Shown: positions 1-64,000 of the stretch, one piece after another
Position numbering within the stretch: position 1 is the first letter of the stretch
Layout of the letters: every line of letters starts with the position of its first letter
Assembly: GCA_030765585.1 (NCBI GenBank)
Contig: JAVCCJ010000121.1
Coordinates: 7,233 to 71,232 of the forward strand
Length of the DNA: 64,000 bases
Direction of reading: 5' to 3'
DNA from: Candidatus Zapsychrus exili
GTDB taxonomy: Bacteria; Omnitrophota; Gorgyraeia; Zapsychrales; Zapsychraceae
Made by a program: the position numbers and the translations under genes
Notes under the pieces: model-generated
Database searches by the model: none
The model's input: only the letters and a program-made list of their open reading frames with translations
What the model was told of the DNA's origin: nothing

Positions 1-573
1 GCATCTGCGATAACAATTGCTTCAAAAGCTATAGATGCTGAGCCAGATGATGTTTCAATTTCTTTGCTTCCAGTTTTTTTGTCAGCTTTGATAGGACTTT
101 TTATTGTATTGCCTTTTATAAGGTTTGTTTTTAGTTTTGAAGATATGGGCTATGGAGTTTTAGCAGGAACAGTGTTGCAATTCACAGGATTTGTTAAAGC
201 GTCAGTTGCAGGGCTTCCCGCAGAAGTTAAAACGATAGCGCTTTCAATTAAGGCAATAAGATATGTTGGCTTATTGCTTGTGATACCTTTGTTTGCTAGT
301 TTTGTAAAAGGCAAAATGTATTTTCCATGGTATTTGTGGTGTTTTTTAGGTGCTGGAGTTTTATGTAGTTTTGCGCCAGATACTGCTGCTGTATTGCGAC
401 CAACATTTAAATTAATATTAAATATATTGTGGAGCATTGCTATGGCCGCAATTGGTCTAAATGCTAATTTAAAAGATTTGTTTACGAAGAGAGGTTTAAG
501 GGCATTTTTTGCAAGCTTTATTTCATTTATGCTCGCAGTTTCTGTTTTTATTATAGGTACAATTTATATATAA
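1..573 (+). CDS. C-terminal part of a YeiH/UPF0324-like polytopic membrane transporter (5' end outside window; frame open from nt 1)
   Basis: Frame 1 is open from the window edge. Hydrophobic multi-TM protein ending ...AIGLNANLKDLFTKRGLRAF..., which resembles the YeiH family. Not a prepilin peptidase (no GDxKL motif). Confidence 0.4.
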   Translation, partial: ASAITIASKAIDAEPDDVSISLLPVFLSALIGLFIVLPFIRFVFSFEDMGYGVLAGTVLQFTGFVKASVAGLPAEVKTIALSIKAIRYVGLLLVIPLFASFVKGKMYFPWYLWCFLGAGVLCSFAPDTAAVLRPTFKLILNILWSIAMAAIGLNANLKDLFTKRGLRAFFASFISFMLAVSVFIIGTIYI

Positions 574-605
574 ATTAATTTTTTTGGTTTTAAGAAATAT
601 TTATT

Positions 606-2321
606 ATGAGAATACTTTCAAGATTAACAATTTCATTTTTAGTAGTAGCTTTGTTTGTTTTAATGGTTGGCTATTATTCAGCAAGCAAAAGTTATGTGAT
701 TTTAAAAGAGAGCATAGAAAAGCAAGCTATTGTTTTAACACAAGAAATTGCTAATAAAATAGACAGGAATCTTTTTAATAAAATAGAGAAGGTGTATATA
801 TTTCTTGATGATCCATTGTTAAAAGATAAGCTTGTTGAGTCTAATAGAGAGTTTGCCGCAAGAGAGAATGTTCAAGAGTATATTTTAGAGAACGATAAAA
901 CTTGGGTAGGGGCAGCACAGGGAACAAGAACATCTTTTATGGAAGATATTATTAATAATCAAATGTCAGGAAGAATAAAATTAAGATTTGATCAACATAA
1001 TGTTAAACAAGAGCATAAAGAGTTTGGGGAAGTATTTATAACGAATAGATACGGTGTAAATATTGCGCAAACATCAAAAACATCTGATTATTATCAGGCA
1101 GATGAAGAGTGGTGGAGGAAAGCTAAAGATGATGGGCTTTATGTTTCTAATGTTGCATATGATGAAAGCTCTCGAATGCTCTCTATTGCTGCTTGTATGA
1201 GAATTGATTCTGATCAAGGTGATTTTTTAGGAGTTATTAAGGGTGTTATAAATTTAGAGGATACTATTGCTATTGTAAAAGAATTAGAGAACAGAAACAT
1301 CGAAGAGGAGGATCTTGTAGATTATAAGCTAGTAACTAGTACGGGGAAGATTATGTATGCGACAGAAGATCTTGAGTTTTTTTCAGTTCTTAGTGAGCAT
1401 TTGATGTCGCACATTATAGCGCAAGGGAGAGTAGGTACTTTTTTAGATCAGGGTGATGTAGATAAAAGAAAACAAGAGATGTTTGTGTTTGCTCAATTAG
1501 AAGGATATAAATATTATGATGGTTTAGGGTGGATTGTAATTATGGAATATGATGCGAAGAAATTGTTTTTTTCTGTAGAAAAATTTAAAAAAGATTTACT
1601 TTTAGTATCATTTTTTGCAGCGCTCTTTGTTATTGCATTGGGTTTAATAGTTGCTAATTCTATAGCAGACCCACTTAACAAACTAACAGATATGGTAAAA
1701 GCAGTAGATAGAGGGGAGATTGGTGTAAAAGTAGATATTAATACAAAAGATGAGATGGCAGATTTAGCAAAGTTATTCAATGAAATGGTTGCTAACTTAT
1801 CAGAAAAAACTGTCTCAAAAGAATATTTAGACAACATAATAAAAAGTATGGTTGACTCTCTTGTTGTAATTAATGTAGAAGGCAAAATTATTGATGCCAA
1901 CAAGTCTTTGGTAAATCTTTTGGGATATGATAAAAAAGATTTAATTGGTTGCGATATAAAGGATTTGTTTTCTTTAGAGGATGCTCAGACGGTAAGCCTT
2001 ACAGGAGGTTGGTTGGGCAGGCTAATAGAAGAAGGTGTTCTTAAAGGATGTGAATTAAACTATAAAACTAAGAATAATAAAGAAATACCTATTGTTTTAA
2101 GTGGTTCTGTTGTGAATAGCAAAGAAGGACAAACTCTTAGCATTGTTTGTGTGGCGCACGATATTACGAATCGTAAAAAGTCTGAGAGCGCCTTGCAAGC
2201 AAAACAAAAAGAGCTACAAGAAAGTAATGCAGATTTGGCTAAAAATGAGAAAGCTTTAAGAAATATGTTTTTTGATCTTCAAAAAGCACATGAGGATTTA
2301 AAGTGGCACACAAGCAATTGA
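606..2321 (+). CDS. Membrane sensor protein: periplasmic Cache-like domain, TM, HAMP, PAS and a C-terminal coiled coil; no recognizable kinase, GGDEF or MCP output domain
   Basis: N-terminal TM (LTISFLVVALFVLMVGYY), a second TM followed by a HAMP-like segment (PLNKLTDMVKAVDRGEIGVKVDINTKDEMADLAKLFNEMVANL), a PAS-like block, then a heptad-rich tail. Confidence 0.55.
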   Translation: MRILSRLTISFLVVALFVLMVGYYSASKSYVILKESIEKQAIVLTQEIANKIDRNLFNKIEKVYIFLDDPLLKDKLVESNREFAARENVQEYILENDKTWVGAAQGTRTSFMEDIINNQMSGRIKLRFDQHNVKQEHKEFGEVFITNRYGVNIAQTSKTSDYYQADEEWWRKAKDDGLYVSNVAYDESSRMLSIAACMRIDSDQGDFLGVIKGVINLEDTIAIVKELENRNIEEEDLVDYKLVTSTGKIMYATEDLEFFSVLSEHLMSHIIAQGRVGTFLDQGDVDKRKQEMFVFAQLEGYKYYDGLGWIVIMEYDAKKLFFSVEKFKKDLLLVSFFAALFVIALGLIVANSIADPLNKLTDMVKAVDRGEIGVKVDINTKDEMADLAKLFNEMVANLSEKTVSKEYLDNIIKSMVDSLVVINVEGKIIDANKSLVNLLGYDKKDLIGCDIKDLFSLEDAQTVSLTGGWLGRLIEEGVLKGCELNYKTKNNKEIPIVLSGSVVNSKEGQTLSIVCVAHDITNRKKSESALQAKQKELQESNADLAKNEKALRNMFFDLQKAHEDLKWHTSN

Positions 2322-2328
2322 GAAAATT

Positions 2329-2610
2329 ATGATGGATCCGCCAGATGTTGCTTTAGTTAATTTAAGTCTTGTTGATTTGCTTGGGGATTTGGTCGTGCAG
2401 CGTTTAGCAAGAATGTCTAAAACGTCAGATGTTAAATATATATTGTATGCGCAAACAGGAGAACATCAGCAGTCTATTATTGATCATTTTGCTGAGAAAA
2501 CAGGTGTAGTCAAATGTATGGAGTATGCGCATCCAGATGAGCTATTGGCAGCGACTGATAATCTTTTTAATAAGAAGTTAATTTCTTGCGTAATAAGCAA
2601 TAATATATAA
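2329..2610 (+). CDS. Small ORF resembling the C-terminal two-thirds of a response-regulator receiver domain (possible remnant of a hybrid kinase)
   Basis: PDVALVNLSLVDLLGDLVVQRLARMSKTSDVKYILYA...GVVKCMEYAHPDELLAATDNLF parallels the REC pattern PDLVLLDLxLPDxxGxEV..PIIxLTA..GAxDYLxKP. It lacks the phospho-acceptor Asp region. Different frame from the upstream sensor. Confidence 0.25.
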   Translation: MMDPPDVALVNLSLVDLLGDLVVQRLARMSKTSDVKYILYAQTGEHQQSIIDHFAEKTGVVKCMEYAHPDELLAATDNLFNKKLISCVISNNI

Positions 2611-2632
2611 AGGGCCACTTTTATAAGTGGTC
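2604..2632 (+). terminator. Rho-independent terminator candidate after the sensor/REC-remnant unit
   Basis: gccactt-ttata-agtggtc hairpin followed by a T6 run. Confidence 0.5.
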
Positions 2633-2710
2633 TTTTTTATTGATGATGCGAAATTTTCGGAGTATAATCAAAAAGCTACTGACAAACAATGCATAACAGT
2701 TTTTAATTGA

Positions 2711-4114
2711 GTGTTACAGGAGAGTTATATGACAAGTAAAAAGAATAGAAAGACCCCTAGAAGAAAAGTGCGGATTCCTGTTTTTGCTTGGGATGCAAGT
2801 GATGAGAAAAAAGAAGGAGAAGGAAAGACTCTTGTTACAAGAGACTTGAGTGCAAATGGTATAGGGTTTTATTCTAATGATATATCTACAGTTGGTACTG
2901 TTTTAAATGTTGATATGTATTTTCCTAAAAAAGAAACACCTGTATCTTGTCAAATTAAAATCACTTTTGTTAAAGCTTTAACACAATCTTCGAAATATAT
3001 TTTAGGTGCTTTTTTTGTTGATTTAAGCGCAGAAGATAAGGAGTTTATTGTAATGTCTTTAAAGGGTATGGATCTTTATTTGCTTTTAGAGAGCATGTTA
3101 AAAGGCGGTGCTTCAGATTTGCATTTAACTGTTGGTAGACCTCCTATGGTGCGACGAGATGGAAAAATTTTGGAAATGGCAGCAGAGCCTTTAGAAGAAG
3201 GACAAATAGAGGCAATGCTATATCCTCTATTGACTGATGAACAAATTAGCCTTTTTGAACAGGTACGTGAAATGGATTTTGCTTTTTCTCCTGATGTAAG
3301 CTCTAGATTTAGAGTTAACATGCATTGGCAAAAAGGATTTGTTGAGGCAGCAATAAGAAATATTCCAACAAAAATAGCTTCCTTTCAAGAGCTTGGGCTT
3401 CCCGAGAAACAGTTAGAAGATTTTTGTAGTGAACAGGCAGGACTTCTCTTGATTGCTGGAACAACAGGATCTGGAAAAACAACGACATTATCTTCTATAG
3501 TGAATTTTATTAACAATAATTACAAAAAAGTTATTATTACTGTGGAAGACCCTATTGAATATACCTTTAAAAGTAATAACAGTATTATAAAACAAAGAGA
3601 GCTGGGGAGCGATACTCGCTCATATGCTGAGGCCTTAAAAAGAGGTCTAAGGCAAGACCCTGATATTCTTTGTGTTGGAGAAATCTTAGACGGAGAGTGT
3701 TTGTCGGCAGCATTGCGAGCAGCCGAAACAGGACATTTGGTTATATCAACTGTTCATGCTCCTAATGCAATTTCTGCCATCGAAAGATGCGTAAACTTTT
3801 TTCCACCAGAACATTCAGCGTCTATTTGTCAGCAAATATCTTCTTGTCTTTCTTCTATATTGTTTCAGGTGCTTATTCCTAGAAAAGACCAAAAAGGGAG
3901 GTTGCTTGCTACAGAATTGTTGTTAAACAATCATGCTGTAAAAAATTTAATAAGAGAAGGCAGATTTAGTATGATGCCTAATGTAATGCAAACTGGTCGT
4001 AATGTTGGAATGTATACTATTGAAAATAGTTTAGAGGAGTTTTATAAAAAAGGTCTTATAGAAGAAAGCGTTATGTTAGATTATATAAATCAAGATTATA
4101 CTCAAAAGTTATAA
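2711..4114 (+). CDS. pilT: PilZ-domain / PilT-family retraction ATPase fusion
   Basis: N-terminal PilZ signatures (RRKVRIP ... DLSANGIGFYS). C-terminal PilT/GspE core: Walker A GTTGSGKTTTLSS, VEDPIEY, ILCVGEILD, TGHLVISTVHA. Confidence 0.8.
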   Translation: MLQESYMTSKKNRKTPRRKVRIPVFAWDASDEKKEGEGKTLVTRDLSANGIGFYSNDISTVGTVLNVDMYFPKKETPVSCQIKITFVKALTQSSKYILGAFFVDLSAEDKEFIVMSLKGMDLYLLLESMLKGGASDLHLTVGRPPMVRRDGKILEMAAEPLEEGQIEAMLYPLLTDEQISLFEQVREMDFAFSPDVSSRFRVNMHWQKGFVEAAIRNIPTKIASFQELGLPEKQLEDFCSEQAGLLLIAGTTGSGKTTTLSSIVNFINNNYKKVIITVEDPIEYTFKSNNSIIKQRELGSDTRSYAEALKRGLRQDPDILCVGEILDGECLSAALRAAETGHLVISTVHAPNAISAIERCVNFFPPEHSASICQQISSCLSSILFQVLIPRKDQKGRLLATELLLNNHAVKNLIREGRFSMMPNVMQTGRNVGMYTIENSLEEFYKKGLIEESVMLDYINQDYTQKL

Positions 4115-4145
4115 TTTTAATAAAGAATTTGTAATGTGATTATGT

Positions 4146-4175
4146 TGCCTCGCCTAAAATGCGAGGCATTTTAGT
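4146..4175 (+). terminator. Rho-independent terminator candidate
   Basis: tgcctcgc-ctaaaat-gcgaggca hairpin followed by attttag. Confidence 0.5.
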
Positions 4176-4204
4176 AAAACTATAAAACAAAAGGAAATGG
4201 AATT

Positions 4205-5164
4205 ATGCTGGATGTAATGTTTTATGAGGTTTTTAAAGAAGAGGAAATTGCTATAAAGAAATATTTGCCAAGCAATATTAAAGCCGATTTTACTTTTAAG
4301 ACAATACAGGCAAGTGGCGACGCTGATGTGTGTGCTAAGATAATTTCTATAAGAACGCAATCCATTGTTCCTTTGAATTGGGCAAATAGTTTAAAGGGAA
4401 TATTGTCGAGAAGCCAAGGCTATGATCACTTGCTTGATTATAAAAGCAAGATAGATAGCGATATTGTTTGTGGATATTTAGATAAGTATTGTTCTTTCAG
4501 TGTCGCCGAGCATGCGATAATTTTAATGATGATGTTGTTTAAGAACATAAAAAAGCAATTGAGTAATTTTGATACGTTTAAAAGAGATGACATAACAGGG
4601 GTTGAGCTAAGAAATAAAAACGTTCTTGTTGTTGGAGTAGGAAGCATTGGATCTGAAATTGCTTCAATAGCTCAGGCTTTAAAAATGAATGTGCAAGGAG
4701 TTGATATTGATAAAAAATTAGAGTGCATTAAATATGTTGCATTAGAAGATGGCATAGCTGATGCGGATATTGTTTTTTGTGCGCTTCCTTTGACTAAAGA
4801 AACTGATGGAATATTAAATTATCAGAGTTTAAACAAAGCTAAAGAAGGCCTTATCTTTGTTAATATAGCTCGAGGAGAAATATCTCCAATGAAAGATTTA
4901 AAAAAGTTGTTAGATGAAGGTATTCTAGGAGGACTAGGGCTTGATGTTTATGAGCAAGAACAAACATTAGCATCTTTTTTAAGGGACAATGGAGAGCAAA
5001 AAGATATTGTTGATATCGTCTTAGAACTTAAAGGAAAAGACAACTGCCTGTTTACTCCGCACAATGCTTTTAATACACAAGAAGCTTTGGATAAGAAGGC
5101 GAGTTTTAGTGCTCAGGCCATTGTTGAATTTTTAAAAGACGGAAAGTTTCCGCGTCAATTATGA
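4205..5164 (+). CDS. D-isomer-specific 2-hydroxyacid dehydrogenase family protein (NAD-binding)
   Basis: Rossmann motif VLVVGVGSIGSEIA. Family-typical ...LPLTKETDGILN..., GLGLDVYEQE, FTPHNAF. Confidence 0.75.
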   Translation: MLDVMFYEVFKEEEIAIKKYLPSNIKADFTFKTIQASGDADVCAKIISIRTQSIVPLNWANSLKGILSRSQGYDHLLDYKSKIDSDIVCGYLDKYCSFSVAEHAIILMMMLFKNIKKQLSNFDTFKRDDITGVELRNKNVLVVGVGSIGSEIASIAQALKMNVQGVDIDKKLECIKYVALEDGIADADIVFCALPLTKETDGILNYQSLNKAKEGLIFVNIARGEISPMKDLKKLLDEGILGGLGLDVYEQEQTLASFLRDNGEQKDIVDIVLELKGKDNCLFTPHNAFNTQEALDKKASFSAQAIVEFLKDGKFPRQL

Positions 5165-5194
5165 TATATACGATAAAATAAATATAACAAGAGA

Positions 5195-5986
5195 GTGAAA
5201 ATGAAAATAGCCACCATTCAATTTAATTCTACTGATAATAAAGTCAGAAATATAAAAGAAGCTGTGCGTCTAGTAGAGAAAGCAGCTAAAGCTGGAGCTC
5301 AATTTATTCTTCTTCCAGAACTTTTTGTCTTTAGAGGAAAATTGACAAGTAAGGTTTTAAATGAAATATCTGAGAATGTCGACGGAGATACTGTAAAAAT
5401 CTTTTCTATTTTAGCTAAGAAATATAAAGTTTTTATTTTATTGGGCTCTATTTATGAGAAATCCAAAAACCTAAAGAAGATATACAATACATCTGTTTTG
5501 ATAAATGATAAGGGTAATACAATTGCACAATATAGAAAGATTAATTTATTTGATGCCATTGTTGATGGCAAAAAAATACAAGAGAGTAAGTTTTTCTTAA
5601 AAGGAAAGAATTTAATAACAGCAAAGGTTGGCGATTTTAAGGTAGGGTTATCGATTTGTTATGATGTTCGTTTTTCTGAATTATATAAGGAATATAAAAA
5701 TAAGAAAGTAGATATTGTATGTGTTCCGGCTGCATTTACTAAAACAACGGGAGAGGCACATTGGGAGATTTTAATACGAGCGCGTGCCATAGAAGGACTT
5801 TGTTATGTTTTGGCTCCAAATCAAGTAGGTAAAGATAATAGGGGTAGATATTCGTATGGACATAGTATGATAGTTGACCCTTGGGGTAAAATTTTAAAAG
5901 AGGCAAAGTCTAATAAAGCCGAAATTCTTTTTGCTGAGCTTGATAAAAATCAAATAAAAAATAATAGAAAAGCTTTAATGTCGTAG
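5195..5986 (+). CDS. Carbon-nitrogen hydrolase (nitrilase superfamily) protein
   Basis: MKIATIQFN... N-terminus. Catalytic-Cys context GLSICYDVRFSELY. Lys context YRKINLF. Confidence 0.75.
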   Translation: MKMKIATIQFNSTDNKVRNIKEAVRLVEKAAKAGAQFILLPELFVFRGKLTSKVLNEISENVDGDTVKIFSILAKKYKVFILLGSIYEKSKNLKKIYNTSVLINDKGNTIAQYRKINLFDAIVDGKKIQESKFFLKGKNLITAKVGDFKVGLSICYDVRFSELYKEYKNKKVDIVCVPAAFTKTTGEAHWEILIRARAIEGLCYVLAPNQVGKDNRGRYSYGHSMIVDPWGKILKEAKSNKAEILFAELDKNQIKNNRKALMS

Positions 5987-6034
5987 TACAATGTTTTTGC
6001 AAATTAACATTGTTTTTAAAAGGAAAGGTTTGTT

Positions 6035-7024
6035 ATGCAGAAAAAAAGCGTTCGAATAGCTGTTACAGGTGCAGCTGGACAAATAGGATATGCATTACTT
6101 TTTAGAATAGCATCAGGTCAGATGTTTGGACAAGATACTGAAATACATCTTAATTTAATAGAATTAGTTCCTGCCTTAGGTGCTTTAAAGGGTGTTGTTA
6201 TGGAGCTTGATGATTGTGCCTTTCCGCTACTAAAGGCAATTACGCAAACAGCTGATCCGAGTATAGGATTTAAAGATGTGGATTGGGCTTTGCTTATAGG
6301 TAGCGTTCCTAGAAAGGAAGGGATGGCAAGGAAAGACCTTATTAATATTAATAGTAATATATTTTCAATTCAAGGAAAAGCAATTGCTGAGCATGCAAAG
6401 AAAACTTGCAAAGTCCTTGTGGTTGGAAACCCTTGTAACACAAATGCTTACATCGCTAAGGAAGTGGCAAAAAACATTCCAAAAGAGAATTTTTTTGCAT
6501 TAACTATGTTAGATCAAAGTAGGGCGAGCGCATTATTAGCAGAGAAAGCTGATGTAAGCGTGTCTGTTGTTCAAAACCTTATTATTTGGGGCAATCATTC
6601 TGCAACGCAATATCCAGATTTTTATAATGCAACAATAAATGGTCAAAAAGTAATTGATGTGATTTTAGATGAAGATTGGCTTCAAACGGAATTTATAGAA
6701 AAAGTACAGAAAAGAGGGTCTGAAATCATTAAAGCTCGTGGTTTTTCTTCGGCAGCATCTGCAGCAAATGCAGTTGTTGATACAGTTAAAAAGCTAACAG
6801 AGCCTACAAAAGAAGATGAGTTTTTCTCTTTAGCTGTTTGTTCTGATGGTAGTTATGGCACAGAAGAGGGGCTTATTTTTAGTTTTCCAGTATATTTTGA
6901 TGGTCAAGATGTAAAAATTGCACAAGGTGTTGAGCTTAATGATTTTTCTTTAGCTAAGATAAAAGCTACTTTAGAAGAACTTCAGTCTGAAAAAGAAACA
7001 GTGAAAGGTCTTCTATCTCCTTGA
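6035..7024 (+). CDS. mdh: Malate dehydrogenase (NAD-dependent, cytosolic-type/type 2)
   Basis: [49 protein letters not shown] - canonical MDH motifs. Confidence 0.9.
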
Positions 7025-7274
7025 TAGCAAAGACTCTGCGGCAGCGTATGTTTTAAAGTCCCACCTATATATAGTATAATTTATATAAAATTAAAATAAG
7101 TGCAAATATGTTAGACCCTAAGGTCAAAATATGTTAAGATTTTTAAAAAGGCGTGTTTAGGGGTGTCTTTTGAAGATTTGTTGCGCTTGCCCCAAGACCT
7201 TGTTTTTTAAAATCTTATAGTATATACTTGTATAACATATATTTTTTATTATATATAGAGGGGGAGAAAATTTA

Positions 7275-8210
7275 ATGGATAGAGTTAATAAAAACATAGG
7301 GATTTTGTGCCTTTGTTTGCTTGTGATGTTTGTTGTTGGGTGTGATCAAATAAAAGCAATTTCAGAATATTTTAATAAGACAAACAAAGAAGTAGAAGTG
7401 AGCCAGGATGTTGTAATTCCGCAAGAATTAAAAGCTGCCACACCTGCAATTATCGAAGCAAATGTTTTAGCCGCAGTAGGCTCTTGGAGCATAACAGTTG
7501 AAGAATTTAAAGAAAGATTAGCTGCGCTTAAAGCCGCCATGCCAGAATTTAATATTGATAGCGTTGAAGATAAAAAGGCAGTATTAAATGAGATAATTAA
7601 TCAACAGCTATTAGTTCTAGATGCTGAGCAAAAAGATATTGATGAAGAAAAAGATGTTTTAGCTGCAGTAGATGAATTTAAAAAAACAATTTTAGTCAGA
7701 GAACTAATAATGCGTAAAACACAAGAAATAGCAGTTACGGATGAAGAAATAGCCGCATTTTATGACGAGAGGAAAGATGTTTTAATAACGTCGATAGAAT
7801 TGAGAGTTAGAGAAATTGTTGTTGGATCTCAAGAAGCTGCAAATGAAATTTTAGCTGATATTTTAAAGGGAGCTGATTTTGTTAAAGCAGCAACAGAAAA
7901 ATCAATAGCACAAAGCGCGGCTAATGGTGGAGATCTAGGTTTTATTAAGGAAGCTCCTTTTGCTGAGATGGTAAATCCATTACTTGCACTTGAAAAAGGA
8001 GGAGTTAGTAGTGTTTTTAAGGGGCCGGAAGGATTTTATATTGCTAGATTAGAAGATAAAAAAGGTGGAGAACAGATTCCTTTTGAGGAAATTAAAGCAG
8101 ATATATCGCAAAATTTAACAGCTGTAAAACAACAACAAATGATTTTAGATTATATCAATCAGTTGCGAGCTCAGATAGATATAAATATTAACGAAAGTCT
8201 TTTAGAATAA
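7275..8210 (+). CDS. Lipoprotein peptidyl-prolyl cis-trans isomerase (SurA/PrsA-like N-domain plus parvulin PpiC domain)
   Basis: Lipobox LLVMFVVGC. Parvulin block VREIVVGSQEAANEIL...GGDLGFIKEAPFAEMVNP...GPEGFYIARLEDK. Confidence 0.65.
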   Translation: MDRVNKNIGILCLCLLVMFVVGCDQIKAISEYFNKTNKEVEVSQDVVIPQELKAATPAIIEANVLAAVGSWSITVEEFKERLAALKAAMPEFNIDSVEDKKAVLNEIINQQLLVLDAEQKDIDEEKDVLAAVDEFKKTILVRELIMRKTQEIAVTDEEIAAFYDERKDVLITSIELRVREIVVGSQEAANEILADILKGADFVKAATEKSIAQSAANGGDLGFIKEAPFAEMVNPLLALEKGGVSSVFKGPEGFYIARLEDKKGGEQIPFEEIKADISQNLTAVKQQQMILDYINQLRAQIDININESLLE

Positions 8211-8222
8211 AGAGAGGTAAAA

Positions 8223-9068
8223 ATGAACATAGAAAATAAAAAACAATTTGCAACGATCTTGCTTGCAGTAGGCCTTGGTCTTTTTGCTGCTTTTTTGACC
8301 AGTCAATATGTCAGAAAAAGTGTTGAGAATCAAACAACAATATTAGCTGAAGACTATGCAAAACAAAATGCAATGCAGGCAGAGAAAATGAAGCAAGACA
8401 TTGTTATGTTACGTCAACAGCTTGAGAAAGAAATACAAGGTGTTATGAAAAAACAAGGGACAGCTAAAAAAGTTGATGCGCCAAGAGAAAAAATGGTTCG
8501 CGCAGAAGCTTTTTCTGTTAAGACTCCTATTGGTAAAAGAGCAATTACTATTTTAATTGATCCTCTTTCTGCCGTTGGTGGTTTAGTTAATCCAGGCGAT
8601 TCAGTAGATATTATTGCTCATTTAGAGATTCCAAATGCTTACGATGAAGAAGAAGCTCCAGAGGATGTGACAACAATTTTATTTCAAAATATAGAAGTTT
8701 TAGCTATTAATACTAATTTTGAGCCAATAAATAATGCTCCAAATTATGTAGCACAACAACAAGCTAAGAAATTAAATATCACCTTAGCACTGGAGCCAGA
8801 GGCTGCAGCGCTTCTTACTTTTGCTGAAAAGAATGGCAAGTTACAATTATCTTTAAGGGGACCCAATGAAGATGAAACAGGAGTCTTTAGAGTTGCATCT
8901 TGGGAATCTTTATCTAATTTTGTTTTAGAAAGACAAGGAACAAATTTAATAGTTCCAGGAGCATATAAACAAGAAGTGCCAATTAAGAAAAATATTATTA
9001 TAAATCAAGAAGTAGAAGAAAGCGGACCGTATATTCAAATTTTTAAATCAGGGATAGAATACGAATAG
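8223..9068 (+). CDS. cpaB: Flp pilus assembly protein CpaB/RcpC
   Basis: N-terminal TM, then RAITILIDPLSAVGGLVNPGDSVDIIAHL, the SAF/CpaB signature. Confidence 0.8.
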   Translation: MNIENKKQFATILLAVGLGLFAAFLTSQYVRKSVENQTTILAEDYAKQNAMQAEKMKQDIVMLRQQLEKEIQGVMKKQGTAKKVDAPREKMVRAEAFSVKTPIGKRAITILIDPLSAVGGLVNPGDSVDIIAHLEIPNAYDEEEAPEDVTTILFQNIEVLAINTNFEPINNAPNYVAQQQAKKLNITLALEPEAAALLTFAEKNGKLQLSLRGPNEDETGVFRVASWESLSNFVLERQGTNLIVPGAYKQEVPIKKNIIINQEVEESGPYIQIFKSGIEYE

Positions 9069-9200
9069 ATAAAAAAATAAAATCTTTTGGGAAACCAATG
9101 GAAGTGTTTGATGCTGTTGTAGACGCATCAGGCATAAAATCGCATTTATAATTTATGTTTTTGTTTGCATAAATTATGTGCTTATTTAAGGAAATGAACT

Positions 9201-11087
9201 ATGAAAAAATACAGCATATCAAAAAAGAGCATACTTTCTATTATGTGCATGTCGTTATTATTAATGACGTGTATTGCCACATCTTTTGCTTTAGCTGAAG
9301 ATGCGGCCGAAACAAAAGAAACCATTGATACTCTGGGTATTGCCGAAATTAGCATGATAAAAGGAGAACTTGATACACTTAAAGTTTATTCTTTGACCAG
9401 AGTTTCTTTAACTGATCCGTCTGTAGCTGATATTGTTGATGCAAACGCTAACGAGATTTTACTTATCGCAAAAGAAGAGGGCCAAACAGCGCTTTTTATT
9501 TGGGATAAACATGGAAAAAGAACTCTTGCGGTAAATGTTTTTAATCAACATTTAGAAAGTATTAAAGGTAGACTTGAAGACTTGCTTGATTCTGCTGGTA
9601 TTTCTGGAATAGTGGTCGAAGTCAACAAAAAAGAAGGAAAGGTCATTGTTGTTGGAGATATAAACGAAGAGCAACAAGAACATTTTGATAAAATTATAGC
9701 ACCTTTTGACAGAGATCTTATTTTATTGACCAGAGAAGAAAAAGCCGAAGATCTTATTCAAATAGATTTGCAAATCACAGAGCTAATTACAACTTTATCT
9801 GAAACCATAGGTGTAGATTGGTCTGCAGGTGATGAAAATAGTGTTGTGTTAACATACGCAGAAAATATGCCTACTTTCAATCAAGGGGGAGTTCAGGATA
9901 TTGTAAAAGTAGGAGCTTTTAATAGAACCTCAGCTTTGCTTGCAACAGTAAATGCTCTTGTATCAGAAGGAAAAGCAAGAATACTTTCTCAACCAAAACT
10001 AGTTGTTGTTAGTGGAGAAGAAGCAAGTTTTTTAGTTGGAGGTGAGATACCAGTTAGGACAACAACTGTTAATGATGATGGTACTGCGGAAAATATAGAA
10101 TATAAAGAATATGGCATTGGTATGACAATTCAACCTACTATTAGAAAAGAGAAAATTGATATAATTCTTGATACAGAAATAAGTGATATAGACGGTTCTT
10201 CTCCTGCAGGAGCAGATGATGTTGCATTCTTAACTAGAGCAGCTCAAACACAACTTTATCTTGAAGACGGGCAAACGATTGTTATCGCTGGTTTGATTAA
10301 AAGTAATAAAAATGAAAGTAGAACTTCGGTTCCATTTTTTAGCAAAATTCCTGTTTTAGGGCTTTTGTTTAGAAGTAGATCTAATCCAGCGGCGAATCAA
10401 GATACAGAAATTGTTATATCTCTTACACCTCATATTTTAGTGGAAGAGAAGAGAAAAGAGGTTGTGGTAGATGAGATAAAAGAAATAGTTAGAAGAGAAG
10501 AAATTATTACTATAATTAATAATGTTTTAGAAGAAGAGATTGTGGAAATTGATGAAGTGGTTGAAGAGACAGAAGGAATGGAAAATGTAGCAGAGAATGC
10601 AGAAGCGGCAAATAAAGGTACTATTTATACAGAGGAAGCTACAGAATTAGAAGAAGTTGAGGCAATTATTGAGGAAGAAAAGGAAGCAGAAGAAGTTGAT
10701 TTGTTTTTTTTAGCAGACGATGATTCTGTTCCAATAGATGAAAAGCCTTATCAAGCGCCAGAAAATGATTATATTTTAGAAGGTATTCCTGAAGAGATGC
10801 AGAACTATGTAAAGGGTGTTCAGCAAGCAATTTTTGAGTCCATATCCTATCCTATCGAAGCAGAAAATTATGGCTGGGAAGGTATGGTTAAGTTAGGTAT
10901 GCTTATTTTAGACGACGGAACACTTGCTTTTGCTCTTGTTAAAGAATCTTCAGGATACGAAGTTTTTGATAACAACGCTTTAGAAACAGCTAAGAATTTA
11001 GCACCATATCCGGCATTTCCATCTGATACTGATCTTATGGAGTTAAGCGTAACAATACCTATCGTATATTCCTTAGATAGTAAATAG
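9201..11087 (+). CDS. cpaC: Tad/T2SS-family secretin (CpaC/RcpA-like) with an acidic linker and a C-terminal TonB_C-like domain
   Basis: Signal peptide. Secretin core ILSQPKLVVVSGEEASFLVGGEIPV...IVIAGLIKSNKNESRTSVPFFSKIPVLGLLFRS. Glu-rich linker. C-terminus ISYPIEAENYGWEGMVKLGMLILDDGTLAFALVKESSGYEVFDNNALETAKNLAPYPAFP...IPIVYSL matches the TonB C-terminal pattern. Confidence 0.8.
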   Translation: MKKYSISKKSILSIMCMSLLLMTCIATSFALAEDAAETKETIDTLGIAEISMIKGELDTLKVYSLTRVSLTDPSVADIVDANANEILLIAKEEGQTALFIWDKHGKRTLAVNVFNQHLESIKGRLEDLLDSAGISGIVVEVNKKEGKVIVVGDINEEQQEHFDKIIAPFDRDLILLTREEKAEDLIQIDLQITELITTLSETIGVDWSAGDENSVVLTYAENMPTFNQGGVQDIVKVGAFNRTSALLATVNALVSEGKARILSQPKLVVVSGEEASFLVGGEIPVRTTTVNDDGTAENIEYKEYGIGMTIQPTIRKEKIDIILDTEISDIDGSSPAGADDVAFLTRAAQTQLYLEDGQTIVIAGLIKSNKNESRTSVPFFSKIPVLGLLFRSRSNPAANQDTEIVISLTPHILVEEKRKEVVVDEIKEIVRREEIITIINNVLEEEIVEIDEVVEETEGMENVAENAEAANKGTIYTEEATELEEVEAIIEEEKEAEEVDLFFLADDDSVPIDEKPYQAPENDYILEGIPEEMQNYVKGVQQAIFESISYPIEAENYGWEGMVKLGMLILDDGTLAFALVKESSGYEVFDNNALETAKNLAPYPAFPSDTDLMELSVTIPIVYSLDSK

Positions 11088-11114
11088 CAAATTTTAATAA
11101 AGAAATTTTAGTTT

Positions 11115-13274
11115 ATGAGCTGTAAAACAATTACTATCTTTAGTAACAAAGGTGGCGTAGGAAAAACTTTTGTTACTATTAATTTAGCTACCGCACTTGC
11201 ATCCGCAGGTAAAAAGACACTTGTCATCGATTTAGATTTTCAAGCAGGCCAAGATATGGCAAGAATGCTTAATTTATCTCCTAGAGGGTCTGTTGCTGAC
11301 TCTTTGTCTAACATAGAAAGCGCAGAGAATCCTGATGTAATAAAAGAATACGTAGCACAACATAAGTCAGGCTTGCACTTTATTCCTGCCGTTAAGAATA
11401 CCAAACAAATAGGTCATGTTACCCCAGACAATATTAAGCTTTTTATGAAGAAAGTAGCTAAGGTATATGATTATATTTTAGTTGATGCCGGTAGATCATT
11501 TAATGAAACTCTTGTAACAGTATTTGATTATTCTAATCTTATATTGCTTGTTGCTACTCCAGATGTTTTGGCAGTTTATCAGGTAAAGTGGTGTTTAGAT
11601 ATTTTGCAAAATCTACAGTTTCCTGCAAATATGATAAAGCTTATATTAAATAGATCTGAGAGCAAAGGCTCTGTGGCGTGGCAAGAAATAAGGACTGCCT
11701 TGCCTTGTGAAATCTTTAGTCATATTCCTTCTGACGGCAAAATAGTTGGTACTGCGATGAATAGAGGTGTTCCATGTGTTTTAGATAGCCCTAAATCTAA
11801 GGTTGCGGAAGCGTTTGTTAAGATGACACATATGCTAAGTCGAGAAGATATTTTTGTTGATGTAGCTGATACTGATAAGATTCGATCAACAGAAGGATTT
11901 GTGAAACCTGGTCAATTTTGGGAGAAGTTTGGGATATTTAAACAAAGCGGGCAAACAGAAAATGTTCTCGGCACTGTAGAAGATGAATTTGCTAATTTAA
12001 AACAAAAAATACATGAAAAACTTATTGAAAGACTTAACTTAGAAGGCATTACTCTTGAGAATTTGAATGATCAGCAGACAATAGAAAAAGTTAAAAAGTC
12101 TTCAGAAGATATTGTAAGAGATTTGTTGGCAGAAGAAATGGGTGGTAATATTTCTTCTCATGAAGAGCGAGCCAGAATAATTAAAGATATTGTAAACGAG
12201 GCTCTTGGATTAGGTCCCTTGGAAGATCTTCTCGCTGATCCGGACGTAACTGACATTATGGTTAATAGTAAAAATGAAATTTATGCTGAAAAGAACGGAA
12301 AAATAATATTAACTAATAAAACTTTTGTGTCAGATTCAAAGATGAGGGCGATTATTGATAGAATTATTGCTCCTTTAGGAAGACGTATTGACGAATCAAC
12401 ACCTATGGTTGATGCGCGACTTCCGGATGGTTCAAGAATTAATGCTATTATCCCACCTTTAGCATTAAACGGACCAATGATTACTATTAGAAAATTTGGA
12501 CAAGAAAGACTTACTATCGCAGATTTGCTTACTATGCATAAAAGTATTACACCTGAGATATCGTCTTTTTTGCAGGCTGCTGTTGTTGCGCGTAAAAATA
12601 TTATTGTCTCCGGAGGAACAGGTGCTGGTAAAACAACACTTTTAAATGTACTTTCTGAGTTTATTCCCGACGGAGAGCGTATTATTACAATAGAAGATGC
12701 TGCTGAGCTTAGACTCAAGAAAACTCATTGTGGAAGGCTTGAATCTAGACCAGCAAACGTTGAAGGAAAAGGAAAAATAACGATAAGAGATTTATTTGTT
12801 AATTGTCTTCGTATGCGTCCAGATAGAATTGTTATTGGTGAGTGTCGTGGTGGAGAGGTATTAGATATGCTTCAGGCAATGAATACAGGACACGATGGAT
12901 CCCTTACAACAATTCATGCTAATTCTACGAGAGATGTTTTGACGCGTCTTCACTCTTTGATTTTATTAAGTGGTATTGAACTTCCAGTTCGTGCAATAAA
13001 CGAGATGGTAGCCTCTGCAATAGATTTGATTGTCCACATAAGCCGTTATTCTGATGGTACAAGAAAAGTAACAGGAGTGTCTGAGGTAATTGGGATAGAT
13101 GATGAATTCCAAATAATTTTAAATGATGTTTTTATCTTTAATCAGCAAGGTATTGATGAGAATGGCAATATTATTGGAAATTATGAAGCCACTGGATATG
13201 TTCCTGAATGTTACGAAGATTTTTCAACGCGCGGTATTAAGATTGATAAAGCAATATTTAATAAACCAAAATAA
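11115..13274 (+). CDS. cpaF: Fusion of a CpaE/TadZ-like ParA/MinD ATPase with a CpaF/TadA secretion ATPase
   Basis: N-terminal deviant Walker A SNKGGVGKTFVTINLA...VIDLDFQ. C-terminal TadA core GGTGAGKTTLLNVL, ITIEDAAEL, RPDRIVIGECRGGE, NTGHDGSLTTIHAN. Confidence 0.8.
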   Translation: MSCKTITIFSNKGGVGKTFVTINLATALASAGKKTLVIDLDFQAGQDMARMLNLSPRGSVADSLSNIESAENPDVIKEYVAQHKSGLHFIPAVKNTKQIGHVTPDNIKLFMKKVAKVYDYILVDAGRSFNETLVTVFDYSNLILLVATPDVLAVYQVKWCLDILQNLQFPANMIKLILNRSESKGSVAWQEIRTALPCEIFSHIPSDGKIVGTAMNRGVPCVLDSPKSKVAEAFVKMTHMLSREDIFVDVADTDKIRSTEGFVKPGQFWEKFGIFKQSGQTENVLGTVEDEFANLKQKIHEKLIERLNLEGITLENLNDQQTIEKVKKSSEDIVRDLLAEEMGGNISSHEERARIIKDIVNEALGLGPLEDLLADPDVTDIMVNSKNEIYAEKNGKIILTNKTFVSDSKMRAIIDRIIAPLGRRIDESTPMVDARLPDGSRINAIIPPLALNGPMITIRKFGQERLTIADLLTMHKSITPEISSFLQAAVVARKNIIVSGGTGAGKTTLLNVLSEFIPDGERIITIEDAAELRLKKTHCGRLESRPANVEGKGKITIRDLFVNCLRMRPDRIVIGECRGGEVLDMLQAMNTGHDGSLTTIHANSTRDVLTRLHSLILLSGIELPVRAINEMVASAIDLIVHISRYSDGTRKVTGVSEVIGIDDEFQIILNDVFIFNQQGIDENGNIIGNYEATGYVPECYEDFSTRGIKIDKAIFNKPK

Positions 13275-13305
13275 ATCCCACCATAAATAAGTTGTAATCC
13301 TTCGT

Positions 13306-13647
13306 ATGCAAATTATAAATATAACAAATAATACCACAATTGCAACTGATGTTGTCGTTGCCGATACTTTTAAAACTCGAGCAATAGGCCTTTTAAATAG
13401 AGAGGGCATTAATGATGGCGAGGCTCTTGTGATCACAAGATGCCAGTCAATACATATGTTTTTTATGAAATTTGCTATTGATGTAATTTTTGCAGATAAA
13501 AATAATCGTGTTGTTGGGCTAGTTAAAACGATAAAACCTTTTTGTTTGAGCCCTCTATTCTTTAAAGCAAATTATGCTGTTGAGCTTTCATCTGGCACAA
13601 TACTTGCCACAAATACCTCTATTGGAGATCAAATAGAGCTAGCGTAA
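13306..13647 (+). CDS. DUF192 (COG1430) family protein
   Basis: ...GLLNREGINDGEALVITRCQSIHMFFMKFAIDVIFADKNNRVVG... fits the DUF192 pattern (GLM.R..L....GMLF.F.....HM..M.FPLDVIF). Confidence 0.5.
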   Translation: MQIINITNNTTIATDVVVADTFKTRAIGLLNREGINDGEALVITRCQSIHMFFMKFAIDVIFADKNNRVVGLVKTIKPFCLSPLFFKANYAVELSSGTILATNTSIGDQIELA

Positions 13648-13922
13648 CCAAAGCCCCTACCTTTTTATTGACCACAAACATACCTATGTTATACTACAAG
13701 TAAGAAATGTCCAATCTGAATGAGCGCATAATTTACGCGACTAAAAGAAGCGCCAATTGCAGTGTGAATTTCTACTTGTTGGTAGACAGGCATCCCTGCG
13801 AAGGTACGTAAAGTCCCGTTGGGACCACGTCCCTTTACGGGCAGGGATCTAAATGGACTCCCGCCTACGCGGGAATGACATTTGATACATTATAAAATTC
13901 AAACATAAGCGAAAGTTCATAT

Positions 13923-15905
13923 ATGGGAGTAATTTACAAGTTTAAACAAGAAGTAATTGATTTTATATTAAGTCAAAAGAAAGAAAACTCTGTGCTTAGT
14001 TGTCGTAAGCTTGCGGATATTGTGTCAAAGAAGTTTAGCTTGGTTGTATCAAAGTCTTCTATAAATACTATTCTTAAAAAAGCTCAATTAAGTAGTTCTG
14101 TTGGAAGAAGAGCTACAAAAAGTGAAAAAGGATTTAAAATTCCTGAAGCAAAGAAAATGCAAATTCAGGAGAATTTAAGGCAGGTTGGTCTTGATTTGTC
14201 TGGAAAAGATCAAAAAGATGAAAAAATGGTACAGTCTTCAGCTTTAGAATCTGATCAAGTTAAAATATTAGATAGCGAGCGTTTGGCAGCTAGTATTGAA
14301 TCTTTAATACAGGAGCCATCTGAAGAATCGCAAGAGTCTGTTATTTCTCATCAGCCTGAACCCGAGTTGGATAATGATTTAGAAGCAAAAGAAGAATTTA
14401 TTAGTCTTCAAAAAGATATTTTTGAGCAAGATATTGAGAAAGTAGAGTCACATCAGGAGAAGGAAGTAATAGAAGAAATAGATGAAGATGTTGATATTGG
14501 AGATGTTGAAAGAAAATATAATGATTTTCTTGATTATGTGGGTCATCTGCGTTCGCAAAAGAAATCATTGTCTTTCTTGAGTCGTTTTGAAGGAATGGGT
14601 GCGATTTTCTTGAAAATATTGCAATGGGAATTTGATAGTGAGGCATTTTTCAGAGATTTTCTTAAAAATAAGATAAATGGAGTGCTTTTAGACGGATTTG
14701 AAAAAGTATGCGATGCTTTTCTTTGTTTTAAACTTTTAGGGATAGATGGGCTAGAGCATATTGATAAGTATAAACATTATGCTTTGCCAGTTTTAGGTGA
14801 TTATGGAGAAGAATTCTCAAGGTTGATAGAAAATAAAGAAGATCTTGAAAATGTTTTGGTCAATTTTTCTGATGATAAATTTTTGCAAAATATAAAAGGA
14901 GAATATGTAAGAGAAAAAGAACAGCTGTTTTTAAAAGTTCGAGGATTTAAAATAATTTTTGAAGATGCAGAATCTTTGTTTATTGATGCTGGGCTTAAAT
15001 CGTTTTATAAAAATATACCACCAGAGAGACTGGCATGTTCTTTTAAAAAATCTTTTAGTTGTCTTTCAAGAAGTTTTGTAAGTAATAATTATCCAGCGGT
15101 GTTTTATCATATTGATGACGAGACACAAGAATTAGTTAGCCTAGTGAACATTGTAGATATTTTAGAGAATTTAAGCTTAAAAGTAATAAAAGAAATAGAG
15201 ATGTTGGGTTTAGATGGCGAGAATTTATCAACGTTTTCAATAATACCTAATATTAAGCGCAAGATAATTTTTGGGCTAAACGCTTCTTGTCAGGCAGTAA
15301 AGATACAGTTGCAGCAGCTGGATTCTTCCTTAACAAAACCTTTTTATCATGAACAAGCAGACAAAATTTATTATTACTGTGAAGATACTATTATTTCTTC
15401 TGAAGATAAAAACGGCAAGCAAACAGATTTAAAATTGATAGCACTTTGTTCTGATAAGACTAAAGATTTTGAACTTGTTATTGTTACAAATATGGTTTCA
15501 TCTGTGGCTTTTGATATAATTTCTGCTTATTTTGACAGAATTCCATATTTGCCAAGTTCTTTTTCTGTTTGTGATGCAATAGATTGTGATAATGCTTTTG
15601 ACAATGTAGACGTTTTAAGTGTTTTGGATGTCATAAATGACCTTAAAAGTGTGTTTGATAATTGTTTCCAGCGTTATCTCTTTGGAGCTGGGATATCTTC
15701 TGATAATGTAAGTGACTTTAAGGCAAAGCTTTATGAACTTCCAGGCTATTTGCAAAAGGATAATGAGCTTCTAAAGGTTATTTTAGATGCATCTGAAGAC
15801 TTTCCTTATTTTAAGGAATTGCAGAATATTGTTAAGGTTGTAAATAGTCAAAATATTTTAGATAAAGAAAATCGTAAGATTTTCATTGAAATTGCTCCTT
15901 CTTGA
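13923..15905 (+). CDS. Hypothetical 660-aa protein between the tad machinery and the pilin array; N-terminal HTH-like segment, acidic linker, large uncharacterized C-terminal domain
   Basis: Long ORF with codon usage like its neighbours. N-terminus SCRKLADIVSKKFSLVVSKSSINTILKK is HTH-like. No recognizable catalytic motifs. Confidence 0.5.
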   Translation: MGVIYKFKQEVIDFILSQKKENSVLSCRKLADIVSKKFSLVVSKSSINTILKKAQLSSSVGRRATKSEKGFKIPEAKKMQIQENLRQVGLDLSGKDQKDEKMVQSSALESDQVKILDSERLAASIESLIQEPSEESQESVISHQPEPELDNDLEAKEEFISLQKDIFEQDIEKVESHQEKEVIEEIDEDVDIGDVERKYNDFLDYVGHLRSQKKSLSFLSRFEGMGAIFLKILQWEFDSEAFFRDFLKNKINGVLLDGFEKVCDAFLCFKLLGIDGLEHIDKYKHYALPVLGDYGEEFSRLIENKEDLENVLVNFSDDKFLQNIKGEYVREKEQLFLKVRGFKIIFEDAESLFIDAGLKSFYKNIPPERLACSFKKSFSCLSRSFVSNNYPAVFYHIDDETQELVSLVNIVDILENLSLKVIKEIEMLGLDGENLSTFSIIPNIKRKIIFGLNASCQAVKIQLQQLDSSLTKPFYHEQADKIYYYCEDTIISSEDKNGKQTDLKLIALCSDKTKDFELVIVTNMVSSVAFDIISAYFDRIPYLPSSFSVCDAIDCDNAFDNVDVLSVLDVINDLKSVFDNCFQRYLFGAGISSDNVSDFKAKLYELPGYLQKDNELLKVILDASEDFPYFKELQNIVKVVNSQNILDKENRKIFIEIAPS

Positions 15906-16082
15906 TAGACTTTGTAATTTATTGTAGCGTTTTTCGCTAACTTGCCTAAAGGAAGCGTTATTCATATTTCCTCCGATGCTTCTTGACGATACTTATACAT
16001 ATGATATACTTTATAGTACTAAGGGTTTTGTGCTTAGTTTTGATAAAAACGCTTAAAATAGTATTTGAGGCGTTTTGGTTAT

Positions 16083-16111
16083 TTGACATGTTATATTTAT
16101 ATGTTATATTT
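16083..16111 (+). promoter_or_regulatory. Sigma70-like promoter candidate upstream of the pilin array (TTGACA-N16-TATATT), embedded in a tandem 13-mer atgttatatttat x2
   Basis: Perfect -35 hexamer. Acceptable -10 after a 16-17 nt spacer. Lies about 180 nt upstream of the first flp gene. Confidence 0.3.
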
Positions 16112-16144
16112 ATTGGATAAAATGCCTAAAATTAGGCTTTTAAT

Positions 16145-16210
16145 TCTTCAAAAATTTAAGAGGATATGAAATATCCTGATTTTTGAAGAGATTCTGAATA
16201 ATCAGAATCA
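16145..16210 (+). promoter_or_regulatory. Two adjacent perfect hairpins/palindromes between the promoter candidate and flp1 (possible operator or attenuator)
   Basis: tcttcaaaaat-ttaagaggatatgaaatatcctgatt-atttttgaaga is a nested palindrome. It is followed by gattctgaataatcagaatc. Confidence 0.3.
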
Positions 16211-16294
16211 TACAGCCCCTTTTGCATAGGAGAAGAAGACGTTAAAGGAAGAGTGGGGGCAAGGTCATTTGTAGCAACAGATAGGTAAACCGCG

Positions 16295-16459
16295 ATGATG
16301 CATTTAATAAAAACAAAAGGAAACAAGGGTCAACACTTAATAGAATATGCCATGGTCGCGGCTATTGTAGCAGCAGCAGTGGTCGCTATGAGTACCTATG
16401 TGTTTAGGTCAGTTCAGTCTACGCAACAAATGATTCATAAAGAGTCTAGAAACGAATAA
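16295..16459 (+). CDS. flp: Flp-family prepilin (54 aa); below the ORF-track size cut-off
   Basis: MMHLIKTKGNKGQHLIEYAMVAAIVAAAVVAMSTYVFRSV.. has the G/QHLIEY class-III prepilin motif and a hydrophobic helix. Read directly from the DNA. Confidence 0.6.
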   Translation: MMHLIKTKGNKGQHLIEYAMVAAIVAAAVVAMSTYVFRSVQSTQQMIHKESRNE

Positions 16460-16517
16460 CAAGAAGTTAGAACAAAAGTAAAATAGAATTGATAACCTTT
16501 TAAGGAGGTCATAAGCG

Positions 16518-16739
16518 ATGTTAAAAAGAAATAAATTAAAAGTACAAACAAAGAAAAAAGGACAAAGCACGGTTGAATATATTATTTTAGTTGCTGGTGT
16601 TTTAGCAGCTTTAATTGTATTTCTACGACCAGGTGGTCCATTTAATAATGCATTAGACTCAACTTTAAATTCACAATTAAGCGAAATGAACACTATGTCT
16701 AGTAGATTAGCGGATTCTCATAATCCAGACGTAAGATGA
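16518..16739 (+). CDS. flp: Flp-family prepilin
   Basis: Strong SD aaggagg. KKGQSTVEYIILVAGVLAALIVF contains G/QSTVEY. Confidence 0.75.
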   Translation: MLKRNKLKVQTKKKGQSTVEYIILVAGVLAALIVFLRPGGPFNNALDSTLNSQLSEMNTMSSRLADSHNPDVR

Positions 16740-16781
16740 CGAACGCTATGTTTAGTAGATTAGCGGATTCTCATAATCCAG
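16693..16781 (+). repeat. 36-nt tandem duplication (period 53 nt) spanning the stop codon of the second flp gene
   Basis: ctatgtctagtagattagcggattctcataatccag (16693-16728) and ctatgtttagtagattagcggattctcataatccag (16746-16781). Confidence 0.7.
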
Positions 16782-16873
16782 GCTAATCTAGGCGTATAGT
16801 TTTTTTTGTAGTAGAATTAATTGTAGAATTTAATCAGTTGAAAGTTAAATTTTATTTTAGGAGGATTAAACAA

Positions 16874-17245
16874 ATGTTAAGAAAATTAATTAAAAATAAG
16901 AAAGCTCAGAATACTGCAGAATACGCTATTTTGATATCTCTTGTTGTAGCTGGTATTGTTGCTATGCAGACGTATGCGCAACGTGCTCTTCAAGCAAGAG
17001 TTTATTCAGCATCTGAGTTGTTATCAACTTCTGCAAATAGTACAGAGGCCGCAGGTTGGTCTTTAGGCGAAGAAAAACAATATGAACCTTATTATCTTAA
17101 TCAAAGTTATGATGTTACATCAGAAGATCAAGAACGCCGTAGTCTAGGAAATCAAGATGTTTCCATGGATACAGCTTCTAATAGAACTAGACAAACAGGT
17201 GGCTATCAAAATACGATGTGGAATGCAGACGACCACATGAACTAA
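16874..17245 (+). CDS. Flp/TadE-like prepilin with an extended C-terminal domain (start taken at the internal Met with SD ggagg, not 16838)
   Basis: MLRKLIKNKKAQNTAEYAILISLVVAGIVAM contains A/QNTAEY. Confidence 0.65.
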   Translation: MLRKLIKNKKAQNTAEYAILISLVVAGIVAMQTYAQRALQARVYSASELLSTSANSTEAAGWSLGEEKQYEPYYLNQSYDVTSEDQERRSLGNQDVSMDTASNRTRQTGGYQNTMWNADDHMN

Positions 17246-17296
17246 GAGTTTAGTTTAAGTACTAAGGTTTAAACTTTATTTAGGAGGATATAAAAG

Positions 17297-17632
17297 ATGT
17301 TAAAATATTTAAATAAAAGACGTAAAAAAGGACAAAGCACACTAGAATATGCTGTTTTAATTATTATTATTATTGGTGCTCTGCTGTCTATTCAGGTTTA
17401 CATTAAAAGAGGTATTCAGGGTCGTCTTAAAAGTGCAACAGATGACATCGGCGATCAATTCTCGCCAGGTAATACAAATGTTAAAGCTTATACTAGAACT
17501 GAGTCCAGGACAATAGAGACTAATGATAAAGGAGCAGCAAGTTCTGTTCTGAGGGAAGATGAGTTAACAGTTTCTAATATGGTTTCCAATGTTATTGATG
17601 TTGAACAAGAATATTGGGGTGGACCAGAGTAG
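17297..17632 (+). CDS. flp: Flp-family prepilin
   Basis: SD ggagg. RRKKGQSTLEYAVLIIIIIGALLSI. Confidence 0.7.
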   Translation: MLKYLNKRRKKGQSTLEYAVLIIIIIGALLSIQVYIKRGIQGRLKSATDDIGDQFSPGNTNVKAYTRTESRTIETNDKGAASSVLREDELTVSNMVSNVIDVEQEYWGGPE

Positions 17633-17854
17633 AGATTAGATGTATTTGTATTTAAATATAAAAGGGGGCATGTTTTTACAACGTGTCCTCTTTTTTGTGT
17701 TTGAATCTATTAGGCGCGGTCTCATCTGGGGCGTTGGGTAGCTACTGTCGCCAAGTATATTTCTTGTATGTGTTATTGTCTTTATAAAAAACATAGTGTA
17801 TACTTAATATACGAATATTAGTATTAATTTTTATTAGTAAGGTAAAATAATATT

Positions 17855-18289
17855 ATGTTAAGACTGTTTAAAGAAAAAAAAGCACAGACCAGCATAGGCG
17901 AATATGCTCTAACTTTCTTTTTGGTCATTGGAGCTATAGCTACAATGACTATTTTTGTTAGAAGAGCCATTCAAGCAAGAATTTATTCAGCACATAAAAT
18001 AATAGCTGATACTGTTGAAACTCGTGCCGCAGGATACAAAATGGCAGGAAATGTTTTTGTTGAATATGAGCCTTATTATACGAACACAGTTATGCAGAGA
18101 AGCATGAGCGCGTCTGCCAATGCTGAGCTTATGTCAAGTGGCGTAGGAACGTCGGGAATTTTTACGAAAGAGTCGTCAGAAGAATCGACTGTTGATAGTA
18201 CAAGCGGTGTAGCAGCGCCTAGCGGAGAGTCAGGTGCGGCTAGAGTGATAGGAGACAATGCAAGCGTACCGCCGCCCAATGGTGATTAA
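17855..18289 (+). CDS. Flp/TadE-like prepilin with a Ser/Gly-rich C-terminal extension
   Basis: EKKAQTSIGEYALTFFLVIGAIATMTIF. Confidence 0.6.
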   Translation: MLRLFKEKKAQTSIGEYALTFFLVIGAIATMTIFVRRAIQARIYSAHKIIADTVETRAAGYKMAGNVFVEYEPYYTNTVMQRSMSASANAELMSSGVGTSGIFTKESSEESTVDSTSGVAAPSGESGAARVIGDNASVPPPNGD

Positions 18290-18305
18290 GAATAGGTAAA
18301 GAATT

Positions 18306-18647
18306 ATGAAAATAAAGAAAATATTATTTGAAAACAAAGCGCAAACAATTTTAGAATATGCTGCTATTTTAAGCATTGTGTCTATAGCGCTTATTACAAT
18401 GAATCCTATGATAAAAAGAGCGCTGCAGGGAGCTATTAGAACTGTTGCTGACCAAATTGGAACTCAAAATGGAGCAGAGCAGGATTTTGATTCAGGTTTT
18501 CTTAATGAATCTCAGACTTCTTCTAGAGCTACAAGTTTTAAGCAAGTAGAGCAACAATTAGGCAATACTATTTATACCTACGATGATAGTACTGATATGG
18601 AGTCGACTGCTTATTCAGACTTAGGGGTAACAGATATAGATAATTAA
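18306..18647 (+). CDS. Flp/TadE-like prepilin
   Basis: ENKAQTILEYAAILSIVSIALITM. Confidence 0.6.
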   Translation: MKIKKILFENKAQTILEYAAILSIVSIALITMNPMIKRALQGAIRTVADQIGTQNGAEQDFDSGFLNESQTSSRATSFKQVEQQLGNTIYTYDDSTDMESTAYSDLGVTDIDN

Positions 18648-18684
18648 GGTAAAAGTTAAAACATAAAGGATAAAGGTACATAAA

Positions 18685-19014
18685 ATGTTAAGAATAAAGA
18701 AAAAAGGCCAGTCGTCATTAGAATATGCAACTCTTATTATTGTTGTCATTGGCGTGTTGCTTACAATGGGGGTTTATTTTAAAAGAGGTATTCAGGGAAG
18801 ATGGAAAGCATCAGCTGATGGTCTAGGCGAACAATATGATCCTAGATATACTATTTCAAATACAGTACATACAATAGAATCAAATACAGAAACATCGCTT
18901 TTTATTGTTCCTGTAGACCCCTTAAATCCTAATGATACGTTTGCAACGCATAGAGTTGATACTACTAGCGCAACTGAAACTAGAGTAGGCAATACAATAG
19001 TTGCTGGATATTAG
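18685..19014 (+). CDS. flp: Flp-family prepilin
   Basis: KKKGQSSLEYATLIIVVIGVLLTM. Confidence 0.7.
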   Translation: MLRIKKKGQSSLEYATLIIVVIGVLLTMGVYFKRGIQGRWKASADGLGEQYDPRYTISNTVHTIESNTETSLFIVPVDPLNPNDTFATHRVDTTSATETRVGNTIVAGY

Positions 19015-19102
19015 AGAAGCAGGGAATAGGTATTAGAAAAATAGGTTCTAGGGGCTAGGTGTTAGGCGATAGGTGTTAGGTTTAAACTAAAAGAAATTAA
19101 TT

Positions 19103-20773
19103 ATGAGAAAATTAAAAGAATATTTATATAAACATCCTAAGGCTCAGACAGCTATTGAATTGGCTGTTTTTGGAGCAATCTTGATATTTGTTTTAGGAGC
19201 CATAATAAAGCAAACTTTGGGCTTTAGTTATGCGCAGAACCAGGGTCTTAAGTCAATGCGTATGGCAATGACAATGTCTTTAAAGAATTCATTTTTTGGT
19301 AATGGATATCCGCAAGGAGGAGAATATGATGATACTGGTATAATTTATGGAAACAGTTCTCGTAATTCCGCATCAGTGCTTTTAGTCGAAGACAGGCTTA
19401 CTGCCGGTTCAGCCAAACATGGTACTGTTGATCGCGTTCCGCACATGTCATCGGGCGCAGGCACATTTTCAATAAATCTTTTTATGCCTCTTGATGACGA
19501 AGAAGATGTAAATATTCCGATACTCGACGTGTATGTAAATGGTAAACATTTTCCATTTCAAATGGCAAAATTTAAAACAGTTGAATTTCCTGTTCCAGAT
19601 AATCCTGATGCAGAGCCAGGAGATGATGATTATGATTATGATCGTGGTTATGGTTGGGATAAGACATGTTATCTGGCGGAAGATCCAGTATCTTCTCTTA
19701 TGTTTGATGTTGGATGTGCGCGAATATATACTTTCATTCCAAACCATCTAAGCATGAGAGGTGAAAATGGTTCAGGCATGGGTAAAGACAGGTGGTGTTC
19801 GACCAGTCCTTGTCCAGATATTAGAACAGTAGATGAAGCCTTTGATTTAGATAGAGATTTTAGGACATCGTGTTCTGGATGTCCAGAAGGCTCTGAAGTA
19901 TTGCCCGAATATAGAGAGTCTTTTGCTTGGCAATGGTATGGTGTTAAAGCGCTTAACGAAGATAAAGACTTTTTAAAAAAAGTTGAGGATGATCATTTTA
20001 TGATGGCGGCTTTTCTCGATGGAGGGACAGGTGTAAATTTAGAAACCGGATTAAACTTAATGGTTGATGTTGACGGAGATTGGCAAGAAGAATTTATTAC
20101 AAAAATATTAAAGACATCAACTAATACTGATAAAGTAAAGCATGATGCTCCTCCAGAGGACGAGAATTATGACCCAGAAAAATATCGTAGATGGTATGGA
20201 CAAATTGAAGAAGTTAGAGTTCTTGATTATCAAGAAGGAGATTTGAATTTTTCGACAGTATACAAAAATTATAATTCTGCGAATCCTAAGCCTGGTTTTA
20301 CTAGAGATGTTGCAATGTATACTTTTATAAGCGCAACAGGTGATGGTAGTAATGGAGAAGGAACATATCTTAGCATTGAAGAAGGCCAGCTTTTTGATGG
20401 TGATGAAAAACGATACATACGTAATGTTCAGAGAAAAGATCAGATTGATCTTATTTCTCGTACTATGCAATTAAGTAATAATACGGGACGCTTTTGTGGA
20501 ACCTCGCCTCTTGGGCCAATGCCTGGTGGACTTGAGCTGATTGGTTTAGCAGCAGGAGAACCTAATCCTGTTGATGTTTGTTGTATAAATGGGGCATGTA
20601 ATGGAGGCGGATCAAGTTGTTTTAGTGACGAAACCATTGCGCATACTTGTATGGATTTAAATGGTACTGCGACAGGTCCTGTTATTTATGTAAGAAGTCG
20701 CATTGCTGATTTAAGAGGTAAAAAATGGATTACTAATACTTCTGAAGATGATTATATTGAGTTTGCAAGATAA
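19103..20773 (+). CDS. Large (556 aa) TadG/pseudopilin-like protein: prepilin-type N-terminus plus a Cys-rich acidic extracellular domain
   Basis: HPKAQTAIELAVFGAILIFVLGAI N-terminus. C-terminal domain has more than 20 Cys in CxxC-like pairs and Asp-rich stretches. Confidence 0.6.
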   Translation: MRKLKEYLYKHPKAQTAIELAVFGAILIFVLGAIIKQTLGFSYAQNQGLKSMRMAMTMSLKNSFFGNGYPQGGEYDDTGIIYGNSSRNSASVLLVEDRLTAGSAKHGTVDRVPHMSSGAGTFSINLFMPLDDEEDVNIPILDVYVNGKHFPFQMAKFKTVEFPVPDNPDAEPGDDDYDYDRGYGWDKTCYLAEDPVSSLMFDVGCARIYTFIPNHLSMRGENGSGMGKDRWCSTSPCPDIRTVDEAFDLDRDFRTSCSGCPEGSEVLPEYRESFAWQWYGVKALNEDKDFLKKVEDDHFMMAAFLDGGTGVNLETGLNLMVDVDGDWQEEFITKILKTSTNTDKVKHDAPPEDENYDPEKYRRWYGQIEEVRVLDYQEGDLNFSTVYKNYNSANPKPGFTRDVAMYTFISATGDGSNGEGTYLSIEEGQLFDGDEKRYIRNVQRKDQIDLISRTMQLSNNTGRFCGTSPLGPMPGGLELIGLAAGEPNPVDVCCINGACNGGGSSCFSDETIAHTCMDLNGTATGPVIYVRSRIADLRGKKWITNTSEDDYIEFAR

Positions 20774-20783
20774 AGGTAAAAAG

Positions 20784-21056
20784 ATGAAAGATAAAAGAAA
20801 AAATAAAAGACAAAAGGCAAAATACAAGAATAGTAATTCAGCTCAGATTATTATTGAGTTTATTTTTTGTATGACTATTTTGCTTTTAATGATTTATGGA
20901 ACGCTGATGATTTTTAAATGGACGGGTTCGGATCTTGTTCACAGGCGTATCGCGCATGATGAATTATTAATAGGAGGCGGTGGCGTCCCTCTTAATCAAA
21001 TAGACCCATATTTTTATACACCTATTAAGATGAATGCTGTTTGGTCAGGGAATTAA
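20784..21056 (+). CDS. TadE-like pseudopilin (start at the internal Met 20784 with SD aaagg, not 20748)
   Basis: NSNSAQIIIEFIFCMTILLLMIYGTLMIF. Confidence 0.55.
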   Translation: MKDKRKNKRQKAKYKNSNSAQIIIEFIFCMTILLLMIYGTLMIFKWTGSDLVHRRIAHDELLIGGGGVPLNQIDPYFYTPIKMNAVWSGN

Positions 21057-21072
21057 AGAGTAAGGATAAAAA

Positions 21073-24000
21073 ATGTTTAGACGATTAAATTATATTCTGA
21101 GAAATAATTATTTTACAAGATCTTTAAAAAATATCGGTCAAGATATTGGCCAAGACAAAAGAATGCGTTCTTCAAAAGGGCAGATTGCTCTCTTACTTGT
21201 TTTGGTAATTGCAATTGCTCTTATTTTTTATGCAGTTTCTCTTAATTTAGGTAAAGTGTCTCAAACAAAAACAATGGTTACTATCGCCTCAAATGTTGCG
21301 ACTGGTTATTTGGCATCACAAATGGCAAGTTGGGGACAAGCAAAGGCAGATCAACTAGAAGGAAAGAGAAAGCATTGTGCGCTTACGGGTGTTGTTGCAG
21401 CGATAGTTGGTTTTGTTATCCTTATTATTGCAATAGTTTTGATGCCTGAATCAGCAGGCTTATCAGCAGGTTTAATAGAAGTATCAATCGGACTTGCTGT
21501 TGCTGCTATTGTTATTGAACTCGTATGGGTTAATCCTCAGATATCAAGTTTGTGGGATAGGATAATGGCAAATTCTTTGTCTCAAGAGTCTCAGTTTTCA
21601 GAAAGCTCAATACAAAAAGCATTGCAGAATGTTATTACTGATCAAGTTCAGGTGCCCGATCTCCATGATGATGATATGGACCAAGTATGGTGGGCAGATG
21701 CTCCTAATGGCTCATCGCCAGATATGATGAGCAGATATGCATATTATTATAAAACAAGGCTTAATAGGGTTGTTCCAAGAAATTGGACAGTGGTATCAGA
21801 ATTTCTTGAAGCTTTAGGTGATTTTATTTATTACAGGCCACCTGATATTGATCCAAACGATGATTGGGGGCTTATGGATTCTGAAAATGATTGTAATCCC
21901 TTATCAAATTCAGAATGTCAACCGTGTTGTGTTTCTGCGGATGCAAGAGATGCTGATCTTGATTGTAGTAGTTTAATAGCAACTTATGGAAGCGTTGAAG
22001 GCTGGTGTAGCGCACATAGTCCTTATTCGGGAGGATCTACAGAATATCCGTACATTTATAATCCGTATCCATTTTTTGAAAAGATAGATAATAGTCGTGA
22101 CTCTTTAAGAGAATTGATAGGTCGTGATGATGAGAATACAAAATATTATGCTGATTATGATGCTTTTCTTGGGACACAATTAGAGCATGGTATTCCTGAT
22201 CCTGATGCGTGGAACAATAATAATGATTTCCATATTGAAGACACTGTTGGGTTTTATAATAACGATAATAGAAAAGATGTTTTTTCTTTCTTTCATCAAA
22301 TAGCAGAAAATATAACTGATTGGAATTGGGGAGGCGGAGTTGATTTAAACGATCTTGCGCCTCGTGAGCAGTATGGCGCTGAAGAGGACCTTGTTTATTT
22401 AGAGCAATGTAATTGGTGTGATAGGAACTTTGTTACTCCTGCAGGAGATCCTCTTGGAAACTGTAGGCATCGTACGTCAGGACCAGGCGGTTTTGAATTA
22501 GGCATGAGTCAACTTGCTTTGTTAAATTCGCCTGATCATAATGCTAGTTATTGTGTAGAAGGAACAGAGGCTGCAGCAGAGGCGGGTAATCCTCTTTTAG
22601 CTGTAGATAAATTTACAGTTGCGGATGGAATTCAAGCGTCAAAGGACAGTTGTCCTGAAGCTGGACCAGGCGGTAGTACAGGTTTTTGGAAACCAGGATC
22701 GGATCAATTTTGTTCAAACAGTTTTCCTTATCCTGCAAATTGCGCTAAACATAGCTTGCCTTGTGATGTTTACGGAGTTTATACAAATTGCCCTACTTGT
22801 GAGGCTTCTCCTGATAAGACATTGTGGCGCGATGATATGATTGACGATTTTCTTTATAACTTTCAACATTTCTTTAAATGGGCGTCATTTTCGATGAATA
22901 TAGGGGTAGATATTATTAGAAATGATTTTGTTGGTTGGTATGATAGTTCAGCGGAAAAGTGGATAGATGAAACTTCTAATCCGGAGGATAATGATAACAT
23001 TCTTCTTGGCGTTAAAAATAATTTTACAGAAATGGCAAGGAGGCTTAAAAATTGGAAAAATAGCACAGAATATATTGGTAATGTTTGGTGTGTTCCTTCT
23101 AATGGCACAATACCGTTACCAACGGTTGTGCCACCTTATGTAAACCTTTTAACTCCCGAAGAAGAAGTTATTGATAATGCGGGAAATAGGGGAACCTTGG
23201 GAAATATTATTGCGTGTTTGAATTGGAACATTAGCGGCGGAAGCGGCATAGTAAATAAAATGAATAATTGTACGTCAGCTTGTCAAGTTTATACTACTAA
23301 CCCAGGAGACCCAGAAGACCCAAGTGATACTGTAACTGCTTATGCTGCAAACCAGGCATGTTATAATCTTCCGACCAGATCACTTTCAGGGATTAACTTG
23401 CAAGGACAATACCACTCAATTGGGTCAGCAGTACCAGGAGATACTTTAGACACGGCTTGTGCAGATTCTGACTTTTTGAGCAATCTTTCAGAAAGTGCTC
23501 ATCAGGGGGTTAATCAGACTGTAAAATTTCAAAAAAGGCGAGAGTTTCTTTCTTCCTTAGAAATTGGCTTGGACAATGCAATTGTTACATTTAATTATGC
23601 TGCAGAAGGATTTGCTGATTTCTTAGAAAGCGATGAAGTCGCGGCATTAAAAGAATTTAGAGCAGATTTCTTTAATGTTGATGACTTTACAGAAAACTCT
23701 CCTTATCAATTAATTTATGGATGGAAAGATGATGAATCAAAAGTAAAAGATCCGTTGTGGCATCTTGTTCGTGTTGATGCTCGTTTGCCGAAAAAGTGTG
23801 ATCAAGAAAATTCTTCCTTATGCGGCAATTGGCAATGGCCAGATATTGACGAGTATACTAAGGGGATTTTCGCAACAACACGTTGTTATGAGCTGAAGAA
23901 TCATACAGGTGGAGTTAAAATTCGCGTTACTAGATATGACGAAAGTCCAAAAACAGGTAATTTAATTTTTCCAAACGGCGTGCCAATTTGGGATTTTAAA

Positions 24001-24306
24001 TACAAGCGTTCTGGTTTAGACAACACAGAAAACATTCCAGCCCTTGAGGCTGCTTGTCTAGGAGCTAGTAATGATCTTCTTCCGCCTATTTTAGCTGAAA
24101 GTTCAATATATAAACCTGTTTATCAACAGGCCTTTATTCTAAATAAAGCTGATGAATATCCTGCTTGTTGGAACAAAGCGATGGATCATATTAAAATGGG
24201 AGTTATGACAGAAACATGTGCGCAGTATTTTTGGTTGGGACCCGACTATGGTGGTTCAATGAATTTAAAGTTTGTTCCATGCCCTGGGTCGAACGCAGTT
24301 CAGTAA
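21073..24306 (+). CDS. Giant (1,077 aa) TadG-like minor pilin / tip-adhesin candidate: prepilin-like N-terminus, second TM, then a Cys/Trp/Asn/Asp-rich extracellular domain
   Basis: ...MRSSKGQIALLLVLVIAIALIFYAV (G/QIALL). Remainder rich in C, W, N and D with many CxxC pairs. No enzymatic motif seen. Confidence 0.6.
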   Translation: MFRRLNYILRNNYFTRSLKNIGQDIGQDKRMRSSKGQIALLLVLVIAIALIFYAVSLNLGKVSQTKTMVTIASNVATGYLASQMASWGQAKADQLEGKRKHCALTGVVAAIVGFVILIIAIVLMPESAGLSAGLIEVSIGLAVAAIVIELVWVNPQISSLWDRIMANSLSQESQFSESSIQKALQNVITDQVQVPDLHDDDMDQVWWADAPNGSSPDMMSRYAYYYKTRLNRVVPRNWTVVSEFLEALGDFIYYRPPDIDPNDDWGLMDSENDCNPLSNSECQPCCVSADARDADLDCSSLIATYGSVEGWCSAHSPYSGGSTEYPYIYNPYPFFEKIDNSRDSLRELIGRDDENTKYYADYDAFLGTQLEHGIPDPDAWNNNNDFHIEDTVGFYNNDNRKDVFSFFHQIAENITDWNWGGGVDLNDLAPREQYGAEEDLVYLEQCNWCDRNFVTPAGDPLGNCRHRTSGPGGFELGMSQLALLNSPDHNASYCVEGTEAAAEAGNPLLAVDKFTVADGIQASKDSCPEAGPGGSTGFWKPGSDQFCSNSFPYPANCAKHSLPCDVYGVYTNCPTCEASPDKTLWRDDMIDDFLYNFQHFFKWASFSMNIGVDIIRNDFVGWYDSSAEKWIDETSNPEDNDNILLGVKNNFTEMARRLKNWKNSTEYIGNVWCVPSNGTIPLPTVVPPYVNLLTPEEEVIDNAGNRGTLGNIIACLNWNISGGSGIVNKMNNCTSACQVYTTNPGDPEDPSDTVTAYAANQACYNLPTRSLSGINLQGQYHSIGSAVPGDTLDTACADSDFLSNLSESAHQGVNQTVKFQKRREFLSSLEIGLDNAIVTFNYAAEGFADFLESDEVAALKEFRADFFNVDDFTENSPYQLIYGWKDDESKVKDPLWHLVRVDARLPKKCDQENSSLCGNWQWPDIDEYTKGIFATTRCYELKNHTGGVKIRVTRYDESPKTGNLIFPNGVPIWDFKYKRSGLDNTENIPALEAACLGASNDLLPPILAESSIYKPVYQQAFILNKADEYPACWNKAMDHIKMGVMTETCAQYFWLGPDYGGSMNLKFVPCPGSNAVQ

Positions 24307-24385
24307 TGCGAAAATTATTTTACGAGAAGGTTGCAGAATTAATAATGTGGCAGGGATTGCTTTTAATACACAAGGGAAATGAAAA

Positions 24386-24730
24386 ATGTTGAAATCATTA
24401 AAAAAACATAAGAAGCCAAAAGGACAATCTTTTTTAGAATATGTTCTGCTGATTGTTTTTATTATTGCTGCTTTATTGGTTTTTCAGAAATATATTTCTC
24501 GAGCAATATGGGGAAGATATAAGTCAGTAGGAGATGCGCTTGGCAGTGGTTTGATATACGATCCAGAGAAAACGTTAGAATGTGGGTATGATCATCTGTA
24601 TGGATCTGGTTGGTACAATGCTGCTTGTTACGACGAGAATGATTGTGCACAGTATTGTGCAGCTAAGAAGCAGGCACCGTGCGTTAGTTGCATAGGGGCT
24701 TGTTTCGCTGCAAAATGTAGTGAAAATTAA
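24386..24730 (+). CDS. Flp-like prepilin with a Cys-rich C-terminal knot
   Basis: KPKGQSFLEYVLLIVFIIAALLVF. C-terminus has 9 Cys (CAQYCAAKKQAPCVSCIGACFAAKC). Confidence 0.65.
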   Translation: MLKSLKKHKKPKGQSFLEYVLLIVFIIAALLVFQKYISRAIWGRYKSVGDALGSGLIYDPEKTLECGYDHLYGSGWYNAACYDENDCAQYCAAKKQAPCVSCIGACFAAKCSEN

Positions 24731-24990
24731 ATGTTTGATGTTGGAAAATTGATATGAATATGGTGATTCCGCATGAGTCATTATTTTGATAAAAATTAAA
24801 TAAAGATATTAGGTATTTTTTTTGTTGTGATAAAATAAATTAGTAGACAGTTCGTGGGAACACAAATTGTAGGCCAAAGGCCGTCTGCGAATTTATCCCA
24901 AGCGTTAGTCGAGGGATTTTAATTAAGAGATTTTGGTAGTTTTGCTTTGCAAAAAACCGGAATGATAAACTTACGGGAGAAGTTCATTTA

Positions 24991-25848
24991 ATGTTAGTTT
25001 TTGTATTATTTTTAATATTTTGTACTGCATGTATTTTTGGATATGCCATTGTACCGCATCTCTACAAACACGCCACTGTAATACAAGAGAAAAGAGAACA
25101 AAAGTATTCAATCCAGATGGAGCAGGTGCTTACTCGTGCAGAAGCAAGAAAGATGAGTCGGCTTTTTGTTTTTGCTCCACTTGTTTTATCTGCAGGTCTT
25201 TACTTTTTAGTACCTGCTGAGATAAGGATTTTTGCTGTTGCATTTGGCGTTGTTATTGGGCTTTTGATTCCTGGCATGTATGTTAAATCGATGGCTGATA
25301 GGGCAAGGCGTAAATTTCAATTTCAGCTTGTAGACGGGTTGATGATTATGTCTAGTTCTTTTAGAGGTGGTTTAAGTTTGATGCAGGCAATGGAGGCTGT
25401 TGTTGAGGAAATGCCTGATCCAATTAATAGAGAATTCGGAACAGTTTTAGGTGAAAACAAAATGGGTGTTTCTTTAGACGATGCTTTAAATCATCTTGAA
25501 AGGCGCATGCCTTCTGTCGCGCTTCGCCAGATGATCACTGCCGTTTTGCTTGCTCGTGAAACAGGTGGTAATTTGCCTGTTATTTTTACCCGTATTGCAA
25601 ATAATATTCGCGAAAACAGAAAGATTCAACAAAATATAGATACGTTGACCATTCAGGGTAAAATTCAGGGTGTAGTAATGACGCTTTTGCCTTTTGCTTT
25701 TGCTAGTATTGTTTTCTCGGCGAATAAACAGATATTTTTAAATATGTTTGAGTCTGAGTTAGGACGAATGATGTTAATTTATGCTGCTATCTCAAATATT
25801 ATTGGCGCATTTATGATTTGGAAAATTAGTAGTTTTAAGGACTTTTAA
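24991..25848 (+). CDS. tadB: Tad pilus inner-membrane platform protein TadB (T2SS-F family)
   Basis: Polytopic. GspF-like block FRGGLSLMQAMEAVVEEMPDPINREF...ALRQMITAVLLARETGGNLPVIF. Confidence 0.8.
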   Translation: MLVFVLFLIFCTACIFGYAIVPHLYKHATVIQEKREQKYSIQMEQVLTRAEARKMSRLFVFAPLVLSAGLYFLVPAEIRIFAVAFGVVIGLLIPGMYVKSMADRARRKFQFQLVDGLMIMSSSFRGGLSLMQAMEAVVEEMPDPINREFGTVLGENKMGVSLDDALNHLERRMPSVALRQMITAVLLARETGGNLPVIFTRIANNIRENRKIQQNIDTLTIQGKIQGVVMTLLPFAFASIVFSANKQIFLNMFESELGRMMLIYAAISNIIGAFMIWKISSFKDF

Positions 25849-25860
25849 TAAGAGGAAAAT

Positions 25861-26754
25861 ATGTTAGAACTAATTTTAGCCCTAGTGTTTACATTTGCTT
25901 ACCTTTCAGGGTTTTTCTTTATTTTGGCAGTTATCCCTATTCAATGGGATTATCGTCCGACTTTAAATGTTGCTGGTATTGGCGATGAGAAATCTCTTAG
26001 GCAAAAAAAGAAAAAGACACCATTTCATTTCTTAAGAAGTGTGGCTTTAATAAATAAGCCAATATGTCTTGGTGCATTAAGGGCAAGAATTGAAAAAGAT
26101 TTAGCAATAGCACACGTTAACATGACAGCAGAGGAGTTTCTTTTTATTAAGGAAGTTGGAATCTTTTTAATGCTTTTTCTTACATATCCAGTAGTTGCTT
26201 CTGATTTTGTTATGTTCTGGGGGATTATGTGTGTTGCGTTAGGATACATGATTCCTGAATTTTGGCTTAAAGGTAAAATTAAAACTTCTAAAGCCACAAT
26301 AATTAAAGAACTTCCTGATGCAATTGATTTGCTCGGACTTTGCGTTAATGCTGGACTTGATTTTATGCTTGCATTAAGATGGGTTGTTGAAAAGTCTCCG
26401 CCATCAGTTATGACCGACGAGCTAAACACAATATTGCAAGAAATTAGCGTTGGTAAGACGCGTAGGGATGCTATTAGAGATTTGTCTTACCGTTACCAAT
26501 TGCCTGATTTGTCTACTTTTGCTAGAACTTTAATCCAAGCAGATAAAATGGGAACTTCGGTTAGTGAAGCGCTGAATATGCTCTCAGAAGATATGCGTAT
26601 TGCGCGCTACAGACGAGGTGAACAGCTAGCATTAAAAGCCCCATTAAAACTTCTTGTGCCGCTTCTTTTCTTTATCTTTCCGGTTGTAGGTATTCTTGTT
26701 GCTGGACCGATATTGCTCGATTTTATCGAGAACAATCCTTTCGCTGCGCATTAA
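25861..26754 (+). CDS. tadC: Tad pilus inner-membrane platform protein TadC (T2SS-F family)
   Basis: ELPDAIDLLGLCVNAGLDFMLAL...TFARTLIQADKMGTSVSEAL is the GspF-domain signature. Confidence 0.8.
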   Translation: MLELILALVFTFAYLSGFFFILAVIPIQWDYRPTLNVAGIGDEKSLRQKKKKTPFHFLRSVALINKPICLGALRARIEKDLAIAHVNMTAEEFLFIKEVGIFLMLFLTYPVVASDFVMFWGIMCVALGYMIPEFWLKGKIKTSKATIIKELPDAIDLLGLCVNAGLDFMLALRWVVEKSPPSVMTDELNTILQEISVGKTRRDAIRDLSYRYQLPDLSTFARTLIQADKMGTSVSEALNMLSEDMRIARYRRGEQLALKAPLKLLVPLLFFIFPVVGILVAGPILLDFIENNPFAAH

Positions 26755-26859
26755 AACAAAGATAAAAATAGTAGATAGTAGTTTGTAGCTAGTACAACTG
26801 TCCCTCTGTGGACTATCCCTCTGTTCTGGATTTTTATTAATTATTGAATTTGATACATG

Positions 26860-27135
26860 ACATTTTCTGCATATCGGTAGGCAGTATTTCGTGCGGACTG
26901 AGTGAACCCAAGGCTCTAGCGCAACGTTTTAATAAGAAATAGTTAGCAAAAATATTACAGCTTTAAAAAAGTCTGTCATTCCTGCCTTCGCAGGAATGAC
27001 AGCACGGATAGGAATGACAGCAAGTGTTGCACTAGCATCTTGAATCTGCGCTGTCTTTATTTCCTTTAAGGTTAGCCCTTACGCAAATTCTTTACTTGAT
27101 ACCTGACACTTGCTGCCTATCGGTAGGTAGGTACA
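26860..27135. repeat. ~37-bp imperfect direct repeats (ttgatacaYKgacaYttKctgcMtatcggtaggYagta) flanking a 190-bp segment that contains the perfect hairpin tgtcattcctgccttcgcaggaatgaca (26974..27001)
   Basis: Copies at 26860-26897 and 27092-27130. Related ctgcctaccggtag / cggtaggtaggcac motifs recur at 29056 and 29296. Confidence 0.5.
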
Positions 27136-27140
27136 TTCTT

Positions 27141-28010
27141 TTAGAATATTTTCGCAAATCCCTCGTCGATGAGTTCTTGGTTTAAATAGTATCCTTCTGT
27201 AAATATTTTATCGCGATTAGCTTCTGTTTTTGAATAAAAGATATGTGCTACATATCGGCCGTAAATATCTTGCTTGTTTGTTTTTATCATTACAAATGTA
27301 AGGCCACCGAGCAATGCATCTTCTGTGTATTTGCGCGCAGCTTCGCCCTCCTCGGTTCCCATCTCAGGGCAATCAATTGATGCTAGACGTATTCTTTGCT
27401 CGCGAGAAGTACAGAACCCTAAGTCAATGCGCGCAAGAATAGTATCGCCGTCAATTACACGCAAAACCTCTGCCTTGTAGACAAAACTTGCTTTAGTTGG
27501 ACGTTTTAAATCTGTTTTCTTTGTGATTATTTTTTCTTCGGCAGATGTCTCTTTAAAACTTTTTTCTTCGTAATATTTGTCTTTTATCTTTTGTGCAAGT
27601 TTGCGCTTACCCCATTTTTCTTGATTAGCTTCTTTAAAATAGAAATCACGCTTAGCATCATTTTCAATAGCGAGCAATTGTTTGTAATGATTCCAGCTTA
27701 AGCCGGAATCTTGAGGCATTCCATTTGGCCACAATTGAAAGAATTTTACCATTCTAGTAAGTAAACTGTATTCTATTTTGAGATCTTCTGCTATTTGTTT
27801 TAAGATGTTTTGTTTTTTTTCTAATCCTTGTTCTTGAGCAATTCTTTGGCCAAATTCCCAATATCCTTCTGCAATAATATTAGAGATGCTCTCTTTAACT
27901 TTATCTTTTGTATTATTAAGAATTGTTTTAAGGTCAGCAATAAGTTTTTCATATCCAATAATATTTGCTTTAGTATCTTTATCTGCCACTTTATTTCTCC
28001 TAATTTGCAT
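27141..28010 (-). CDS. Nuclease: YhcG/DUF1016 N-terminal domain fused to a staphylococcal-nuclease (SNase/thermonuclease)-like domain
   Basis: N-terminus IAEGYWEFGQRIAQEQ...LKQIAEDLKIEYSLLTRMVKFFQLWP (DUF1016_N pattern). C-terminus VIDGDTILARIDLGF...IRLASIDCPE...GRYVAHIF (SNase catalytic pattern). Confidence 0.7.
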   Translation of the reverse strand: MQIRRNKVADKDTKANIIGYEKLIADLKTILNNTKDKVKESISNIIAEGYWEFGQRIAQEQGLEKKQNILKQIAEDLKIEYSLLTRMVKFFQLWPNGMPQDSGLSWNHYKQLLAIENDAKRDFYFKEANQEKWGKRKLAQKIKDKYYEEKSFKETSAEEKIITKKTDLKRPTKASFVYKAEVLRVIDGDTILARIDLGFCTSREQRIRLASIDCPEMGTEEGEAARKYTEDALLGGLTFVMIKTNKQDIYGRYVAHIFYSKTEANRDKIFTEGYYLNQELIDEGFAKIF

Positions 28011-28247
28011 TTATTAGAGTTTTTAACAAAGAATCGATTGCCCCAATTGTTCCGCGGGGCAACTGGGGCAACTATTATTGTACTAAAAATGTGATAGCGC
28101 TGCAAGTAGAAATTTTAAAAAATGTTAGGGAAATAGGTGAGGGGCAGGTGAGGGTCAGACCCTTGTATTTTTGTCCCTTAGGTTTTCAGTGTTTTTAAGA
28201 GACAAGGTAGCGGCTACCTTTGGCGTGTTGGATGTTTTGTGCTAATG

Positions 28248-28730
28248 CTGGATATTAGAAAAACAAAGAGATGTTGTCATTGCGGGTCCTTTAGGGTGAA
28301 GCAATCTTAATGATATTTTATGGGATTCTACGGGGTCAGACCCCTTTTCTGTCCCCGCACTTGTTCCCCTGTTTCTTGTTTGCTCCTTGTAACGACATGT
28401 GTATTTGTCGTAAGATCGCAATGCGTAAGGTAAGGGTGAGAGCAAAGACTAAGGGGTAATGAGTATGTGTGAGGTTAATTTTGTTGGCTATGTAGCTGTT
28501 GCGTAGTTTTCTTAGGATAAAACCTTTTTGTTGACAGTGCTTTAGGTCTTTGCTTGAATAGTTTTTTTGCATTGATGTTTTATCAAAGCTTGATTTAGAG
28601 TCAATGGAAAAAGAAAGAGGTACTAGACCCTAGATTTTGGATACTTGATACTAGATGCTTGATGCTAGAAAAACAAAAAGATGTTGTCATTGCGAGCCCT
28701 TTAGGGTGAAGTAATTTCAATAAGATTAGA
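28248..28730. repeat. Two ~73-bp direct repeats, ~85% identical (agaaaaacaaaRagatgttgtcattgcgRGYcctttagggtgaagYaat...), 410 bp apart
   Basis: Copies at 28248-28320 and 28658-28730. Region GC is higher than the surrounding genes and has no long ORF. Confidence 0.55.
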
Positions 28731-29055
28731 TTATTTGTCATTAGGTTAGTAGGCCGCATCAAGTGTTGGATGACAAAAGAGGGTGGATAGGCTAGGGTTT
28801 ATCCCTATGTTTCTAAATGCTGCCATTATTAATGTCCAATCTGATTATGCTTTGTAACAAGAAGGTAGGACCATCCTGAGCAAAGCTAAGGATGACTTTT
28901 TTGTCATTTTTGCCTAGGGTCTGACCCTCGTACTTATAAATCAGATTGCTGGGCCGCTCGCCTCTGCGAAGCTTTACGGTTTCGCTACAGCGAAGCAGGG
29001 CAAATTCACATACATGACCTATTGAAATACTTGATGTAATCATAGAAGCATCAAG

Positions 29056-29314
29056 CGCAAATTTCTGCCTACCGGTAGTGTACTACTTCACAATTTTGGT
29101 AACACTTTAAAATTATTTAATAATTTTTTTTCCTTCTCCCCTTTGGGGAGAAGGCCTGTCTTTCTTTAGGAAGACAGAGATGAGGGGTAAGAATAAAAGC
29201 CCCTCACCTTAACCCTCTCCCCAAAGGGGAGAGGGAAAATTTCTTTTTGAAATCAATTATTTCTTCTACTAATTTGTTACCAAAATAGTGAAGAATTACA
29301 CGGTAGGTAGGCAC
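29056..29314. mobile_element. MITE-like foldback element (~260 bp) with ~40-bp imperfect terminal inverted repeats and two internal perfect hairpins
   Basis: Left end ctgcctaccggtagtgtactacttcacaattttggtaaca. Right end tgttaccaaaatagtgaagaattacacggtaggtaggcac (reverse-complement match ~80%). Internal hairpins ccttctcccctttggggagaagg and ccctctccccaaaggggagaggg. Central palindrome ctgtctttctttaggaagacag. Confidence 0.45.
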
Positions 29315-29476
29315 ACAGGCTAAGTTAATGTTCGCCTTGTCAATAAGTTGGCTTCATAAGTTAGGTGCTCGTTTAATGTCCAATCTGAGGGTTTAAAGCA
29401 AGTTTGAGTAATTTGTTGGAATGCTAGCTAAAGGGTTTGTTTTAAATGAGTTAAGATAAGAATTTTAAGCAAGATA

Positions 29477-29680
29477 AATGTCCAATCTGACTCTGTTTTG
29501 TGGCAAGAAAACAGAGTCATTTTGAGCGAAGCGAAGGATCTCTAAGGTGATTGTCATCTACGCAGGTATTTTTGTCTATTGGGCAGGTAGTGTGGCAAAG
29601 GGACAGGCGAGTAGAGGGATAAATCTCCGACTGTCCCTCTATGTTGCGGGACAGACGAGGGTCTGACCCTCCTGTTTTAG
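29477..29680. repeat. One member of a dispersed repeat family beginning AATGTCCAATCTGA; other starts at 13706, 28841, 29376
   Basis: Identical 14-mer at four places. The 28841 and 29477 copies share ~60 further bp (..ttgt..caagaa...gagcRaagcKaaggat..). All lie in intergenic space. Confidence 0.5.
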
Positions 29681-30254
29681 GCTGGAGCCTGACTCTTTTT
29701 GGGTTTTTGAGCAGAAAAATAGTAGTTTTTGAGGTAAAATGGACAGTTTTTGACAAGAAATAGGTTGTTTTTGATAAAAATGGATGTCATTGGATGAAAA
29801 TAAGTGATTTGGGCTAATATTTGGAGCTCAATAGCCTAAAAACTAGAAAAAATGGGAAATTTGTCAAGTGCTTGCCAAAAAAATATTTTTTTTAATGCTT
29901 TTGGACCCCCAAAAGGGGCTGAGTTGATGATCATTTTTTTGCTAGAATTGTGGCAATTTCTTTATTAGAACTATTATATTTCTCGTCGAGATTCTCATAA
30001 ATTGCTTAAAATTTTTTGCTTGACAAAATATTTATAATAAATATAATACTTAGTATTAATAATATAAAAAAAGCGCTTTCTTAAAACTTGCAAGAAAGGT
30101 CCTTTTATTGTCTCGACGAGGAAACGTATAAAAATTCAAGGAAATTAATAAAACATCAATTGTGTATTGTAACTCCTTTGTTTTCAACTAGTTAGAATAT
30201 AAAAAAAATATCTTCTGACCTTGTTGCAATACAATAATATGCTATACTTTCAAT

Positions 30255-33200
30255 ATGAAATCAGCCGCGGAACAAAATAGAGAGCCAGAAGATGATAGAA
30301 AAGCCGACAGCTCAATTGGCAATATGAGCGAGAATACGGCTTTTACTCATCAACATTCTTATGTTCCTACCAATAGGACTTTCTTAAACTCTGAAGATTG
30401 TTCTGCTGATGCTCAAAATATTTCAAATACCCAACCACAAGAAGAACCAATTCCACATAAATCACGCTTTAAATCTTGGATTAAGACAGTTGCATTAATA
30501 ATAATATTGGTTTTTGTTCCTGAGCAAATTAGTTGGGCATTTAGCTATAATCCTCTTGTACTTTGGAAAGATAAGGCTACTGTTGCTTCACAGTATCTTG
30601 GTGATGGAAATACTATTGCAGCAGAGAACCAAATGACAGAAGAGCAAATAGTCTCTTTACGTGTGTCAGAAAGTGTTAGCCATTTTTTAAAACAACTTCA
30701 AAACAAAAATGCTCAACAAATACAATTACAACTTCCAAATCCACACAAATCAAAGCTAGTTAAGGATAATCAATATAATATATTAATTAATACTGATTTG
30801 GCTTTTAATGAGTCAAATATTGCTGAAATTGCAACTTGGTTAAGAGAACCTGCAATTCACCCATTAAATTGTGGCGTTTATGCTCTTAATGATATCCTTG
30901 CTAATTATGATGTTAAATTAAGTCTAGAAGAAATCTCAGTTATGTCTCTTTTAGTTGATTTAATCAACGATATCGTTCGCCCTGGCGAACCAAAGCTTAA
31001 AACATCTCTTTACGCGATAAACAAGATTACAGAAGCATACGGAATTAACTTAAAAGCAGCAAAGCTTGCACCAGCTGATATTTTTGATTTAGAGCCACCT
31101 TTTATCGCTAATTTTGATGATGAGCATTTTGTGACTGTTACAAAAGTAGACGATACAAGCGTTTATTACAATGATATAGGTCGCGCGTCATCAAGTTCAA
31201 GATTAGATTTCTTAGACCAAGTAACAGGTTTTGTTTTAGCTCCTGAGCTAGAAGCTCAAGATGATGTAAAATTTGAGTATGTCCCTGATGCAATGCAGGC
31301 ATTTATTTGGGGTTCAAAATGGCATGGTAATCTTGATAATCTTCCAGGATTGTACAGCTGGGGAGATGTTGCTATTGGAGCTGCTTTTCAAGTTGTTGGT
31401 CTTTTTACCGGTGGTCTTGCTAGTAGCGTATTAAGTTTAGGTGCAGGTAGTTTTCTAGGTTCTCTTACAACAGCTATTGCTTTAAGTGAGTGTTATGATG
31501 CAGAAACTGGTGCGGCAGATCAGGGTTGTTTAGATACAATGTTTGTTTTAAATATTGTAGGAACTTCAGCAATATCAGCCGGCAGTGGCGCATTAAATGC
31601 TGATAGCTTTGATTTAGGCGCTTTCGCAGGAGACTTTGCTAAAGGCGCTGTTGTTGGGCTTGGACAAGGGTTGATTATGCTTTATGTAGGTAAATTGCTT
31701 AATGATTTACTTGAAGATTGGGATGCGCCTGATGCTCTAAAACAAGCAATTATTGGCGCGGTTTCATCTGTTGTAGCAACAACTGCAATGGGCTTAGTTG
31801 TAGATGGCCTAGACGCTGCTCTTAAAGAAATGGGTGTCGGAGAAGGCGCTAAAGTTGATTTGTCTTTAAAGAGCGTATATGCCGGAGACACACAGGTAAA
31901 GGTAGAGCCCGAATGGGCAGTTTGGAAAGCAACGGCTATGGGTAACGTTTTATCCGGCTTAAACAAGGTTGTAACATTTATAGGAAAATATACTGGAATT
32001 TCATGGGCGTTAAATCAACTTAATAAAGGCTGGAACAAGCTAGTAAAGGGCATGATAGGCTCAAATTCAGGAGCTGCAAAAACTTTAACTGCTACAGGAA
32101 AAGCTTTTAACGGCATAAAAAAGGGAGTTAATTATGCGCTAAACGGAAAGTTTAGTCCAGTAACTTATGTAATCAAAGCTCTTGCGGTTATTCCAAGAAC
32201 TGTTAGAAATCTTATGTCTGAAGGTAAAAAGGTTTGGGGAGTAAAGCATCTAGTTTTTGCATTAGAACAACATAATTTTTTAAGACAAATGACAGTGTTG
32301 GCAGTTAGATACATTTTATCAGAAGGTAAAATTCTTGGAATTGATGATGGCAATAAAGAAAATAATGGAGATGATGGAGAAGACCGCGGAATAGCATTTG
32401 ATTCATTCCTTTCTCAAGCAATAGGCATGGGCGTTGGTATGTTTTATGATCATGTTTCTATTGGATTAGATAATCGTGATAATTTAACTAAAAGAACGGA
32501 AAATGAAATTGCACAAAAGAAAGCAGAGGCAGAAGGGTTAGATAAAAACGATCCAGAATATGGTGATTTTATACAGAACAATATTGTCTCAATGACAGGT
32601 ATGTCTTTAGAGGATATTTTCGCTAAACGAGCAGAGTTTGGTTTAAGCGAAAACAGTGATTTTGCTCAATACCAAGGAAAAAGAACTTCTGCTTTTATAG
32701 CAATACTTGGAAAGTCGGTAGCCTCAGTATTATTAGCTAAACATTATGATAAAAAGGAATGTGCAAGAGTAGATTGTAATGAAACTGAAAGACTTGGAGA
32801 AGACCCGAATAGAGATCGCATAGGCTTGCTTAAGTTCAGGGCAACGCAGTTTCTTATAGGCGGACTTATTGAGGGCGGAATTGCTATTTTAACTGAAAGT
32901 AATAGAAGGCCAGATGGTGCTGAGCTTACTCAAACAGATAAAAAAGTAGAGCTTGATAAAAAGATAATTAATAAATTAGCTAATAAAGATGCAGATAAAC
33001 TCGAGAATGCTTTAAATACAAGCATGATGTTAGTAAATGAAAAAGGAGAATTGATAGATAATCTTAATGCTACAGAGAAAACATCTAATGAAATGCTTCT
33101 AGCAGCAAAGAAAAAATATGAACAAGCTTATAGTGAAGGCGGCGGAGCAAATGGAGAAGGCATTGAGAAAGTTTTAGCAGCAGCAGGATTGTCAAAGAAA

Positions 33201-36200
33201 GAGTCAAAAGAATATTTGAAACAACGCGCGAAAGAATTAGATAAAACTAATGATGTTTCTAAGCTTTTCTTATTATTTAATGGCAACTTTGTAGCTAAAA
33301 CTATTCAATCGATGTATTCCGCTAATGGCAACAGTCCATATGGAATAGTTGGATATGATGATGGTGTTGCTGTTTATGATCAAAGAGGATTTGTAAGAGC
33401 TGATGAGGATGCATCGCCTACAGAAAAATTAATTTCAAGCATAGCTGCTCGTTCTTCCTATATTAATGAAATGGTTGGTATGTATGGAGGAATGACTCTT
33501 ACAAAGAGATTAATGGTAAGAGAGCAAAATGAAAAAATGGAAGCAGATATGCGCAGAACTAATGAAGTCTCATCAGCTGCTCCTATATCTGAAGAAGAGC
33601 TTGCGCGTCAAATAGGCGCTGCTCAGATGAGAGCAAATGTTAAAACATTAGATGTAATACATAATAGTAACAATTATTTCTTAGATGCGATCAATCAGTC
33701 CTTAGCAACAGCATTATTCTCACCTCAAGATAGCCCTATTTTACACGCACTTGATTCTTTAGCATTTGATTTTGTTGATGCATCAATAGAGCAACAAGCA
33801 CAGGCTGCCTGGGAAGATGAGAGTAAAAAACCAGATACAAATAAATTAGCATTTCTTCAAAACAAACGTCAAGAGCTTCGCGATGAGGTAGCAATGAATT
33901 CTGATGACAAGTTTGGTTATTCGCCATCTGATTCTGTAGATGTATCAATAGAACAACAAGCACAGGATGCTTGGGCAAAAGAGGGCAAAAAGCCAGATAC
34001 AAATAAACTAGAATTCCTTCAAAACAAACGCAAAGAGCTTCACGAAGAGGCAGCAATGAATTCTCCATGGTTAGGCTTGGGTATGGATTATAGATATCTT
34101 GCTAGCGAACAAATAGGCGAGGGAATAGATAGCAATAAAATTACTTATAAAATGAGTGAGAATTTAGTATTTAATTCAGGCAAGGGTATTTTGCTAGGAA
34201 CATCTCTTGAAAAGAAGGGTGATCTTTTAGAATATGGTTTAGAAAAGTTAAATGTTTATTATCAGGATGAAGTTGGTAAAGGAGATTATATTGGTGAAGG
34301 CTCTGATCGTGATTTTAGCGGAACAATAGTTAGAGATATTTCTGGCTTAAGCGAAATAGACAGAAGAGAATTAGGTTTTGATCCAGAAAAGATGAAAATT
34401 GCGACTGAAAATGATGGAGATAAAGAAATAGTTGCAGTAGGACTTGCACAAAAACTTAGACAAACAGATAGAAAAGAAGACGTATCTGCTCTTAATGAAG
34501 AGAAAAAGGGCAAAATCATTACTAAAATAGATGGTACAACACGTCTTGTTTTTGGTTATGAAGCAGAGCATTTAGCAGAACAAGGCAAGAAATATGATAT
34601 GACAGTTGATGTTGGTAAGTTTACTGTTAATGAAGAAACAGGCGACAGAATTCATTTATCAGCTCAGAGACAAGCTGCTCCTGATGCACAACTTTCAGAT
34701 AGTTGGGTAGTTACGCGACAAGATTTTAATGCAGCAACACCAAAAGATATAACAGCTACTACAATGTTTTTTGCTTCTCAGGGGGAAGTTATAGATGAGC
34801 AAGGCAATGTATTAGAACAGTATGTTGCTAGCATTAGTTCTGAAGATTGTGTTACAGGTTGCACAGATCCTAAAAAAACCTGGTATGTTAATCGTTCTCT
34901 TTTTGCAAAAGAAGGTGATAAAAAAATAAGTGATATGGATGATCTTGGTTTTGATACAAATCTTAAGACTTTTGCGAATAAAGATGTAAAAACAGAAATA
35001 GCAGCTCTTAAAAAAGATTATAAAAGAATTGATGATTCTACAGAAAAAGATGAGAACCGTTTAGCTGTAGTTAATACAATTATTGATCATGCAATTGAGG
35101 ATAAAGAGTCAAATCAAATCGCAAAAGAGCTTTATGGTTTCGCAAAGATGGTTGAAGAACATAAAGTAGCATCATCTCTTGAAATTGGAGCTTATACCAA
35201 TAATAAGGAAGGCTCTAACCAAGAAGGAGAAGAATTATATCTTGGAATAGCAAGATACAACACAGATGATAAGGGTAATGTAAAAGATACTTCAACAGTT
35301 CTTATTAGTGAACCTCAAATATATGATAAAAATGGCGCTGTTGCAACGACTAATTTTATTTATCAAACAGAACAAACAAGCGCTTTTAATGTGGGTGATT
35401 CTGCAGTTTATGGAAAAGTTGTTGATGGTAAAGAAACACTTGTTAGTGCAGAAGAAATAGATACATATAAAGATAAAAAAGGAATAAAGGGAGATGTTAA
35501 ATCAATTGCTGTTGTTCGTCAGGTAGCAAAAGGCGATATAGATCTTTCTAGCGCAGTTGAAATGGCAAAAGGCTTTGATAAAGATGGAGTTGATAAGTTT
35601 GGAGATACGCCAGAGAATTTTAATGGCAAAGATTATATGAGTTTTGTTGCTGCTTCAACAGAAGATGGCCAGACAGCTGTTTTAGAAGCAAGCAAATCTA
35701 AACTAGTTCAAGGATATTCTGAGATTAAAAGTTCAGTTAAAGTTCATTATGATCATGATTCTTATAAATTAGAAGCAAAAGCCAAAAAAGATTTAGATAG
35801 TGCAGCAGCAACATTAAATGATAACGATCAAAAAAATATCATTATAAATGGAAGAACAGATTCGTCAGGTACAAATCAATACAATGTGAAGTTAAGTTTA
35901 AATCGTGCGCTTGCAGCAAAAGATTATTTAATGGAGCAAGGTATATCAGAAGATAGAATAATAATTCGCGCTCTTGGAGAAGGAGAAGCTGATCAAAGTA
36001 TTGCTGAAAGCATCCGTTCTGATAAAGAGATTGGTCGTAAAGATAGAAATAGTTCTTTTGAGATAGTAGAGAAATCGCCTCTGGGAGATTCTAAGATTAC
36101 TTTTAGGGTAGATAAAGAAGGCTTTGTTAAGAGAGCTAGCACAAATTTCTATACCGCAGGGTTGGATAACGAGGGTAGCAGTATTGTTTATGATTTAGCT

Positions 36201-39200
36201 CCTAAAGCAAGTCTATTAGCTGATGCTCTTATACTTTTAGCAGCAGATGTTGCAGATGCTTTAGGACCTGAAGAAAATAAAATTCAAGAAATTGTGACTT
36301 CAAACGCTACAAGCGCTAAGGCAGCACAATTAGATGGAGCATTAGTTGCTATCGTCCCTGATATAAGAGCATACGAGCTTGGTAAAAACGATCTTCTTCA
36401 CATAGTAGATGGAGAGATAATTGCGCCTAACGAAATTCGTTTTGATGATTATGCTCCAGATCCTACATCTACTCCTAAAAGAGATTCAAAAGGTAATGTT
36501 GTTGCTGGTTCGTTTATAAAAGATACTGTTGCAACTAAACAAGGCGATGGAACATATGCATATTCAAGCGCAGATGGAAAAGTTGGTAAAGCAGCTTCGT
36601 TAACCGTAGATCAGTTAGTTGTAACTAAGTTTGGAGTAGTTGGTGTTGATGAAGCAGCAATTGTATCAGATAAGCCATTAATATTAGGGAACAATAGCCA
36701 ATGGTTAGCATCTTCTTCTGATGCAACACTTGAAGTTGCTTTTGGTAGCAAAACAACACAAGCGCTTGATAGCAAAGGTAATATTGTCGGGCCAGTAGAA
36801 GAAGTTAATTATAACGGCGGATATCGCATTGATGAGAGTAAGGCTATTGTTTTAAGAAGCAAGGTTGGAGAAGGCGCATTATTAGGTTCTATTTATATAA
36901 ATAATGAAGGGGCTCCAAAGGTTCTTGATAAAGAAGCTTTTGAAGAGGAGTCTTTAGAAGACAATAAAAAATATGTTAGCGCAACTACACAATCAGAAAC
37001 TGTTGGATCGTTAAGTGTTGCAGGAATTTCAACAGAATCTAAATGGACCGCAACTCCTGTTGTCGACGGGAAAATTAATAAATATGCAGCTGATGAAGAT
37101 GGTGTTTTAGAGTCTGCTTTAGTTGGAAACAGAATAGTTTCTCTTCATGGAAATGCTAAAGAAAACAATATGACATTTAAGGATATGAAAGATAAGGCAA
37201 ACGTAGGCTTTATTTCTAAGAGTGGACGCATGATTCTTACTCCTAATAATAATAATATTTCTGGTGGATGGTCTAAAGATGCAAATGATCAATTAAGTTT
37301 TAATGTAGGGATAAAAGATACTAAGAAAATGAATGGTAGTGAAGAGGGCAAAGGCACAGCATTAGGACTACAGCAAGAGAATGTTCTTGTTTACAACAAA
37401 GGAATTGGCAATATTCTCTATCAAGGTTCAGAGCAGACCAGCGTTGATCCTGTAACAGGTCTTGTAGGAGCAAATCGTTTTGTAACAATGAACTTAACAG
37501 GTGATATGGGCGTAAATCAAGGAACTGTTTTAGCTTCTAAGGTTGATTTAGCACAGGGAAATATTGAAGGACAGGTAAGAAACCATAAAGATTTAGATGC
37601 TCCGAGCATATTTAGCGCTAAATTAAATACTTTTGATATCAAGGATAGTGAGATTATTTTAAAGGTTTCACAAGAACTCGGTGATGTTTCGCAATTACCG
37701 GTTGCTGCTGATTTTGCTTACTCTAAAGAAGGAAAGGGTGAAGCACCAGTACAAACCCCTGCAAATTTAGCCGCTTTAAAAGGTGTTGAAAATAATCCAA
37801 ATGTTTTAATGCTTGAGGTAAGTAAAGAAGCCGGCCAAGATCTTACAAAAGTCTTAGGAACACCAACAAGTAGCGTTCTTAATTTCGCATTTTCTACAGA
37901 TGGACTTAAATTTAATCCAAAGGCAGAAGGTTCTGTTTATTCTAATTTTGATCGTGTTTCTGTATTGTCAGGAGTTGAAGCCCCTACTGTGATACTTAAA
38001 AGAGAAGCAACGCCGACAGAATCAAATTCAACCCCAGCTATTCAATTTATAGCAGATGCTAATAATAATGTTAAGATGCAGTGGAAAGGTATTTGGAATA
38101 TACAAAGAGATAGCGCATATACAAATCATTCAACTAAGTGGATGAGCGCCGATGGAAAATCAGAAGCTCCACTAGTGCTTAATACTACAATAATAGGAGA
38201 AGAAATAACTGCAAGTGCTGGATGGAATGATACTGCAGTATGGAATTGGGCTGCAGGCGCACCTAAAATGCGGGGAACAATAACAGATAAAGATGGTAAT
38301 TCTGTAAGTAGCTTAGGAATACAAAGAGTAGATGGCGCAGGTGCAGGTTGGACGATACAAGCTCGTGGTAGCAAAGATGGAAGTACTCTTGTTGCACCAA
38401 ATCACGTTAATGTTGAAGAAAATGGTTATGTTGATCCAGATGCTAAAAAAGATGTAGATAAAACAGTATCTAATAAATTTTTCAAATTACCTCAAGCTCA
38501 AAGCTATGATGTTTATAAGGATGGAAGCAGAGAAGATGGTTTAGTCGAAGTTAGATTGAACCAAGGCTTCCCAGAAGGCGTTGAAACACCAGCAGATTTT
38601 GAGATTAAAAGCGGTCAAAGCATTAATTTACTTGTTCAAGACCATGATGGATTATCTTCTGTATCAACAACTGAGAATATGGTTGGTACTGATGTAAGGA
38701 AGATGATTTATCATGCAAAAGCTCCAGAACAAGAAAAGGCTGCTGTTGAGAAAGAAGTATCTGAGCAAGAGACAGATTTGAATAAGTTTTCTATGCCAAT
38801 AGAAAATTTTGTTGCTAAACAAGACAATACTCGTTTAGCCAAGGTTAATATTCCAGTAATAATTGATAATTTTATCACACCAGAGCCTAATGTAGATAAA
38901 ATCACAGTTCAAGAATGGAGAGTAGAACGTGCTCCAGAGACTATGGTAGTAGAAAATCCTTACAGCGTATTAACTTTGGATGGTAGTCGAGCAATAGAGC
39001 GCGATGTATGGGGCAGTAAAGTAGGTACCATACCTATTAAAGAAACAGTTTCTTTTGAGCCAGGAGATTATCAATCATTTGGCGATGTCAATAAAACTGT
39101 ACTTATTACAAAGACTGCAGCGACTTCGTACAATATTGATTATTCTAATTCAGATAAAATTACTGCAACAAAATCAAGTGAAGGTCTTAATTTCGTTGAT

Positions 39201-42200
39201 TATAGCGGAGAAATGTCTTTTATAAAAGGAAGAACCTCTAAAGAAATAGAACAGATAAAAGAAAATGATATAACAGAGTGGTTTCCTAATGCAACAGAAG
39301 GCAAAGAAAAAGTTAGCGTACAAATGGACTCAGATGCGATTACGTCAGAGGCGATGCAAATTAAGCGTTATGATCCAAAAACAGGCGCTCATGTTACTGA
39401 CAGATATCTTGCAGGCATGACAGCAATAAAGGGAAATGACGGAATAATTAGATCACAATTTACTACAGAAGCTAGTTTGTATAATGCTGATACTAAAGAA
39501 ATTGGTAATGCAGGTAATTTATTATATGATGCTGCAGCATCTTTCTTGCTAGATTCTGTTGAAACAGATAAAGGTAAAAAGGCAGTATTTAAATTTGTTC
39601 CAGAAGGGCAAGATCCAACTGTTTTTACTGCCACATCTAAGGGAGGCATAGAAACAGTTAATACGATCTATACAGACCCTGCCACGATTAAAGAGGCTAA
39701 TGAGGCAAATTCATCAGGTGCTTTATTGCCAGAAGCTATAGCGCAAACTTTAGATCCTAACAATACTGGTTCAATTCAAAGAGTTTATCAATATCAGGGC
39801 AAGAAGCTTGTTAATGAATATTTTGCTGTTACGAGAGCTAAAGAAGACAGTAGTAAGGTAGAAAAATTTTATGTAGACGGTAAATATGCTAATCCAAATA
39901 ATGCAAATGAATTAAAATCTCTTATTGCAAGCGAATTAAATCTTGATTTAAAAGAAACCAAGACTTCAACATTACAAGATTTTTCGTATTCTAAAACAAT
40001 AGAAGATGATGCCGAGGTAGTGTATGTTTCTCCTCAAGGAAAAGTTTACTTAAGGATGGTAACAGGCAGAACTATTATAGAAACACCAAATAGTTATTCT
40101 AGTTCATCAACTTCTACTAGCGAGCAACATGATGTTTTTGCCTATGATCTTGTAACAGGCGATGTTGAAGAAGTAGATGTAGAGAAGACTTTTGTAGATG
40201 TTGTTACTGATAAAGATGGTGCTAAGAGATATGCACTTAAATATCTTGTTCCTGAGAGTAGAACACGATATTCGATAGGATTGCCTATTTCGTATAAGCC
40301 TGCTGGCGTACAAGGCATAGAATTTAAAGATGAAGATGGAAAAGAAATTTGGGCTGATATCAATTATATAAAATCAGGCCAATTAAATGGCGTAGGAGAA
40401 GAAAAACAGTTTGTCGCTGTAAGTATTCAAGATGCAGGATGGTCTAAAAACAAAAGAAACAGAATAATTGATTTAAGCACCGGTCGTGAAATTACAAGAG
40501 AAGGTTTTATTGAAACACCAGAAGGCGGAAAATGGGACTTAAATAGATATAAAGGCAAAATAGTTGAAATGGTTAAGGCTAAAGGTTTCTGGGGAGACGT
40601 AGGAGATGTTGCTTGGAATGGTCTTAGAGGAGAAGGAAAAGAAACTTATGTGAAGAATATGTTGATGGATTGGGGCATGTCTTATGCTTCAGCCGGGGCA
40701 TTAGATGTTTCTAACCCAAGTGTTGCAGGAGTTGTAACAACCGCTCTTATGTTTACTGGCGTAGGTTCAGGACTTGGGCTTATAGGTAAGGGTGCTAAAG
40801 CAGGTTCTACAGCTGCTAGGGTTTATTCGATATCGCGAGCAGCTTTAAAGACAGGCCTTATATTCGGAGGAATAGATACCGCAGCATATGTTGGAATAGG
40901 AGCGCTTACTGGACAAGATTTAAACTTTTCAGATGGACTTGCAGCTTTTGCAGGTGGGGTTAAGATGGGCGCTACTATGACTCTTGGTATAACTGGATTA
41001 GGAGCTGTCAGCGGAAGAATCGCTAATTCTATTAATGCTGTTAATGGTGTTGCTGGCACTGGTAAAGGATTTAAATTTGTTAGTAAGACATATAAAGGTT
41101 TTGGAAAAATGGCAGAATGGAAGCAAGCAGCAATTTTAAATGGTTCATCTGGTGCAGCAGTTAATGTTACGCGCGGTATGGTTGCAAATTATTATGAAAA
41201 TGGTGGAGAATTAGATTATAGCTTGAGATCTTTTGCAATAGATGCAACAGCTGGAGCTATTATTAGCGTAGCATTAGGCGGCGTTGGATCAAAAGTGATG
41301 AAAGGATCGTTTAACACTAAACAATTGCTTGGTAACAATATGATTCATTATGGTTTAGTTGGTTTAGGTGGCGAAACTGTTTCAACAGGAATATTTAGCG
41401 ACAAGGAAATGACATGGACAAGAGCAGCAGGAAGTTTTGCTATGGGCGCTATTGGTGGATTAGTCTTTAGATCGACATGGATTCCAGAGATGATGGGTGT
41501 TAAACCTGCTGAAATTATAGGTGAAACAGCTAAAGTAACAGAAGGAGTAACAGAAGGAGCTACAAGTTTATTTAGAAATATTAAGAATCCATTGAAGCTT
41601 ACAAAAGCTGCTCAAGGTGTAGAATCTGGCGCAACCGTTCTTAATTTCTCTAAATTACGAACAATAGGAACTTTAACTGGTTTAGGTGTAGGCGCAGGCG
41701 CAGGTATGGCAGCTATGGATGCTAGAGTTCATGCTAAACAAGATGCAAGAAAAGCGGGATTCAAAGAAGGAACTAAAGCATTTGATTCTTTTGTTTCAAA
41801 GGAAACTAGTAATAATTTTAGGAGTTGGAAAACAGCAAAATACATGGGTGCAGGCGCACTAGCTGCAAACGTAATGTTCTTTGGAAGAAGAGCGATACAG
41901 ATGAAAGGCAGAGCAAAACTTTTAGGCACACATAGCAATAAGCGCATTACGCTTCCTCTTATTGCTGATGAACCTCATTTAATTGCAAGCCTATCTTTAT
42001 TAGGAGCTGCGGATTTTGCAATGATCATGCCAGCTTGGGGTGCACTAGATTCAGTTATATATACAGGATTAACCGGTGGAAATCTAGAAGAAGGTTTTTA
42101 TCATTCGTTCCAGCAAAAAGATGTTGATGGAAACGATTTGGGTGTTTTTAGCAATTTAGCTGTTCATTCTATTGGTGGTGCAAAATTAGGTGCTCGCTTA

Positions 42201-45200
42201 GGACCTGTTTTAGGTATTGCTCAAATGCCTCTTTCAGCTTTAGGTAAAAAATCAGCGTTAGCACCAAAGAGTATTTCAAAATTTTCTGCCAATAAATCTA
42301 GCGGTTTGAGTATTTCAAAAATCTTAAGTAGTCCAACTGCGCATAGTATGCCAGTAACTGTAGCTCAATTAGCTACTGTTGAAGTCTTAGCTGAAAAAGT
42401 ATTAGAAAATACATATTTTAAAACAGCTGCAGAAAATAAAGCTGATACTCTTTATAACTCGCATTTAGAAGAAACAAAGATAATGACTGGCGCATATCCT
42501 ACAACAACAAAGGCGCAGTTTAGAGAAGAATATGCTAAGAATAAAATAAAAGAAGATGCGGGACAAATAGCTTTTGCTTCACTTTTATTTAAGCCAAGTT
42601 CGATGCCTGGAGCAGAACCAGAAACAGGTGGTAAAGGAAATAAAGGATCTACAGCAGAGGCAAAAATAGAAACACCTCCCAACAAACCTTCTGACAACGC
42701 ACTCTCTGCGGATGCACAAATTAAATTATCAACTAAGCAAACAAATATAGATCAAGCACCAGTTGCTAAGCCAGAGAAATCGATGCTTTCTCGCATGACT
42801 ACCGCTGTTGATTATATCGGTTCTAAGTTCAAAGGTCATAATAATAACATACTAAGACAAAAAATAGGAACGCAATCTTTAGAACAGAATGTTATTATCA
42901 CAAGTTCTTCTAAACAATATGTTAAGGCGGCAAAAGAAGCGAGACGCAGAGGCACAGAATCAAAAGATAAAGAATACAGAGATTTAGATGAAATAGATCA
43001 AGTATTTAATATGTCAATGGATAGCTTAAGGGAGAGCATTGAAGCAGACGGAAGAACAAAATTTAAAGTAAAACCGAAACAATTAGCTCTTGTGTATTCA
43101 GTTATAGAACATGCAATTAAGGGAGAGAAGCTGTTGGCAATAGAGCCTGTTAGTGGCGGTAAAACAGTTTTAACAGCAGCTATTGTTGATTCTTTAGCTA
43201 AAAAAGGCAAAACAGTTGTTGTTATTGTACCGTCAGGTAAACTTGTAGATCAATATATGAATAGTGCTCTTTTCGAGAATGGCAGATTTACAACTCCTCA
43301 GACTCGCAATAATGGCAAAGATGCTGTTCCTGAGGCTTTAAAAAAGGGAATGGTTTATTTTATGACTGATGCTCAAGCTAAAGATTTTGTTCTTCATAAG
43401 AATAAAACAGGAGAAAACTTTTTTAAAGATGCACAAGGATTTTATGATGAAGCTCATAATCTTTTTACTATGTCAGACAAAATTATAGGCGGCGGTTCAG
43501 AGCGAGCCGCAAAGATTGTCGCAGAGAATTCTTCTCAAGCAAAGAGACTGCAAAGACAATATGATACAGATACGGAACTTGCTAGAATAACTGTTGATTT
43601 GGTTAGAGAAGTTGGCGGAGAAGTTGAATATTTAGTTGAGAATAAGAATTCAGACAGAATGTCACATCAATTTAAAGAGCAGGCAACTTATAGAAACGGT
43701 AAGAATGTTTGGGCTGTTAAAGACGCTAATGGAAAATTAAGCATTGTTAAGAAAGGTACAGCAGGAGCAGAGATTTTAAGACCAAAAGATATTGTTTTAG
43801 AGAGATTTAATAAGTCTGTTAAAGAGAAGAAATTAATAAGATTTAAATCAGATCATTCAAAAGCTTTGCTCGAAGATTTTGCAGGTTTAGCTAAGTCAGC
43901 TTTTCAAGAAGCTAGAATAAGGACAAAAAATAAACAGGGAAATCTAGAATCTGCTCCTTTAGATGCTTATACAGGCGAAGCACGTTGGGGTGAAATTTTT
44001 AGCGATCCTACAGGAAGAAATACAAAGGCAAGGGCTCTTGTTGCATTAGAAAGAGTACTTGCTCTTGAACGAGAAGGAAATGTTAATCTAGAATCGTATA
44101 TTAAAAGCGCCATTAATAGTACAGAACATAAAGCTCGTGGTGCTGATTTCTTAGATATGTTTGATAATGTGACTTTATTGACTGGTACTGCTGGTGAGGT
44201 AAAAGGTATGGCCAAAATGAAGAATATTAATATGGTTCAGTTTAGACCAGAGTATACATTAAAAGACATAGGACCTGAGAATGTGACTTTTGAGACTTCA
44301 GGAAAGTCTAAGATCGATATGATAGTAGACATTATTAGAGATGAAATTAATTTAGCTAAGAAAGCAGGCGATAATTTTGTATTGATTACTACTAATTCAA
44401 GGGAAGCAGGCGTATTGGGCGCTAGAAAAGCGCGTCAAACACAAAACCTTAAAGATAAGGGTTACAAAGTAGAGTATGTTTCTGATGCAAAATTAGCTGA
44501 GAGAATAAAAGAGATTAATAATTCTAATGCTAAAGAAAAGATTGTTATTGTTACCCAGGTAATTGAAGGCATTTCGGTTGAAGCTAAGGGTTCTGGTGTT
44601 GTGATGGAGACAGCTGTGCTCTCTGCGGCAGATACTACGCAAGCCCTAGCTCGTATGAACACATTTGCAGAGGCAAAGGATTCTTCGAGAACAAAGGCTA
44701 AAGCTAAGGTTAAATTACATATAGATGATCACTTAATCTTAACGGCAGAAAAACAAAAAATACTTGAAGCCCAGGGAAAACTTGATCAAGCAAGAAAAAC
44801 TAATAGCTCTGATGCAATAAAGAATGCCGAAGCCAATCTAGATTTAATTTGGAGAGAGATGATGCACTCTCTAACAGAATTTAAAACAAATCAAGGCCTA
44901 GCCACTATAAGTACAACGGTTGTAGAAGGGGTTAAAAGTAAAGTAGCAAAAGAGTCGGTACAACAGCAATTGAGATCAACAACACATGGCATTTTATCTG
45001 ATATAAGACAGGAAGCTCATAAAGACATTGCATTAGATTATATGAACAAAACAGGCAAAACATCTGCACAAATATCTTTGTCTGATAATAAAGGATTTGA
45101 AATATTTTCATCAAGCAAAGAAGGTGACGAGATATCAGTTGATAATATAAATAATGTTGGGCTTGTAGCAACAGAAGAAATAGAATTAATCCACGGAGCA

Positions 45201-48200
45201 AAATTAAAAGCTGGGCAAACATTAGATTATGAAACTGGATTTGTCTATGAAGCGCCACAAAATGAATTTGATATAAAAGATTTTAGTCAAATAAAGAGCG
45301 AGTATCTTCCTGTTGGCGTTATTAGTATAACAAGAGAAGATGTAAATAATCCTAAAGCTAACTATAATCCTGTTGTTAATACAGTTGTAAATGGAAAAAA
45401 GGCAGCAGCAATTGAGCTTTCTGATTTGGGTAAAAATACCTTGTTAGATAGACAAATAGTATATGCAGAAAACAGTGATGGCAAGATTGATCAAGTAGCT
45501 TATAGGGTTAAGCCAATCATCTCCAATGTAACAGTAGGAGCAGCTTTAAGTGCAATTAATATTAATGATGATTCTTATGAAATAGATAATGATGGATTTG
45601 CTATTGTTCCTATAGAAACATTTAATAAAGCTTTTAGCAAAGAAAATGCTCTAGATAATAGCGTATTTGATGGCATAGGCTTTAAGTTTGCGCAAGATAT
45701 AACAATACATGAAGGTTTTAAAGAAAAACGTTCAGACGCGATTACTGGTAGAACTAGAAAATCAAAGAATAAAGTTGCGAAAGATGCATTAAAACTATCA
45801 ATTCAAAAAACAGTAGAAACTCCAGAAATAGCTATTGCATTGCCTGACGGTCAAGGTGGCACAAAAACACAAAGAATTAAAATGGATGATTTAAGAGAAC
45901 TGCAAACTCGTATGGCAAGTTCTAAATCACCTGACTCAGACGTTAATCTTTATTTTGCTGATTATGATTCAGAAGAGTCTAAGGCAAAAACTAATAAAGC
46001 ATTAAACAATTTAGTTAGATTTTCAAATCCAACAACACAAGATGACAAAGATTGGGTTGCAAGTCTAAATACAGAAGAAGTGGTTCATTATGATACAGCA
46101 GCTAAATCATTAAAAACACGCGGCATATCTCCAGTTGAATTTGCTATGCGTTTTCAACATCAAATGGGTGGAAAGAATTTTGGCGGACATACTGGTTCTG
46201 GCGGTCAAGATGCATTAGGCAATAAGAGGGATCAACAAAACGTATATGTTAATGAATCAGCTACACATATTTTTGATTACTATCAAGACATAGAACGAGA
46301 CAAAGGATTTGAAGCTGCTAGTGATACTGAAAAGATGATGGAAACAGTTCTTCATGAGCAAATAGGTTTTGCTAATAGAGATTTTTCTCATTATCAAAAC
46401 GTTGAGGTTCGTCGTGTATGGTTAAAGGCAACTGAAGCTGTGAAGCAAATGAAAGAAAACAATGTAGATACAGTAGAGCTTCAATTAGTTGATGGATCAG
46501 GTTATGAAATTTACGAAGCTATTAAAGAAAACGGTAAGACAATTGGTGCGCAACCTATAAAATTAGTTGCACAAAATTCGGACGTTAAATTACGTCATTT
46601 AAACACAACACTAGCAAAAGGCGAAACACTAGATTATAAGGCATCATCTAAAACAGCATCATTGGATACTGGAAGCATTAAATATAAAAGTGTCGATAAT
46701 CAAGAAGACAAAATAGTATCAAAATTAAAAGTAGGACAAGATATTGTAAATATTACAGATCCTAATTTAAATGGACATACAAAACTTGCTCAAAGAGCAG
46801 TAGCTGATGTTGAGGATGCTGCTAGTATTTTAAACAAGATTGATTTATCTTTAAATGGAACAAGAAAAGAATTTGCGTTAGACAGACATATAAAGACTAT
46901 TGAGCAGTTAAGAAATACAAACAATGTATTTATTTCTAAAAATGCTGGCGCTATGAGTACTGATGACGGAAGAATGATTGTTGGAAGACTTGATAACAAC
47001 AATAATAGACTTGTATTAAATTCAGAGGCTAATGGAGAAATGGCTGATATTTATTTAAGAGGACAGAAAATAGTTGAGAACGTTCCTTTAAGAGTAGCTG
47101 CCATTATTAGTGAAGTAGATAGAAAACATGATGCAGGATTTGAAGTATACAAAGCTAAAAATGATGCACCAGCACAATCTAAAGCATCTGACAACGCATT
47201 AACTGCTGATACATTCCACCCTGCAAACATCACAACAAGAAAACAAATTCAAGGTATGATGCGCGATGGTGTTGATCAAGCACTTATGACATTAAGAGCT
47301 GGTGGATATGATTCTAAAGCTAAAATAATGAATTTTACAAAAGCTAATTTACCTGATAGCTTCAACAAACGTGTTAAAGATTTTGCAATGCGCGCTCGCG
47401 TTCGTGCAACAACAGCAAGAGAAAGAGCTCAAAAGGATACATTTGGTTCTGTAATTCATGCTTCTTCAGGTCGTGTTAGTACATTAGAATGGGGACTTCA
47501 CGAAGCAGGATATAAAACAGACGAAGCAATGGTTGCAAAAATAGCTGATATCGTTGCAGGCGACCCACGTAGAGTAGAAGGTGATATTGCAGTTTATGAT
47601 TTTAGTGATGTTAAAGGCACTACAAGATTAGACAATTATGAACTCCATGTAGATACAACTCGTAATTTTGATGATAAATCAATGCTTTCAATATTTGCAG
47701 ACGCTCCACAAGGTCAAACAATTGCATGGTTAGGTGAAAATATTGCTGTTGTAAATACAGATATATCAGTTGGTGGCGAAAGCGAACTTGCACGCAGCTG
47801 GTCAAAGATAGAGAAAAAATTAGGAAATCAAAATTTTGATGAGCAATTAGCAATGGTAATGCAATTTGATATTATCGATCTTAATAAGTTAGTTGCTTTA
47901 GCTGTTGAAGATGCTAATACAGAAGAAGCCATACTTGCTCGCGCTAAAGGTTTAAGTGTTGATGCTCCAATTTATGTAGCTGTTATGCGTGACGAATGGG
48001 TATTCTTTGCAGTTGTAGATGGCAAGCTTGTAGGCGAGCCACAAAAAGCAGAAGATATTTCTAACGGACTTGTGTTAATGTCTAAGGAAAGCATTCCAGG
48101 ACATGTTGTAGCTAAGTTTAGCGAAAAATATGTTGTTGCTCAATCTGTTCTTAATCCAGAAACTAGCATACCTACAGCGCTTGGAAAAGGCCAGTGGGCA

Positions 48201-51200
48201 CCTATTGAAGGTCAATTAGCGTCTATGAGCGCTACTGCAATGCTGTCAGTTGTTCCAAGCGTTGCTAAGCATGAAAAGATTGTTGTTGTTCAATCTGATG
48301 CAGGACAAGCAGAGAAAACAGCCATAGAGTTTGCTCTTGCAATACCAGAGAAACAAATTTATGTAGTTAATCATACAAAGACAAATCAATGGTTCGTTAA
48401 AGTTACAGTAGCGGATGGTGAAGCTAATATATCCAATGTATTTATTACAGCTGATAAGCTAGAAAATGGCGTTGTGGTTGTTGATGCTGCAATGTTGTCA
48501 GAAGCTGCATTTGATATACTTCGCGCAAATGGCGCAATAATAAGCAAAGCTGCAATGCCAGATAGTTTTGGTGGCGAAGATAATGTTAGCGCAAAAGCAG
48601 TTAAAGCAGTATTCAATACAGACTACAGACAAAAGACCATAGACCAAAGACTAAAAACAAAAGAAGCAGCAGAAGAACCAGTAATTGTCGTTCCTGTTGC
48701 TCCTCGCAATGACGCAATTGATATGCCAGCAATGGTTCCTGCTGCAACAATACCTGTTACTGTTCCGATGCTTATGAGCAGTGGCGTAGGCGATAATAGT
48801 CCTAATGTAGAGCTTGCTGATGCTGCAATGACAAGTGGTCCTGGAAATAACAGCCCTAATTACAAAGATATAATAGCTAAGAGTGAAGAGCTGATAGCTG
48901 ATAGTGAAAAGACAATAGCGATTAGTCAAAAGATAAGAGCTGCAAGTGAAGAGATAAGAGCAAATAGCAGAGCGATAAGGAAAAAGATTGCTACGTCAGG
49001 TTCTGACGATGCAATGTTAGCGGCAGCAAAAACAGACGATATTATGCAATATCTGCCTTATGATCGCAAGATTGAAAATGATGTCTTAGTCAAAATGAAA
49101 CAAGATGTCGGTAGAATAGTAGATATCATAAATGAAACAAATAGAAAGATTGAACCTGAGTTTAGCGTAAGAGACGATCAAGTTAAAATGGCTGAAGCCT
49201 TGATAGAGGGTAAGGTTGTTGTTGCTGAAAATGCTGCTGGTAAAACACTTGCTAAATTTATTGCAGGACTTGCAAATATAGTGAATGGTCGTCAGGCAAC
49301 TATTTTAACTCGTGATGAAAACGATAGTGCTAAGTGGATATTAGAAGCTCCAGAAGAAGGGTTCGGAGCAAATTATAGCCAAATGTTAGCTGCTACAATG
49401 AAGGAATATGAACTTGAAAGTTCTGGTATCGTAGACTTAGATGGTTTAATGAAGAGATATGATGATGCGCTTAAGAAAAGAAGAACAATTGTAGCTAATA
49501 AAGAAATTAATGAAATAAAGGGACAGATATTAAGAGCATTACAATCTAAAGATATGTTAAAGATTGTTTCAATCAATGCTCGTGGTCATATGCCGAACAG
49601 ATTCCTTGATGATGATTTAATTTTACAAGGTATTAAATCAATCAAGGATGACGGCGATACTATTTTAGATGAGGCAGACGACCTTCTTCTACTTGAAACT
49701 ACATATATCCAATCACAATCACAATCTGTTAAGAAGAATAGTAATTTACGCAAGATTGTATCACAAGCCAAGAAAATATTTGATCAAGTTAAAATAGGCA
49801 CAGACGAAGAAGATGCTATAAAAGTTGCTGCATCAATTCAAGACTTCGAAAAGCTTAATAAAGCAAATAAGAAAGCTGTTTGGTATAGTCAAGGTTCAGG
49901 TTTAATTGGTGCACCAGACTTGCTTATTTCTGATGCTGTTTATGAAAGTTTTAAAGAAGGTACATTGCCTACTATGATTGAAGGCGTTATTAGAGGAAAG
50001 ATAGAAGAAATAGGCACAAGACTTGCAGCAGATCTTAATAAGGGCGAACTTGTTCCAGTAACTCGTACTGGTGAACTTCAAAGCGATATGATCTTTAGCC
50101 AAATACCATACAAGGTAGCTCAAACGCTTAAGATTAATGAAATACTAAAAGCTCGTGGAGATAGTCAACTTAAACTAAACAATATTACTGTTACAGGTGA
50201 TACTGTTCGTGAGAATCCTATATCAGAAATGCTTCAAGGAAAAGGTAGAGTTGTTGGTGCAACTGCTAATAAGGCGGGTGCTGAGTATATTATACAAGCT
50301 AAGACAGGTTCAACAGAAGGTATAGTTACTATTGGAGAAGAAAGTAATGTCTTTAAACAAGCAGCTCTTCCAACAAAGAATTATCGTCATGTTGATATTA
50401 CAGGACAAGCAGGCGGGCTAGTTGATCAGCTAGCTTCTATGGCAGAAAAATCACTTGCCGATAATAAAGGTACGTTGATATTTACATCAGATCATGTTCA
50501 GTTACGTAAGATAGCTGAAGACTTAAAGAAGAGATTTCCTAATACAGAAGTTGGCGTTATTGACGAAGATACAAAGCCAGAACAAATAGAAAAGTATAGA
50601 AATGAAATAGGAACTCATAAAGGCAACTCTACTCCACGTATTGTTGTATCTCTTCCACGTGTTGCTAAGCAGGTTAGTTTTAAGGGTAATTTAGATGTAA
50701 TAGTTTCTGATGGTGCAAGTTGGCCAAAGGCTGATCTTACTCATGCTGTTAACAGAAACAACAGAAGCGAGAAGCTTGAATTAAGATTAGGTCGCTCTTA
50801 TGTATTAGTAGACAAAGAAGCTTTAAATAAGAAATTTGAATTTGTTCGCAATCTTGTGCCAGAAATAAAGGGCTTAAGCAAAGCGGATGATGTAAATAAA
50901 TTAGTTGATGAAATAGAAAAAGCAGGCGCTGGCGATACTTTAGCATTGTCTAAAAAACATAGACTAGTTGCTGAATTCTTACAAGCACAACAACGTTCAA
51001 GCTCACACAAGCATACTATACTTACTTTATTTAGAAACAATCGTCAAACTGAGCCAATGCAAGATCTTTATGATTCAAGAGTTGGTTCAGATAAAAAGAT
51101 TGTACAAGAAATTCTGTTTAAGGAACGTGCAGGTCTTTATGGAAACACAATGCAAAAACTTCATGATAATCCATTTACCGGCGAAGAATGGGTAAGGGAA

Positions 51201-54200
51201 GCTTCTAGACAAAGCTGGGAAGCCGCAGTTAGAGAATGGAATGATTTACTTGAGCTGGCTAAAACAAAGGGTGGTTCAGCTGAACTTCTTGCGCGTGTTG
51301 AAGAACAAATTGATCTTATGAGGGATCGTCAAACTAATGAGCCTGGTGAATATTTAAATGTAGTTGCTAATGGCAAGGTGTTGAATCAATTTGCTGATGT
51401 TTTAAAAGATGCAAATAAAGAGCAGAACAAAGAAGTTCGTCTAAGAAAATTAGAAGCAGGTCATAAAGGTATATTAATGGCCGCTAAGTATCTTGGTGAA
51501 GGAATTATACCAACACGTGTTACAGCATTCTTCAAAGCAGATAATATTAAGTCAGTTGCATCAAAGACAGATAAAAGTAAAGATATGACTTATGTTGAAT
51601 TTGTTAAAGGACTTACATCCGAAGAAAAGAATAAGTTTAATTTATCTATGTATGGTTTTGTTGTTGAATTAAAAGGTGAATATACTCTTGCTCGTCGTGG
51701 ACATCAATTAATATCCATGTTGGATGCTTTTGAGAATTTAAGCCAACAAGATATGGATAAACTTGGAGCGACAGTTGGAAGCCATACTCCATTTACAATC
51801 GCAGTTCAATTGGTTCAAGCAGATATAGTAGATATAAAAGAAGCTAAACAGTTAGCATCAATGGTTAATTTCTGGTTAGAGAATGCTGGTCAAACAGAGC
51901 ATATAGTTTCTTTAAGTGAAGAACAACAATCTAATTTCTTAAGCAAACTTAAAAAATTGACATTGCTAATATCTGATAAAACTTACACATTGCTTGCTTC
52001 TATTGGAGAAGAAATTGGAATAATTGATAATGTTGATATGCTTACTCAGATAAAGTCAAGATCTGATGCAATTACGCAGGCATTAGAAGGGGTAAAAGAT
52101 TTAGAAGCGCAAAAAGCAAAAGCAGGATTATTAGGAATTAGATTTAATGGAAAATTAAAAACTGCTGTTAAGACATTAGTTGAGCTGGTTAATCCTACAA
52201 TAGCGAAGATGGCATCTCTTCAAAATGAAATTGCATCTGATAAATTAGATATAGGCCCAATTGAATTTGCCGCTATTCTTCTAAATAGTGACGAGTTAAG
52301 AAACATTGAAGATATTAGTCGTGCAGAGAAGACATTAATATATATAGGAGAGACAATAGGCTATAAGCAATTAGATAAAAAACAAATAAATTTTGTTGCT
52401 TCTTTATTAGAAGAGTCGCTAGTATTACCTGCAGTTCTTTTAGTTGAAAGTGAAAGTATATCTGATGCTCAAAGAGAGCAACATATTAGAGTAGCTGCTA
52501 ATAAGATTGATCAAAACGCAAAGGTTAAGAAGCAAGACCTTCAAATGCTATTCTATCAAATGTTATCTAATCCTCATAAATTTGGTTTAACAGCATCAGC
52601 TGCAAAGAAAAAAGTAAGAAAGTTCAATTGGAAGCTAGATAAAGCAGATACATTTAAGAAGATAAGAACTACTTTAGGAAATGAACTTGCATCTAGATTA
52701 AATCCAAAATTAGGCTTCTTGGATAAGTTTAGTGTTTCTGATAATGAAGAGTTTAAGCTTGTTTCAGGTCGCATAGATTGGACAGATGAGCAAGCCGAGC
52801 AAGAATATAATAAATTAGCTGATAAAGAAAAAGAAATACAAGAAAAGACAGAAGAGCTTGTTCAGAAATTAAAAGAAAAACAAGAAGAGACGAAAGGCAA
52901 TGTTCAAGAATCAGTCAAAGAGGTTAAGAAAGCAAGCTTCTTAAACAGATTTAAGCCAACAATTGTTTTTGAAGGCAACAATATGGCAGAAAAGGTGCTT
53001 AAGGCAGGAATTAAAATAGGTTCTGTTACTTTAGGTTGGATGTTAGTGCCTTCGGTGTTGATTGCATCTCTTGTGTTTGGCACATCAGGTCTTGGGATTA
53101 TTGGAATGGTATTGGTTAGTGCCACTATTCATGAAATAGGTCATATTGTTGCAGCTAGAATATTAGGAGGAAGCCAAACTTATCAAGGAATGGGCGTATA
53201 TGGTCCAATAGCACAGGCTACGCTTAATACGAGAGGACTTTCTAAAAATGCTATAAGAATTATTGCAGCTATTGGTCCTATAACAAATATATTGGTTGGT
53301 ACTGTGGCCTTAGCTTTTGGAGTTGATCCATTTACTGCATATCAAGGAATAGAATTCTGGGGCGTTCCTGTTAATTTAGTTACTATAAACCTTGTTTTCT
53401 TAGCTGCGGTAAATCTTCTACCAATACCTGCGTTTGATGGTCTTACAGTTATAACAGGTAAAAACACTAAGACATCTATGGCTTCAGGGTCTGGAAAAGC
53501 TTTCTATTCAAGTATTCCACTATATGAATTTGTGTTATATGTTGCTTCTGTTCTGTCATTGCGAGGAGTAAAGCGACGCGGCAATCTAGAAGAAGAGATT
53601 GCTTTGCAAAAACCGCTCGCAATGACCGATAATGAGAAACATACTCAACAGTCAGCTATATTTGAGTCACAAGACAAGATTGAGGCAATTAATTTGAACA
53701 TTGAGCTTGAAAAGGCTGTAATGCCTGAAATTCCAGCTATGCCAGATAGAAGTATGCCGTTTGATCCATTAGGTATACCAGTAGCTCCGATGATTCCTCT
53801 TGGAGCACCAGCTTTAATGCTGTTAGGGTCTGTTTCAGGCAGTGGTCCAGGTGGAAAAGCACCTGTTAGTATGGTAGAACAACAAAGAGAATTTGGTCAA
53901 AATGAAGCAGATATTAAAGTAGCACAAGCTCAGACAGGTAGCGAGGTAGGGTTCTTATTAGCGTTTGCTCTCGATCTTAAGAGTCGAATGAATTTTAGTA
54001 GTACCGGTCTGAGTCCAAATGCGATAAGCGCTGCCATCCTTTTCCGCAAAGGATCAGGCAGAGCAAATGTAGTAGCGCGGATAATAGTAAATGTAGTACA
54101 TGTTGTAGCAAATGCAGTAAACGTAGTAAGTAGCAATGGTTCTAAGCCGTTGATATCTAGTGACTTCGGTCATAAAGGTAAAAATAACGGAGAGCCTGGT

Positions 54201-57200
54201 TCACGTAGTGTGTCAAAAAGCCGAGCAATTGAAGTTAAGGCTGGTAGTAAAGCAGTAGTAGCAAAGCTTGTAAGAAACACTTTGGTCAGCATGATAGAGT
54301 ACTTCAAACAAGTTGCAGTAAGGGTTAAGTTGGCAATGAAGGTTCAGGATGATCGCACTGAAACAAGGTTACGTGAAAGCAGAACCACAACAGTAGCAAA
54401 AGCAGTAAACGTAACAAATGAAGCAGAAGTAAATGCAGTAAAAGCAATTGTCATAGAAGAAGCACAAGTAGTATCAGTAGCACAAGTAGCAAGTGCATCT
54501 AATGTTAAGGCTACCGTTGCGGAAGGATTGGAATCCGTATCTAGATCTGCATTATTAAGATCTATGATTAGCTCATCTGCCACAATGGCAGGAATTGTTC
54601 TATTCACAATTAGAGATGAAGTTACTCAAGGCGTTGGTGAACTTTACGCCCAAGTTGTATTTAGGGGTGTGAAAAATGTGTCATCTGAAACTAGTCTTGA
54701 ATATAATGACGCTCAAGGTGCGTCTAATATCAAGATAAGGATAGTAAGCCTTGCTAAGAACATATATAGAAGTCTTAGAGTGCGCGAAGAATCAGGAGAC
54801 GCGGAACCAGGGGCTTCACCAGTTTATAAGTTTGTCCCAACAATTAACACCCAAGGAAACCAAGCCCTGGGTGTGCCTGTATTCCTATCAGCGAATATCA
54901 TAACTATAGGATCATTAAATTCTATCCACTTCTTATTAGGGGCAGCTGCTATAGCTGTTATGCTTGCAATGTTAGCATATGCAATCTATAGAGGTGCGCC
55001 AAATACTATTCATGTAAATTCAATTAAATCAAACACAGATAACAGCCTTATAAATAAAGCACGTGCATATATACGCGCGCGAGTTACTTATAAGGCTGTT
55101 TTATTTGGTAGTTTAAACCATAACGAGTCACAAGCCACGGACTCCAAACAAGGAGGTACATTATGGTCTGCATCAATACAATCAATTCAAGAAGTTTTAG
55201 CAAAAATACAGAAGGCTTACAAATCACACATTTTGTCGAATATCCAAACTCAAGCTGCTTTATCGCAACCGCAAATAACAAAGACACGAATAGAACAAAA
55301 GTCTATCTTGTTGGACAAGATGAACGTATTTATGAACGCTGTGGACTTAAAAGCACTTGGAATGAGCTTCAAAGCGAAAACAAGCGATTTCTTACAAAGC
55401 TTGTTAAAGAAGCTTTCAGCAACGAAGATGTACCATGTTATACAGCTAATAGTTCAAGCATACTTAACTAAGAAAGAAGTAATAAAGAATAGTAATGAAG
55501 TGGAAGTCGTTAGTTCCGTGGCTGGAGGCTTCTCGGCTCCACTTCTTACTAAGCAATTTGTTGAACAAATTGCTAATAATGGGGAAGAAAAATATTTAGT
55601 ACAAGCTAGTAATGGAGTGGAAGTCGTTAGTTCCGTGGCTGGAGACTTTTTGACTACACTCCTTGCTGGCATAAACAGATTTAAAGTAGCATTTGCTACA
55701 GTAGCCATATTACTTTTAAATACAGCAGTTAAAGCGCAAAGTGCTATAGCTGATACAGCTGCCGTTGTTGTAGATTCCGTGGCTGGAGGTCTTAACACAA
55801 CGGCAGCTGTTACTGATTTAAGCAGCCCAACATCTGAATTTTTTGCTCAAATAGGCAATATTACATCAGAGAGTGTATTGATAATGATCGCAGCGGCATT
55901 AATCGCAAGTGTAGTTACATGGTTTGTTATATATGTTGCATCAAAGAAATTAGCAGTAAATATAAGTAGAAGCGGTGCTTTAACGTTAGGTTTTGCTGTG
56001 GCATTTTCAGGATTAAAATTGTTTACAATAGCAGCTCCTATAATTAAGGAAGTGTTTGCCACTACAACATCTTTAGGGATGTTAGAACATTTTGCAACAA
56101 TGGCACCAGTTGTGCTTATACCTGTTTTTGCATTAATGCTTGGAATTTCGCTTGTTGCTTGGAACATTCAAAGAATTTATAAGAGCAAGACAACAGCTAT
56201 AGCTTCGCCATACAATTTTAATACTCTTTCTAAGGCAGAAAAACAAGTTTATAAGAAGGAATTTAAGAAACAATATAAACCGCTTAGAATGAGTTTTAAA
56301 GAATTTGGTCGTTTTGTTTCAGCAAGAAGAGAAATTGTTATTTCTTTAACAGTTATTGGAGCAATTGTAGGTGTTTTAACAAGCACGTCTACTCTATTAA
56401 CAATGGTTTCAGCAGGTGTTCAAGGAGCTTTAGTAGGATTTGTTTCAGTGTATCTGTTATCAGTGCTTTGGAATTTCTTCTTTGGATATGTTTGGAAGAA
56501 CACACAATTTGTTGAGTTTGTTGAAGATAATAGAGGAAGATTTAGCTCAGATGAAACAATCATACAAGAAGTAAAGAATTTAGAAGAGAAGCTAAGTAAT
56601 ACAGGCGTTTTAGAAAATAGCATATATGTAATAAAAGATCTGTTGATTTCGCTGACACTAAGATTCCCAGTTACTGGAGGAATCATACAGTTTGTGATTG
56701 GTCGTGGTTTCTTAGCTTTAGCTGGAAGCTATGTAGCCGGACCAATCACTGCTTTAATCAGCCCTTCAATAACAACTACATCTATATTAGGTTTTTGGCC
56801 AGCTGTAGTAAGTTTCTTAAAAGGCATATACCTTGATACAACAATAGGCGGATTTATAAGATTAGCTCTTATGGTTATTTTCCTTAACCTTAAAAAGATA
56901 CCTGCTTATTACAATATGACGTTTAAATTGTTCACAGGTGAGGCAATTAATACATTTAATCTTAAGAGCCATTTAAGAGAACTTCATAAGAAGCTACCTT
57001 TACATATATTAGCAGCGTTTGTGTCAGTAGCTTCTATTGTTTTAGCCCCTGCTTTTGGTATTATTTATTTAGCTAATATATCAGCTGAAGCTAATGCACG
57101 GGATGTAAATAAATATGCAAAGGTTATTGGCGATATGGGTAAAGATTTTTGGGTTGGAATGTGGAACATGTGGTTAATCTCAATGGAAATTGGTCTTATC

Positions 57201-60032
57201 ACTGATGCTGGTGCTGCACTTGATGGAGAAGATTCAGTTCTTCGTGATATTGGTGGTGCTCAAGTTCATAAGTTAGTTGATGCATTTGAAGGTGAAAATG
57301 GCGCAATAGCAGTTGGTAATTATTTATTACCTCAATATACCGCAGATGGCGTAAATATTCCTCAAGCTATTCACAACTGGGTTGGCGAGACAATTGGAGT
57401 TGAGACAATTTCTTTAGATTTTTATAATATGATAATTGCAGCGAATTCAGCAACAGAGTATAAAGATTATAAATCAACTAGAAAAGCCTTCGATGCTTAT
57501 ATTAACAAAGGACAAGATTCAATATCAGCTGATCTTAGATTTGGAAAACAAACAGCAGTTATAGTAAAAGATGAAAATAATAATTTTGTTAAGATATCAG
57601 TTGATGGCGTTCAAACACTAGGCAATTATTCAGCAAGCGTTAATATAGAAGAATTAGCAAATCAAAATGTAATCTTTATTGTGTCTGAAGAAGATGTTAA
57701 AGCCGGCACATTTGAAGATAAGTTAGATGTAATATTTACAAAGCTAGCTGAAAACAGAGGCGTTGATCAGATAGCAATAAATGCTTTTAACAAAATTACT
57801 CTTGTAGATTTAGAAAGATATCCACCAGCAGGTATTAAATTAAGAAACTATGCAGAACAACAACAAGCAGCTCAAAGAGCAATGCAAGATACTAAAGAAG
57901 CTACAGATGGTGGATACAATGGATACACAGTTGCACAAGCAAGAGAGCAAATAAAGAAATATGAAGCATTAGGAATTACAATTGAAACTGTTAATCTTAA
58001 AAATGAAGTTAGTATAAAGGCTGCAATTGATAAAGCATTAGCTTTCTTAACAACACAAGGAAGAATAGATTATACTCGCGGACCACCAACAGTTAACCTA
58101 GTCAATTCTTCTGATATAACTTTTGCAGCATTTTATGAAGTAGATGACAACACCCTATATATAGAGAAGACAGTACTTAGCGATTTAGCATATGATTTAA
58201 CTTCAGTATTTGTTCATGAGCTTAATGGTGACACTCACGAAGAGAATATAATAGCTGAGAAAGCTTATAAATTAGTACAACAACAAGAAATAGAAAAAGC
58301 AACCGATGAAAGAGCAAAGGTAATTAATAGTGCAATTGAAAGAGCAATAAAGACAGGCGATTTTGATAAAGCTGAAGATATATACAGAGACGATCTTATT
58401 ATTAGATACATAAACGATAAAGATATTTTAACTGATAAAGAAAAAGAAGATATAAGGGCTATTTTAGCTCGTGAGCAACAAAAAAGAGCAAACAAAGTAA
58501 GATCAGAAAGCGGAATACAAGTTAGTAACAATATAGAAGTTGATTCTTACGGAAATGTAGCATCGTTTATTTCGCCATTACCTACAGGCGCATTACAACT
58601 TACAAGCAACGGAATATTTGGCGCAAGCAGAGCAAGAGAAGATGGGAGTCGTTATCTTCACGAAGGTGCAGATTTTAGAGCTGTTGTGGGAACAAAGACA
58701 TTCTCTATATTAGATAATGCTGAAGTTACTCATGTGGCTAATTTTAATACAGGCCGCGCTGGTAAATATGTAACAATTTCAAGCCAAATTGGTGAACATA
58801 AAGTACAAGTATCTTATATGCATTTAAGTTCTGTTGAAGTTGAGTTAGGTCAAGCTTTATTATTAGGCGATATTATTGGTTTAACTGGAAAAACAGGAAA
58901 TGCTAATAATACTGACGAACCTCATCTACATTTAGCGATTAAAATTGATGGTAAGCTTGTTGATCCTGTTAAATTATTTAATGGAGATGTTACATTTGCA
59001 TCGGATACAAGAAACGTAGCACCTATCTTTGGATTACAAATAAGTAATGCAGCATTCGATACTTACAAAGCTCATGATGCTGATGGCTTTTTATCTAAAT
59101 ATTTTAGTTCACGAGCAGATTTTGAGAAATTCGTTTTAGCTATTATTAGATGGGAAAGCAGTTTTGATGCTGATGCGACTAGTAGCGTTGGAGCAAGAGG
59201 TCTAATGCAAATTATGCCTGGTACTTGGGCTGAAGAAGTAGCAGAGCTAGGATATAATTGGACGGCTGCTGATATTACAAATCCATTTAAGAATGTACGC
59301 ATTGGTTCACGTTATCTTGTTGAGCAATTAAGAGAATTTGGTTCTATAGAACTTGCGCTAGCAGCTTATAATCGCGGACCTGGAAAAGTAGAAGATGCGA
59401 TAGCGGCTGGTTTCGCAGACGGCATACCTACAAGCAATGGAACAACGCATGATTATATAGAAAGAATTAAGAAAGTTTATAATGGTGGAATTTTATTAAC
59501 TAATTTCATTGCTAGTCCAGTTGATGCATTAACTAAATGGCTTGCGATAGAAGAGTATAGAAACAATCCAAGATCTTGGATAGAAAAAGTAGTAAGCGAA
59601 GAAGAGAATGGCTCAAACGTTATATTCCCAGTTGTTGATGTAATTATAACTGATAGAGTAGGTGAAAAAGAGAAACAAGCTCATTTAGTTGGATCACATA
59701 ATCTTGATGTGATTACAGATGAACAAGTTTATAACAAAGTTAAAACAATACTTGGGCAAAAAGTTCTTATGGATAAACAAGGTTCTCAAGCCGGAGTTGT
59801 TCTTGTTATAAGTAAGCGAGCATTGTTTAGTGGTGAAAGTAATGTAAGGGCTATAGTAAAAGATTTATTCTCAGAGCTTATAGGAGAAATGAAGATGCAA
59901 CTATATAAAATAGTCATTTGTTTATTTTCTCTAAATCTCCTGTTTACTTATATAGAGAAAATACTTCTGAAGAAAAATATAATTTATCAGAACTTCTTGG
60001 ATTTATTGTTCCTGATGAAGACGGTGATATAG
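30255..60032 (+). CDS. Giant multi-domain membrane protein (9,925 aa as called; probably the N-terminal ~88% of a protein of more than 11,200 aa). Contains C39-like peptidase, OmpA-like, two SecA-type DEAD ATPase modules, M50 protease, M23 peptidase, SLT transglycosylase and several TM clusters
   Basis: Single uninterrupted frame of 29.8 kb with coherent codon usage. The domain motifs are listed individually in the findings. Confidence 0.85.
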   Translation: MKSAAEQNREPEDDRKADSSIGNMSENTAFTHQHSYVPTNRTFLNSEDCSADAQNISNTQPQEEPIPHKSRFKSWIKTVALIIILVFVPEQISWAFSYNPLVLWKDKATVASQYLGDGNTIAAENQMTEEQIVSLRVSESVSHFLKQLQNKNAQQIQLQLPNPHKSKLVKDNQYNILINTDLAFNESNIAEIATWLREPAIHPLNCGVYALNDILANYDVKLSLEEISVMSLLVDLINDIVRPGEPKLKTSLYAINKITEAYGINLKAAKLAPADIFDLEPPFIANFDDEHFVTVTKVDDTSVYYNDIGRASSSSRLDFLDQVTGFVLAPELEAQDDVKFEYVPDAMQAFIWGSKWHGNLDNLPGLYSWGDVAIGAAFQVVGLFTGGLASSVLSLGAGSFLGSLTTAIALSECYDAETGAADQGCLDTMFVLNIVGTSAISAGSGALNADSFDLGAFAGDFAKGAVVGLGQGLIMLYVGKLLNDLLEDWDAPDALKQAIIGAVSSVVATTAMGLVVDGLDAALKEMGVGEGAKVDLSLKSVYAGDTQVKVEPEWAVWKATAMGNVLSGLNKVVTFIGKYTGISWALNQLNKGWNKLVKGMIGSNSGAAKTLTATGKAFNGIKKGVNYALNGKFSPVTYVIKALAVIPRTVRNLMSEGKKVWGVKHLVFALEQHNFLRQMTVLAVRYILSEGKILGIDDGNKENNGDDGEDRGIAFDSFLSQAIGMGVGMFYDHVSIGLDNRDNLTKRTENEIAQKKAEAEGLDKNDPEYGDFIQNNIVSMTGMSLEDIFAKRAEFGLSENSDFAQYQGKRTSAFIAILGKSVASVLLAKHYDKKECARVDCNETERLGEDPNRDRIGLLKFRATQFLIGGLIEGGIAILTESNRRPDGAELTQTDKKVELDKKIINKLANKDADKLENALNTSMMLVNEKGELIDNLNATEKTSNEMLLAAKKKYEQAYSEGGGANGEGIEKVLAAAGLSKKESKEYLKQRAKELDKTNDVSKLFLLFNGNFVAKTIQSMYSANGNSPYGIVGYDDGVAVYDQRGFVRADEDASPTEKLISSIAARSSYINEMVGMYGGMTLTKRLMVREQNEKMEADMRRTNEVSSAAPISEEELARQIGAAQMRANVKTLDVIHNSNNYFLDAINQSLATALFSPQDSPILHALDSLAFDFVDASIEQQAQAAWEDESKKPDTNKLAFLQNKRQELRDEVAMNSDDKFGYSPSDSVDVSIEQQAQDAWAKEGKKPDTNKLEFLQNKRKELHEEAAMNSPWLGLGMDYRYLASEQIGEGIDSNKITYKMSENLVFNSGKGILLGTSLEKKGDLLEYGLEKLNVYYQDEVGKGDYIGEGSDRDFSGTIVRDISGLSEIDRRELGFDPEKMKIATENDGDKEIVAVGLAQKLRQTDRKEDVSALNEEKKGKIITKIDGTTRLVFGYEAEHLAEQGKKYDMTVDVGKFTVNEETGDRIHLSAQRQAAPDAQLSDSWVVTRQDFNAATPKDITATTMFFASQGEVIDEQGNVLEQYVASISSEDCVTGCTDPKKTWYVNRSLFAKEGDKKISDMDDLGFDTNLKTFANKDVKTEIAALKKDYKRIDDSTEKDENRLAVVNTIIDHAIEDKESNQIAKELYGFAKMVEEHKVASSLEIGAYTNNKEGSNQEGEELYLGIARYNTDDKGNVKDTSTVLISEPQIYDKNGAVATTNFIYQTEQTSAFNVGDSAVYGKVVDGKETLVSAEEIDTYKDKKGIKGDVKSIAVVRQVAKGDIDLSSAVEMAKGFDKDGVDKFGDTPENFNGKDYMSFVAASTEDGQTAVLEASKSKLVQGYSEIKSSVKVHYDHDSYKLEAKAKKDLDSAAATLNDNDQKNIIINGRTDSSGTNQYNVKLSLNRALAAKDYLMEQGISEDRIIIRALGEGEADQSIAESIRSDKEIGRKDRNSSFEIVEKSPLGDSKITFRVDKEGFVKRASTNFYTAGLDNEGSSIVYDLAPKASLLADALILLAADVADALGPEENKIQEIVTSNATSAKAAQLDGALVAIVPDIRAYELGKNDLLHIVDGEIIAPNEIRFDDYAPDPTSTPKRDSKGNVVAGSFIKDTVATKQGDGTYAYSSADGKVGKAASLTVDQLVVTKFGVVGVDEAAIVSDKPLILGNNSQWLASSSDATLEVAFGSKTTQALDSKGNIVGPVEEVNYNGGYRIDESKAIVLRSKVGEGALLGSIYINNEGAPKVLDKEAFEEESLEDNKKYVSATTQSETVGSLSVAGISTESKWTATPVVDGKINKYAADEDGVLESALVGNRIVSLHGNAKENNMTFKDMKDKANVGFISKSGRMILTPNNNNISGGWSKDANDQLSFNVGIKDTKKMNGSEEGKGTALGLQQENVLVYNKGIGNILYQGSEQTSVDPVTGLVGANRFVTMNLTGDMGVNQGTVLASKVDLAQGNIEGQVRNHKDLDAPSIFSAKLNTFDIKDSEIILKVSQELGDVSQLPVAADFAYSKEGKGEAPVQTPANLAALKGVENNPNVLMLEVSKEAGQDLTKVLGTPTSSVLNFAFSTDGLKFNPKAEGSVYSNFDRVSVLSGVEAPTVILKREATPTESNSTPAIQFIADANNNVKMQWKGIWNIQRDSAYTNHSTKWMSADGKSEAPLVLNTTIIGEEITASAGWNDTAVWNWAAGAPKMRGTITDKDGNSVSSLGIQRVDGAGAGWTIQARGSKDGSTLVAPNHVNVEENGYVDPDAKKDVDKTVSNKFFKLPQAQSYDVYKDGSREDGLVEVRLNQGFPEGVETPADFEIKSGQSINLLVQDHDGLSSVSTTENMVGTDVRKMIYHAKAPEQEKAAVEKEVSEQETDLNKFSMPIENFVAKQDNTRLAKVNIPVIIDNFITPEPNVDKITVQEWRVERAPETMVVENPYSVLTLDGSRAIERDVWGSKVGTIPIKETVSFEPGDYQSFGDVNKTVLITKTAATSYNIDYSNSDKITATKSSEGLNFVDYSGEMSFIKGRTSKEIEQIKENDITEWFPNATEGKEKVSVQMDSDAITSEAMQIKRYDPKTGAHVTDRYLAGMTAIKGNDGIIRSQFTTEASLYNADTKEIGNAGNLLYDAAASFLLDSVETDKGKKAVFKFVPEGQDPTVFTATSKGGIETVNTIYTDPATIKEANEANSSGALLPEAIAQTLDPNNTGSIQRVYQYQGKKLVNEYFAVTRAKEDSSKVEKFYVDGKYANPNNANELKSLIASELNLDLKETKTSTLQDFSYSKTIEDDAEVVYVSPQGKVYLRMVTGRTIIETPNSYSSSSTSTSEQHDVFAYDLVTGDVEEVDVEKTFVDVVTDKDGAKRYALKYLVPESRTRYSIGLPISYKPAGVQGIEFKDEDGKEIWADINYIKSGQLNGVGEEKQFVAVSIQDAGWSKNKRNRIIDLSTGREITREGFIETPEGGKWDLNRYKGKIVEMVKAKGFWGDVGDVAWNGLRGEGKETYVKNMLMDWGMSYASAGALDVSNPSVAGVVTTALMFTGVGSGLGLIGKGAKAGSTAARVYSISRAALKTGLIFGGIDTAAYVGIGALTGQDLNFSDGLAAFAGGVKMGATMTLGITGLGAVSGRIANSINAVNGVAGTGKGFKFVSKTYKGFGKMAEWKQAAILNGSSGAAVNVTRGMVANYYENGGELDYSLRSFAIDATAGAIISVALGGVGSKVMKGSFNTKQLLGNNMIHYGLVGLGGETVSTGIFSDKEMTWTRAAGSFAMGAIGGLVFRSTWIPEMMGVKPAEIIGETAKVTEGVTEGATSLFRNIKNPLKLTKAAQGVESGATVLNFSKLRTIGTLTGLGVGAGAGMAAMDARVHAKQDARKAGFKEGTKAFDSFVSKETSNNFRSWKTAKYMGAGALAANVMFFGRRAIQMKGRAKLLGTHSNKRITLPLIADEPHLIASLSLLGAADFAMIMPAWGALDSVIYTGLTGGNLEEGFYHSFQQKDVDGNDLGVFSNLAVHSIGGAKLGARLGPVLGIAQMPLSALGKKSALAPKSISKFSANKSSGLSISKILSSPTAHSMPVTVAQLATVEVLAEKVLENTYFKTAAENKADTLYNSHLEETKIMTGAYPTTTKAQFREEYAKNKIKEDAGQIAFASLLFKPSSMPGAEPETGGKGNKGSTAEAKIETPPNKPSDNALSADAQIKLSTKQTNIDQAPVAKPEKSMLSRMTTAVDYIGSKFKGHNNNILRQKIGTQSLEQNVIITSSSKQYVKAAKEARRRGTESKDKEYRDLDEIDQVFNMSMDSLRESIEADGRTKFKVKPKQLALVYSVIEHAIKGEKLLAIEPVSGGKTVLTAAIVDSLAKKGKTVVVIVPSGKLVDQYMNSALFENGRFTTPQTRNNGKDAVPEALKKGMVYFMTDAQAKDFVLHKNKTGENFFKDAQGFYDEAHNLFTMSDKIIGGGSERAAKIVAENSSQAKRLQRQYDTDTELARITVDLVREVGGEVEYLVENKNSDRMSHQFKEQATYRNGKNVWAVKDANGKLSIVKKGTAGAEILRPKDIVLERFNKSVKEKKLIRFKSDHSKALLEDFAGLAKSAFQEARIRTKNKQGNLESAPLDAYTGEARWGEIFSDPTGRNTKARALVALERVLALEREGNVNLESYIKSAINSTEHKARGADFLDMFDNVTLLTGTAGEVKGMAKMKNINMVQFRPEYTLKDIGPENVTFETSGKSKIDMIVDIIRDEINLAKKAGDNFVLITTNSREAGVLGARKARQTQNLKDKGYKVEYVSDAKLAERIKEINNSNAKEKIVIVTQVIEGISVEAKGSGVVMETAVLSAADTTQALARMNTFAEAKDSSRTKAKAKVKLHIDDHLILTAEKQKILEAQGKLDQARKTNSSDAIKNAEANLDLIWREMMHSLTEFKTNQGLATISTTVVEGVKSKVAKESVQQQLRSTTHGILSDIRQEAHKDIALDYMNKTGKTSAQISLSDNKGFEIFSSSKEGDEISVDNINNVGLVATEEIELIHGAKLKAGQTLDYETGFVYEAPQNEFDIKDFSQIKSEYLPVGVISITREDVNNPKANYNPVVNTVVNGKKAAAIELSDLGKNTLLDRQIVYAENSDGKIDQVAYRVKPIISNVTVGAALSAININDDSYEIDNDGFAIVPIETFNKAFSKENALDNSVFDGIGFKFAQDITIHEGFKEKRSDAITGRTRKSKNKVAKDALKLSIQKTVETPEIAIALPDGQGGTKTQRIKMDDLRELQTRMASSKSPDSDVNLYFADYDSEESKAKTNKALNNLVRFSNPTTQDDKDWVASLNTEEVVHYDTAAKSLKTRGISPVEFAMRFQHQMGGKNFGGHTGSGGQDALGNKRDQQNVYVNESATHIFDYYQDIERDKGFEAASDTEKMMETVLHEQIGFANRDFSHYQNVEVRRVWLKATEAVKQMKENNVDTVELQLVDGSGYEIYEAIKENGKTIGAQPIKLVAQNSDVKLRHLNTTLAKGETLDYKASSKTASLDTGSIKYKSVDNQEDKIVSKLKVGQDIVNITDPNLNGHTKLAQRAVADVEDAASILNKIDLSLNGTRKEFALDRHIKTIEQLRNTNNVFISKNAGAMSTDDGRMIVGRLDNNNNRLVLNSEANGEMADIYLRGQKIVENVPLRVAAIISEVDRKHDAGFEVYKAKNDAPAQSKASDNALTADTFHPANITTRKQIQGMMRDGVDQALMTLRAGGYDSKAKIMNFTKANLPDSFNKRVKDFAMRARVRATTARERAQKDTFGSVIHASSGRVSTLEWGLHEAGYKTDEAMVAKIADIVAGDPRRVEGDIAVYDFSDVKGTTRLDNYELHVDTTRNFDDKSMLSIFADAPQGQTIAWLGENIAVVNTDISVGGESELARSWSKIEKKLGNQNFDEQLAMVMQFDIIDLNKLVALAVEDANTEEAILARAKGLSVDAPIYVAVMRDEWVFFAVVDGKLVGEPQKAEDISNGLVLMSKESIPGHVVAKFSEKYVVAQSVLNPETSIPTALGKGQWAPIEGQLASMSATAMLSVVPSVAKHEKIVVVQSDAGQAEKTAIEFALAIPEKQIYVVNHTKTNQWFVKVTVADGEANISNVFITADKLENGVVVVDAAMLSEAAFDILRANGAIISKAAMPDSFGGEDNVSAKAVKAVFNTDYRQKTIDQRLKTKEAAEEPVIVVPVAPRNDAIDMPAMVPAATIPVTVPMLMSSGVGDNSPNVELADAAMTSGPGNNSPNYKDIIAKSEELIADSEKTIAISQKIRAASEEIRANSRAIRKKIATSGSDDAMLAAAKTDDIMQYLPYDRKIENDVLVKMKQDVGRIVDIINETNRKIEPEFSVRDDQVKMAEALIEGKVVVAENAAGKTLAKFIAGLANIVNGRQATILTRDENDSAKWILEAPEEGFGANYSQMLAATMKEYELESSGIVDLDGLMKRYDDALKKRRTIVANKEINEIKGQILRALQSKDMLKIVSINARGHMPNRFLDDDLILQGIKSIKDDGDTILDEADDLLLLETTYIQSQSQSVKKNSNLRKIVSQAKKIFDQVKIGTDEEDAIKVAASIQDFEKLNKANKKAVWYSQGSGLIGAPDLLISDAVYESFKEGTLPTMIEGVIRGKIEEIGTRLAADLNKGELVPVTRTGELQSDMIFSQIPYKVAQTLKINEILKARGDSQLKLNNITVTGDTVRENPISEMLQGKGRVVGATANKAGAEYIIQAKTGSTEGIVTIGEESNVFKQAALPTKNYRHVDITGQAGGLVDQLASMAEKSLADNKGTLIFTSDHVQLRKIAEDLKKRFPNTEVGVIDEDTKPEQIEKYRNEIGTHKGNSTPRIVVSLPRVAKQVSFKGNLDVIVSDGASWPKADLTHAVNRNNRSEKLELRLGRSYVLVDKEALNKKFEFVRNLVPEIKGLSKADDVNKLVDEIEKAGAGDTLALSKKHRLVAEFLQAQQRSSSHKHTILTLFRNNRQTEPMQDLYDSRVGSDKKIVQEILFKERAGLYGNTMQKLHDNPFTGEEWVREASRQSWEAAVREWNDLLELAKTKGGSAELLARVEEQIDLMRDRQTNEPGEYLNVVANGKVLNQFADVLKDANKEQNKEVRLRKLEAGHKGILMAAKYLGEGIIPTRVTAFFKADNIKSVASKTDKSKDMTYVEFVKGLTSEEKNKFNLSMYGFVVELKGEYTLARRGHQLISMLDAFENLSQQDMDKLGATVGSHTPFTIAVQLVQADIVDIKEAKQLASMVNFWLENAGQTEHIVSLSEEQQSNFLSKLKKLTLLISDKTYTLLASIGEEIGIIDNVDMLTQIKSRSDAITQALEGVKDLEAQKAKAGLLGIRFNGKLKTAVKTLVELVNPTIAKMASLQNEIASDKLDIGPIEFAAILLNSDELRNIEDISRAEKTLIYIGETIGYKQLDKKQINFVASLLEESLVLPAVLLVESESISDAQREQHIRVAANKIDQNAKVKKQDLQMLFYQMLSNPHKFGLTASAAKKKVRKFNWKLDKADTFKKIRTTLGNELASRLNPKLGFLDKFSVSDNEEFKLVSGRIDWTDEQAEQEYNKLADKEKEIQEKTEELVQKLKEKQEETKGNVQESVKEVKKASFLNRFKPTIVFEGNNMAEKVLKAGIKIGSVTLGWMLVPSVLIASLVFGTSGLGIIGMVLVSATIHEIGHIVAARILGGSQTYQGMGVYGPIAQATLNTRGLSKNAIRIIAAIGPITNILVGTVALAFGVDPFTAYQGIEFWGVPVNLVTINLVFLAAVNLLPIPAFDGLTVITGKNTKTSMASGSGKAFYSSIPLYEFVLYVASVLSLRGVKRRGNLEEEIALQKPLAMTDNEKHTQQSAIFESQDKIEAINLNIELEKAVMPEIPAMPDRSMPFDPLGIPVAPMIPLGAPALMLLGSVSGSGPGGKAPVSMVEQQREFGQNEADIKVAQAQTGSEVGFLLAFALDLKSRMNFSSTGLSPNAISAAILFRKGSGRANVVARIIVNVVHVVANAVNVVSSNGSKPLISSDFGHKGKNNGEPGSRSVSKSRAIEVKAGSKAVVAKLVRNTLVSMIEYFKQVAVRVKLAMKVQDDRTETRLRESRTTTVAKAVNVTNEAEVNAVKAIVIEEAQVVSVAQVASASNVKATVAEGLESVSRSALLRSMISSSATMAGIVLFTIRDEVTQGVGELYAQVVFRGVKNVSSETSLEYNDAQGASNIKIRIVSLAKNIYRSLRVREESGDAEPGASPVYKFVPTINTQGNQALGVPVFLSANIITIGSLNSIHFLLGAAAIAVMLAMLAYAIYRGAPNTIHVNSIKSNTDNSLINKARAYIRARVTYKAVLFGSLNHNESQATDSKQGGTLWSASIQSIQEVLAKIQKAYKSHILSNIQTQAALSQPQITKTRIEQKSILLDKMNVFMNAVDLKALGMSFKAKTSDFLQSLLKKLSATKMYHVIQLIVQAYLTKKEVIKNSNEVEVVSSVAGGFSAPLLTKQFVEQIANNGEEKYLVQASNGVEVVSSVAGDFLTTLLAGINRFKVAFATVAILLLNTAVKAQSAIADTAAVVVDSVAGGLNTTAAVTDLSSPTSEFFAQIGNITSESVLIMIAAALIASVVTWFVIYVASKKLAVNISRSGALTLGFAVAFSGLKLFTIAAPIIKEVFATTTSLGMLEHFATMAPVVLIPVFALMLGISLVAWNIQRIYKSKTTAIASPYNFNTLSKAEKQVYKKEFKKQYKPLRMSFKEFGRFVSARREIVISLTVIGAIVGVLTSTSTLLTMVSAGVQGALVGFVSVYLLSVLWNFFFGYVWKNTQFVEFVEDNRGRFSSDETIIQEVKNLEEKLSNTGVLENSIYVIKDLLISLTLRFPVTGGIIQFVIGRGFLALAGSYVAGPITALISPSITTTSILGFWPAVVSFLKGIYLDTTIGGFIRLALMVIFLNLKKIPAYYNMTFKLFTGEAINTFNLKSHLRELHKKLPLHILAAFVSVASIVLAPAFGIIYLANISAEANARDVNKYAKVIGDMGKDFWVGMWNMWLISMEIGLITDAGAALDGEDSVLRDIGGAQVHKLVDAFEGENGAIAVGNYLLPQYTADGVNIPQAIHNWVGETIGVETISLDFYNMIIAANSATEYKDYKSTRKAFDAYINKGQDSISADLRFGKQTAVIVKDENNNFVKISVDGVQTLGNYSASVNIEELANQNVIFIVSEEDVKAGTFEDKLDVIFTKLAENRGVDQIAINAFNKITLVDLERYPPAGIKLRNYAEQQQAAQRAMQDTKEATDGGYNGYTVAQAREQIKKYEALGITIETVNLKNEVSIKAAIDKALAFLTTQGRIDYTRGPPTVNLVNSSDITFAAFYEVDDNTLYIEKTVLSDLAYDLTSVFVHELNGDTHEENIIAEKAYKLVQQQEIEKATDERAKVINSAIERAIKTGDFDKAEDIYRDDLIIRYINDKDILTDKEKEDIRAILAREQQKRANKVRSESGIQVSNNIEVDSYGNVASFISPLPTGALQLTSNGIFGASRAREDGSRYLHEGADFRAVVGTKTFSILDNAEVTHVANFNTGRAGKYVTISSQIGEHKVQVSYMHLSSVEVELGQALLLGDIIGLTGKTGNANNTDEPHLHLAIKIDGKLVDPVKLFNGDVTFASDTRNVAPIFGLQISNAAFDTYKAHDADGFLSKYFSSRADFEKFVLAIIRWESSFDADATSSVGARGLMQIMPGTWAEEVAELGYNWTAADITNPFKNVRIGSRYLVEQLREFGSIELALAAYNRGPGKVEDAIAAGFADGIPTSNGTTHDYIERIKKVYNGGILLTNFIASPVDALTKWLAIEEYRNNPRSWIEKVVSEEENGSNVIFPVVDVIITDRVGEKEKQAHLVGSHNLDVITDEQVYNKVKTILGQKVLMDKQGSQAGVVLVISKRALFSGESNVRAIVKDLFSELIGEMKMQLYKIVICLFSLNLLFTYIEKILLKKNIIYQNFLDLLFLMKTVI
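30790..31200 (+). other. Peptidase C39-like (papain-fold Cys peptidase) domain of the giant protein
   Basis: PLNCGVYALNDILANYDVKLSLEEISV ... DDEHFVTVTKVDDTSVYYNDIG parallels the C39 pattern (..CGxAxL..vsleEl.. / ..NHFVVLykid..vyiaDP). Confidence 0.5.
33781..34065 (+). repeat. In-frame tandem duplication (2 x ~123 nt, period 162 nt = 54 aa) inside the giant gene
   Basis: SIEQQAQAAWEDESKKPDTNKLAFLQNKRQELRDEVAMNS / SIEQQAQDAWAKEGKKPDTNKLEFLQNKRKELHEEAAMNS, ~85% nt identity. Confidence 0.8.
35740..36070 (+). other. OmpA-like peptidoglycan-binding domain of the giant protein
   Basis: IIINGRTDSSGTNQYNVKLSLNRALAAKDYLMEQGISEDRIIIRALGEGEA matches the OmpA_C pattern (GHTDxxGsxxYNxxLSxxRAxaVxxYL...Gi...ri...GxGE). 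Confidence 0.65.
43080..44700 (+). other. First SecA-type DEAD/SF2 ATPase module of the giant protein
   Basis: KPKQLALVYSVIEHAIKGEKLLAIEPVSGGKTVLTAAIVDSLAKKGKTVVVIVPSGKLVDQY (SecA motor pattern Q-L-iGg..L..Gki-aEM-kTGEGKTL-a-l-ayLnAL-GkgVHvVTvND-La-rD). DEAH-like box FYDEAHNLF. Later TTQALARMNTF. Confidence 0.6.
49150..50830 (+). other. Second SecA-type DEAD ATPase module of the giant protein
   Basis: DDQVKMAEALIEGKVVVAENAAGKTLAKFIAGLANIVNGRQATILTRDENDSAK. DEAD box TILDEADDLLL. Motif-VI-like LTHAVNRNNRSEKLELRLGRSYVLV. Confidence 0.65.
53000..53470 (+). other. Peptidase M50 (site-2 protease-like) intramembrane metalloprotease domain of the giant protein
   Basis: HExxH in a TM helix (VSATIHEIGHIVAARILGG) and NLLPIPAFDGLTV (S2P pattern NLLPIPxLDGG), flanked by hydrophobic helices. 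Confidence 0.6.
58560..58990 (+). other. Peptidase M23 (LytM-type peptidoglycan endopeptidase) domain of the giant protein
   Basis: YLHEGADFRAVVGT (HxxxD), GKYVTISSQIGEHKVQVSYMHL, TGNANNTDEPHLHLAIKIDGKLVDP (HxH). Confidence 0.7.
59060..59470 (+). other. SLT-type lytic transglycosylase domain of the giant protein
   Basis: AIIRWESSFDADATSSVGARGLMQIMPGTWAE (catalytic E-S plus GLMQ), ..NVRIGSRYL.., LALAAYNRGPGKV (AYNxG). Confidence 0.7.
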
Positions 60033-63000
60033 AAGCACCAGCTGATGCAACTTACAATCCTATTTATAACAGAATTAGTGGAAAGATAGTAGAAAAGCTA
60101 GATACTGAAGATGGAATTATTATAACTGTAAAAGATGGAGAGAAAGAGGCTTCTTATATAGTTGTTGCAACTCATTTAAATGAAGACGACATAGTAATGG
60201 AGGGAGCTCTTTTAGGTGTATCTTTTGATAAACAAGCTTCTGATGAAACTTTAGAAGAACAAATAGAGATGCAAATAGCAGATATAAGAGAAGGCATAGA
60301 AGATAAAGAAGAAAGAGTTGATGAGATTTTAGATGATGTTGCAAAATTCTTATCTACAAAAGCTATGTTTGTAGATCAAGGATCATTTGAGTATGAAACA
60401 TTGGTTGAGAAATTAAAAAACAATGATTTAAGTACAAGATTAGCTGTTGTATCAGCTTTGGTTAATGCATATGGCGTTGATCCTAAAAATACAATTAATG
60501 GTCTTTTTGCAAGAAATAGCGAGTTAAGAGGCGAAGATCAAACAACTAATTTATTAGCATATGTAGGTCTTAATTATGTTCCAGGAAATGCAGTATTTAC
60601 AAAGGGTATTAATTTAGGCGGAAATAATAGTTTAGATATTGGTCTTGCAATTAATAGTCGTTATTCACAATTCTTACAAATTTTAAATATGACATTAGGA
60701 TATGAAGACCTTATTGCGAAACAAGGCGTAGGTGCTGTTTTAGGATGGATATTCTATGTAGAGGCTGCAGCAGAAGTATTTAATGGATTTCAAGGAATGA
60801 TAACAGGTTTTTCAGATAGAGGTGGAATTATAAGACCAATAAAAAGAGGAGTATGGACTGCTGTTTATGATGCGGCAGAAGAAAAAGGCGATCCTAGGAT
60901 AGTTGAAAAAGACGGAGAAACCATACTTAAGAAAGAGACTAAATCTTATTCAGTACATGTATCAGCTGCCAGCGCTATTAAAGATCTTATGAGAGAAACT
61001 TTAGGACATGTTATTCCTTCATTATTTGGTGATCCAGAGAAAGTTGCTATTTGGGAAGCAAGATACCCAATTTATCTTCCAGGAAATGTTCAACTAAGAT
61101 TCCTTAAAGAAGGTATTGCAAATACTGATGAGAATATTATTTATTCAATACAAAGAGGACGTGAAGGGGAGAAAGCAGAAGGACTTAAGGGAGATGCATC
61201 TGAGTATATCTTTGGCTATAAGATTGATTTAAACAAAACAACAGTGACTGAAGAGAATCCTTTAGGAACTAAAGAATTAATGTTTGCTTCTCGTATGTTT
61301 GCCAAAGATAAAAATGGTGAGCTTTTACTTAAAGAGTGGTTAGAAAAACCATATAACGCTATGTATAATAAAGAACCTGGCGAGATGTATATAGTTCCTT
61401 CAAGACATACATTAGAGAATGTTGGCGATCTAAGAGACGTTGCAAGGGGTTATGATTTTGATGCTGATGGAGAAAAAAGAACAATACTAGCTGCAGCAAT
61501 TCATCCTACAACTGGTGTTGTTATGAGAAAGTATTATAAATATGATGGTATACCTGCATCAAATCCTGTTCCTGCATTTGAGCGTGATGGTATGACAATA
61601 TATGTTGCTGAAAATGAATATACTTATGAAGACATAAAAGTTAAGTCTAATCAAGATCCAAGTTTATCAATAGGAACAGTAGATGATAAGCCAATTCATC
61701 CATATATTATATATAGCAAGCCTTTAGCTGATATAGGTTATTGGTTTGGTGCAGAGTCAACAGATAATACAACAGCACATATTATGAAATTTAGCAAAGT
61801 AGCAACAAATGAGTCAGTGAATATGTATGAATATGCAGGTACTCAAGAATGGACTGAAGATGTAAAAGATATTAAAACAACTGAATTGGTTTGGAAAAAA
61901 TATGACGACAAAAAAGAAACTCCAATTAGAACAGCTGTTAAAATGTTTAACCCTAACAAGGGTGTTGTTGATACAGATAAAATAACAGGTGAGGATAAAT
62001 ATTCAGGAGATTATACAGAAATTACATTACCTGAAGGTTTAATTATAGTTGATGAGAATACAGGCAATATTACAGGCGCAGATGAAATAGGAATTATCGT
62101 TGAAAAACCAGCTGAGGTACCTATTGCGGTTGCTCATCTTATTGATCGCTCAGTATATTTATACACTCAAGAAGAAGTTGATGCGCTTTATTTACATGAG
62201 GCAGGTAAAGATTTAAAAGTTAATTTTGTTTGGGATTTTGCTGGAGCAGATTCTAGAAAAATTAATGTAATAAGAAATAATTCTAATCATGATGATCAAA
62301 CTGTAATGATAGTTGGTGGTCTAGGTCTTGATACAAAGGTAGACGAAAATGATTCAAAAGATCAACCTGAGGTAGGAATTTTAGAATATAGCAGAGCTAG
62401 CAGCCTTGAATATCAAAAAATATTTACAAAAATGGTAAACAATAAAGCGTTAGGTATGATTACTCGCGAAGATGGAACTATTGAGCTTATAACAAAAGAT
62501 AACTTCCCTGTTACAGAGCAGATAATAGAAAGTGTACCTGAGAAAGAATCTGATGATTTAGCAAGATATGCAAGAAAAGACCTTATGAATGTTGGCGAGG
62601 TTGAAGGTTTAATATCTATAGCTGGCATAGATGATATAGATGGAGAAATCAAAGCGCTTATAAATAAGACATTAGGATTAGAAGCTGATATATCAAGTAA
62701 AGATGCAGCTTATATTAAGGCAAAAGCAGAATATGAAAAAGATTTAGATCAGCTTGTATCAATTGAAGCTGTTTTAGGCCAAGAAAGTTTCTTTGCAAGA
62801 ACACATGCAATAAACGCTATGTTAAGAGGTTTTGAAGAAGAACAAAAGAAATTAGATGATGCTATTACAATAGGCGAAATTATAGCAAAGATGTCTGTAG
62901 GTGAAAATTCTGAGACTGGCGAACTTCAAATTAATTATAAAGATTTTATGACAGATTTAAGAGAAGAAGCAGTAGATAGAAATATGGATATTAATGATTT

Positions 63001-64000
63001 ATTAGAAAAGAAGATTATAAATTATTTTAATTCACAATTCTTTAAGAGTAGCGATGTTGCAGCTCTTGAAGAAGAAATTAGAAAAGCACAAGCTGCTCTT
63101 AATAAACTATATCATTTTAATGAAAATGATCCATTTGTAACATTTGATGAAGCTTATTTACATGTATATGGTCCTTGTGGAGTTGTACCAGGAACACTTG
63201 TTCAATCAGCAGATTTATTACTTCCAGCAGCGCAAATATCATTAGATTCGCTTCAAATGAATTTAACTACTGCAGAAGCTCTATTAAGCGATATAGAAGT
63301 AAATGGCTATGCTGACAATAGTAATACTTACAACAATATAGTCTTTACTCAAGAGAAGATATCAGAAGGCTTTACATATGAAAAAACAGATGACGGACAA
63401 TCAGATATATTATGCTCAACTATGGGTCGTATACAAAGATTAGAGCATGCTGTTATAAAGTGGCAAGCTGAATTAGTTAAAGCACAAAGTAATGTAGAGT
63501 GGAAAGCAATGGTAGAAGAGAATTTAGCACAAACTCAAAGTTGGTTAGCTTTAGAGAAAGACACATTTATTTTATTGCTTAAGATGAGTGTTATTTATTA
63601 TGATCCTACAGGTTTATTCTACACCGAAGCAAAAGAGATGCTTAAAGATGTTATTGCTCTTGCAGAAAGAAGAGTAGCATTAACATCAGAAGATATTAAT
63701 TTATTAGAGAGAGCAAAAAATACTAATATTCCAAATTATCAAGGACTATTCCTTATACCTCTAGAGTGGGACGAAGCAGAACTAGGCCCTCGCGATTCTG
63801 ATGTTTATACAATACCAGAAGTAGAAGCATATTGGATGTCTCGTCTTGTTGCAATTGATATGGAAATAAGAGCAATGCAAGAAATTATAACGAATAATGA
63901 AATAAGTGATGAAGCAAAGGCGCTGTTCGTACAGCTTATAGCTAATTTAGAACAAGAAAGAGACGACTACTATACAAATCATGCTAAGCCTGAGTTAGAA
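59909..64000 (+). CDS. Open frame (-1 relative to the giant ORF) running from 59909 to the window edge with no stop and no credible start codon; most likely the 3' continuation of the giant gene
   Basis: Frame 2 translation (NSHLFIF...ELLGFIVPDEDGDIEAPADATYNP... to ...YYTNHAKPELE) is protein-like for 4.1 kb. Inserting one A into the A4 run at 59907-59910 joins it in frame to the giant ORF (…MQLYKNSHLF…). Confidence 0.6.

Follow-up and report, generated by a model that had tools for sequence, protein, structure and literature searches.

The DNA analysed here is a 64-kb window (the whole stretch under study) from an Omnitrophota MAG, Ca. Zapsychrus exili, and a protein named for that organism matches its tadC at 100% identity. 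Upstream of a repeat-dense island come genes for TadB/TadC, a secretin, a CpaE/F-type ATPase and RcpC; the island is the spacer between tadC and a giant gene with a 9,925-aa C39-peptidase product, its C39 domain close to the N-terminus. The start of the giant gene was taken as the first ATG of its ORF, which is a prediction, as are all promoters described below. The gene arrangement is the same as in the Omnitrophota archaeovorin loci, for which a conserved "type II secretion-like locus upstream of giant genes" has been described (bioRxiv 10.1101/2023.11.21.568195; Nat Microbiol, PMC10066038), and those papers likewise report an N-terminal C39 peptidase domain and a secretion/pilus cluster before the giant gene. 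The words "intergenic" and "promoter" are absent from their main texts and from that of a 2026 preprint (10.64898/2026.06.07.730766), where "motif" is absent as well, and a literature text search with the motif sequence described below returned unrelated papers only, mostly eukaryotic.

We compared the spacers of 56 loci, i.e., the window and 55 relatives (labelled L002, L003, etc.), in all of which tadC is followed by an orthologue of the giant gene. TadC in the related genomes is only 50–74% identical, and their tadC–giant gene gaps without genes measure 252–3,497 nt.

All elements which the original prediction listed for the island are present, with some coordinates and descriptions corrected here (Table 1). 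It had called the island gene-poor, and besides one nuclease gene no island ORF matches Pfam, nor is there a tRNA or Rfam match. It had also called the GC content locally higher, which is weakly true of the island as a whole (0.366 vs 0.353 for the window): only 28011–29700 reaches 0.40, and the final 550 nt have a GC of 0.278.

Table 1. Features of the island and one related site in the tad cluster (window coordinates; operator-like sites, promoters and terminator-like elements are predictions)
Feature	Position	Strand	Remarks
tadC 3' flank, convergent-terminator zone	26755–27140	.
Tandem pair ACTGTCCCTCTGTG / ACTATCCCTCTGTT	26797–26825
Two 35-nt repeats ending in CTGCMTATCGGTAGG hairpins	26850–26884, 27096–27130
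Lone gene, 289 aa, DUF1016_N (YhcG-like N-terminal domain) + SNase	27141–28010	−	Pfam
GGGTCAGACCC hairpin, copy 1	28152–28162	+	Terminator-like on +: stem 28148–28166, then ATTTTTGT
73-nt direct repeat, copy A	28245–28317	+	With GTCATTGCG...GCAATC half-element
GGGTCAGACCC hairpin, copy 2	28333–28343	+	GGGGTCAGACCCC then TTTTCTGT
73-nt direct repeat, copy B	28655–28727	+
Operator-like site 1, AATGTCCAATCTGA	28831–28844	+	PWM 25.9 bits
GGGTCAGACCC hairpin, copy 3	28917–28927	−	Reads GGGTCTGACCC on + strand
MITE-like foldback, 248 nt	29066–29313	.	Between operator-like sites 1 and 2
Operator-like site 2	29375–29388	+	PWM 24.8 bits
Operator-like site 3	29477–29490	+	PWM 23.8 bits
GGGTCAGACCC hairpin, copy 4	29659–29669	−	Terminator-like on +: 29657–29671, then CTGTTTTA
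Tandem 21-nt repeats, GTTTTTGA-N13, ~4 units	29703–29790	+
CTCGTCGAG (29982) and reverse complement CTCGACGAG (30112)	29982–30120	.	Either side of P1
P1, TTGACA-16-TATAAT	30020–30047	+	Perfect sigma-70 consensus (12/12); predicted
P2, TTGTTG-16-TGcTATACT, phylum-conserved	30221–30248	+	Extended -10; predicted
Operator-like site, fourth exact copy	13706–13719	+	Outside island, within tad cluster

On the tadC side, the predicted ctgcNtaYcggtagg motifs (CTGCNTAYCGGTAGG) have copies at 26867 and 27113 and one at 29065 with 1 mismatch. A hairpin at 26973–27002 (13-bp stem, then a T-run on the − strand; −25.2 kcal/mol, z = −7.05) is likely the terminator of the nuclease gene, a gene that the original prediction had rightly recognised. 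The N-terminal domain of the nuclease matches the PADLOC candidate-defence family PDC-S02, an NCBIfam search gave sub-threshold nuclease matches only, and a homologue lies in the spacer of just one relative (L020; 33% identity, opposite orientation). Terminator-like hairpins number 10 in the island (2.9 ± 1.6 expected), and 9 of them are on the + strand.

Four exact copies of the palindrome GGGTCAGACCC occur in the island, as predicted, and shuffles of the window give 0.01; the predicted positions (28162, 28335, 28920 and 29661) exceed the true starts by 2–10 nt. The centre base of the 11-mer GGGTCWGACCC is free, so that on the + strand two copies appear as GGGTCTGACCC, and three of the four extend to GAGGGTCAGACCCT. 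The fold of copy 1 is weak (z = −0.5). Within the window the 11-mer occurs nowhere but in the island, and 1.2 Mb of loci from relatives hold no copy. Together with CTGCMTAYCGGTAGG (3–4 copies, within the window also confined to the island), it has the short, imperfect, GC-rich palindromes of REP/BIME elements. Such elements go with RAYT (IS200-like Y1) transposases and are defined by a high genome-wide copy number, and Neisseria intergenic mosaic elements are known as NIMEs/dRS3. The likeness to REP/BIME elements and NIMEs lies in GC-rich imperfect palindromes and mosaic repeats that accumulate beside a surface-protein gene, and the spacers of L015 and L016 do contain Y1 transposase genes. The window itself has no RAYT gene, and Y1 genes are absent from its spacer.

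The two 73-nt direct repeats, also foreseen, are 85% identical (93% over a 46-nt core) and fold no better than shuffles (copy A, z = 0.16). A metagenome scan with a 24-nt core of the repeat found only this island, on a single 1.2-kb contig, so coverage of the organism in that scan was very low. The MITE-like foldback, likewise upheld, has 44-nt arms which are 80% complementary and an inner inverted repeat (29128–29154 / 29213–29239), and folds as DNA at −66 kcal/mol (z = −12.2). Copies of the CTGCCTACCGGTAGG hairpin motif form its tips, and CTCCCCnnnGGGGAG hairpins lie in the inner arms. The foldback resembles MITEs and Rickettsia-palindromic-element-like insertions in being small, free of any family-matching ORF and bounded by terminal inverted repeats. 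In contrast to MITEs, it shows no target-site duplication (the flanks, ...aaatttc / element / cacaggc..., hold no direct repeat). The 64-kb window has no second copy. A further parallel to such insertions comes from the relatives: a 66-nt palindromic hairpin element, GTCATCCTGAG...CTCAGGATGAC, is present in L065 and missing from its near-twin L062. A 72-nt relative has inserted, in frame, into the giant ORF.

Neither the 73-nt repeats nor the foldback has a detectable counterpart in the spacers of the two closest relatives, L002 and L003. Other genomes' spacers hold different cargo: an IS5-like transposase, IS200-like Y1 transposases, DUF4143 ATPases or a DUF1016_N-SNase nuclease (Pfam-verified). 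Because other Omnitrophota carry transposases, DUF4143 ATPases and a like nuclease at this place, the spacer tolerates and accumulates insertions. Two earlier suggestions are thereby supported: decayed mobile DNA for most of the island, and a recombination hot-spot if that is taken to mean a site tolerant of insertions.

The island as a whole could on this basis be neutral debris, i.e., decayed mobile DNA plus local duplications, with the repeat family AATGTCCAATCTGA just one more among them. The two closest relatives lack a counterpart for most of the island, GGGTCWGACCC is missing from all related loci, the metagenome scan found the 73-nt core nowhere else, the small ORFs match no family and Rfam has nothing. 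This reading must, however, account for AATGTCCAATCTGA, and we consider it quite unlikely for the island in its entirety. The three predicted island copies are exact, all on the + strand (28831, 29375 and 29477), and we add a fourth, at 13706, in a 275-nt intergenic region with a DUF192 gene on one side and a 660-aa ORF on the other; chance expectation is 0.04. Site 1 begins a 66-nt repeat (28828–28893) which site 3 also carries, and site 3 is followed by a 12-bp hairpin (29483–29524) and a GTCATTTTGAGCGAAGCGAAGGATC element. All three island copies agree in every one of the 14 nt, whereas in the 66-nt repeat, which contains two of them, the flanks are only 76% identical.

Absence of the repeats elsewhere, which the original prediction would have read as a sign of neutral debris, is not what we found for this family. 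Among 8-mers ranked de novo in the gaps, AATGTCCA came first; it occurs in 44 of the 56 loci, with 75 copies in 70 kb of gaps vs 33 in 930 kb, and sites with at most 2 mismatches from the 14-nt consensus AATGTCCAWTCTGA number 113. A PWM gave 152 matches in gaps (2.16 per kb) vs 62 outside (0.067 per kb), a density about 32-fold higher in spacers, with the proviso that it was trained on the very spacers scored; evidence independent of that training comes from the k-mer ranking and the fixed-consensus count. At least one PWM site lies at the orthologous position in 54 of the 56 spacers. Density in other intergenic DNA is 0.14 per kb, about 15-fold below that of spacers, and dinucleotide-shuffled gaps give 1.9 ± 1.2 matches vs 147 in the real sequence. 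About three-quarters of the matches outside spacers fall between −8 and about +900, counted from the start assigned to the giant ORF. Site columns are 45–87% identical vs 23–57% for other spacer columns across five groups of relatives. Motif and core promoter are all that the spacers of the window, L002 and L003 have in common. For the motif and the promoter, neutral debris is therefore already contradicted: the motif is found across spacers whose TadC proteins are so divergent, is far denser there than elsewhere, is positioned on a conserved promoter and is better conserved than its surroundings.

That promoter, P2, has a −10 hexamer which ends 6 nt ahead of the ATG at 30255, so the predicted transcript would be leaderless or nearly so. 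The pattern TGnTATAYT (mostly TATACT) occurs in forward orientation in 51 of the 56 spacers, and alignment on it brings out a conserved cTTGnc −35 and an A-tract upstream. Reverse-orientation matches number six, all TATATT/TATAAT variants; the TATACT type is never reversed. P1 lies 208 nt upstream of the ATG, and the closest relative, L002, has a similar TTGACA promoter at the same distance. Besides the boxes on either side of P1 there is AAGCGCTTTC at 30071, and boxes like CTCGTCGAG, CTCGACGAG and AAGCGCTTTC recur in relatives' spacers. The GTTTTTGA repeats form phased T-tracts where the AT-rich promoter region (27.8% GC) begins.

These promoters bear on the earlier suggestion of a long structured regulatory 5' leader for the giant gene, and on a wider version in which the island encodes non-coding RNAs that regulate it. 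The island is indeed long and hairpin-rich, with the strongly folding foldback (z = −12), but as RNA the suggestion finds no support: the conserved promoter is 6 nt and the consensus promoter 208 nt away from the ATG, and an opposite-strand gene with its terminator and the 9 terminator-like hairpins of the + strand intervene. The Rfam search which had been proposed for the island yielded no match (to E < 5, chance-level hairpin matches only), the 73-nt repeats do not fold beyond shuffles, and sequence conservation in L002 and L003 is limited to the motif and core promoter. We therefore regard a structured leader as highly improbable. A regulatory role as such is strongly supported for the AATGTCCAATCTGA family, which had been noted only in passing.

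The motif keeps a characteristic distance from the promoter. Relative to the predicted start site, 116 sites lie upstream, of which 106 are at −1000 to −200 and only 5 between −200 and −100; there are none at −100 to 0, one at 0 to +100 and 53 at +100 to +600. The main clusters are at −600 to −200 and, in many relatives, at +100 to +400, with the upstream cluster biased to the + and the downstream cluster to the − orientation. Where a gene is inserted in the spacer, the cluster in most cases remains near the promoter, with the insert toward tadC. The window has the upstream cluster without the downstream one, no site follows P1 or P2, and its three sites are 780–1,430 nt from the conserved promoter, farther than in most relatives.

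A + cluster upstream and a − cluster downstream that flank a promoter segment of 0.4–0.9 kb have the geometry of an inverton, and motif copies could in principle be the inverted repeats of one, making the giant surface protein phase-variable. Against this, the TATACT-type promoter faces the giant gene in 51 of the 51 spacers which have it, many arrays are tandem direct repeats, the window has no recombinase gene, and contig breaks are no commoner downstream of tadC than upstream. Since the window's three sites share one orientation, inversion is impossible here, and we give an inverton very little credence in general.

A different function would place the motif in the transcript. It could act on the elongating polymerase, as an ops/RfaH-, LoaP- or UpxY-type site that keeps transcription of a 30–160-kb gene processive, or its copies could be paired RNA segments that mask the start codon. 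RfaH and LoaP are established anti-termination factors, and by inference from their biology giant genes plausibly need anti-termination. Many relatives do have sites in the transcribed leader, exactly over codons 2–7 (ATG-GAn-GAC-AGA-TTG-GAC-A), and 70–460 nt into the ORF, and as RNA the + copies upstream would be complementary to the − copies downstream. However, the largest cluster, the 116 upstream sites, precedes the conserved promoter, and in the window no site at all follows either promoter. The sites occur in both orientations and also as tandem direct repeats with 14–17-nt spacing, and most of those in relatives lie upstream of the promoter, unlike ops/RfaH-, LoaP- and UpxY-type sites, which have a single orientation and a place in the transcribed leader. 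Palindromic pairs show no compensatory changes (e.g., L011 and L043), and the AATTTCC variant, common to all sites of L073 and L082, also alters the direct repeats. On balance a role in the transcript or in elongation seems unlikely, if slightly less so than debris.

What the motif most resembles is an operator: it is over-represented upstream of orthologues, lies at a constrained distance from predicted promoters and is conserved as a footprint. It is conserved phylum-wide and is probably a protein-binding control site. We therefore favour, as the likely explanation, a two-layer control region which leads from the Tad pilus operon to the archaeovorin-type giant gene and in which conserved sites and a promoter are combined with lineage-specific filler. 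The conserved layer would be the array of 14-nt AATGTCCAWTCTGA sites, as putative operators for a DNA-binding regulator of the giant gene, together with the sigma-70 extended −10 promoter (TGnTATACT). The regulator would possibly bridge two clusters, one 200–600 nt upstream and, in many genomes, a second, oppositely biased, 100–400 nt downstream over the start codon, and by way of the copy at 13706 it may also touch the tad cluster. This genome keeps the upstream cluster only, in three perfect copies; the downstream cluster is missing and the sites are distant, and looping cannot work in the window as it perhaps does elsewhere. The proteins of the window showed no DNA-binding domain. The giant-gene mRNA is predicted to be leaderless, and P1, with its perfect consensus, is a second predicted promoter farther upstream.

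The filler would consist of the nuclease gene, the four GGGTCWGACCC copies, the 73-nt repeats, the CTGCCTAYCGGTAGG hairpins and the 248-nt foldback. Most of this DNA lies on the tadC side of the operator cluster, and insertions of this kind would have lengthened the spacer to 3.5 kb here. Several of its GC-rich hairpins precede T-runs on the + strand and may, as a side effect, shield the giant-gene promoter from read-through from upstream.

In the gal, ara, deo and lac operons of E. coli, operator arrays which bracket a promoter act by DNA looping. The Omnitrophota arrays are alike in having one short site in multiple copies and both orientations, with clusters on both sides of a sigma-70 promoter whose core is almost free of sites. 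They differ in having an asymmetric site, often arranged head to tail in tandem, and clusters 0.4–0.9 kb apart, far wider than in E. coli (and upstream only in the window).

A second parallel concerns what might be controlled. In the PprAB regulon of Pseudomonas aeruginosa, one response regulator turns on both Flp/Tad pili and the large adhesin BapA. The idea shared with the present case is common control of a Tad pilus and a surface protein of very large size: in 56 loci the tad operon is followed by the giant gene, and the window has one extra exact site in its tad cluster. Unlike in the PprAB regulon, sites within Omnitrophota tad clusters are only sporadic, and there is no sequence relation between the two systems.

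By extension, AATGTCCAWTCTGA might be the operator of a master regulator which switches the Omnitrophota attack apparatus (the giant archaeovorin-type protein and perhaps the Tad pilus) through looping or a repressive nucleoprotein complex. We put this forward tentatively, as a possibility a little short of even. If it is true, the motif would be a handle to the regulator and its regulon in a phylum with essentially no genetics.

Giant genes of 30 to >150 kb beside Tad or type II-like secretion clusters are a signature of predatory or parasitic Omnitrophota. In the AT-rich window (35% GC), a Tad pilus cluster (RcpC, secretin, CpaE/F-type ATPase, Flp-like pilins, TadB and TadC) lies 5' of the island, and a giant ORF of 9,925 aa with a C39 peptidase domain near its N-terminus lies 3' of it, so the island (26755-30254) is the tadC-to-giant-gene spacer. 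This arrangement, a Tad/secretion cluster followed by a giant gene, has already been published for Omnitrophota (bioRxiv 10.1101/2023.11.21.568195; PMC10066038). We found nothing in the searchable literature on how these giant genes are controlled: the words 'intergenic' and 'promoter' are absent from the main texts of those two papers and of preprint 10.64898/2026.06.07.730766, the last of which, the one text searched for it, also lacks 'motif', and text searches with the conserved motif described below and with the hairpin sequences GTCATTGCGAG / GTCATCCTGAGC turned up unrelated papers only.

Two features of the coding sequence lie outside the island. The final ~40 residues of the giant ORF (59,890-64,000) resemble out-of-frame sequence, while another frame starts at 59,909 with no ATG close by and continues past the end of the window. 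A frameshift, real or an assembly error, is the probable cause, and the gene may extend past about 11,300 aa. Upstream of the tad cluster (2,711-4,114), a T2SSE-type ATPase carries a fused PilZ domain, a hint that the pilus machinery is under c-di-GMP control.

For comparison we retrieved 80 Omnitrophota loci around TadC. In the two closest retrievable relatives (L002 and L003), TadC is 72-74% identical, and the C39 giant gene is preceded by a gene-free gap of 1.7-1.9 kb in which variants of the 14-mer AATGTCCAATCTGA recur. Including these two, 55 related loci have a same-strand giant-gene orthologue after TadC, with gaps of 252-3,497 nt; at 3,500 nt, the window's gap is the longest of the 56. 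When 8-mers were counted de novo in the 56 gaps versus the rest of the loci, AATGTCCA ranked top, occurring in 44 of the 56 loci, with 75 copies in 70 kb of gaps versus 33 in 930 kb elsewhere. A position weight matrix (PWM) was built from the 113 sites within two mismatches of AATGTCCAWTCTGA; it matched 152 times in gaps (2.16 per kb, with at least one match in 54/56) and 62 times elsewhere (0.067 per kb), although the PWM is circular for these gaps, so the independent evidence is the k-mer ranking and the fixed-consensus count. Other intergenic DNA of the same loci had 0.14 matches per kb, and dinucleotide-shuffled gaps had 1.9 +/- 1.2 matches versus 147 observed. A second site fixed within the tad cluster is not supported: extra sites are sporadic and differently placed from genome to genome.

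Also conserved is a promoter with an extended -10, TGnTATAYT (mostly TATACT), which 51 of the 56 gaps have in forward orientation; alignments anchored on it reveal that a cTTGnc -35 is conserved and that an A-tract lies upstream. Motif sites are arranged around the start that this promoter predicts: 116 lie upstream (106 of them at -1000 to -200) with a + orientation bias, none at -100 to 0, one at 0 to +100, and 53 at +100 to +600 with a - orientation bias. The opposite biases would fit an inverton, i.e., motif clusters flanking an invertible promoter, but that explanation is contradicted by the TATACT-type promoter, which points toward the giant gene in 51/51 gaps having it and is never reversed, by the tandem direct repeats of sites, and by the window's three sites all being on one strand. 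Contig ends within 1.5 kb of tadC had no asymmetry (16 downstream versus 13 upstream). In about 15 loci, one of the downstream sites spans codons 2-7 of the giant ORF (ATG-GAn-GAC-AGA-TTG-GAC, M-D/E-D-R-L/M-D). An ops-like elongation element is a possible reading of the downstream sites in relatives, but it cannot account for the upstream cluster or for the window, where there is no downstream cluster.

We infer from sequence that the motif is recognised by one DNA-binding factor rather than acting via RNA pairing. Four observations point this way. In most spacers with an inserted gene, the upstream cluster keeps near the promoter and the insert is on the tadC side; site columns are more conserved than the remaining spacer in five groups of relatives; in L073 and L082, the variant AATTTCC is in every site, direct repeats included; and palindromic site pairs have no compensatory changes. 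Sites form head-to-tail tandems at 14-17-nt spacing as well as palindromic pairs separated by variable spacers. A search of the window's proteins for a DNA-binding regulator gave none. Between the conserved promoter and the giant ATG, several clades have a leader with repeated AGCCACGG boxes and a terminator-like hairpin that has a T-run, and in five loci (L067, L075, L077, L080 and L081) the motif adjoins the -35 (AATGTCCAATaCTTGACA); this may be attenuation-type control. These observations come from those five plus L023, L026, L027, L051, L053, L061 and L078.

Positions of predicted elements in the island and giant ORF of the window, and of spacer features in relatives (cargo Pfam-checked)
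Feature	Location	Details
P2, conserved promoter	30221-30248	6 nt from end of -10 hexamer to ATG (30255); same in L002
P1, perfect consensus promoter TTGACA-16-TATAAT	30020-30047	
About four tandem 21-nt units (GTTTTTGA-N13)	29703-29790	Just upstream of P1
Operator-like sites	28831, 29375, 29477	Perfect 14-mers, 24-26 bits, among best of data set
ACTGTCCCTCTGTG + ACTATCCCTCTGTT tandem	26,797-26,825	15-nt spacing; 42 nt past tadC stop
Third copy of ACTGTCCCTCTGTG/ACTATCCCTCTGTT	29,630-29,643	
Nuclease gene	27141-28010	Minus strand; DUF1016_N + SNase domains
Promoter-like sequence in each 73-nt repeat	28,252-28,280; 28,662-28,690	Minus strand; ATGACA-17-TAATAT/TAGCAT, 9/12 matches; aimed at nuclease gene
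Foldback	29066-29313	Fold z = -12
In-frame 72-nt palindromic element	~53,556-53,628	Within giant ORF
Palindrome CCTGCCTGCCGGCAGGCAGG	L002 9,776 and 10,249; L064 11,509; L017 4,858	In or beside tadC-giant spacers
Spacer cargo	L010	IS5-like transposase
Spacer cargo	L015, L016	IS200-like Y1 transposases
Spacer cargo	L017, L022, L042, L068	AAA_14/DUF4143 ATPases
Spacer cargo	L049	YdjC-like membrane protein
Spacer cargo	L056	Radical-SAM protein
Spacer cargo	L020	DUF1016_N-SNase nuclease, 33% identical to the window's, opposite orientation

In the window, the conserved promoter (P2) is so close to the giant ATG that the mRNA is predicted to be leaderless. A second promoter (P1) lies between CTCGTCGAG and CTCGACGAG boxes, both of which also occur in relatives. 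The tandem units next to it, an element missing from the original prediction, carry phased T-tracts two helical turns apart; they may curve the DNA or be a further binding array. The three operator-like sites are 780-1,430 nt from P2, farther than in most relatives, and the foldback sits between sites 1 and 2. The ACTGTCCCTCTGTG/ACTATCCCTCTGTT tandem resembles relatives' operator tandems in position and spacing, and its sequence is similar to the operator minus one base; these copies may be decayed or variant operator sites, but their PWM scores are <7 bits.

Every element that the original prediction listed in the island is present and non-random. For example, the palindrome GGGTCWGACCC occurs four times versus 0.01 expected, but its centre base is free, two copies are on the opposite strand, and the true starts are 2-10 nt below the coordinates first assigned. 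The AATGTCCAATCTGA family has three copies in the island and one outside, at 13706; CTGCNTAYCGGTAGG occurs three times; the 73-nt direct repeat has two copies, 85% identical; and the foldback and lone nuclease gene were both confirmed. The reported rise in GC is small (0.366 in the island versus 0.353 overall), reaching 0.40 solely in 28011-29700, with 0.278 in the last 550 nt. In PADLOC, the nuclease's N-terminal domain has a match to candidate-defence family PDC-S02, and copy A of the 73-nt repeat could serve as the nuclease gene's promoter. A Pfam search of eight small island ORFs gave no match. A tad-cluster intergenic region (13,648-13,922) has an exact operator copy followed by strongly self-complementary CATCCCTGC...GCAGGGATC and GTCATTCCCGCGTAGGCGGGAG, along with the TTGATACAT motif that the island also contains; it had no Rfam match at the gathering threshold.

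Three origins had been proposed for the island, and one of them, a long structured RNA leader for the giant gene, is contradicted by the positions of the promoters, by an opposite-strand gene with a strong terminator (z = -7), and by terminator-like hairpins, of which there are 10 versus 2.9 +/- 1.6 expected (nine on the + strand, and three of the four GGGTCWGACCC copies among them). The sequence is also not conserved and has no Rfam match: searches of the island at E < 5 and of the whole window at the gathering threshold gave chance-level hairpin matches only, and a tRNA/tmRNA scan found none. Because their stems are weak, an insulating role for the island hairpins is only a suggestion.

The original interpretation holds in part: decayed mobile DNA, as it proposed, fits most of the island. 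The window, L002 and L003 spacers align only over the motif and some 140 nt of the core promoter, and GGGTCWGACCC has zero occurrences in 1.2 Mb of related loci. The eye-catching palindromes appear to be lineage-specific filler, as we call these repeats together with the 73-nt repeat, the CTGCCTAYCGGTAGG hairpin, the foldback (248 nt) and the nuclease gene. A metagenome scan for the 73-nt core had as its sole match a 1,164-nt contig identical to window 28045-29208; with minimal coverage of the organism, the scan is uninformative on dispersal. Relatives carry diverse cargo at the same place (see table), and the spacer tolerates insertions. The L065 spacer has a palindromic element of 66 nt, GTCATCCTGAGG...CTCAGGATGAC, that is missing at the same place in near-identical L062, which is direct evidence that the GTCAT...ATGAC hairpin class is mobile. 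A 72-nt element of this class (GTCATTGCGAG...GCAATCT / AGATTGC...CTCGCAATGAC, encoding ...SLRGVKRRGNLEEEIALQKPLAMT...) is in frame within the window's giant ORF, resembling in-frame Rickettsia palindromic elements. Compared with the window's CTGCCTACCGGTAGGCAG, palindrome CCTGCCTGCCGGCAGGCAGG of relatives has A/T symmetrically replaced by G/C, which leaves the hairpin intact.

A two-layer explanation, i.e., a conserved functional motif and promoter plus lineage-specific filler, is in our judgement probable. The operator-like sites and promoter would form a control region, with inserts having swelled the spacer. For the motif and promoter, and only for these, the evidence contradicts pure debris. 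The kind of element is ordinary, a promoter region with operator-like sites enlarged by insertions; the specific motif is new and phylum-wide. Three usable predictions result and make giant-gene regulation testable: a phylum-conserved 14-nt site, a conserved promoter and, for this genome, a leaderless start. The functional part of the island can now be told apart from its showy palindromes, and the insertion tolerance of the spacer is helpful for annotating such loci.

Follow-up and report, generated by a model that had tools for sequence, protein, structure and literature searches.

Results

Organization of the locus

The window (the whole stretch of DNA analysed, 64,000 nt) contained a giant ORF of 9,925 codons with a set of secretion and pilus genes upstream of it and a second stop-free frame downstream that ran to the window end (Table 1). 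The giant ORF reproduced exactly the frame named in the original prediction, and the second protein-like frame claimed there was found open with coding-type codon usage. The downstream frame was −1 relative to the giant frame and overlapped its final 124 nt. With a GC content of 35%, stops make up about 7% of random codons, and an open frame of this length cannot be due to chance. No other ORF of at least 150 aa overlapped the giant ORF on either strand. Codon usage of each 5-kb segment of the giant ORF and of the downstream frame correlated with that of the upstream genes at r = 0.89–0.94, against r = 0.19–0.32 out of frame. GC, GC3, GC skew and codon usage were uniform through the giant ORF and matched the flanking genes. 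The giant ORF contained one short tandem duplication; internal protein repeats and long repeats of the kind that mislead an assembler were not found in it.

Table 1. Features located in the window, with positions counted from its first nucleotide.
Feature	Position (nt)	Strand	Residues (aa)	Basis or remarks
Rotamase_2 PPIase	7275..8210	+		First gene of conserved secretion/pilus locus; synteny with L001
RcpC/CpaB-like protein	8223..9068	+		Synteny
Secretin, CpaC/RcpA-like	9201..11087	+		T2SS-T3SS_pil_N, C-terminal TonB_C domain
ParA/CpaE-like domain fused to T2SSE (CpaF/TadA-like) ATPase	11115..13274	+
Seven small Flp/class-III-signal-peptide pilin-like genes	16295..19014	+		Motif K-[GA]-Q-x-x-x-E-Y
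Eighth pilin-like gene	24386..24730	+
Two T2SSF (TadB/TadC-like) platform proteins	24991..26754	+
Giant ORF	30255..60032	+	9,925 aa	ATG start, uninterrupted
N-terminal hydrophobic anchor	30474..30530	+	74–92	Hydropathy only
Peptidase_C39-like domain	30867..31238	+	205–328	Pfam E 8.3e-9, 35.8 bits, cut-off 22
Hydrophobic cluster 1, Gly-rich	31368..31802	+	372–516	Five candidate segments
Tandem duplication, 162 nt	33763..34064	+		1.9 copies, 85% identity, within giant ORF
OmpA-like peptidoglycan-binding domain	35748..35987	+	1832–1911	Pfam E 1e-18, 68 bits, cut-off 27.2
Hydrophobic cluster 2	40728..42035	+	3492–3927	Between OmpA-like domain and ATPase modules
ATPase module A	43062..44894	+	about 4270–4880	GGKT 4301, DEAH 4398, TGTAGE 4643
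ATPase module B	49176..50954	+	about 6308–6900	AAGKT 6327, DEAD 6472, GATAN 6668
Hydrophobic clusters 3 and 4	53010..57062	+	7586–7955 and 8099–8936	About 17 candidate segments
M50/site-2-protease-like intramembrane metalloprotease	53010..53459	+	7586–7735	Pfam E 1.4e-4
Peptidase_M23 domain	58656..58967	+	9468–9571	Pfam E 6.9e-14, 52.2 bits, cut-off 28.7
SLT lytic transglycosylase domain	59124..59405	+	9624–9717	Pfam E 2.3e-23, 82.4 bits, cut-off 21.3
Frame junction	59906..60032	+		Downstream-frame stop TAA (59906–59908) to giant-frame stop TAG (60030–60032)
Downstream open frame	59909..64000	+	1,364 codons	Stop-free, cut by window end

Cell-wall-directed domains and hydrophobic clusters

The giant ORF was searched with Pfam over its whole length in two offset tilings. 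The C39-like fold, the OmpA-like domain and the C-terminal M23 and SLT pair of the original prediction were all recovered above their cut-offs. The N-terminal anchor was preceded by a hydrophilic tail of 73 aa and a K/R-rich stretch, HKSRFKSWIK. The C39-like domain had a Cys near aa 206 (LNCGVYAL) and a His near aa 291 (EHFVTV), assigned by eye as candidate catalytic residues. The OmpA-like domain contained GRTDSSG...LSLNRA with the conserved D...R motif, whose residues are candidates for the peptidoglycan contact. The M23 domain carried the zinc motifs HEGAD (aa 9469) and HLH (aa 9557) and matched PDB 6jmx (1.5e-12) and ShyA (1.4e-7) in the structure database. The SLT domain carried RWESSF (9632), GLMQIM (9649) and AYNRGPG (9704), and its structure-database matches were Slt 6fbt (1.3e-13) and Slt70 1qsa (2.8e-12).

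Membrane topology was based on a crude hydropathy scan only, which gave 25 candidate segments in five clusters versus 9 in shuffled sequence, in agreement with the earlier claim of at least four clusters of TM helices. The C39-like and OmpA-like domains preceded cluster 2, the two ATPase modules lay between clusters 2 and 3, the M50-like module was inside cluster 3, and the M23 and SLT domains followed the last cluster. The hydrophobic clusters fell precisely in the intervals that separate the peptidoglycan-directed domains from the ATPase modules.

P-loop ATPase modules

Both ATPase modules showed the order Walker A, DExD/H and TGTA-like motif, with spacings of 97 and 245 aa in module A and 145 and 196 aa in module B. 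The corresponding spacings in E. coli SecA are about 104 and 182 aa; compared with SecA, the modules have a long insert where SecA has its preprotein-binding domain. Module A was matched by Pfam DEAD/ResIII above cut-off (E about 1e-7), and module B by Pfam DEAD weakly and below cut-off (E = 0.017). Pfam SecA_DEAD and SecA_PP_bind gave zero matches to the modules even at E ≤ 10, neither module had significant similarity to SecA by phmmer, BLASTP or hhalign, and SecA scaffold or wing domains were not detected. The modules differ from SecA in the lack of statistical similarity, and the likeness is one of motif order and spacing only. Their SecA membership is unproven; it is the motif spacing alone that is SecA-like. 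Two divergent SecA-type DEAD modules had been proposed for this protein; module A stood as a DEAD/ResIII module, module B was weakly matched, and the SecA-type assignment could not be confirmed by any HMM or profile.

Site-2-protease-like module

The M50-like module scored 21.7 bits, under the Pfam gathering cut-off of 27.2 bits. It contained HEIGH at aa 7626 and NLLPIPAFDG at aa 7720, both within hydrophobic segments, and BLASTP to E. coli RseP matched in the same order (8e-5 and 0.009). The M50 motif set of the original prediction was present with both of its motifs and a match to RseP, and it missed the Pfam cut-off. Site-2 proteases (Pfam M50), such as E. coli RseP and B. subtilis SpoIVFB, have in common with the module an HExxH in a hydrophobic segment and an NxxPxxxxDG, which is located here about 94 residues after HExxH. 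This compact spacing resembles that of SpoIVFB-type enzymes. Unlike known site-2 proteases, the module is embedded in a giant protein and has neither a PDZ nor a CBS domain, and its Pfam score is below the cut-off.

The frame junction at 59.9 kb

A codon log-odds scan showed that the coding signal left the giant frame and entered the downstream one at about 59,890–59,950 with no non-coding gap. The last 40 or so codons of the giant ORF, from about 59,910, are probably out-of-frame read-through. Homopolymers were located at the junction (AAAA 59907, TTTT 59925, AAAA 59958 and AAAAA 59973). The likeliest explanation is a 1-nt assembly indel near 59,907–59,928 within a single gene that encodes about 11,240 aa or more. 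The downstream frame, which had protein-like codon usage and neither a Pfam domain nor a detectable homologue, most likely continues the giant gene, which would then be cut by the window end. The gene is about 30 kb long and probably exceeds 34 kb. Of the more than 11,000 aa originally claimed, 9,925 aa are uninterrupted; the greater length applies only if the junction is an indel or a frameshift in one gene.

Both frames are formally open and candidate starts exist, so that the giant protein could end at 60032 and an independent gene start at TTG 59918 or ATG 60197. We consider two genes improbable. They would imply an overlap of 115 nt, and the giant-frame signal faded about 100–140 nt before its own stop, where the other frame opens. 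The protein-like sequence of the second frame started upstream of ATG 60197, and homopolymers of the type prone to indel errors were located at the switch point. The missing Shine-Dalgarno sequence is uninformative because many genes in the window have no clear one.

The −1 relation of the overlapping frames would also suit a programmed −1 ribosomal frameshift connecting them; however, the frame overlap contained no canonical X XXY YYZ slippery heptamer and an indel in a 4-nt homopolymer is simpler, which makes such a frameshift very improbable. Equally hard to credit is an assembly artefact in which unrelated sequences were joined in frame by accident: the likely metagenomic origin, the frame break at 59.9 kb and the lack of an identical protein on record elsewhere could suggest it, but random joins cannot give an open frame of 29.8 kb, composition and codon usage are uniform and like those of the flanking genes, long repeats that could mislead an assembler are lacking, and the domain architecture matches a published class.

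The upstream pilus locus and its relatives

The core genes of the locus lay at 7275–26754, in the published order and directly upstream of the giant gene. The first-listed pilin-like genes started at 16295, 16518, 16838, 17297, 17855, 18306 and 18685 and had homologues in L002. HMM matches of the pilins were weak, and the K-G-Q-x-x-x-E-Y motif was found in eight small ORFs. With Rotamase_2, RcpC, secretin, ATPase, pilin and TadB/C-like genes identified, the Tad/T2SS-like pilus locus of the original prediction was borne out. The locus also encoded, interspersed among these genes, three large proteins (660, 556 and 1,077 aa) that lack known domains. No prepilin peptidase (Peptidase_A24, TadV/CpaA) was found among the + strand ORFs scanned in 1–27 kb; its gene may lie in another part of the genome.

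The locus shares with Tad/Flp pilus systems the core set of RcpC, secretin, CpaE/CpaF-like, TadB/C-like and Flp-like pilin genes. Unlike in typical Tad systems, the CpaE-like and CpaF-like proteins are fused, the secretin has a TonB_C domain and the pilin-like genes number eight.

The best two relatives of the T2SSE ATPase were from Omnitrophota MAGs (63% and 50% identity), and its other full-length matches did not exceed 44%. Seven genes were syntenic with L001. These ATPase matches and the synteny support the apparent affinity of the contig with Omnitrophota, as had been suggested earlier.

Discussion

Proposed function of the giant protein

We think it quite probable that the locus carries a giant-protein gene of an Omnitrophota-like bacterium, which belongs to a published class, lies downstream of a Tad/T2SS-like locus and has a role in attacking peptidoglycan. 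The protein would cross the inner membrane many times, and its membrane clusters would split it into compartments. An outward-facing OmpA-like domain would bind peptidoglycan, while peptide cross-links would be cut by M23 and glycan strands by SLT. The likeliest target would be the cell wall of bacterial prey, or of a bacterial host, gripped by the Tad-like pilus. The ATPase modules need ATP and must therefore be cytoplasmic; they may drive the export of external parts of the same protein, or their movement. The same export role was proposed for SecA-like domains of giants by West-Roberts et al. (10.1101/2023.11.21.568195). Processing of the polypeptide may fall to the C39 and M50 proteases. 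In published work the context of the giant genes includes expression that rises on attachment and an apparently predatory lifestyle.

It is possible, although we consider it unlikely, that the wall in question is the producer's own. SLT and M23 would then make a local opening in it, while the OmpA-like domain would anchor the protein and the Tad-like machine in the producer's sacculus. Flagella and type III and type IV secretion systems use dedicated lytic transglycosylases in this way, and the gene adjoins a trans-envelope pilus locus. OmpA-like domains typically anchor envelope machines of the cell that makes them (Pal, MotY, TssL and PorE), and these families were among the weak, domain-level matches of the domain found here. 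Omnitrophota are described as retaining complete peptidoglycan synthesis. In NCBIfam, the SLT domain was matched best by the flagellar-assembly lytic transglycosylase BB0259 family (1.7e-23) and the M23 domain by the cell-shape peptidase Pgp3, but these names derive from weak matches at the domain level that score far under the family cut-offs, and the published context of attachment-induced expression and predatory lifestyle favours interaction with a host or prey. Roles at the own wall and at the host or prey wall are mutually compatible.

We also regard as doubtful the possibility that the product is a polyprotein, translated once and cut by its own C39 and M50 modules or by other proteases into separate envelope proteins, with the giant form being transient. 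The protein has two built-in protease modules with intact motifs, and its domain content is heterogeneous and operon-like, without internal repeats; West-Roberts et al. raised the same possibility for C39 and S8 domains. However, cleavage sites cannot be identified, and C39 domains of giants may, according to published work, be inactive and chaperone-like.

A further elaboration, which we advance as a speculation of low probability, is an envelope machine that exports itself: two built-in, extremely divergent SecA-like modules would thread the protein's own external segments through the membrane, and M50 and C39 would release or activate a head of M23 and SLT that breaches the murein of a bacterial host. 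The attack head in such a machine would include an orphan region of at least 1,350 aa and be delivered with the Tad-like pilus. If true, this would be a bacterium-directed counterpart of the archaeon-directed Archaeovorins.

Published proposals for the giant Omnitrophota proteins include cell attachment and wall digestion, and their recognizable domains are mostly few. Here a domain for peptidoglycan binding and murein-cutting enzymes of both classes share one frame, with the catalytic motifs all present. As read from the sequence, the set of OmpA, M23 and SLT domains would give unusually direct support to the peptidoglycan-attack hypothesis and suggests a bacterial, not an archaeal, target. 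With its ATPase modules placed between the membrane clusters and a site-2-protease-like module built in, the protein provides a concrete model of how export and processing might occur. The wall-attack idea is thereby made directly testable, and the short length makes this protein a tractable example.

Comparison with giant proteins of Omnitrophota

A class of giant proteins has been described in Omnitrophota (Kizina 2022; Seymour 2023; West-Roberts 2023; Nielsen and Lui 2026); this literature, to which the original prediction appealed, exists and has the content attributed to it. For the type example, a Velamenicoccus archaeovorus LiM protein with 39,678 residues, 10.1101/2023.11.21.568195 cites Kizina et al. 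(2022). West-Roberts et al. (2023, 10.1101/2023.11.21.568195) curated 46 giants, each longer than 30 kaa. Features reported for the giant proteins are an N-terminal C39 (or S8) peptidase near the signal peptide or first TM, many TM regions, SecA-like domains and occasionally SLT. 'Most' giants have divergent SecA_DEAD and SecA preprotein-binding domains (West-Roberts 2023; Nielsen and Lui 2026). In published accounts a conserved locus upstream of the giants contains gspD/E/F-like, RcpC and Rotamase_2 genes and small class-III-signal-peptide genes, whereas the downstream side has small pilZ genes together with genes for solute-binding proteins or glycosyl hydrolases. Omnitrophota giant ORFs are described as 'poorly conserved' with few domains. 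In a catalogue of 916 proteins of at least 10 kaa, the two largest clusters were C39-only and SecA_DEAD-only, and 80% of clusters were singletons (Nielsen and Lui 2026, 10.64898/2026.06.07.730766).

In the regions of the giant protein that were searched no homologue was found, so its placement in the class rests on architecture, gene context and taxonomy and not on sequence similarity. A C39 domain near the first hydrophobic segment, many hydrophobic segments, the upstream locus and Omnitrophota relatives were all found. With respect to the class size of at least 10 kaa, the uninterrupted frame has 9,925 aa, and about 11,240 aa or more is reached only if the change at 59.9 kb is an indel. The giant ORF had no Pfam match to the Archaeovorin markers (GGDEF, NUDIX and SAM-methylase domains, glycosyl hydrolases and transferases, and methyltransferases) or to dockerin or TSP3 repeats.

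Like the giants of West-Roberts et al., the protein combines an N-terminal C39 domain close to the first membrane stretch with many TM regions and with DEAD-like P-loop modules that carry a long insert; the upstream locus and the phylum are likewise shared, and SLT is found in some of the giants too. Compared with the 46 curated giants, which all exceed 30 kaa, it is much shorter, with 9.9 kaa in the uninterrupted frame and at least 11.2 kaa with the downstream one, and its OmpA-like, M23 and M50 modules are not mentioned in the main text of that study. With the catalogue of proteins of at least 10 kaa it shares a predicted membrane-anchored topology, Tad/T2SS flanks, a C39-bearing architecture and a sequence poor in relatives, and it would share the size class if the frame change is an indel; the main text of Nielsen and Lui 2026 does not describe the combination of C39, OmpA, two DEAD-like modules, M50, M23 and SLT. 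With its C39 N-terminus, many TM regions and upstream secretion locus, the locus is of a type already published. It is a new example of the described giant-gene class, a sequence orphan over the regions searched, and not a new category of system.

The giant open reading frame and its probable downstream continuation

As shown by an ORF scan of the window, a single ATG-initiated frame of 9,925 codons lies on the plus strand, exactly as the original prediction had claimed, and no ORF of at least 150 aa overlapped it on either strand. At the window GC content of about 35%, stops make up about 7% of random codons, so a chance origin of the giant ORF is excluded. Codon usage in the giant ORF, taken in 5-kb segments, and in the downstream frame correlated throughout with that of the upstream genes at r = 0.89–0.94, compared with 0.19–0.32 out of frame. 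The GC, GC3 and tetranucleotide profiles were homogeneous. This uniform composition gives no sign of a chimera, and chimeric assembly was rejected on that basis.

The claimed second protein-like frame reaching the window edge was also borne out. It is in −1 relative to the giant frame, stays open for 1,364 codons with coding-like codon usage and shares 124 nt with the giant ORF. In a codon log-odds scan, for which the giant ORF served as training set, the coding signal switches from the giant frame to the −1 frame at about 59,890–59,950, without a non-coding gap. Four homopolymers are located in the overlap (AAAA 59907, TTTT 59925, AAAA 59958 and AAAAA 59973). No independent copy of the junction or the downstream region was found by a protein search with the downstream 1,350 aa or by metagenome contig scans. 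A 1-nt assembly deletion inside a single gene would explain this most simply; the merged product of that gene, which is cut by the window end, would comprise no fewer than about 11,240 aa. That two genuinely separate genes meet here seems unlikely; the only canonical starts of the downstream frame are TTG 59918 and ATG 60197, its protein-like sequence begins upstream of the latter, and Shine-Dalgarno usage across the window was too irregular to discriminate. Programmed −1 frameshifting that joins both frames was rejected as highly improbable because the overlap contains no X XXY YYZ slippery heptamer.

A 162-nt tandem duplication was observed in the giant ORF (33763–34064, 1.9 copies, 85% identity). 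It encodes a repeated '...SIEQQAQ.AW....KKPDTNKL.FLQNKR.EL...' segment, and no other sizeable repeat was present in the 34 kb. A tandem-repeat scaffold architecture was rejected since, this duplication aside, the giant protein is without internal repeats.

Domain architecture of the giant protein

Domains were called from two offset Pfam tilings of the giant ORF, backed by NCBIfam. The C39, OmpA, M23 and SLT domains named by the original prediction all exceeded their cut-offs, with catalytic or ligand motifs present. Among solved structures, Slt and Slt70 matched the SLT domain at about 1e-13, and the M23 domain matched a Peptidase M23 (1.5e-12) and ShyA (1.4e-7). The C39 region gave no phmmer match in the PDB.

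Features of the window (nt) and of the giant protein (aa)
Feature	Position	Strand	Pfam result	Motifs and remarks
HAMP-PAS sensor	606–2321	+		upstream of giant ORF
Secretion ATPase, N-terminal PilZ plus T2SSE	2711–4114	+		after HAMP-PAS sensor; second secretion ATPase in window
2-hydroxyacid dehydrogenase, CN-hydrolase, malate/lactate dehydrogenase		+		upstream of giant ORF
Pilus/secretion locus, first part: Rotamase_2 PPIase, RcpC, secretin (with TonB_C), ParA/CpaE-like–T2SSE fusion, DUF192		+
Pilus/secretion locus, rest: eight small genes, three large domain-less proteins, two T2SSF genes		+
Tad-type secretin	9201–11087	+	TonB_C, E 2e-13	TonB_C C-terminal, aa 548–625
ParA/CpaE-like–T2SSE fusion ATPase	11115–13274	+
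Large domain-less proteins	13923–15905, 19103–20773, 21073–24306	+		660, 556 and 1,077 aa
DUF1016_N plus SNase nuclease-like protein	27141–28010	−
Giant ORF	30255–60032	+
Downstream frame	59909 to window end	+
Peptidase_C39	aa 205–328		8.3e-9, over curated cut-off	LNCGVYAL, EHFVTV
OmpA	aa 1832–1911		1e-18, over curated cut-off	GRTDSSG...LSLNRA
DEAD/ResIII in ATPase module A (module aa ~4270–4880)	aa 4270–4409		~1e-7, over curated cut-off	GGKT 4301, DEAH 4398, TGTAGE 4643
ATPase module B	aa ~6308–6900		DEAD, E 0.017	AAGKT 6327, DEAD 6472, GATAN 6668
Peptidase_M23	aa 9468–9571		6.9e-14, over curated cut-off	HEGAD, HLH
SLT	aa 9624–9717		2.3e-23, over curated cut-off	RWESSF, GLMQIM, AYNRGPG

The M50 motif set was upheld in its motifs but not by its Pfam score, which was below the cut-off (21.7 against 27.2 bits; E 1.4e-4 on a sub-fragment). 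HEIGH (aa 7626) and NLLPIPAFDG (aa 7720) are within hydrophobic segments, and in pairwise BLASTP both aligned to E. coli RseP with their order kept (8e-5 and 0.009). On these two grounds we accepted the region as a putative site-2-protease-like module despite the score. AlphaFold models computed without an alignment were too low in confidence for use, both for this region (pLDDT 38.0) and for module B (pLDDT 35.6).

Two SecA-type DEAD modules had been claimed. Pfam supported module A as DEAD/ResIII; module B matched DEAD weakly, below the cut-off, and the SecA label was not confirmed. No Pfam match to SecA_DEAD or SecA_PP_bind was obtained even at E≤10, and phmmer found nothing in the PDB for either module. 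Neither BLASTP nor hhalign gave a significant match to E. coli SecA or to a SecA alignment, the alignment being of near-zero diversity (enterobacterial sequences only, all at least 89% identical). No secA gene was present in 160 fetched loci. In DEAD-box helicases only about 30 aa separate motif II from motif III. From the DExD/H box to the TGTA-like motif we counted 245 aa in module A and 196 aa in module B, and the consensus value for E. coli SecA is about 182 aa. The modules are thus like SecA in this spacing but without significant sequence similarity to it. The spacing would fit the 'divergent SecA' domains of West-Roberts et al. (West-Roberts 2023, bioRxiv 10.1101/2023.11.21.568195).

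A Kyte-Doolittle scan showed the expected N-terminal anchor (aa 74–92), preceded by a hydrophilic, K/R-flanked tail, and four hydrophobic clusters (aa 372–516, 3492–3927, 7586–7955 and 8099–8936), in line with the claim of at least four TM clusters. Candidate segments numbered 25, where shuffled sequence gave 9, although the scan is too crude to settle segment parity. The clusters separate the peptidoglycan-directed domains (OmpA, M23 and SLT) from the ATP-dependent modules, which is the arrangement needed for the two to lie on opposite sides of a membrane.

The upstream locus

The adjoining Tad/T2SS-like pilus locus was found as predicted, with RcpC, secretin, T2SSE, T2SSF and Flp-type genes. 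All genes upstream of the giant ORF are on its strand except the DUF1016_N plus SNase gene. The eight small pilus-locus genes have a K-G-Q-x-x-x-E-Y N-terminus of the class-III-signal/Flp type. The HAMP-PAS sensor and the PilZ-T2SSE ATPase suggest c-di-GMP control of the pilus machinery; pilZ genes have been described downstream of giant genes (West-Roberts 2023), whereas the PilZ domain here is upstream.

With one genome per species, the closest relatives of the fusion ATPase were in two Candidatus Omnitrophota MAGs (63% and 50% identity), and all remaining full-length matches were at most 44% identical; a look-up of its exact sequence matched no record. Placement of the genome in Omnitrophota, probably in class Gorgyraeia (Velamenicoccia in Seymour 2023), is expected. 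One MAG locus (L001) has a run of seven genes in common with the window, their order unchanged, and the other (L002) shares pilus genes, both loci ending before the position where a giant gene of their own could show. The L001 secretin homologue aligned over residues 29–411 only, so the secretin-TonB_C fusion may be lineage-specific. Where the window has the large domain-less proteins, L002 carries ORFs of 800 and 1,050 aa. The sole Pfam match among these proteins of the window was to ApoL, in the 1,077-aa protein and below threshold. The ParA/CpaE-like–CpaF fusion is widespread, with 598 confirmed relatives, including full-length ones at 36–44% identity in Bdellovibrionales, Chloroflexota, Actinomycetota, Acidobacteriota and Firmicutes MAGs.

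GC skew, strongly positive elsewhere, collapses locally at the DUF1016_N plus SNase gene, the sole minus-strand gene in the window, and copies of a 35-nt direct repeat (26850, 27096 and 27231) flank this gene. An element may have inserted at 26850–28010, separating the pilus locus from the giant gene. Directly 5' of the giant gene, 2.2 kb (28011–30254) contain no ORF of at least 100 aa. Dispersed repeats (73 nt at 28245 and 28655, 85% identity; 66 nt at 28828 and 29474, 76%) and nested inverted repeats (29066–29313) were observed there, the latter including a 27-nt arm, 93% complementary (TTTTCCTTCTCCCCTTTGGGGAGAAGG). Neither Rfam nor tRNA matches were found in the whole window, this region included. 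Every 2-kb bin showed a positive skew and the plus strand carries all genes except one, consistent with a location of the whole window on one leading-strand replichore.

Proposed function

The giant protein would be a polytopic inner-membrane protein with murein-binding external parts that also cleave the two types of murein bond. Its cytoplasmic P-loop modules may energise export or movement of the protein's own segments, and the C39 and M50 proteases may process it. Murein is the substrate of M23 as well as of SLT, an indication that the target wall is bacterial and not archaeal. Following the published hypothesis, we favour the wall of a host or prey bacterium. It is also possible, though less probable, that the producer's own wall is cut so that both the giant protein and the Tad-like machine can pass through it and be anchored; dedicated lytic transglycosylases open the way for flagella and secretion systems. 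The foreign-wall role that we favour and an own-wall role would be compatible.

Relatives and comparison with published giant proteins

A word-indexed search of 5.8 billion proteins gave no relatives of aa 4216–6982 or of the downstream 1,350 aa. Full HMMER with module A against 1.84 billion representatives returned two marginal, uninformative matches. In metagenome contigs the C-terminal part met generic SLT domains only, and nothing was found for the downstream part. Over these three regions the giant protein appears to be a sequence orphan, which agrees with the literature description of giant ORFs as 'poorly conserved'. Among proteins of at least 10 kaa, 80% of clusters are singletons (Nielsen and Lui 2026, bioRxiv 10.64898/2026.06.07.730766).

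The observation was confirmed and its original interpretation was largely correct. West-Roberts 2023 described giant proteins with N-terminal C39, many TM regions, divergent SecA-like domains and occasional SLT, encoded downstream of a secretion locus, and proposed roles in prey adhesion and wall digestion. The catalogue of Nielsen and Lui 2026 lists 916 such proteins, or 5,761 once public MAGs are counted; its architecture clusters include C39 and SecA_DEAD types, and the flanks are of the Tad/T2SS kind. By this comparison the present gene belongs to a known class, within which its product is small. According to the two Pfam tilings, it differs from the Archaeovorin subtype in having no Archaeovorin enzyme set and from the dockerin-type subtype in having no dockerins. 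Neither preprint mentions the combination of OmpA-like, M23, SLT and M50 domains in its main text. The giant protein is a new sequence-orphan member of the published class, of modest novelty, with an unusually explicit peptidoglycan toolkit.

Follow-up and report, generated by a model that had tools for sequence, protein, structure and literature searches.

Giant proteins of Omnitrophota that have C39 domains near their N-termini, close to predicted signal peptides, have been described, and cleavage of these proteins is suggested in the available parts of that report (West-Roberts 2023, 10.1101/2023.11.21.568195). A second preprint contains, in the portion at hand, a PF03412 architecture cluster of 24 proteins, its largest one (bioRxiv 10.64898/2026.06.07.730766). 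Secretion or pilus genes beside the giant genes had already been noted in the available text of both (10.1101/2023.11.21.568195, 10.64898/2026.06.07.730766). An N-terminal C39 domain in an Omnitrophota giant protein is already known, and its identification here is not new. Whether such proteins act whole or cut is, as far as the accessible text goes, a question raised in the papers describing them, and the C39 module is an obvious candidate for the enzyme that cuts them. The other systems to which this locus was compared are the PCAT/AMS exporters LahT150 (6MPZ), PCAT1 (4RY2, 6V9Z), and ComA (5XE8), in which the C39 domain is cytoplasmic and lies N-terminal to a six-helix membrane domain and an ATPase. 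The oxyanion-hole Gln of canonical C39 peptidases (ComA, PCAT1) is found six residues before the Cys. The C39-like domains of HlyB (3ZUA), which are without the catalytic Cys, are substrate-binding chaperones. LapG is a periplasmic Cys-His-Asp protease that releases the giant adhesin LapA by acting on its N-terminal part; it is a separate protein and belongs to the transglutaminase-like family C93.

The 64,000-nt stretch of Candidatus Zapsychrus exili DNA that was analyzed here (the window) encodes a giant protein, the features of which are collected in Table 1 with those of neighboring genes. This is an Omnitrophota membrane or envelope protein, and its C39 domain is a conserved N-terminal module. 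It resembles the published giants in phylum, in having an N-terminal C39 domain by a predicted signal peptide, in its DEAD/SecA-like modules and many transmembrane (TM) segments, and in the type II/Tad genes that adjoin its gene. It differs from them in that its 9.9 kaa are at the small end of the range and in that it carries OmpA, M23, and SLT domains. Pfam placed an OmpA-like domain at aa 1832–1911, a ResIII/DEAD domain at aa 4270–4406, a Peptidase_M23 domain at aa 9468–9571, and an SLT domain at aa 9624–9717. The hydropathy profile had 48 overlapping peaks, which merge into roughly 25–30 hydrophobic segments.

Table 1. Positions of the C39 module of the giant protein, its predicted catalytic residues, and neighboring secretion genes in the window
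Feature	Position	Strand	Basis or remark
Separate PilZ-T2SSE gene	2711–4114		
Secretin with C-terminal TonB_C domain	9201–11087		
ATPase, ParA/TadZ-like domain fused to T2SSE/TadA domain	11115–13274		
Two T2SSF (TadB/TadC-like) genes	24991–26754	+	Pfam T2SSF; synteny 52/52
Giant ORF, 9,925 aa, carries the C39 domain	30255–60032	+	ORF list
Signal-peptide-like segment	30456–30539	+	Basic cluster, hydrophobic core, and PEQISWA; family alignment
Motif FSYNPLVLW (family FNYNPxVLW)	30540–30566	+	Alignment; adjoins the putative cleavage site
Family-specific N-terminal extension, aa 129–200	30639–30854	+	AlphaFold, alignment
C39 peptidase core, aa 201–330	30855–31244	+	
Predicted catalytic Cys206 (TGT)	30870–30872	+	Conserved; aligns with the LECG Cys of LahT150
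Asp235	30957–30959	+	Invariant in the family
Predicted catalytic His291 (CAT), motif E-H-F	31125–31127	+	Conserved; aligns with NHFVV of LahT150
Asp307 (GAT), predicted third triad residue	31173–31175	+	His+16, same spacing in LahT150
Motif AFIWGSKWHGNLDNLPGL after the domain	31299–31352	+	Consensus AFVWGxxWxDxSxxLPGL; leads into the first hydrophobic helix cluster
Gly-rich hydrophobic helix cluster, aa 369–517, about 5 helices	31359–31805	+	Hydropathy, model

An earlier note on this DNA had proposed a C39-like cysteine-peptidase fold at positions 30790–31200, and both the family search and the structural comparison bore this out. Peptidase_C39 (PF03412) was the single Pfam match obtained with hmmscan for this region (aa 205–328, E 1.4e-9), its 38.3 bits being above the gathering score of 22, and the match spans model positions 12–126 of 133. 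PF03412 is also present in all 32 close homologues, based on precomputed matches. The sole NCBIfam match, TIGR03796 (bacteriocin exporter), covered the peptidase end only and reached 20.6 bits against a cutoff of 853. Sequence searches of the PDB were weak, in that single-sequence phmmer gave spurious weak matches only and the family profile reached LahT150 at only E 0.1, and a structural comparison was therefore needed. In an AlphaFold2 model made from an alignment of 33 sequences, the confidently folded unit covers ~aa 129–350, with block-mean pLDDT >90 across most of aa 130–350. The predicted fold is papain-like alpha+beta and nearest to the C39 domains of ABC transporters. The best 20 Foldseek matches in the PDB were all C39 or C39-like (target-normalized TM 0.67–0.74), and they include LahT150 (6MPZ), PCAT1, ComA, 3B79, and the HlyB C39-like domain; identity to the PCAT/AMS exporters is only about 20–23%. 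In fold and family, there is hardly any doubt that this is a true cysteine peptidase domain of the papain-like C39 family.

Several details of the earlier note need adjustment. The interval given there (aa 179–315) takes in most of the domain, but the Pfam match runs on to aa 328 (window 31238) and the folded unit occupies 30639–31304. The motifs CG..AL, SLEEIS, and HFVTV..VYYNDIG are present in the translation from 30255, as CGVYAL (with Cys206), SLEEIS (aa 223–228), and HFVTVTKVDDTSVYYNDIG (with His291 and Asp307). Their spacing had been given one residue short, the actual form being CG-x-x-A-L, with three residues rather than two from the second Asp to VYY, and this leaves the conclusion unaffected. 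The bacteriocin-processing C39 domains to which the region had been likened do have the nearest fold; however, unlike them, the domain is not part of an ABC transporter, and neither ABC_membrane nor ABC_tran was matched by Pfam across the 9,925 aa of the giant protein.

The catalytic Cys and His that had been recognized in the sequence proved to be strongly conserved. The family alignment had 163 members, consisting of 32 word-index matches, 130 profile-search representatives, and the giant protein itself. Cys206 is kept in 152/156 members, the remaining four having Ser, and His291 is kept in 149/152. The position of Asp307 is Asp in 125/150 members, Glu in 13, and Asn in 6, while Asp235 is kept in all 156. 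In the profile alignment with LahT150, each of the three triad residues (Cys, His, and Asp) lies opposite its counterpart, the Asp being in the context YYNDIG in the giant protein and YINDPAK in LahT150. Helix 206–217 of the AlphaFold model opens with Cys206, as expected for a papain-like nucleophile. The giant protein has only nine Cys in its entire length, and the retention of Cys206 is therefore conspicuous. The Gln found in the PCAT/AMS exporters at Cys-6 is absent, however; the giant protein has Ala200 there, and in the family the position is not conserved, being a gap in 53 members and otherwise E, D, N, S, G, or another residue. Judged from these residues, the C39 domain is very likely to be catalytically competent.

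This conservation also bears on the choice between a processing protease and a scaffold, both of which had been suggested for the region. A non-catalytic C39-like scaffold or chaperone of the HlyB type would bind unfolded polypeptide, from either the giant protein or a partner, and leave it uncut. The loss of the catalytic Cys that defines such domains is not seen here, as Cys206 is conserved where the HlyB-type domains are without it. Furthermore, Cys, His, and Asp are kept in about 97%, 98%, and 83–92% of members, respectively, which is hard to explain without catalysis. Since the triad is conserved across the family, an inert scaffold is very unlikely, and of the two suggestions it is the catalytic protease that is favored.

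The order of the module was found to be a variable N-tail, a basic cluster, an 11-residue core, PEQxSWA, FNYNP, an extension of ~75 aa, the C39 core, and a helix cluster. The domain had been described as lying just after an N-terminal membrane anchor. A hydrophobic segment does precede it, but this resembles a signal peptide more closely than a stable TM anchor, because its uncharged core, TVALIIILVFV (aa 78–88), is short for a TM helix and typical of an h-region. The core is of fixed length, its median and its 10th and 90th percentiles all being 11 residues among 142 members. The basic cluster HKSRFKSWIK (aa 68–77) lies before it (family median of 3 K/R in this flank) and PEQISWA (aa 89–95) after it, the family form of the latter being P-E-Q-x-[S/A]-[W/Q]-A, with Pro89 kept in 139/142 members and Gln91 in 141/142. 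At the putative cleavage site, positions -3 (S or A) and -1 (A) are each conserved in 138/142 members, and these small residues fit a signal peptidase I site. We infer that cleavage would occur after PEQISWA, at the SWA/F junction. The tail N-terminal to the hydrophobic core is variable and long, the -1 Ala being at median residue 66, and a tail of this length is atypical of a cleaved signal peptide. The segment could thus be either a cleaved extended signal peptide or an uncleaved signal-anchor, and in either case the C39 domain would be on the periplasmic side. Taken with the presence of periplasm-type domains (OmpA, M23, SLT) on the same polypeptide, which we counted for a periplasmic reading, these sequence features make an extracytoplasmic location, at the periplasmic face, probable. 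The positive-inside count of the loops after the C39 domain favors neither orientation. A periplasmic disulphide between Cys413 and Cys425 was considered as support for the location and was set aside, as only about half of the members keep the pair.

Beyond the putative cleavage site, the FSYNPLVLW motif, in which Tyr98 is kept in 135/142 members, lies within a stretch (aa 94–121) that is disordered in the model (pLDDT <50). About 75 extra structured residues then precede the core, and these have no equivalent in the canonical C39 domains of the exporters. This extension is modeled as a helix (129–147), two strands (155–159 and 175–179), and a second helix (186–197), with block-mean pLDDT of 73–95 over aa 131–200 and >90 in most blocks. 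Its Trp195 is near-invariant (154/156), and aa 127–205 alone gave no Pfam match. The Gly-rich cluster that follows the domain, with model helices at 369–385, 390–413, and 423–448, would tether it to the membrane.

As the domain is structurally closest to the peptidases of PCAT/AMS exporters, we considered whether it is instead a cytoplasmic, PCAT-like gatekeeper. Such a domain would recognize and remove the leader of a cargo and pass the cargo to a path through the protein's own TM clusters, with translocation powered by the DEAD/SecA-like ATPase modules, mirroring the peptidase–membrane domain–ATPase logic of bacteriocin exporters. The hydrophobic clusters and the ResIII/DEAD ATPase module do share the polypeptide, and export of giant or accessory proteins by SecA-like domains is proposed in the available text of West-Roberts 2023 (10.1101/2023.11.21.568195). 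However, export of the domain is predicted from the basic cluster before the first hydrophobic segment and the acidic or neutral flank with its AXA-like motif after it, which would place it in the periplasm, whereas the exporter C39 domains are cytoplasmic. Nor does the giant protein have the ABC_membrane and ABC_tran domains. In addition, no double-glycine substrate comparable to those of the exporters is evident, and no double-glycine cargo gene was found in the window. The giant protein has about as many motifs like double-glycine leaders (GG/GA/GS) as its shuffles (5 versus 4.1 ± 2.0; 6 versus 4.0 ± 1.9), and the 377 small ORFs of the window contain no convincing leader, the nine regex matches among them being pilin hydrophobic segments or antisense junk. 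We consider the gatekeeper improbable.

To place the module in a wider context, relatives were sought in a profile search that covered 1.84 billion cluster representatives. This gave 875 relatives with E<=1e-3, of which 207 reached E<=1e-30; many of these 207 are 3,000–7,800 aa long with the module N-terminal. When the GTDB species were scanned, each represented by a single genome, 69 loci were obtained, nearly all, like the close homologues, from Omnitrophota MAGs, with a minority labeled otherwise (some “uncultured Planctomycetales” and one Elusimicrobia). Sequence extended at least 4 kb upstream in 52 of the loci, and every one of these had a TadB/TadC-like T2SSF pair there on the same strand, with the giant gene as the next gene and a median gap of about 850 bp. 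Ahead of the pair there are usually homologues of the 1,077-aa and 556-aa proteins of the window and of a small pilin. Two candidate stand-alone modules were rejected: that of P0027 (745 aa), the end of which looks like a chimeric contig end, and that of P0006, which lies within a string of short same-strand ORFs resembling a frameshifted giant gene.

In the window, the operon order is RcpC/CpaB, the secretin, the ParA-like/T2SSE ATPase fusion, DUF192, about nine Flp-type pilins, two large pilin-like proteins, TadB, TadC, and the giant gene. This arrangement raises the possibility that the C39 domain is the maturation peptidase of the upstream Tad-type pilins or pseudopilins, in place of TadV (A24). 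The giant gene always follows TadB/TadC, the window's pilins have a (G/A)↓Q-x-x-x-E-Y processing site (e.g., KKG↓QSTVEY), and no Peptidase_A24 prepilin peptidase was matched among the scanned window ORFs of at least 100 aa. Prepilin leaders, however, are cut at the cytoplasmic face, and the C39 domain is predicted to be exported. Moreover, P2 at the Flp sites is Lys, not Gly, and a TadV gene may sit elsewhere in the genome. We give this explanation almost no credence.

The most likely role of the C39 domain appears to be that of a processing protease, and the reading as a whole, an active, membrane-tethered, periplasm-facing C39 processing protease, is the one that we favor with some confidence. 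In this mechanism, the N-terminal segment would work as a Sec signal peptide or signal-anchor, and the peptidase would fold on the periplasmic side of the inner membrane, kept in place by the downstream helices, and would cleave polypeptide exposed to the periplasm, after small residues. Its substrates would most likely be segments of the giant protein itself, cuts in which would free its OmpA-like, M23, and SLT cell-wall modules; partner proteins of the Tad-like machine are alternative substrates. The freed periplasmic modules could act in place or leave through the Tad-like machine. LapG and LapA provide a functional analogy only, having the same logic as the proposed periplasmic C39 model; Peptidase_C39 was the only Pfam match in this region of the giant protein. 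That the giant protein processes itself is the most economical idea, and it agrees with speculation in the available portion of West-Roberts 2023; we put it forward tentatively, as a possibility that we would not bet on. A different use for the peptidase was also considered: as a cell-wall (iso)peptidase, it would work beside the M23 and SLT domains, without protein processing, by cutting the peptide stems or cross-links of peptidoglycan or pseudomurein, whether of a prey or of the cell itself. This we think quite improbable.

Processing by the C39 domain could also be part of a larger scheme. In the giant protein, a HEIGH motif (53130–53144, aa 7626) was seen within a cluster of hydrophobic helices (52932–53591, aa 7560–7779). 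The cluster gave a sub-threshold match to Peptidase_M50 (site-2 protease; 22.5 bits, cutoff 27.2, E 8e-5), and this region may be a second, intramembrane protease of the same polypeptide. It is conceivable, although rather unlikely, that the C39 domain is a Sec-exported, periplasm-facing maturation protease, obligatory in the Omnitrophota Tad-like operon, that cuts the giant protein as a membrane-threaded polyprotein and so releases wall-degrading modules via the secretin, the periplasmic cuts possibly being made jointly with the M50-like HEIGH region. If true, the locus would encode a polyprotein-processing effector delivery system, with a C39 peptidase on the membrane side opposite to that of all characterized ones.

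The available parts of the two preprints contain the Pfam match and the speculation on cleavage. To these, our data add the conservation of the triad, the loss of the Gln, the extension of roughly 75 aa, the fixed 11-residue core with PEQxSWA, and the TadB/TadC linkage in 52/52 loci. The strong triad conservation suggests that the domain is likely an enzyme; its export is probable, and it is tied to a Tad-type operon. These results also delimit aa 96–350 as a small fragment suited to expression.

Additional features were noted elsewhere in the giant protein. Six of its nine Cys form three close pairs (aa 413/425, 836/841, and 1532/1536), which may be disulphides or metal sites; the first is in a loop flanked by hydrophobic helices, and about half of the homologues keep it. 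A motif is repeated three times within 100 residues (VEVVSSVAGGF, VEVVSSVAGDF, and VVVDSVAGGL; aa 8416–8513, window 55500–55793). This VEVVSSVAGG-type repeat has a loose likeness to a double-glycine cleavage site (hydrophobic residues at -4/-7, GG at -2/-1), and none was seen in the homologues compared. A second Walker-A/DEAD-like pair, AENAAGKT ... LDEADDLL, was recognized by eye at about aa 6100–6400 (window about 48500–49500). It resembles the SecA-like modules described for Omnitrophota giant proteins, and the region had no Pfam match at E<=0.01.

At the 3' end (window 59880–64000), the final ~40 residues of the giant ORF resemble out-of-frame junk, while another frame is open from 59909 to the end of the window, where it runs off after 1,364 aa. 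If the run TATAAAATAG near 59905 had one more A, the two would form a single frame. The giant protein probably continues past this frameshift, to >11,000 aa, and the frameshift reflects a sequencing indel or else a true -1 shift. The downstream open frame had no significant Pfam match.

Other variations were observed in the operon. The Tad-type machinery at 8223–13274 has unusual fusions (Table 1), and the small Flp/Tad-type pilin genes, about nine in number, lie at 16295–19014 and 24386–24730. An Rfam scan of the window gave no match. The gap between TadC and the giant gene (26755–30254) is 3.5 kb, in comparison to the median of about 0.85 kb in the 52 related loci, and looks like an insertion. 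It contains a reverse-strand DUF1016_N+SNase gene (27141–28010) and about 2.2 kb without a convincing ORF. The latter stretch carries three repeats: a direct one of 73 nt at 28245 and 28655, with copies 85% identical; one of 66 nt at 28828 and 29474; and an inverted one of 27 nt at 29128/29213, with arms 93% complementary.

Follow-up and report, generated by a model that had tools for sequence, protein, structure and literature searches.

Residues 1829–1940 of a giant protein encoded by Candidatus Zapsychrus exili form a complete domain of the OmpA-C/Pal type, whose very probable ligand, bound non-covalently, is the peptide stem of peptidoglycan. The gene lies in the window, by which we mean the whole 64,000-nucleotide stretch of DNA that was analyzed, and the features discussed below are listed in Table 1. 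By analogy with other OmpA-like domains, it is on balance probable that the module serves as a non-covalent tether between the giant protein and the periplasmic peptidoglycan of the same cell. As a domain it is of an ordinary type, from a very well-known family; what is new here is that it lies at an unusual, internal position, that none of the relatives sampled has it, and that it can serve to mark the topology of the variable stretch of the protein in which it lies.

Table 1. Features of the giant gene and its surroundings (positions in the window)
Feature	Position	Strand	Residues	Basis
Tad/Flp pilus operon upstream of the giant gene	8223..26754	+		RcpC/CpaB, secretin-TonB_C fusion, TadZ-TadA fusion, unknown ORFs, TadB, TadC
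Giant ORF hosting the module, 9,925 codons	30255..60032	+		ORF call
N-terminal membrane anchor, common to all relatives	30480..30542	+	76–96	Hydrophobicity scans, alignment
Peptidase C39 domain	30867..31238	+	205–328	Pfam, alignment
Glycine-rich hydrophobic cluster 1, 4–5 candidate membrane segments	31359..31805	+	369–517	Hydrophobicity scans
Long stretch between the hydrophobic clusters, holding the OmpA module	31812..40724	+	520–3490	BLAST mapping
Predicted OmpA-like (PF00691) peptidoglycan-binding module	35739..36074	+	1829–1940	HMM and homologue alignments, fold
D1869 codon, equivalent to the diaminopimelate-contacting Asp of the family	35859..35861	+	1869	Alignments
R1884 codon, equivalent to the diaminopimelate-contacting Arg of the family	35904..35906	+	1884	Alignments
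R1931 codon, aligned with the nearly invariant first Arg of the C-terminal NRR motif	36045..36047	+	1931	52-sequence alignment
Glycine-rich hydrophobic cluster 2, about 7 candidate segments	40731..42035	+	3493–3927	Hydrophobicity scans, BLAST mapping
DEAD/ResIII helicase-type ATPase domain, presumed cytoplasmic	43062..43472	+	4270–4406	Pfam
Peptidase M23 domain, HxxxD and HxH motifs	58656..58967	+	9468–9571	Pfam, NCBIfam
SLT lytic transglycosylase domain, ES, GLMQI, and AYNRG motifs	59124..59405	+	9624–9717	Pfam, NCBIfam

The original prediction had placed an OmpA-like module about 1,850 residues into the giant protein, at positions 35740–36070, which correspond to residues 1829–1939 of the giant ORF, and had named a search with the OmpA HMM as its check and the lack of a hit as its refutation. 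The search was run and gave a strong match at the predicted place. The Pfam model PF00691 (OmpA; curated gathering cut-off, 27.2 bits) scored 64.7 bits (E = 1.1e-17) with a 5,000-residue query and 70.8 bits (E = 1.3e-19) with a 200-residue query. Twenty NCBIfam models matched the N-terminal 2,000 residues, and 19 of them were OmpA-like families on the module stretch, headed by YiaD, Bordetella OmpA, PA1041, and Pal. The best of these, YiaD (E = 3.7e-19), reached 69 bits against an equivalog cut-off of 175, and the Pal equivalog models reached 44–58 bits against cut-offs of 125–261; all of the OmpA-like scores lay below the whole-protein cut-offs, as expected, because the module is a lone domain. 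The MotY and TssL-long models also matched, and MotB-type matches were weak (best, LafU; E = 3.7e-4). Among PDB entries searched by sequence, Pal was the best match (E = 5.5e-11), followed by PorE, OmpA, OprF, RmpM, MotY, and YfiB. These comparisons pointed to a subfamily affinity with Pal, OmpA, and YiaD rather than with MotB, which qualifies the predicted match to an OmpA_C/MotB consensus.

A filter-only HMMER search of residues 1401–2400 against 1.84 billion representative proteins gave 15,187 matches at E ≤ 1e-3. In each of the best 150 of these, the top-scoring stretch lay inside residues 1734–1971, nearly always on 1829–1940, and the longest of these 150 proteins had at most 1,750 residues. 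Taken together with the PF00691 scores, this evidence for an OmpA-like domain was far beyond chance. The top-scoring homologues were multi-OmpA proteins, mostly from Bacteroidota, with about 30–36% identity, which is too remote for a donor of the module to be named. A six-frame scan of the window detected a single OmpA-like domain, and a local OmpA HMM gave 110 bits for this module and 80–90 bits for generic OmpA genes. The word-indexed homologue search returned only three generic OmpA proteins when the module was searched with its flanks, and no match when it was searched alone; neither this search nor the HMMER scan of 1.84 billion proteins detected homologues of the flanks. With the module region as the query, the genome-collection scan found one unrelated acidobacterial OmpA gene and the scanned metagenome contigs gave no match.

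The two residues expected to contact the peptide stem were present. In A. baumannii OmpA, diaminopimelate is contacted by Asp271 and Arg286 (PMC12108004). In the alignment with Pal, D1869 of the module corresponded to the D of 'HADERG' and R1884 to the second R of 'GERRA', and the two were spaced by 15 residues in a TD..G...YN..LS..RA motif within NGRTDSSGTNQYNVKLSLNRALAAKDYLMEQGISEDRI (residues 1865–1902 of the ORF at 30255..60032 on the + strand). Among 300 homologous domains, Asp was found at the position of D1869 in 95% and Arg at that of R1884 in 98%, N1877 was kept in 96% and L1880 in 95%, and G1872, G1896, and G1908 were likewise kept; in a separate 52-sequence alignment, D1869 was invariant, and N1877, L1880, R1884, A1885, and R1931 were nearly invariant. 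The homologue sets were chosen by similarity to the query, which somewhat inflates this agreement. D1869, N1877, L1880, R1884, R1931, and the other kept residues nevertheless occupy known signature positions of the OmpA-like family, and the predicted presence of the conserved Asp and Arg at the diaminopimelate-contacting positions was borne out. The departures from the consensus were minor: residue 1867, just before the TD motif, was Arg where 80% of the homologues have His, and the C-terminal NRR motif of the family was DRN in the module.

Structure prediction agreed with the alignments. An early AlphaFold model from a four-sequence alignment was mediocre (pLDDT 66.5), and the AlphaFold (AF2) model from the 52-sequence alignment had a pLDDT of 87.1, with its secondary structure elements in the order beta-alpha-beta-alpha-beta-beta and a longer, lower-confidence loop ahead of the last strand. 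When this model was compared with the PDB using Foldseek, all of the best 50 matches were OmpA-like domains of peptidoglycan-associated or envelope-machine proteins, among them OprF, PorE (T9SS), TagL (T6SS), a chain of the Legionella Dot T4SS outer-membrane complex, and an LPHT-ring chain. The superpositions on solved OmpA-like domains had rmsd values of 1.5–1.8 Å, and the target-normalised TM-scores were 0.91 for A. baumannii Pal, 0.90 for E. coli Pal, and 0.85 (rmsd 1.7 Å) for A. baumannii OmpA with a DAP pentapeptide. The predicted fold of the module is that of an OmpA-like peptidoglycan-binding domain.

The module shares its Pfam family and predicted fold with Pal and with the periplasmic domain of OmpA/OprF (target-normalised TM-score, 0.82–0.91), and has the same pocket Asp, Arg, Asn, and Arg. 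It differs from these proteins in its longer loop before the last strand, in DRN for NRR and Arg for His before TD, and in its setting: it is internal, with about 1,830 residues before it and about 8,000 after it, and has no lipobox, beta-barrel, or TolB context. A Pal would carry a lipoprotein signal directly before the domain and lie in a tol context; the module starts at residue 1829, and no TolB-type match was found among the neighboring ORFs scanned. OmpA proper has an N-terminal eight-stranded beta-barrel, and Pfam gave no OmpA_membrane match anywhere in the giant protein at E ≤ 1. MotB and PomB consist of a single N-terminal helix followed by the domain and work with a MotA/ExbB-type partner; the architecture here was different, and none of the 20 neighboring ORFs scanned encoded a MotA_ExbB-type protein. 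The giant protein resembles the glycine-zipper/OmpA-like lipoproteins of the YiaD type, the best NCBIfam model, in having glycine-rich hydrophobic segments as well, but more than 1,300 residues separate these clusters from the module, and a lipoprotein signal is absent.

The host ORF is not a chance reading frame, because the window has 35% G+C, stop codons are frequent in non-coding DNA of this composition, and the frame stays open for 9,925 codons. The coding sequence probably continues in another frame past position 59909, and a frameshift is likely at about 59.9 kb. When the window protein was aligned with 11 relatives (12 sequences in all), the catalytic residues of the C39 domain, Cys in LNCGV and His in EHFV, were invariant. 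The giant gene sits just downstream of the Tad pilus operon, and this arrangement is kept in relatives; TadB/C-like ORFs were directly upstream of the giant gene in 40 of the 49 related loci with at least 4 kb of upstream DNA.

These features place the host protein in a class of giant proteins already described in Omnitrophota, which have an N-terminal C39 domain, many transmembrane segments, and helicase-type domains, are poorly conserved, and are adjoined by Tad/T2SS genes (Seymour 2023; West-Roberts 2023; 2026 complete-genome preprint). The window protein had two marks of the C39-type giants, a C39 domain beside a membrane anchor and Tad/T2SS adjacency, and shared with them hydrophobic segments, helicase-type ATPases, and poor conservation. 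A third mark of these giants is a divergent SecA_DEAD domain, for which the window protein offered only the helicase-type matches described at the end. At 9,925 residues or more, it is smaller than the studied examples of more than 30,000 residues. The main text of the same three publications makes no mention of an OmpA-like module.

A search with residues 1–1400, which exclude the module, gave 16 relatives. A source name was available for 11 of them (10 Omnitrophota/Omnitrophica and one Elusimicrobia), and C39 was the sole Pfam domain in all 16. Another 80 loci came from metagenomes, which were scanned with an alignment of the N-terminal module. The local OmpA HMM, applied in all frames, found an OmpA domain in none of 84 related loci, where the relatives were checked over about the first 3,700 residues. 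In 39 of these loci, the ORF was uninterrupted for at least 1,950 residues beyond the start of the N-terminal match, so that it reached the equivalent position of the module, and in 28 of those 39 it was still open after 3,580 residues or more, where the available DNA ended. Pfam scans of three long relatives gave C39 alone and no OmpA. When the protein was mapped by BLAST against all relatives, residues 1–570 were conserved throughout, a weak block at about 1000–1170 was conserved in five relatives, and the region of the second hydrophobic cluster (about 3400–4180) was conserved in at least six; there was almost no conservation in between, and the OmpA module was inside an unconserved stretch of about 2,900 residues. 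The module thus sits in a hypervariable stretch between two conserved membrane clusters and is lineage-specific among the sampled relatives. Its absence from the 84 related loci indicates that it is not essential to the core function of the family, and, not being common to the relatives, it cannot account for the family in general.

To our knowledge, every characterized OmpA-like domain works on the outer side of the cytoplasmic membrane and attaches to peptidoglycan without a covalent bond, and the ligand of those we know is the cell's own peptidoglycan. The module thereby hints at which side of the membrane the variable stretch faces, and the simplest reading is that residues 520–3490 are periplasmic and that the module is an own-wall tether. 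On this analogy we infer the periplasmic location of the module, which the original prediction had also proposed, its binding to peptidoglycan, and the cell's own wall as the ligand. The secretin encoded next door, along with RcpC, implies an outer membrane and a periplasm, so that Candidatus Zapsychrus exili is a diderm. Peptidoglycan synthesis is intact across 176 complete Omnitrophota genomes, according to one of the publications on Omnitrophota giant proteins. The M23 and SLT domains, which are wall-directed and have their catalytic motifs, share the polypeptide with the OmpA module.

The membrane topology deduced from the sequence was weakly supportive of an arrangement with the OmpA module outside and the ATPases inside. 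The N-terminal anchor was richer in K/R on its N-terminal side, which suggests an N-in orientation, and the roughly seven candidate segments between the OmpA side and the helicase side, being odd in number, are compatible with this arrangement. Segments were counted by the Kyte-Doolittle scale and an approximate biological hydrophobicity scale, and the counts were ambiguous, with 4 or 5 segments for cluster 1 and about 18, of which several were marginal, for cluster 3, so that parity arguments cut either way; segment counting was dropped as a basis for topology. In the literature on Omnitrophota giant proteins, topology is described as equally unreliable even with dedicated predictors.

In the mechanism that we propose, residues 520–3490 would form a periplasmic loop between two membrane-embedded clusters of a multi-pass giant protein, and the OmpA module would tie the protein to its own sacculus, as MotB, TagL, DotK, and PorE tether other envelope machines. 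The ATPase/helicase-like domains would remain cytoplasmic, whereas M23 and SLT would cut peptidoglycan on the outer side.

The lytic M23 and SLT domains in the same protein could also serve an attack on the wall of another bacterium. If the variable region were exported or surface-exposed, the module might grip the sacculus of a prey or host bacterium while M23 and SLT digest it, and the location of the module in a part that is unconserved between relatives is as expected of target recognition. The literature offers a setting for such a role: a predatory or host-dependent life has been inferred for Omnitrophota, predation has been associated with Tad systems, and the surfaces of target cells have been suggested as the place where the giant proteins act; the sole cultured relative, however, preys on archaea, which are organisms without peptidoglycan. 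With membrane clusters on both flanks, the module would also need cleavage and passage through the outer membrane to reach a prey wall, and we found no sign of either here. The own-wall ligands of the known OmpA-like domains speak against a foreign one, as does the SLT domain, whose closest NCBIfam model is the flagellar-assembly lytic transglycosylase, an own-wall enzyme. We regard prey or host peptidoglycan as an unlikely ligand.

The uniqueness of the module with respect to the 84 related loci, together with flanks lacking detectable homologues, raises a different doubt, namely that it is a passenger, either captured recently or in decay, that plays no part in peptidoglycan binding and could face the cytoplasm or bind another ligand. 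The changes of H to R at residue 1867 and of NRR to DRN would agree with decay, but none of the family's most conserved positions has been lost, and confidence in the predicted fold is high. The GC content of the module (0.318) compared with that of the giant gene (0.36) corresponded to the 8th percentile, and both GC and GC3 were inside the range of the gene; this base composition fits an AT-rich host gene and argues against a fresh import. A compositional signature of foreign origin was sought and not found. The gene, with 36% GC, also keeps its frame open over 9,925 codons. A passenger of this kind is quite improbable. That an ordinary ompA-family fragment was misassembled into the giant ORF, or that the gene call is an artefact, is very improbable: the contig comes from a MAG, neither the genome-collection nor the metagenome scans found an independent contig with the module, and there is the probable frameshift near 59.9 kb, but the frame is continuous across both junctions with thousands of open codons on either side, the GC and GC3 of the module are within the range of the gene, and eleven neighboring proteins are identical to records of one NCBI contig (111,550 bp) of the MAG named Candidatus Zapsychrus exili (phylum Omnitrophota).

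Own-wall tethering by an OmpA-like domain would have close parallels in other envelope machines. MotB/PomB and MotY of the flagellum, TagL and the long TssL of the T6SS, DotK of the Dot/Icm T4SS, and PorE of the T9SS are wall anchors of such machines. The common logic is that a membrane machine is held at the wall by an OmpA-like domain, and the giant gene here follows the operon of a Tad machine. In those systems, the anchor is either a small protein of its own or an extension at a C terminus, whereas here it is one module of a polypeptide of about 10,000 residues.

Omnitrophota giant proteins rank with the largest predicted proteins known, and the literature calls their function and membrane topology unresolved. 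The present module suggests that at least one of them is fixed to the cell wall. A bolder extension, which we put forward tentatively and think unlikely, would take the module as a marker of topology for the C39-type Omnitrophota giants in general. Their hypervariable stretch of about 3,000 residues would then be periplasmic, and the giant protein would be a single-polypeptide, wall-anchored, trans-envelope scaffold of a Tad-type apparatus, coupling cytoplasmic ATPases to the periplasmic M23 and SLT domains, with a captured Pal-like domain acting as the stator in this lineage.

Exact look-up of the sequences of the giant protein and of the TadZ-TadA fusion returned no identical record. No significant match emerged when the PDB was searched by sequence with both helicase-like regions and an M50-like region of the giant protein, which has a second Walker A/DEAD pair near residues 6327 and 6471. 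The LDEADDLLL motif at 6471 looks SecA-like by eye only; Pfam gave no SecA_DEAD match in the giant protein, and its only matches of this kind were the DEAD/ResIII domain in Table 1 and a weak DEAD match at about residue 6308. A large hydrophobic region extends over residues 7586–8983.

The N-terminal portion of approximately 570 residues, comprising the anchor, the C39 domain, and the beginning of the glycine-rich cluster, was the sole part of the giant protein (the product of the large ORF downstream of the Tad/Flp pilus operon) that was kept in all of its approximately 100 relatives. The Cys and His residues of the C39 domain were invariant across the relatives, and a Cys...Cys loop was conserved where the glycine-rich cluster begins. 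The genes for TadB/C were located immediately 5' of the giant gene in 40 of 49 loci. The stretch ahead of the second hydrophobic cluster was not conserved, and its length differed among the relatives, from about 1,500 to 2,900 residues. The coordinates of these and the other features are listed in the table.

Features in and around the giant gene (window coordinates)
Feature	Position	Strand	Remarks
Second T2SSE-type ATPase	2711-4114	+	N-terminal PilZ domain; farther upstream than the ATPase at 11115-13274
Tad secretin with TonB_C	9201-11087	+	Secretin and T2SS-T3SS_pil_N domains
Pilus ATPase fusion	11115-13274	+	N-terminal ParA/MinD-type (TadZ-like) domain
DUF1016_N and staphylococcal-nuclease domain gene	27141-28010	-	Opposite strand; TadC on one side, giant gene on the other
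Stretch lacking ORFs of at least 100 aa	28011-30254		2.2 kb; separates the divergent nuclease gene from the giant gene
Direct repeat, 73 nt	28245 and 28655		Copies 85% identical
Direct repeat, 66 nt	28828 and 29474		
Inverted repeat, 44 nt	29066 and 29270		
N-terminal ~570 residues of giant protein	30255-31960	+	Conserved; compared with related loci L002 and L004-L086
Second ATPase-like region	49233-49682 (residues 6327-6476)	+	Walker A motif and LDEADDLLLLETT
M50-like motif pair	53130-53441 (residues 7626-7729)	+	HEIGH and NLLPIPAFDG
Second open frame	59909-64000	+	Overlaps the end of the giant ORF (60032)

In the second ATPase-like region, the Walker A motif (AAGKT) was accompanied by LDEADDLLLLETT, which by eye looked similar to SecA motif II together with the residues that come next. 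The only Pfam match of this region was a weak one to DEAD (E = 0.18), and a PDB sequence search with it gave no matches. The HEIGH and NLLPIPAFDG sequences lay within hydrophobic segments with approximately 100 residues between them, and this pair resembled the signature pair by which site-2 (M50) intramembrane metalloproteases are recognised; the Pfam M50 match was sub-threshold (E = 0.059), and nothing was found in a PDB sequence search.

At the 3' end, the final 40 or so codons of the giant ORF resembled AT-rich sequence read out of frame. The second open frame extended for 1,364 codons and was still open where the window ends; its first 96 codons included no ATG, and a Pfam scan detected no domain in it. 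Two readings are considered: the frame changes near 59.9 kb, through a real shift or an error in the assembly, or another large gene begins with the TTG at 59918. If the frame changes, the giant protein would exceed about 11,250 aa, and its M23 and SLT domains would be internal rather than C-terminal.

On the 5' side, the stretch without ORFs of at least 100 aa contained, besides the listed repeats, three copies of TTAATGTCCAATCTGA and several palindromes of the GGGTCAGACCC type; Rfam and tRNA searches of this stretch gave no matches. The place equivalent to that of the adjacent nuclease gene was occupied in the relatives by toxin-antitoxin-type genes (HipA and PemK). In the pilus operon, the TonB_C domain of the Tad secretin was C-terminal, and this protein is named 'TonB family protein' by NCBI.
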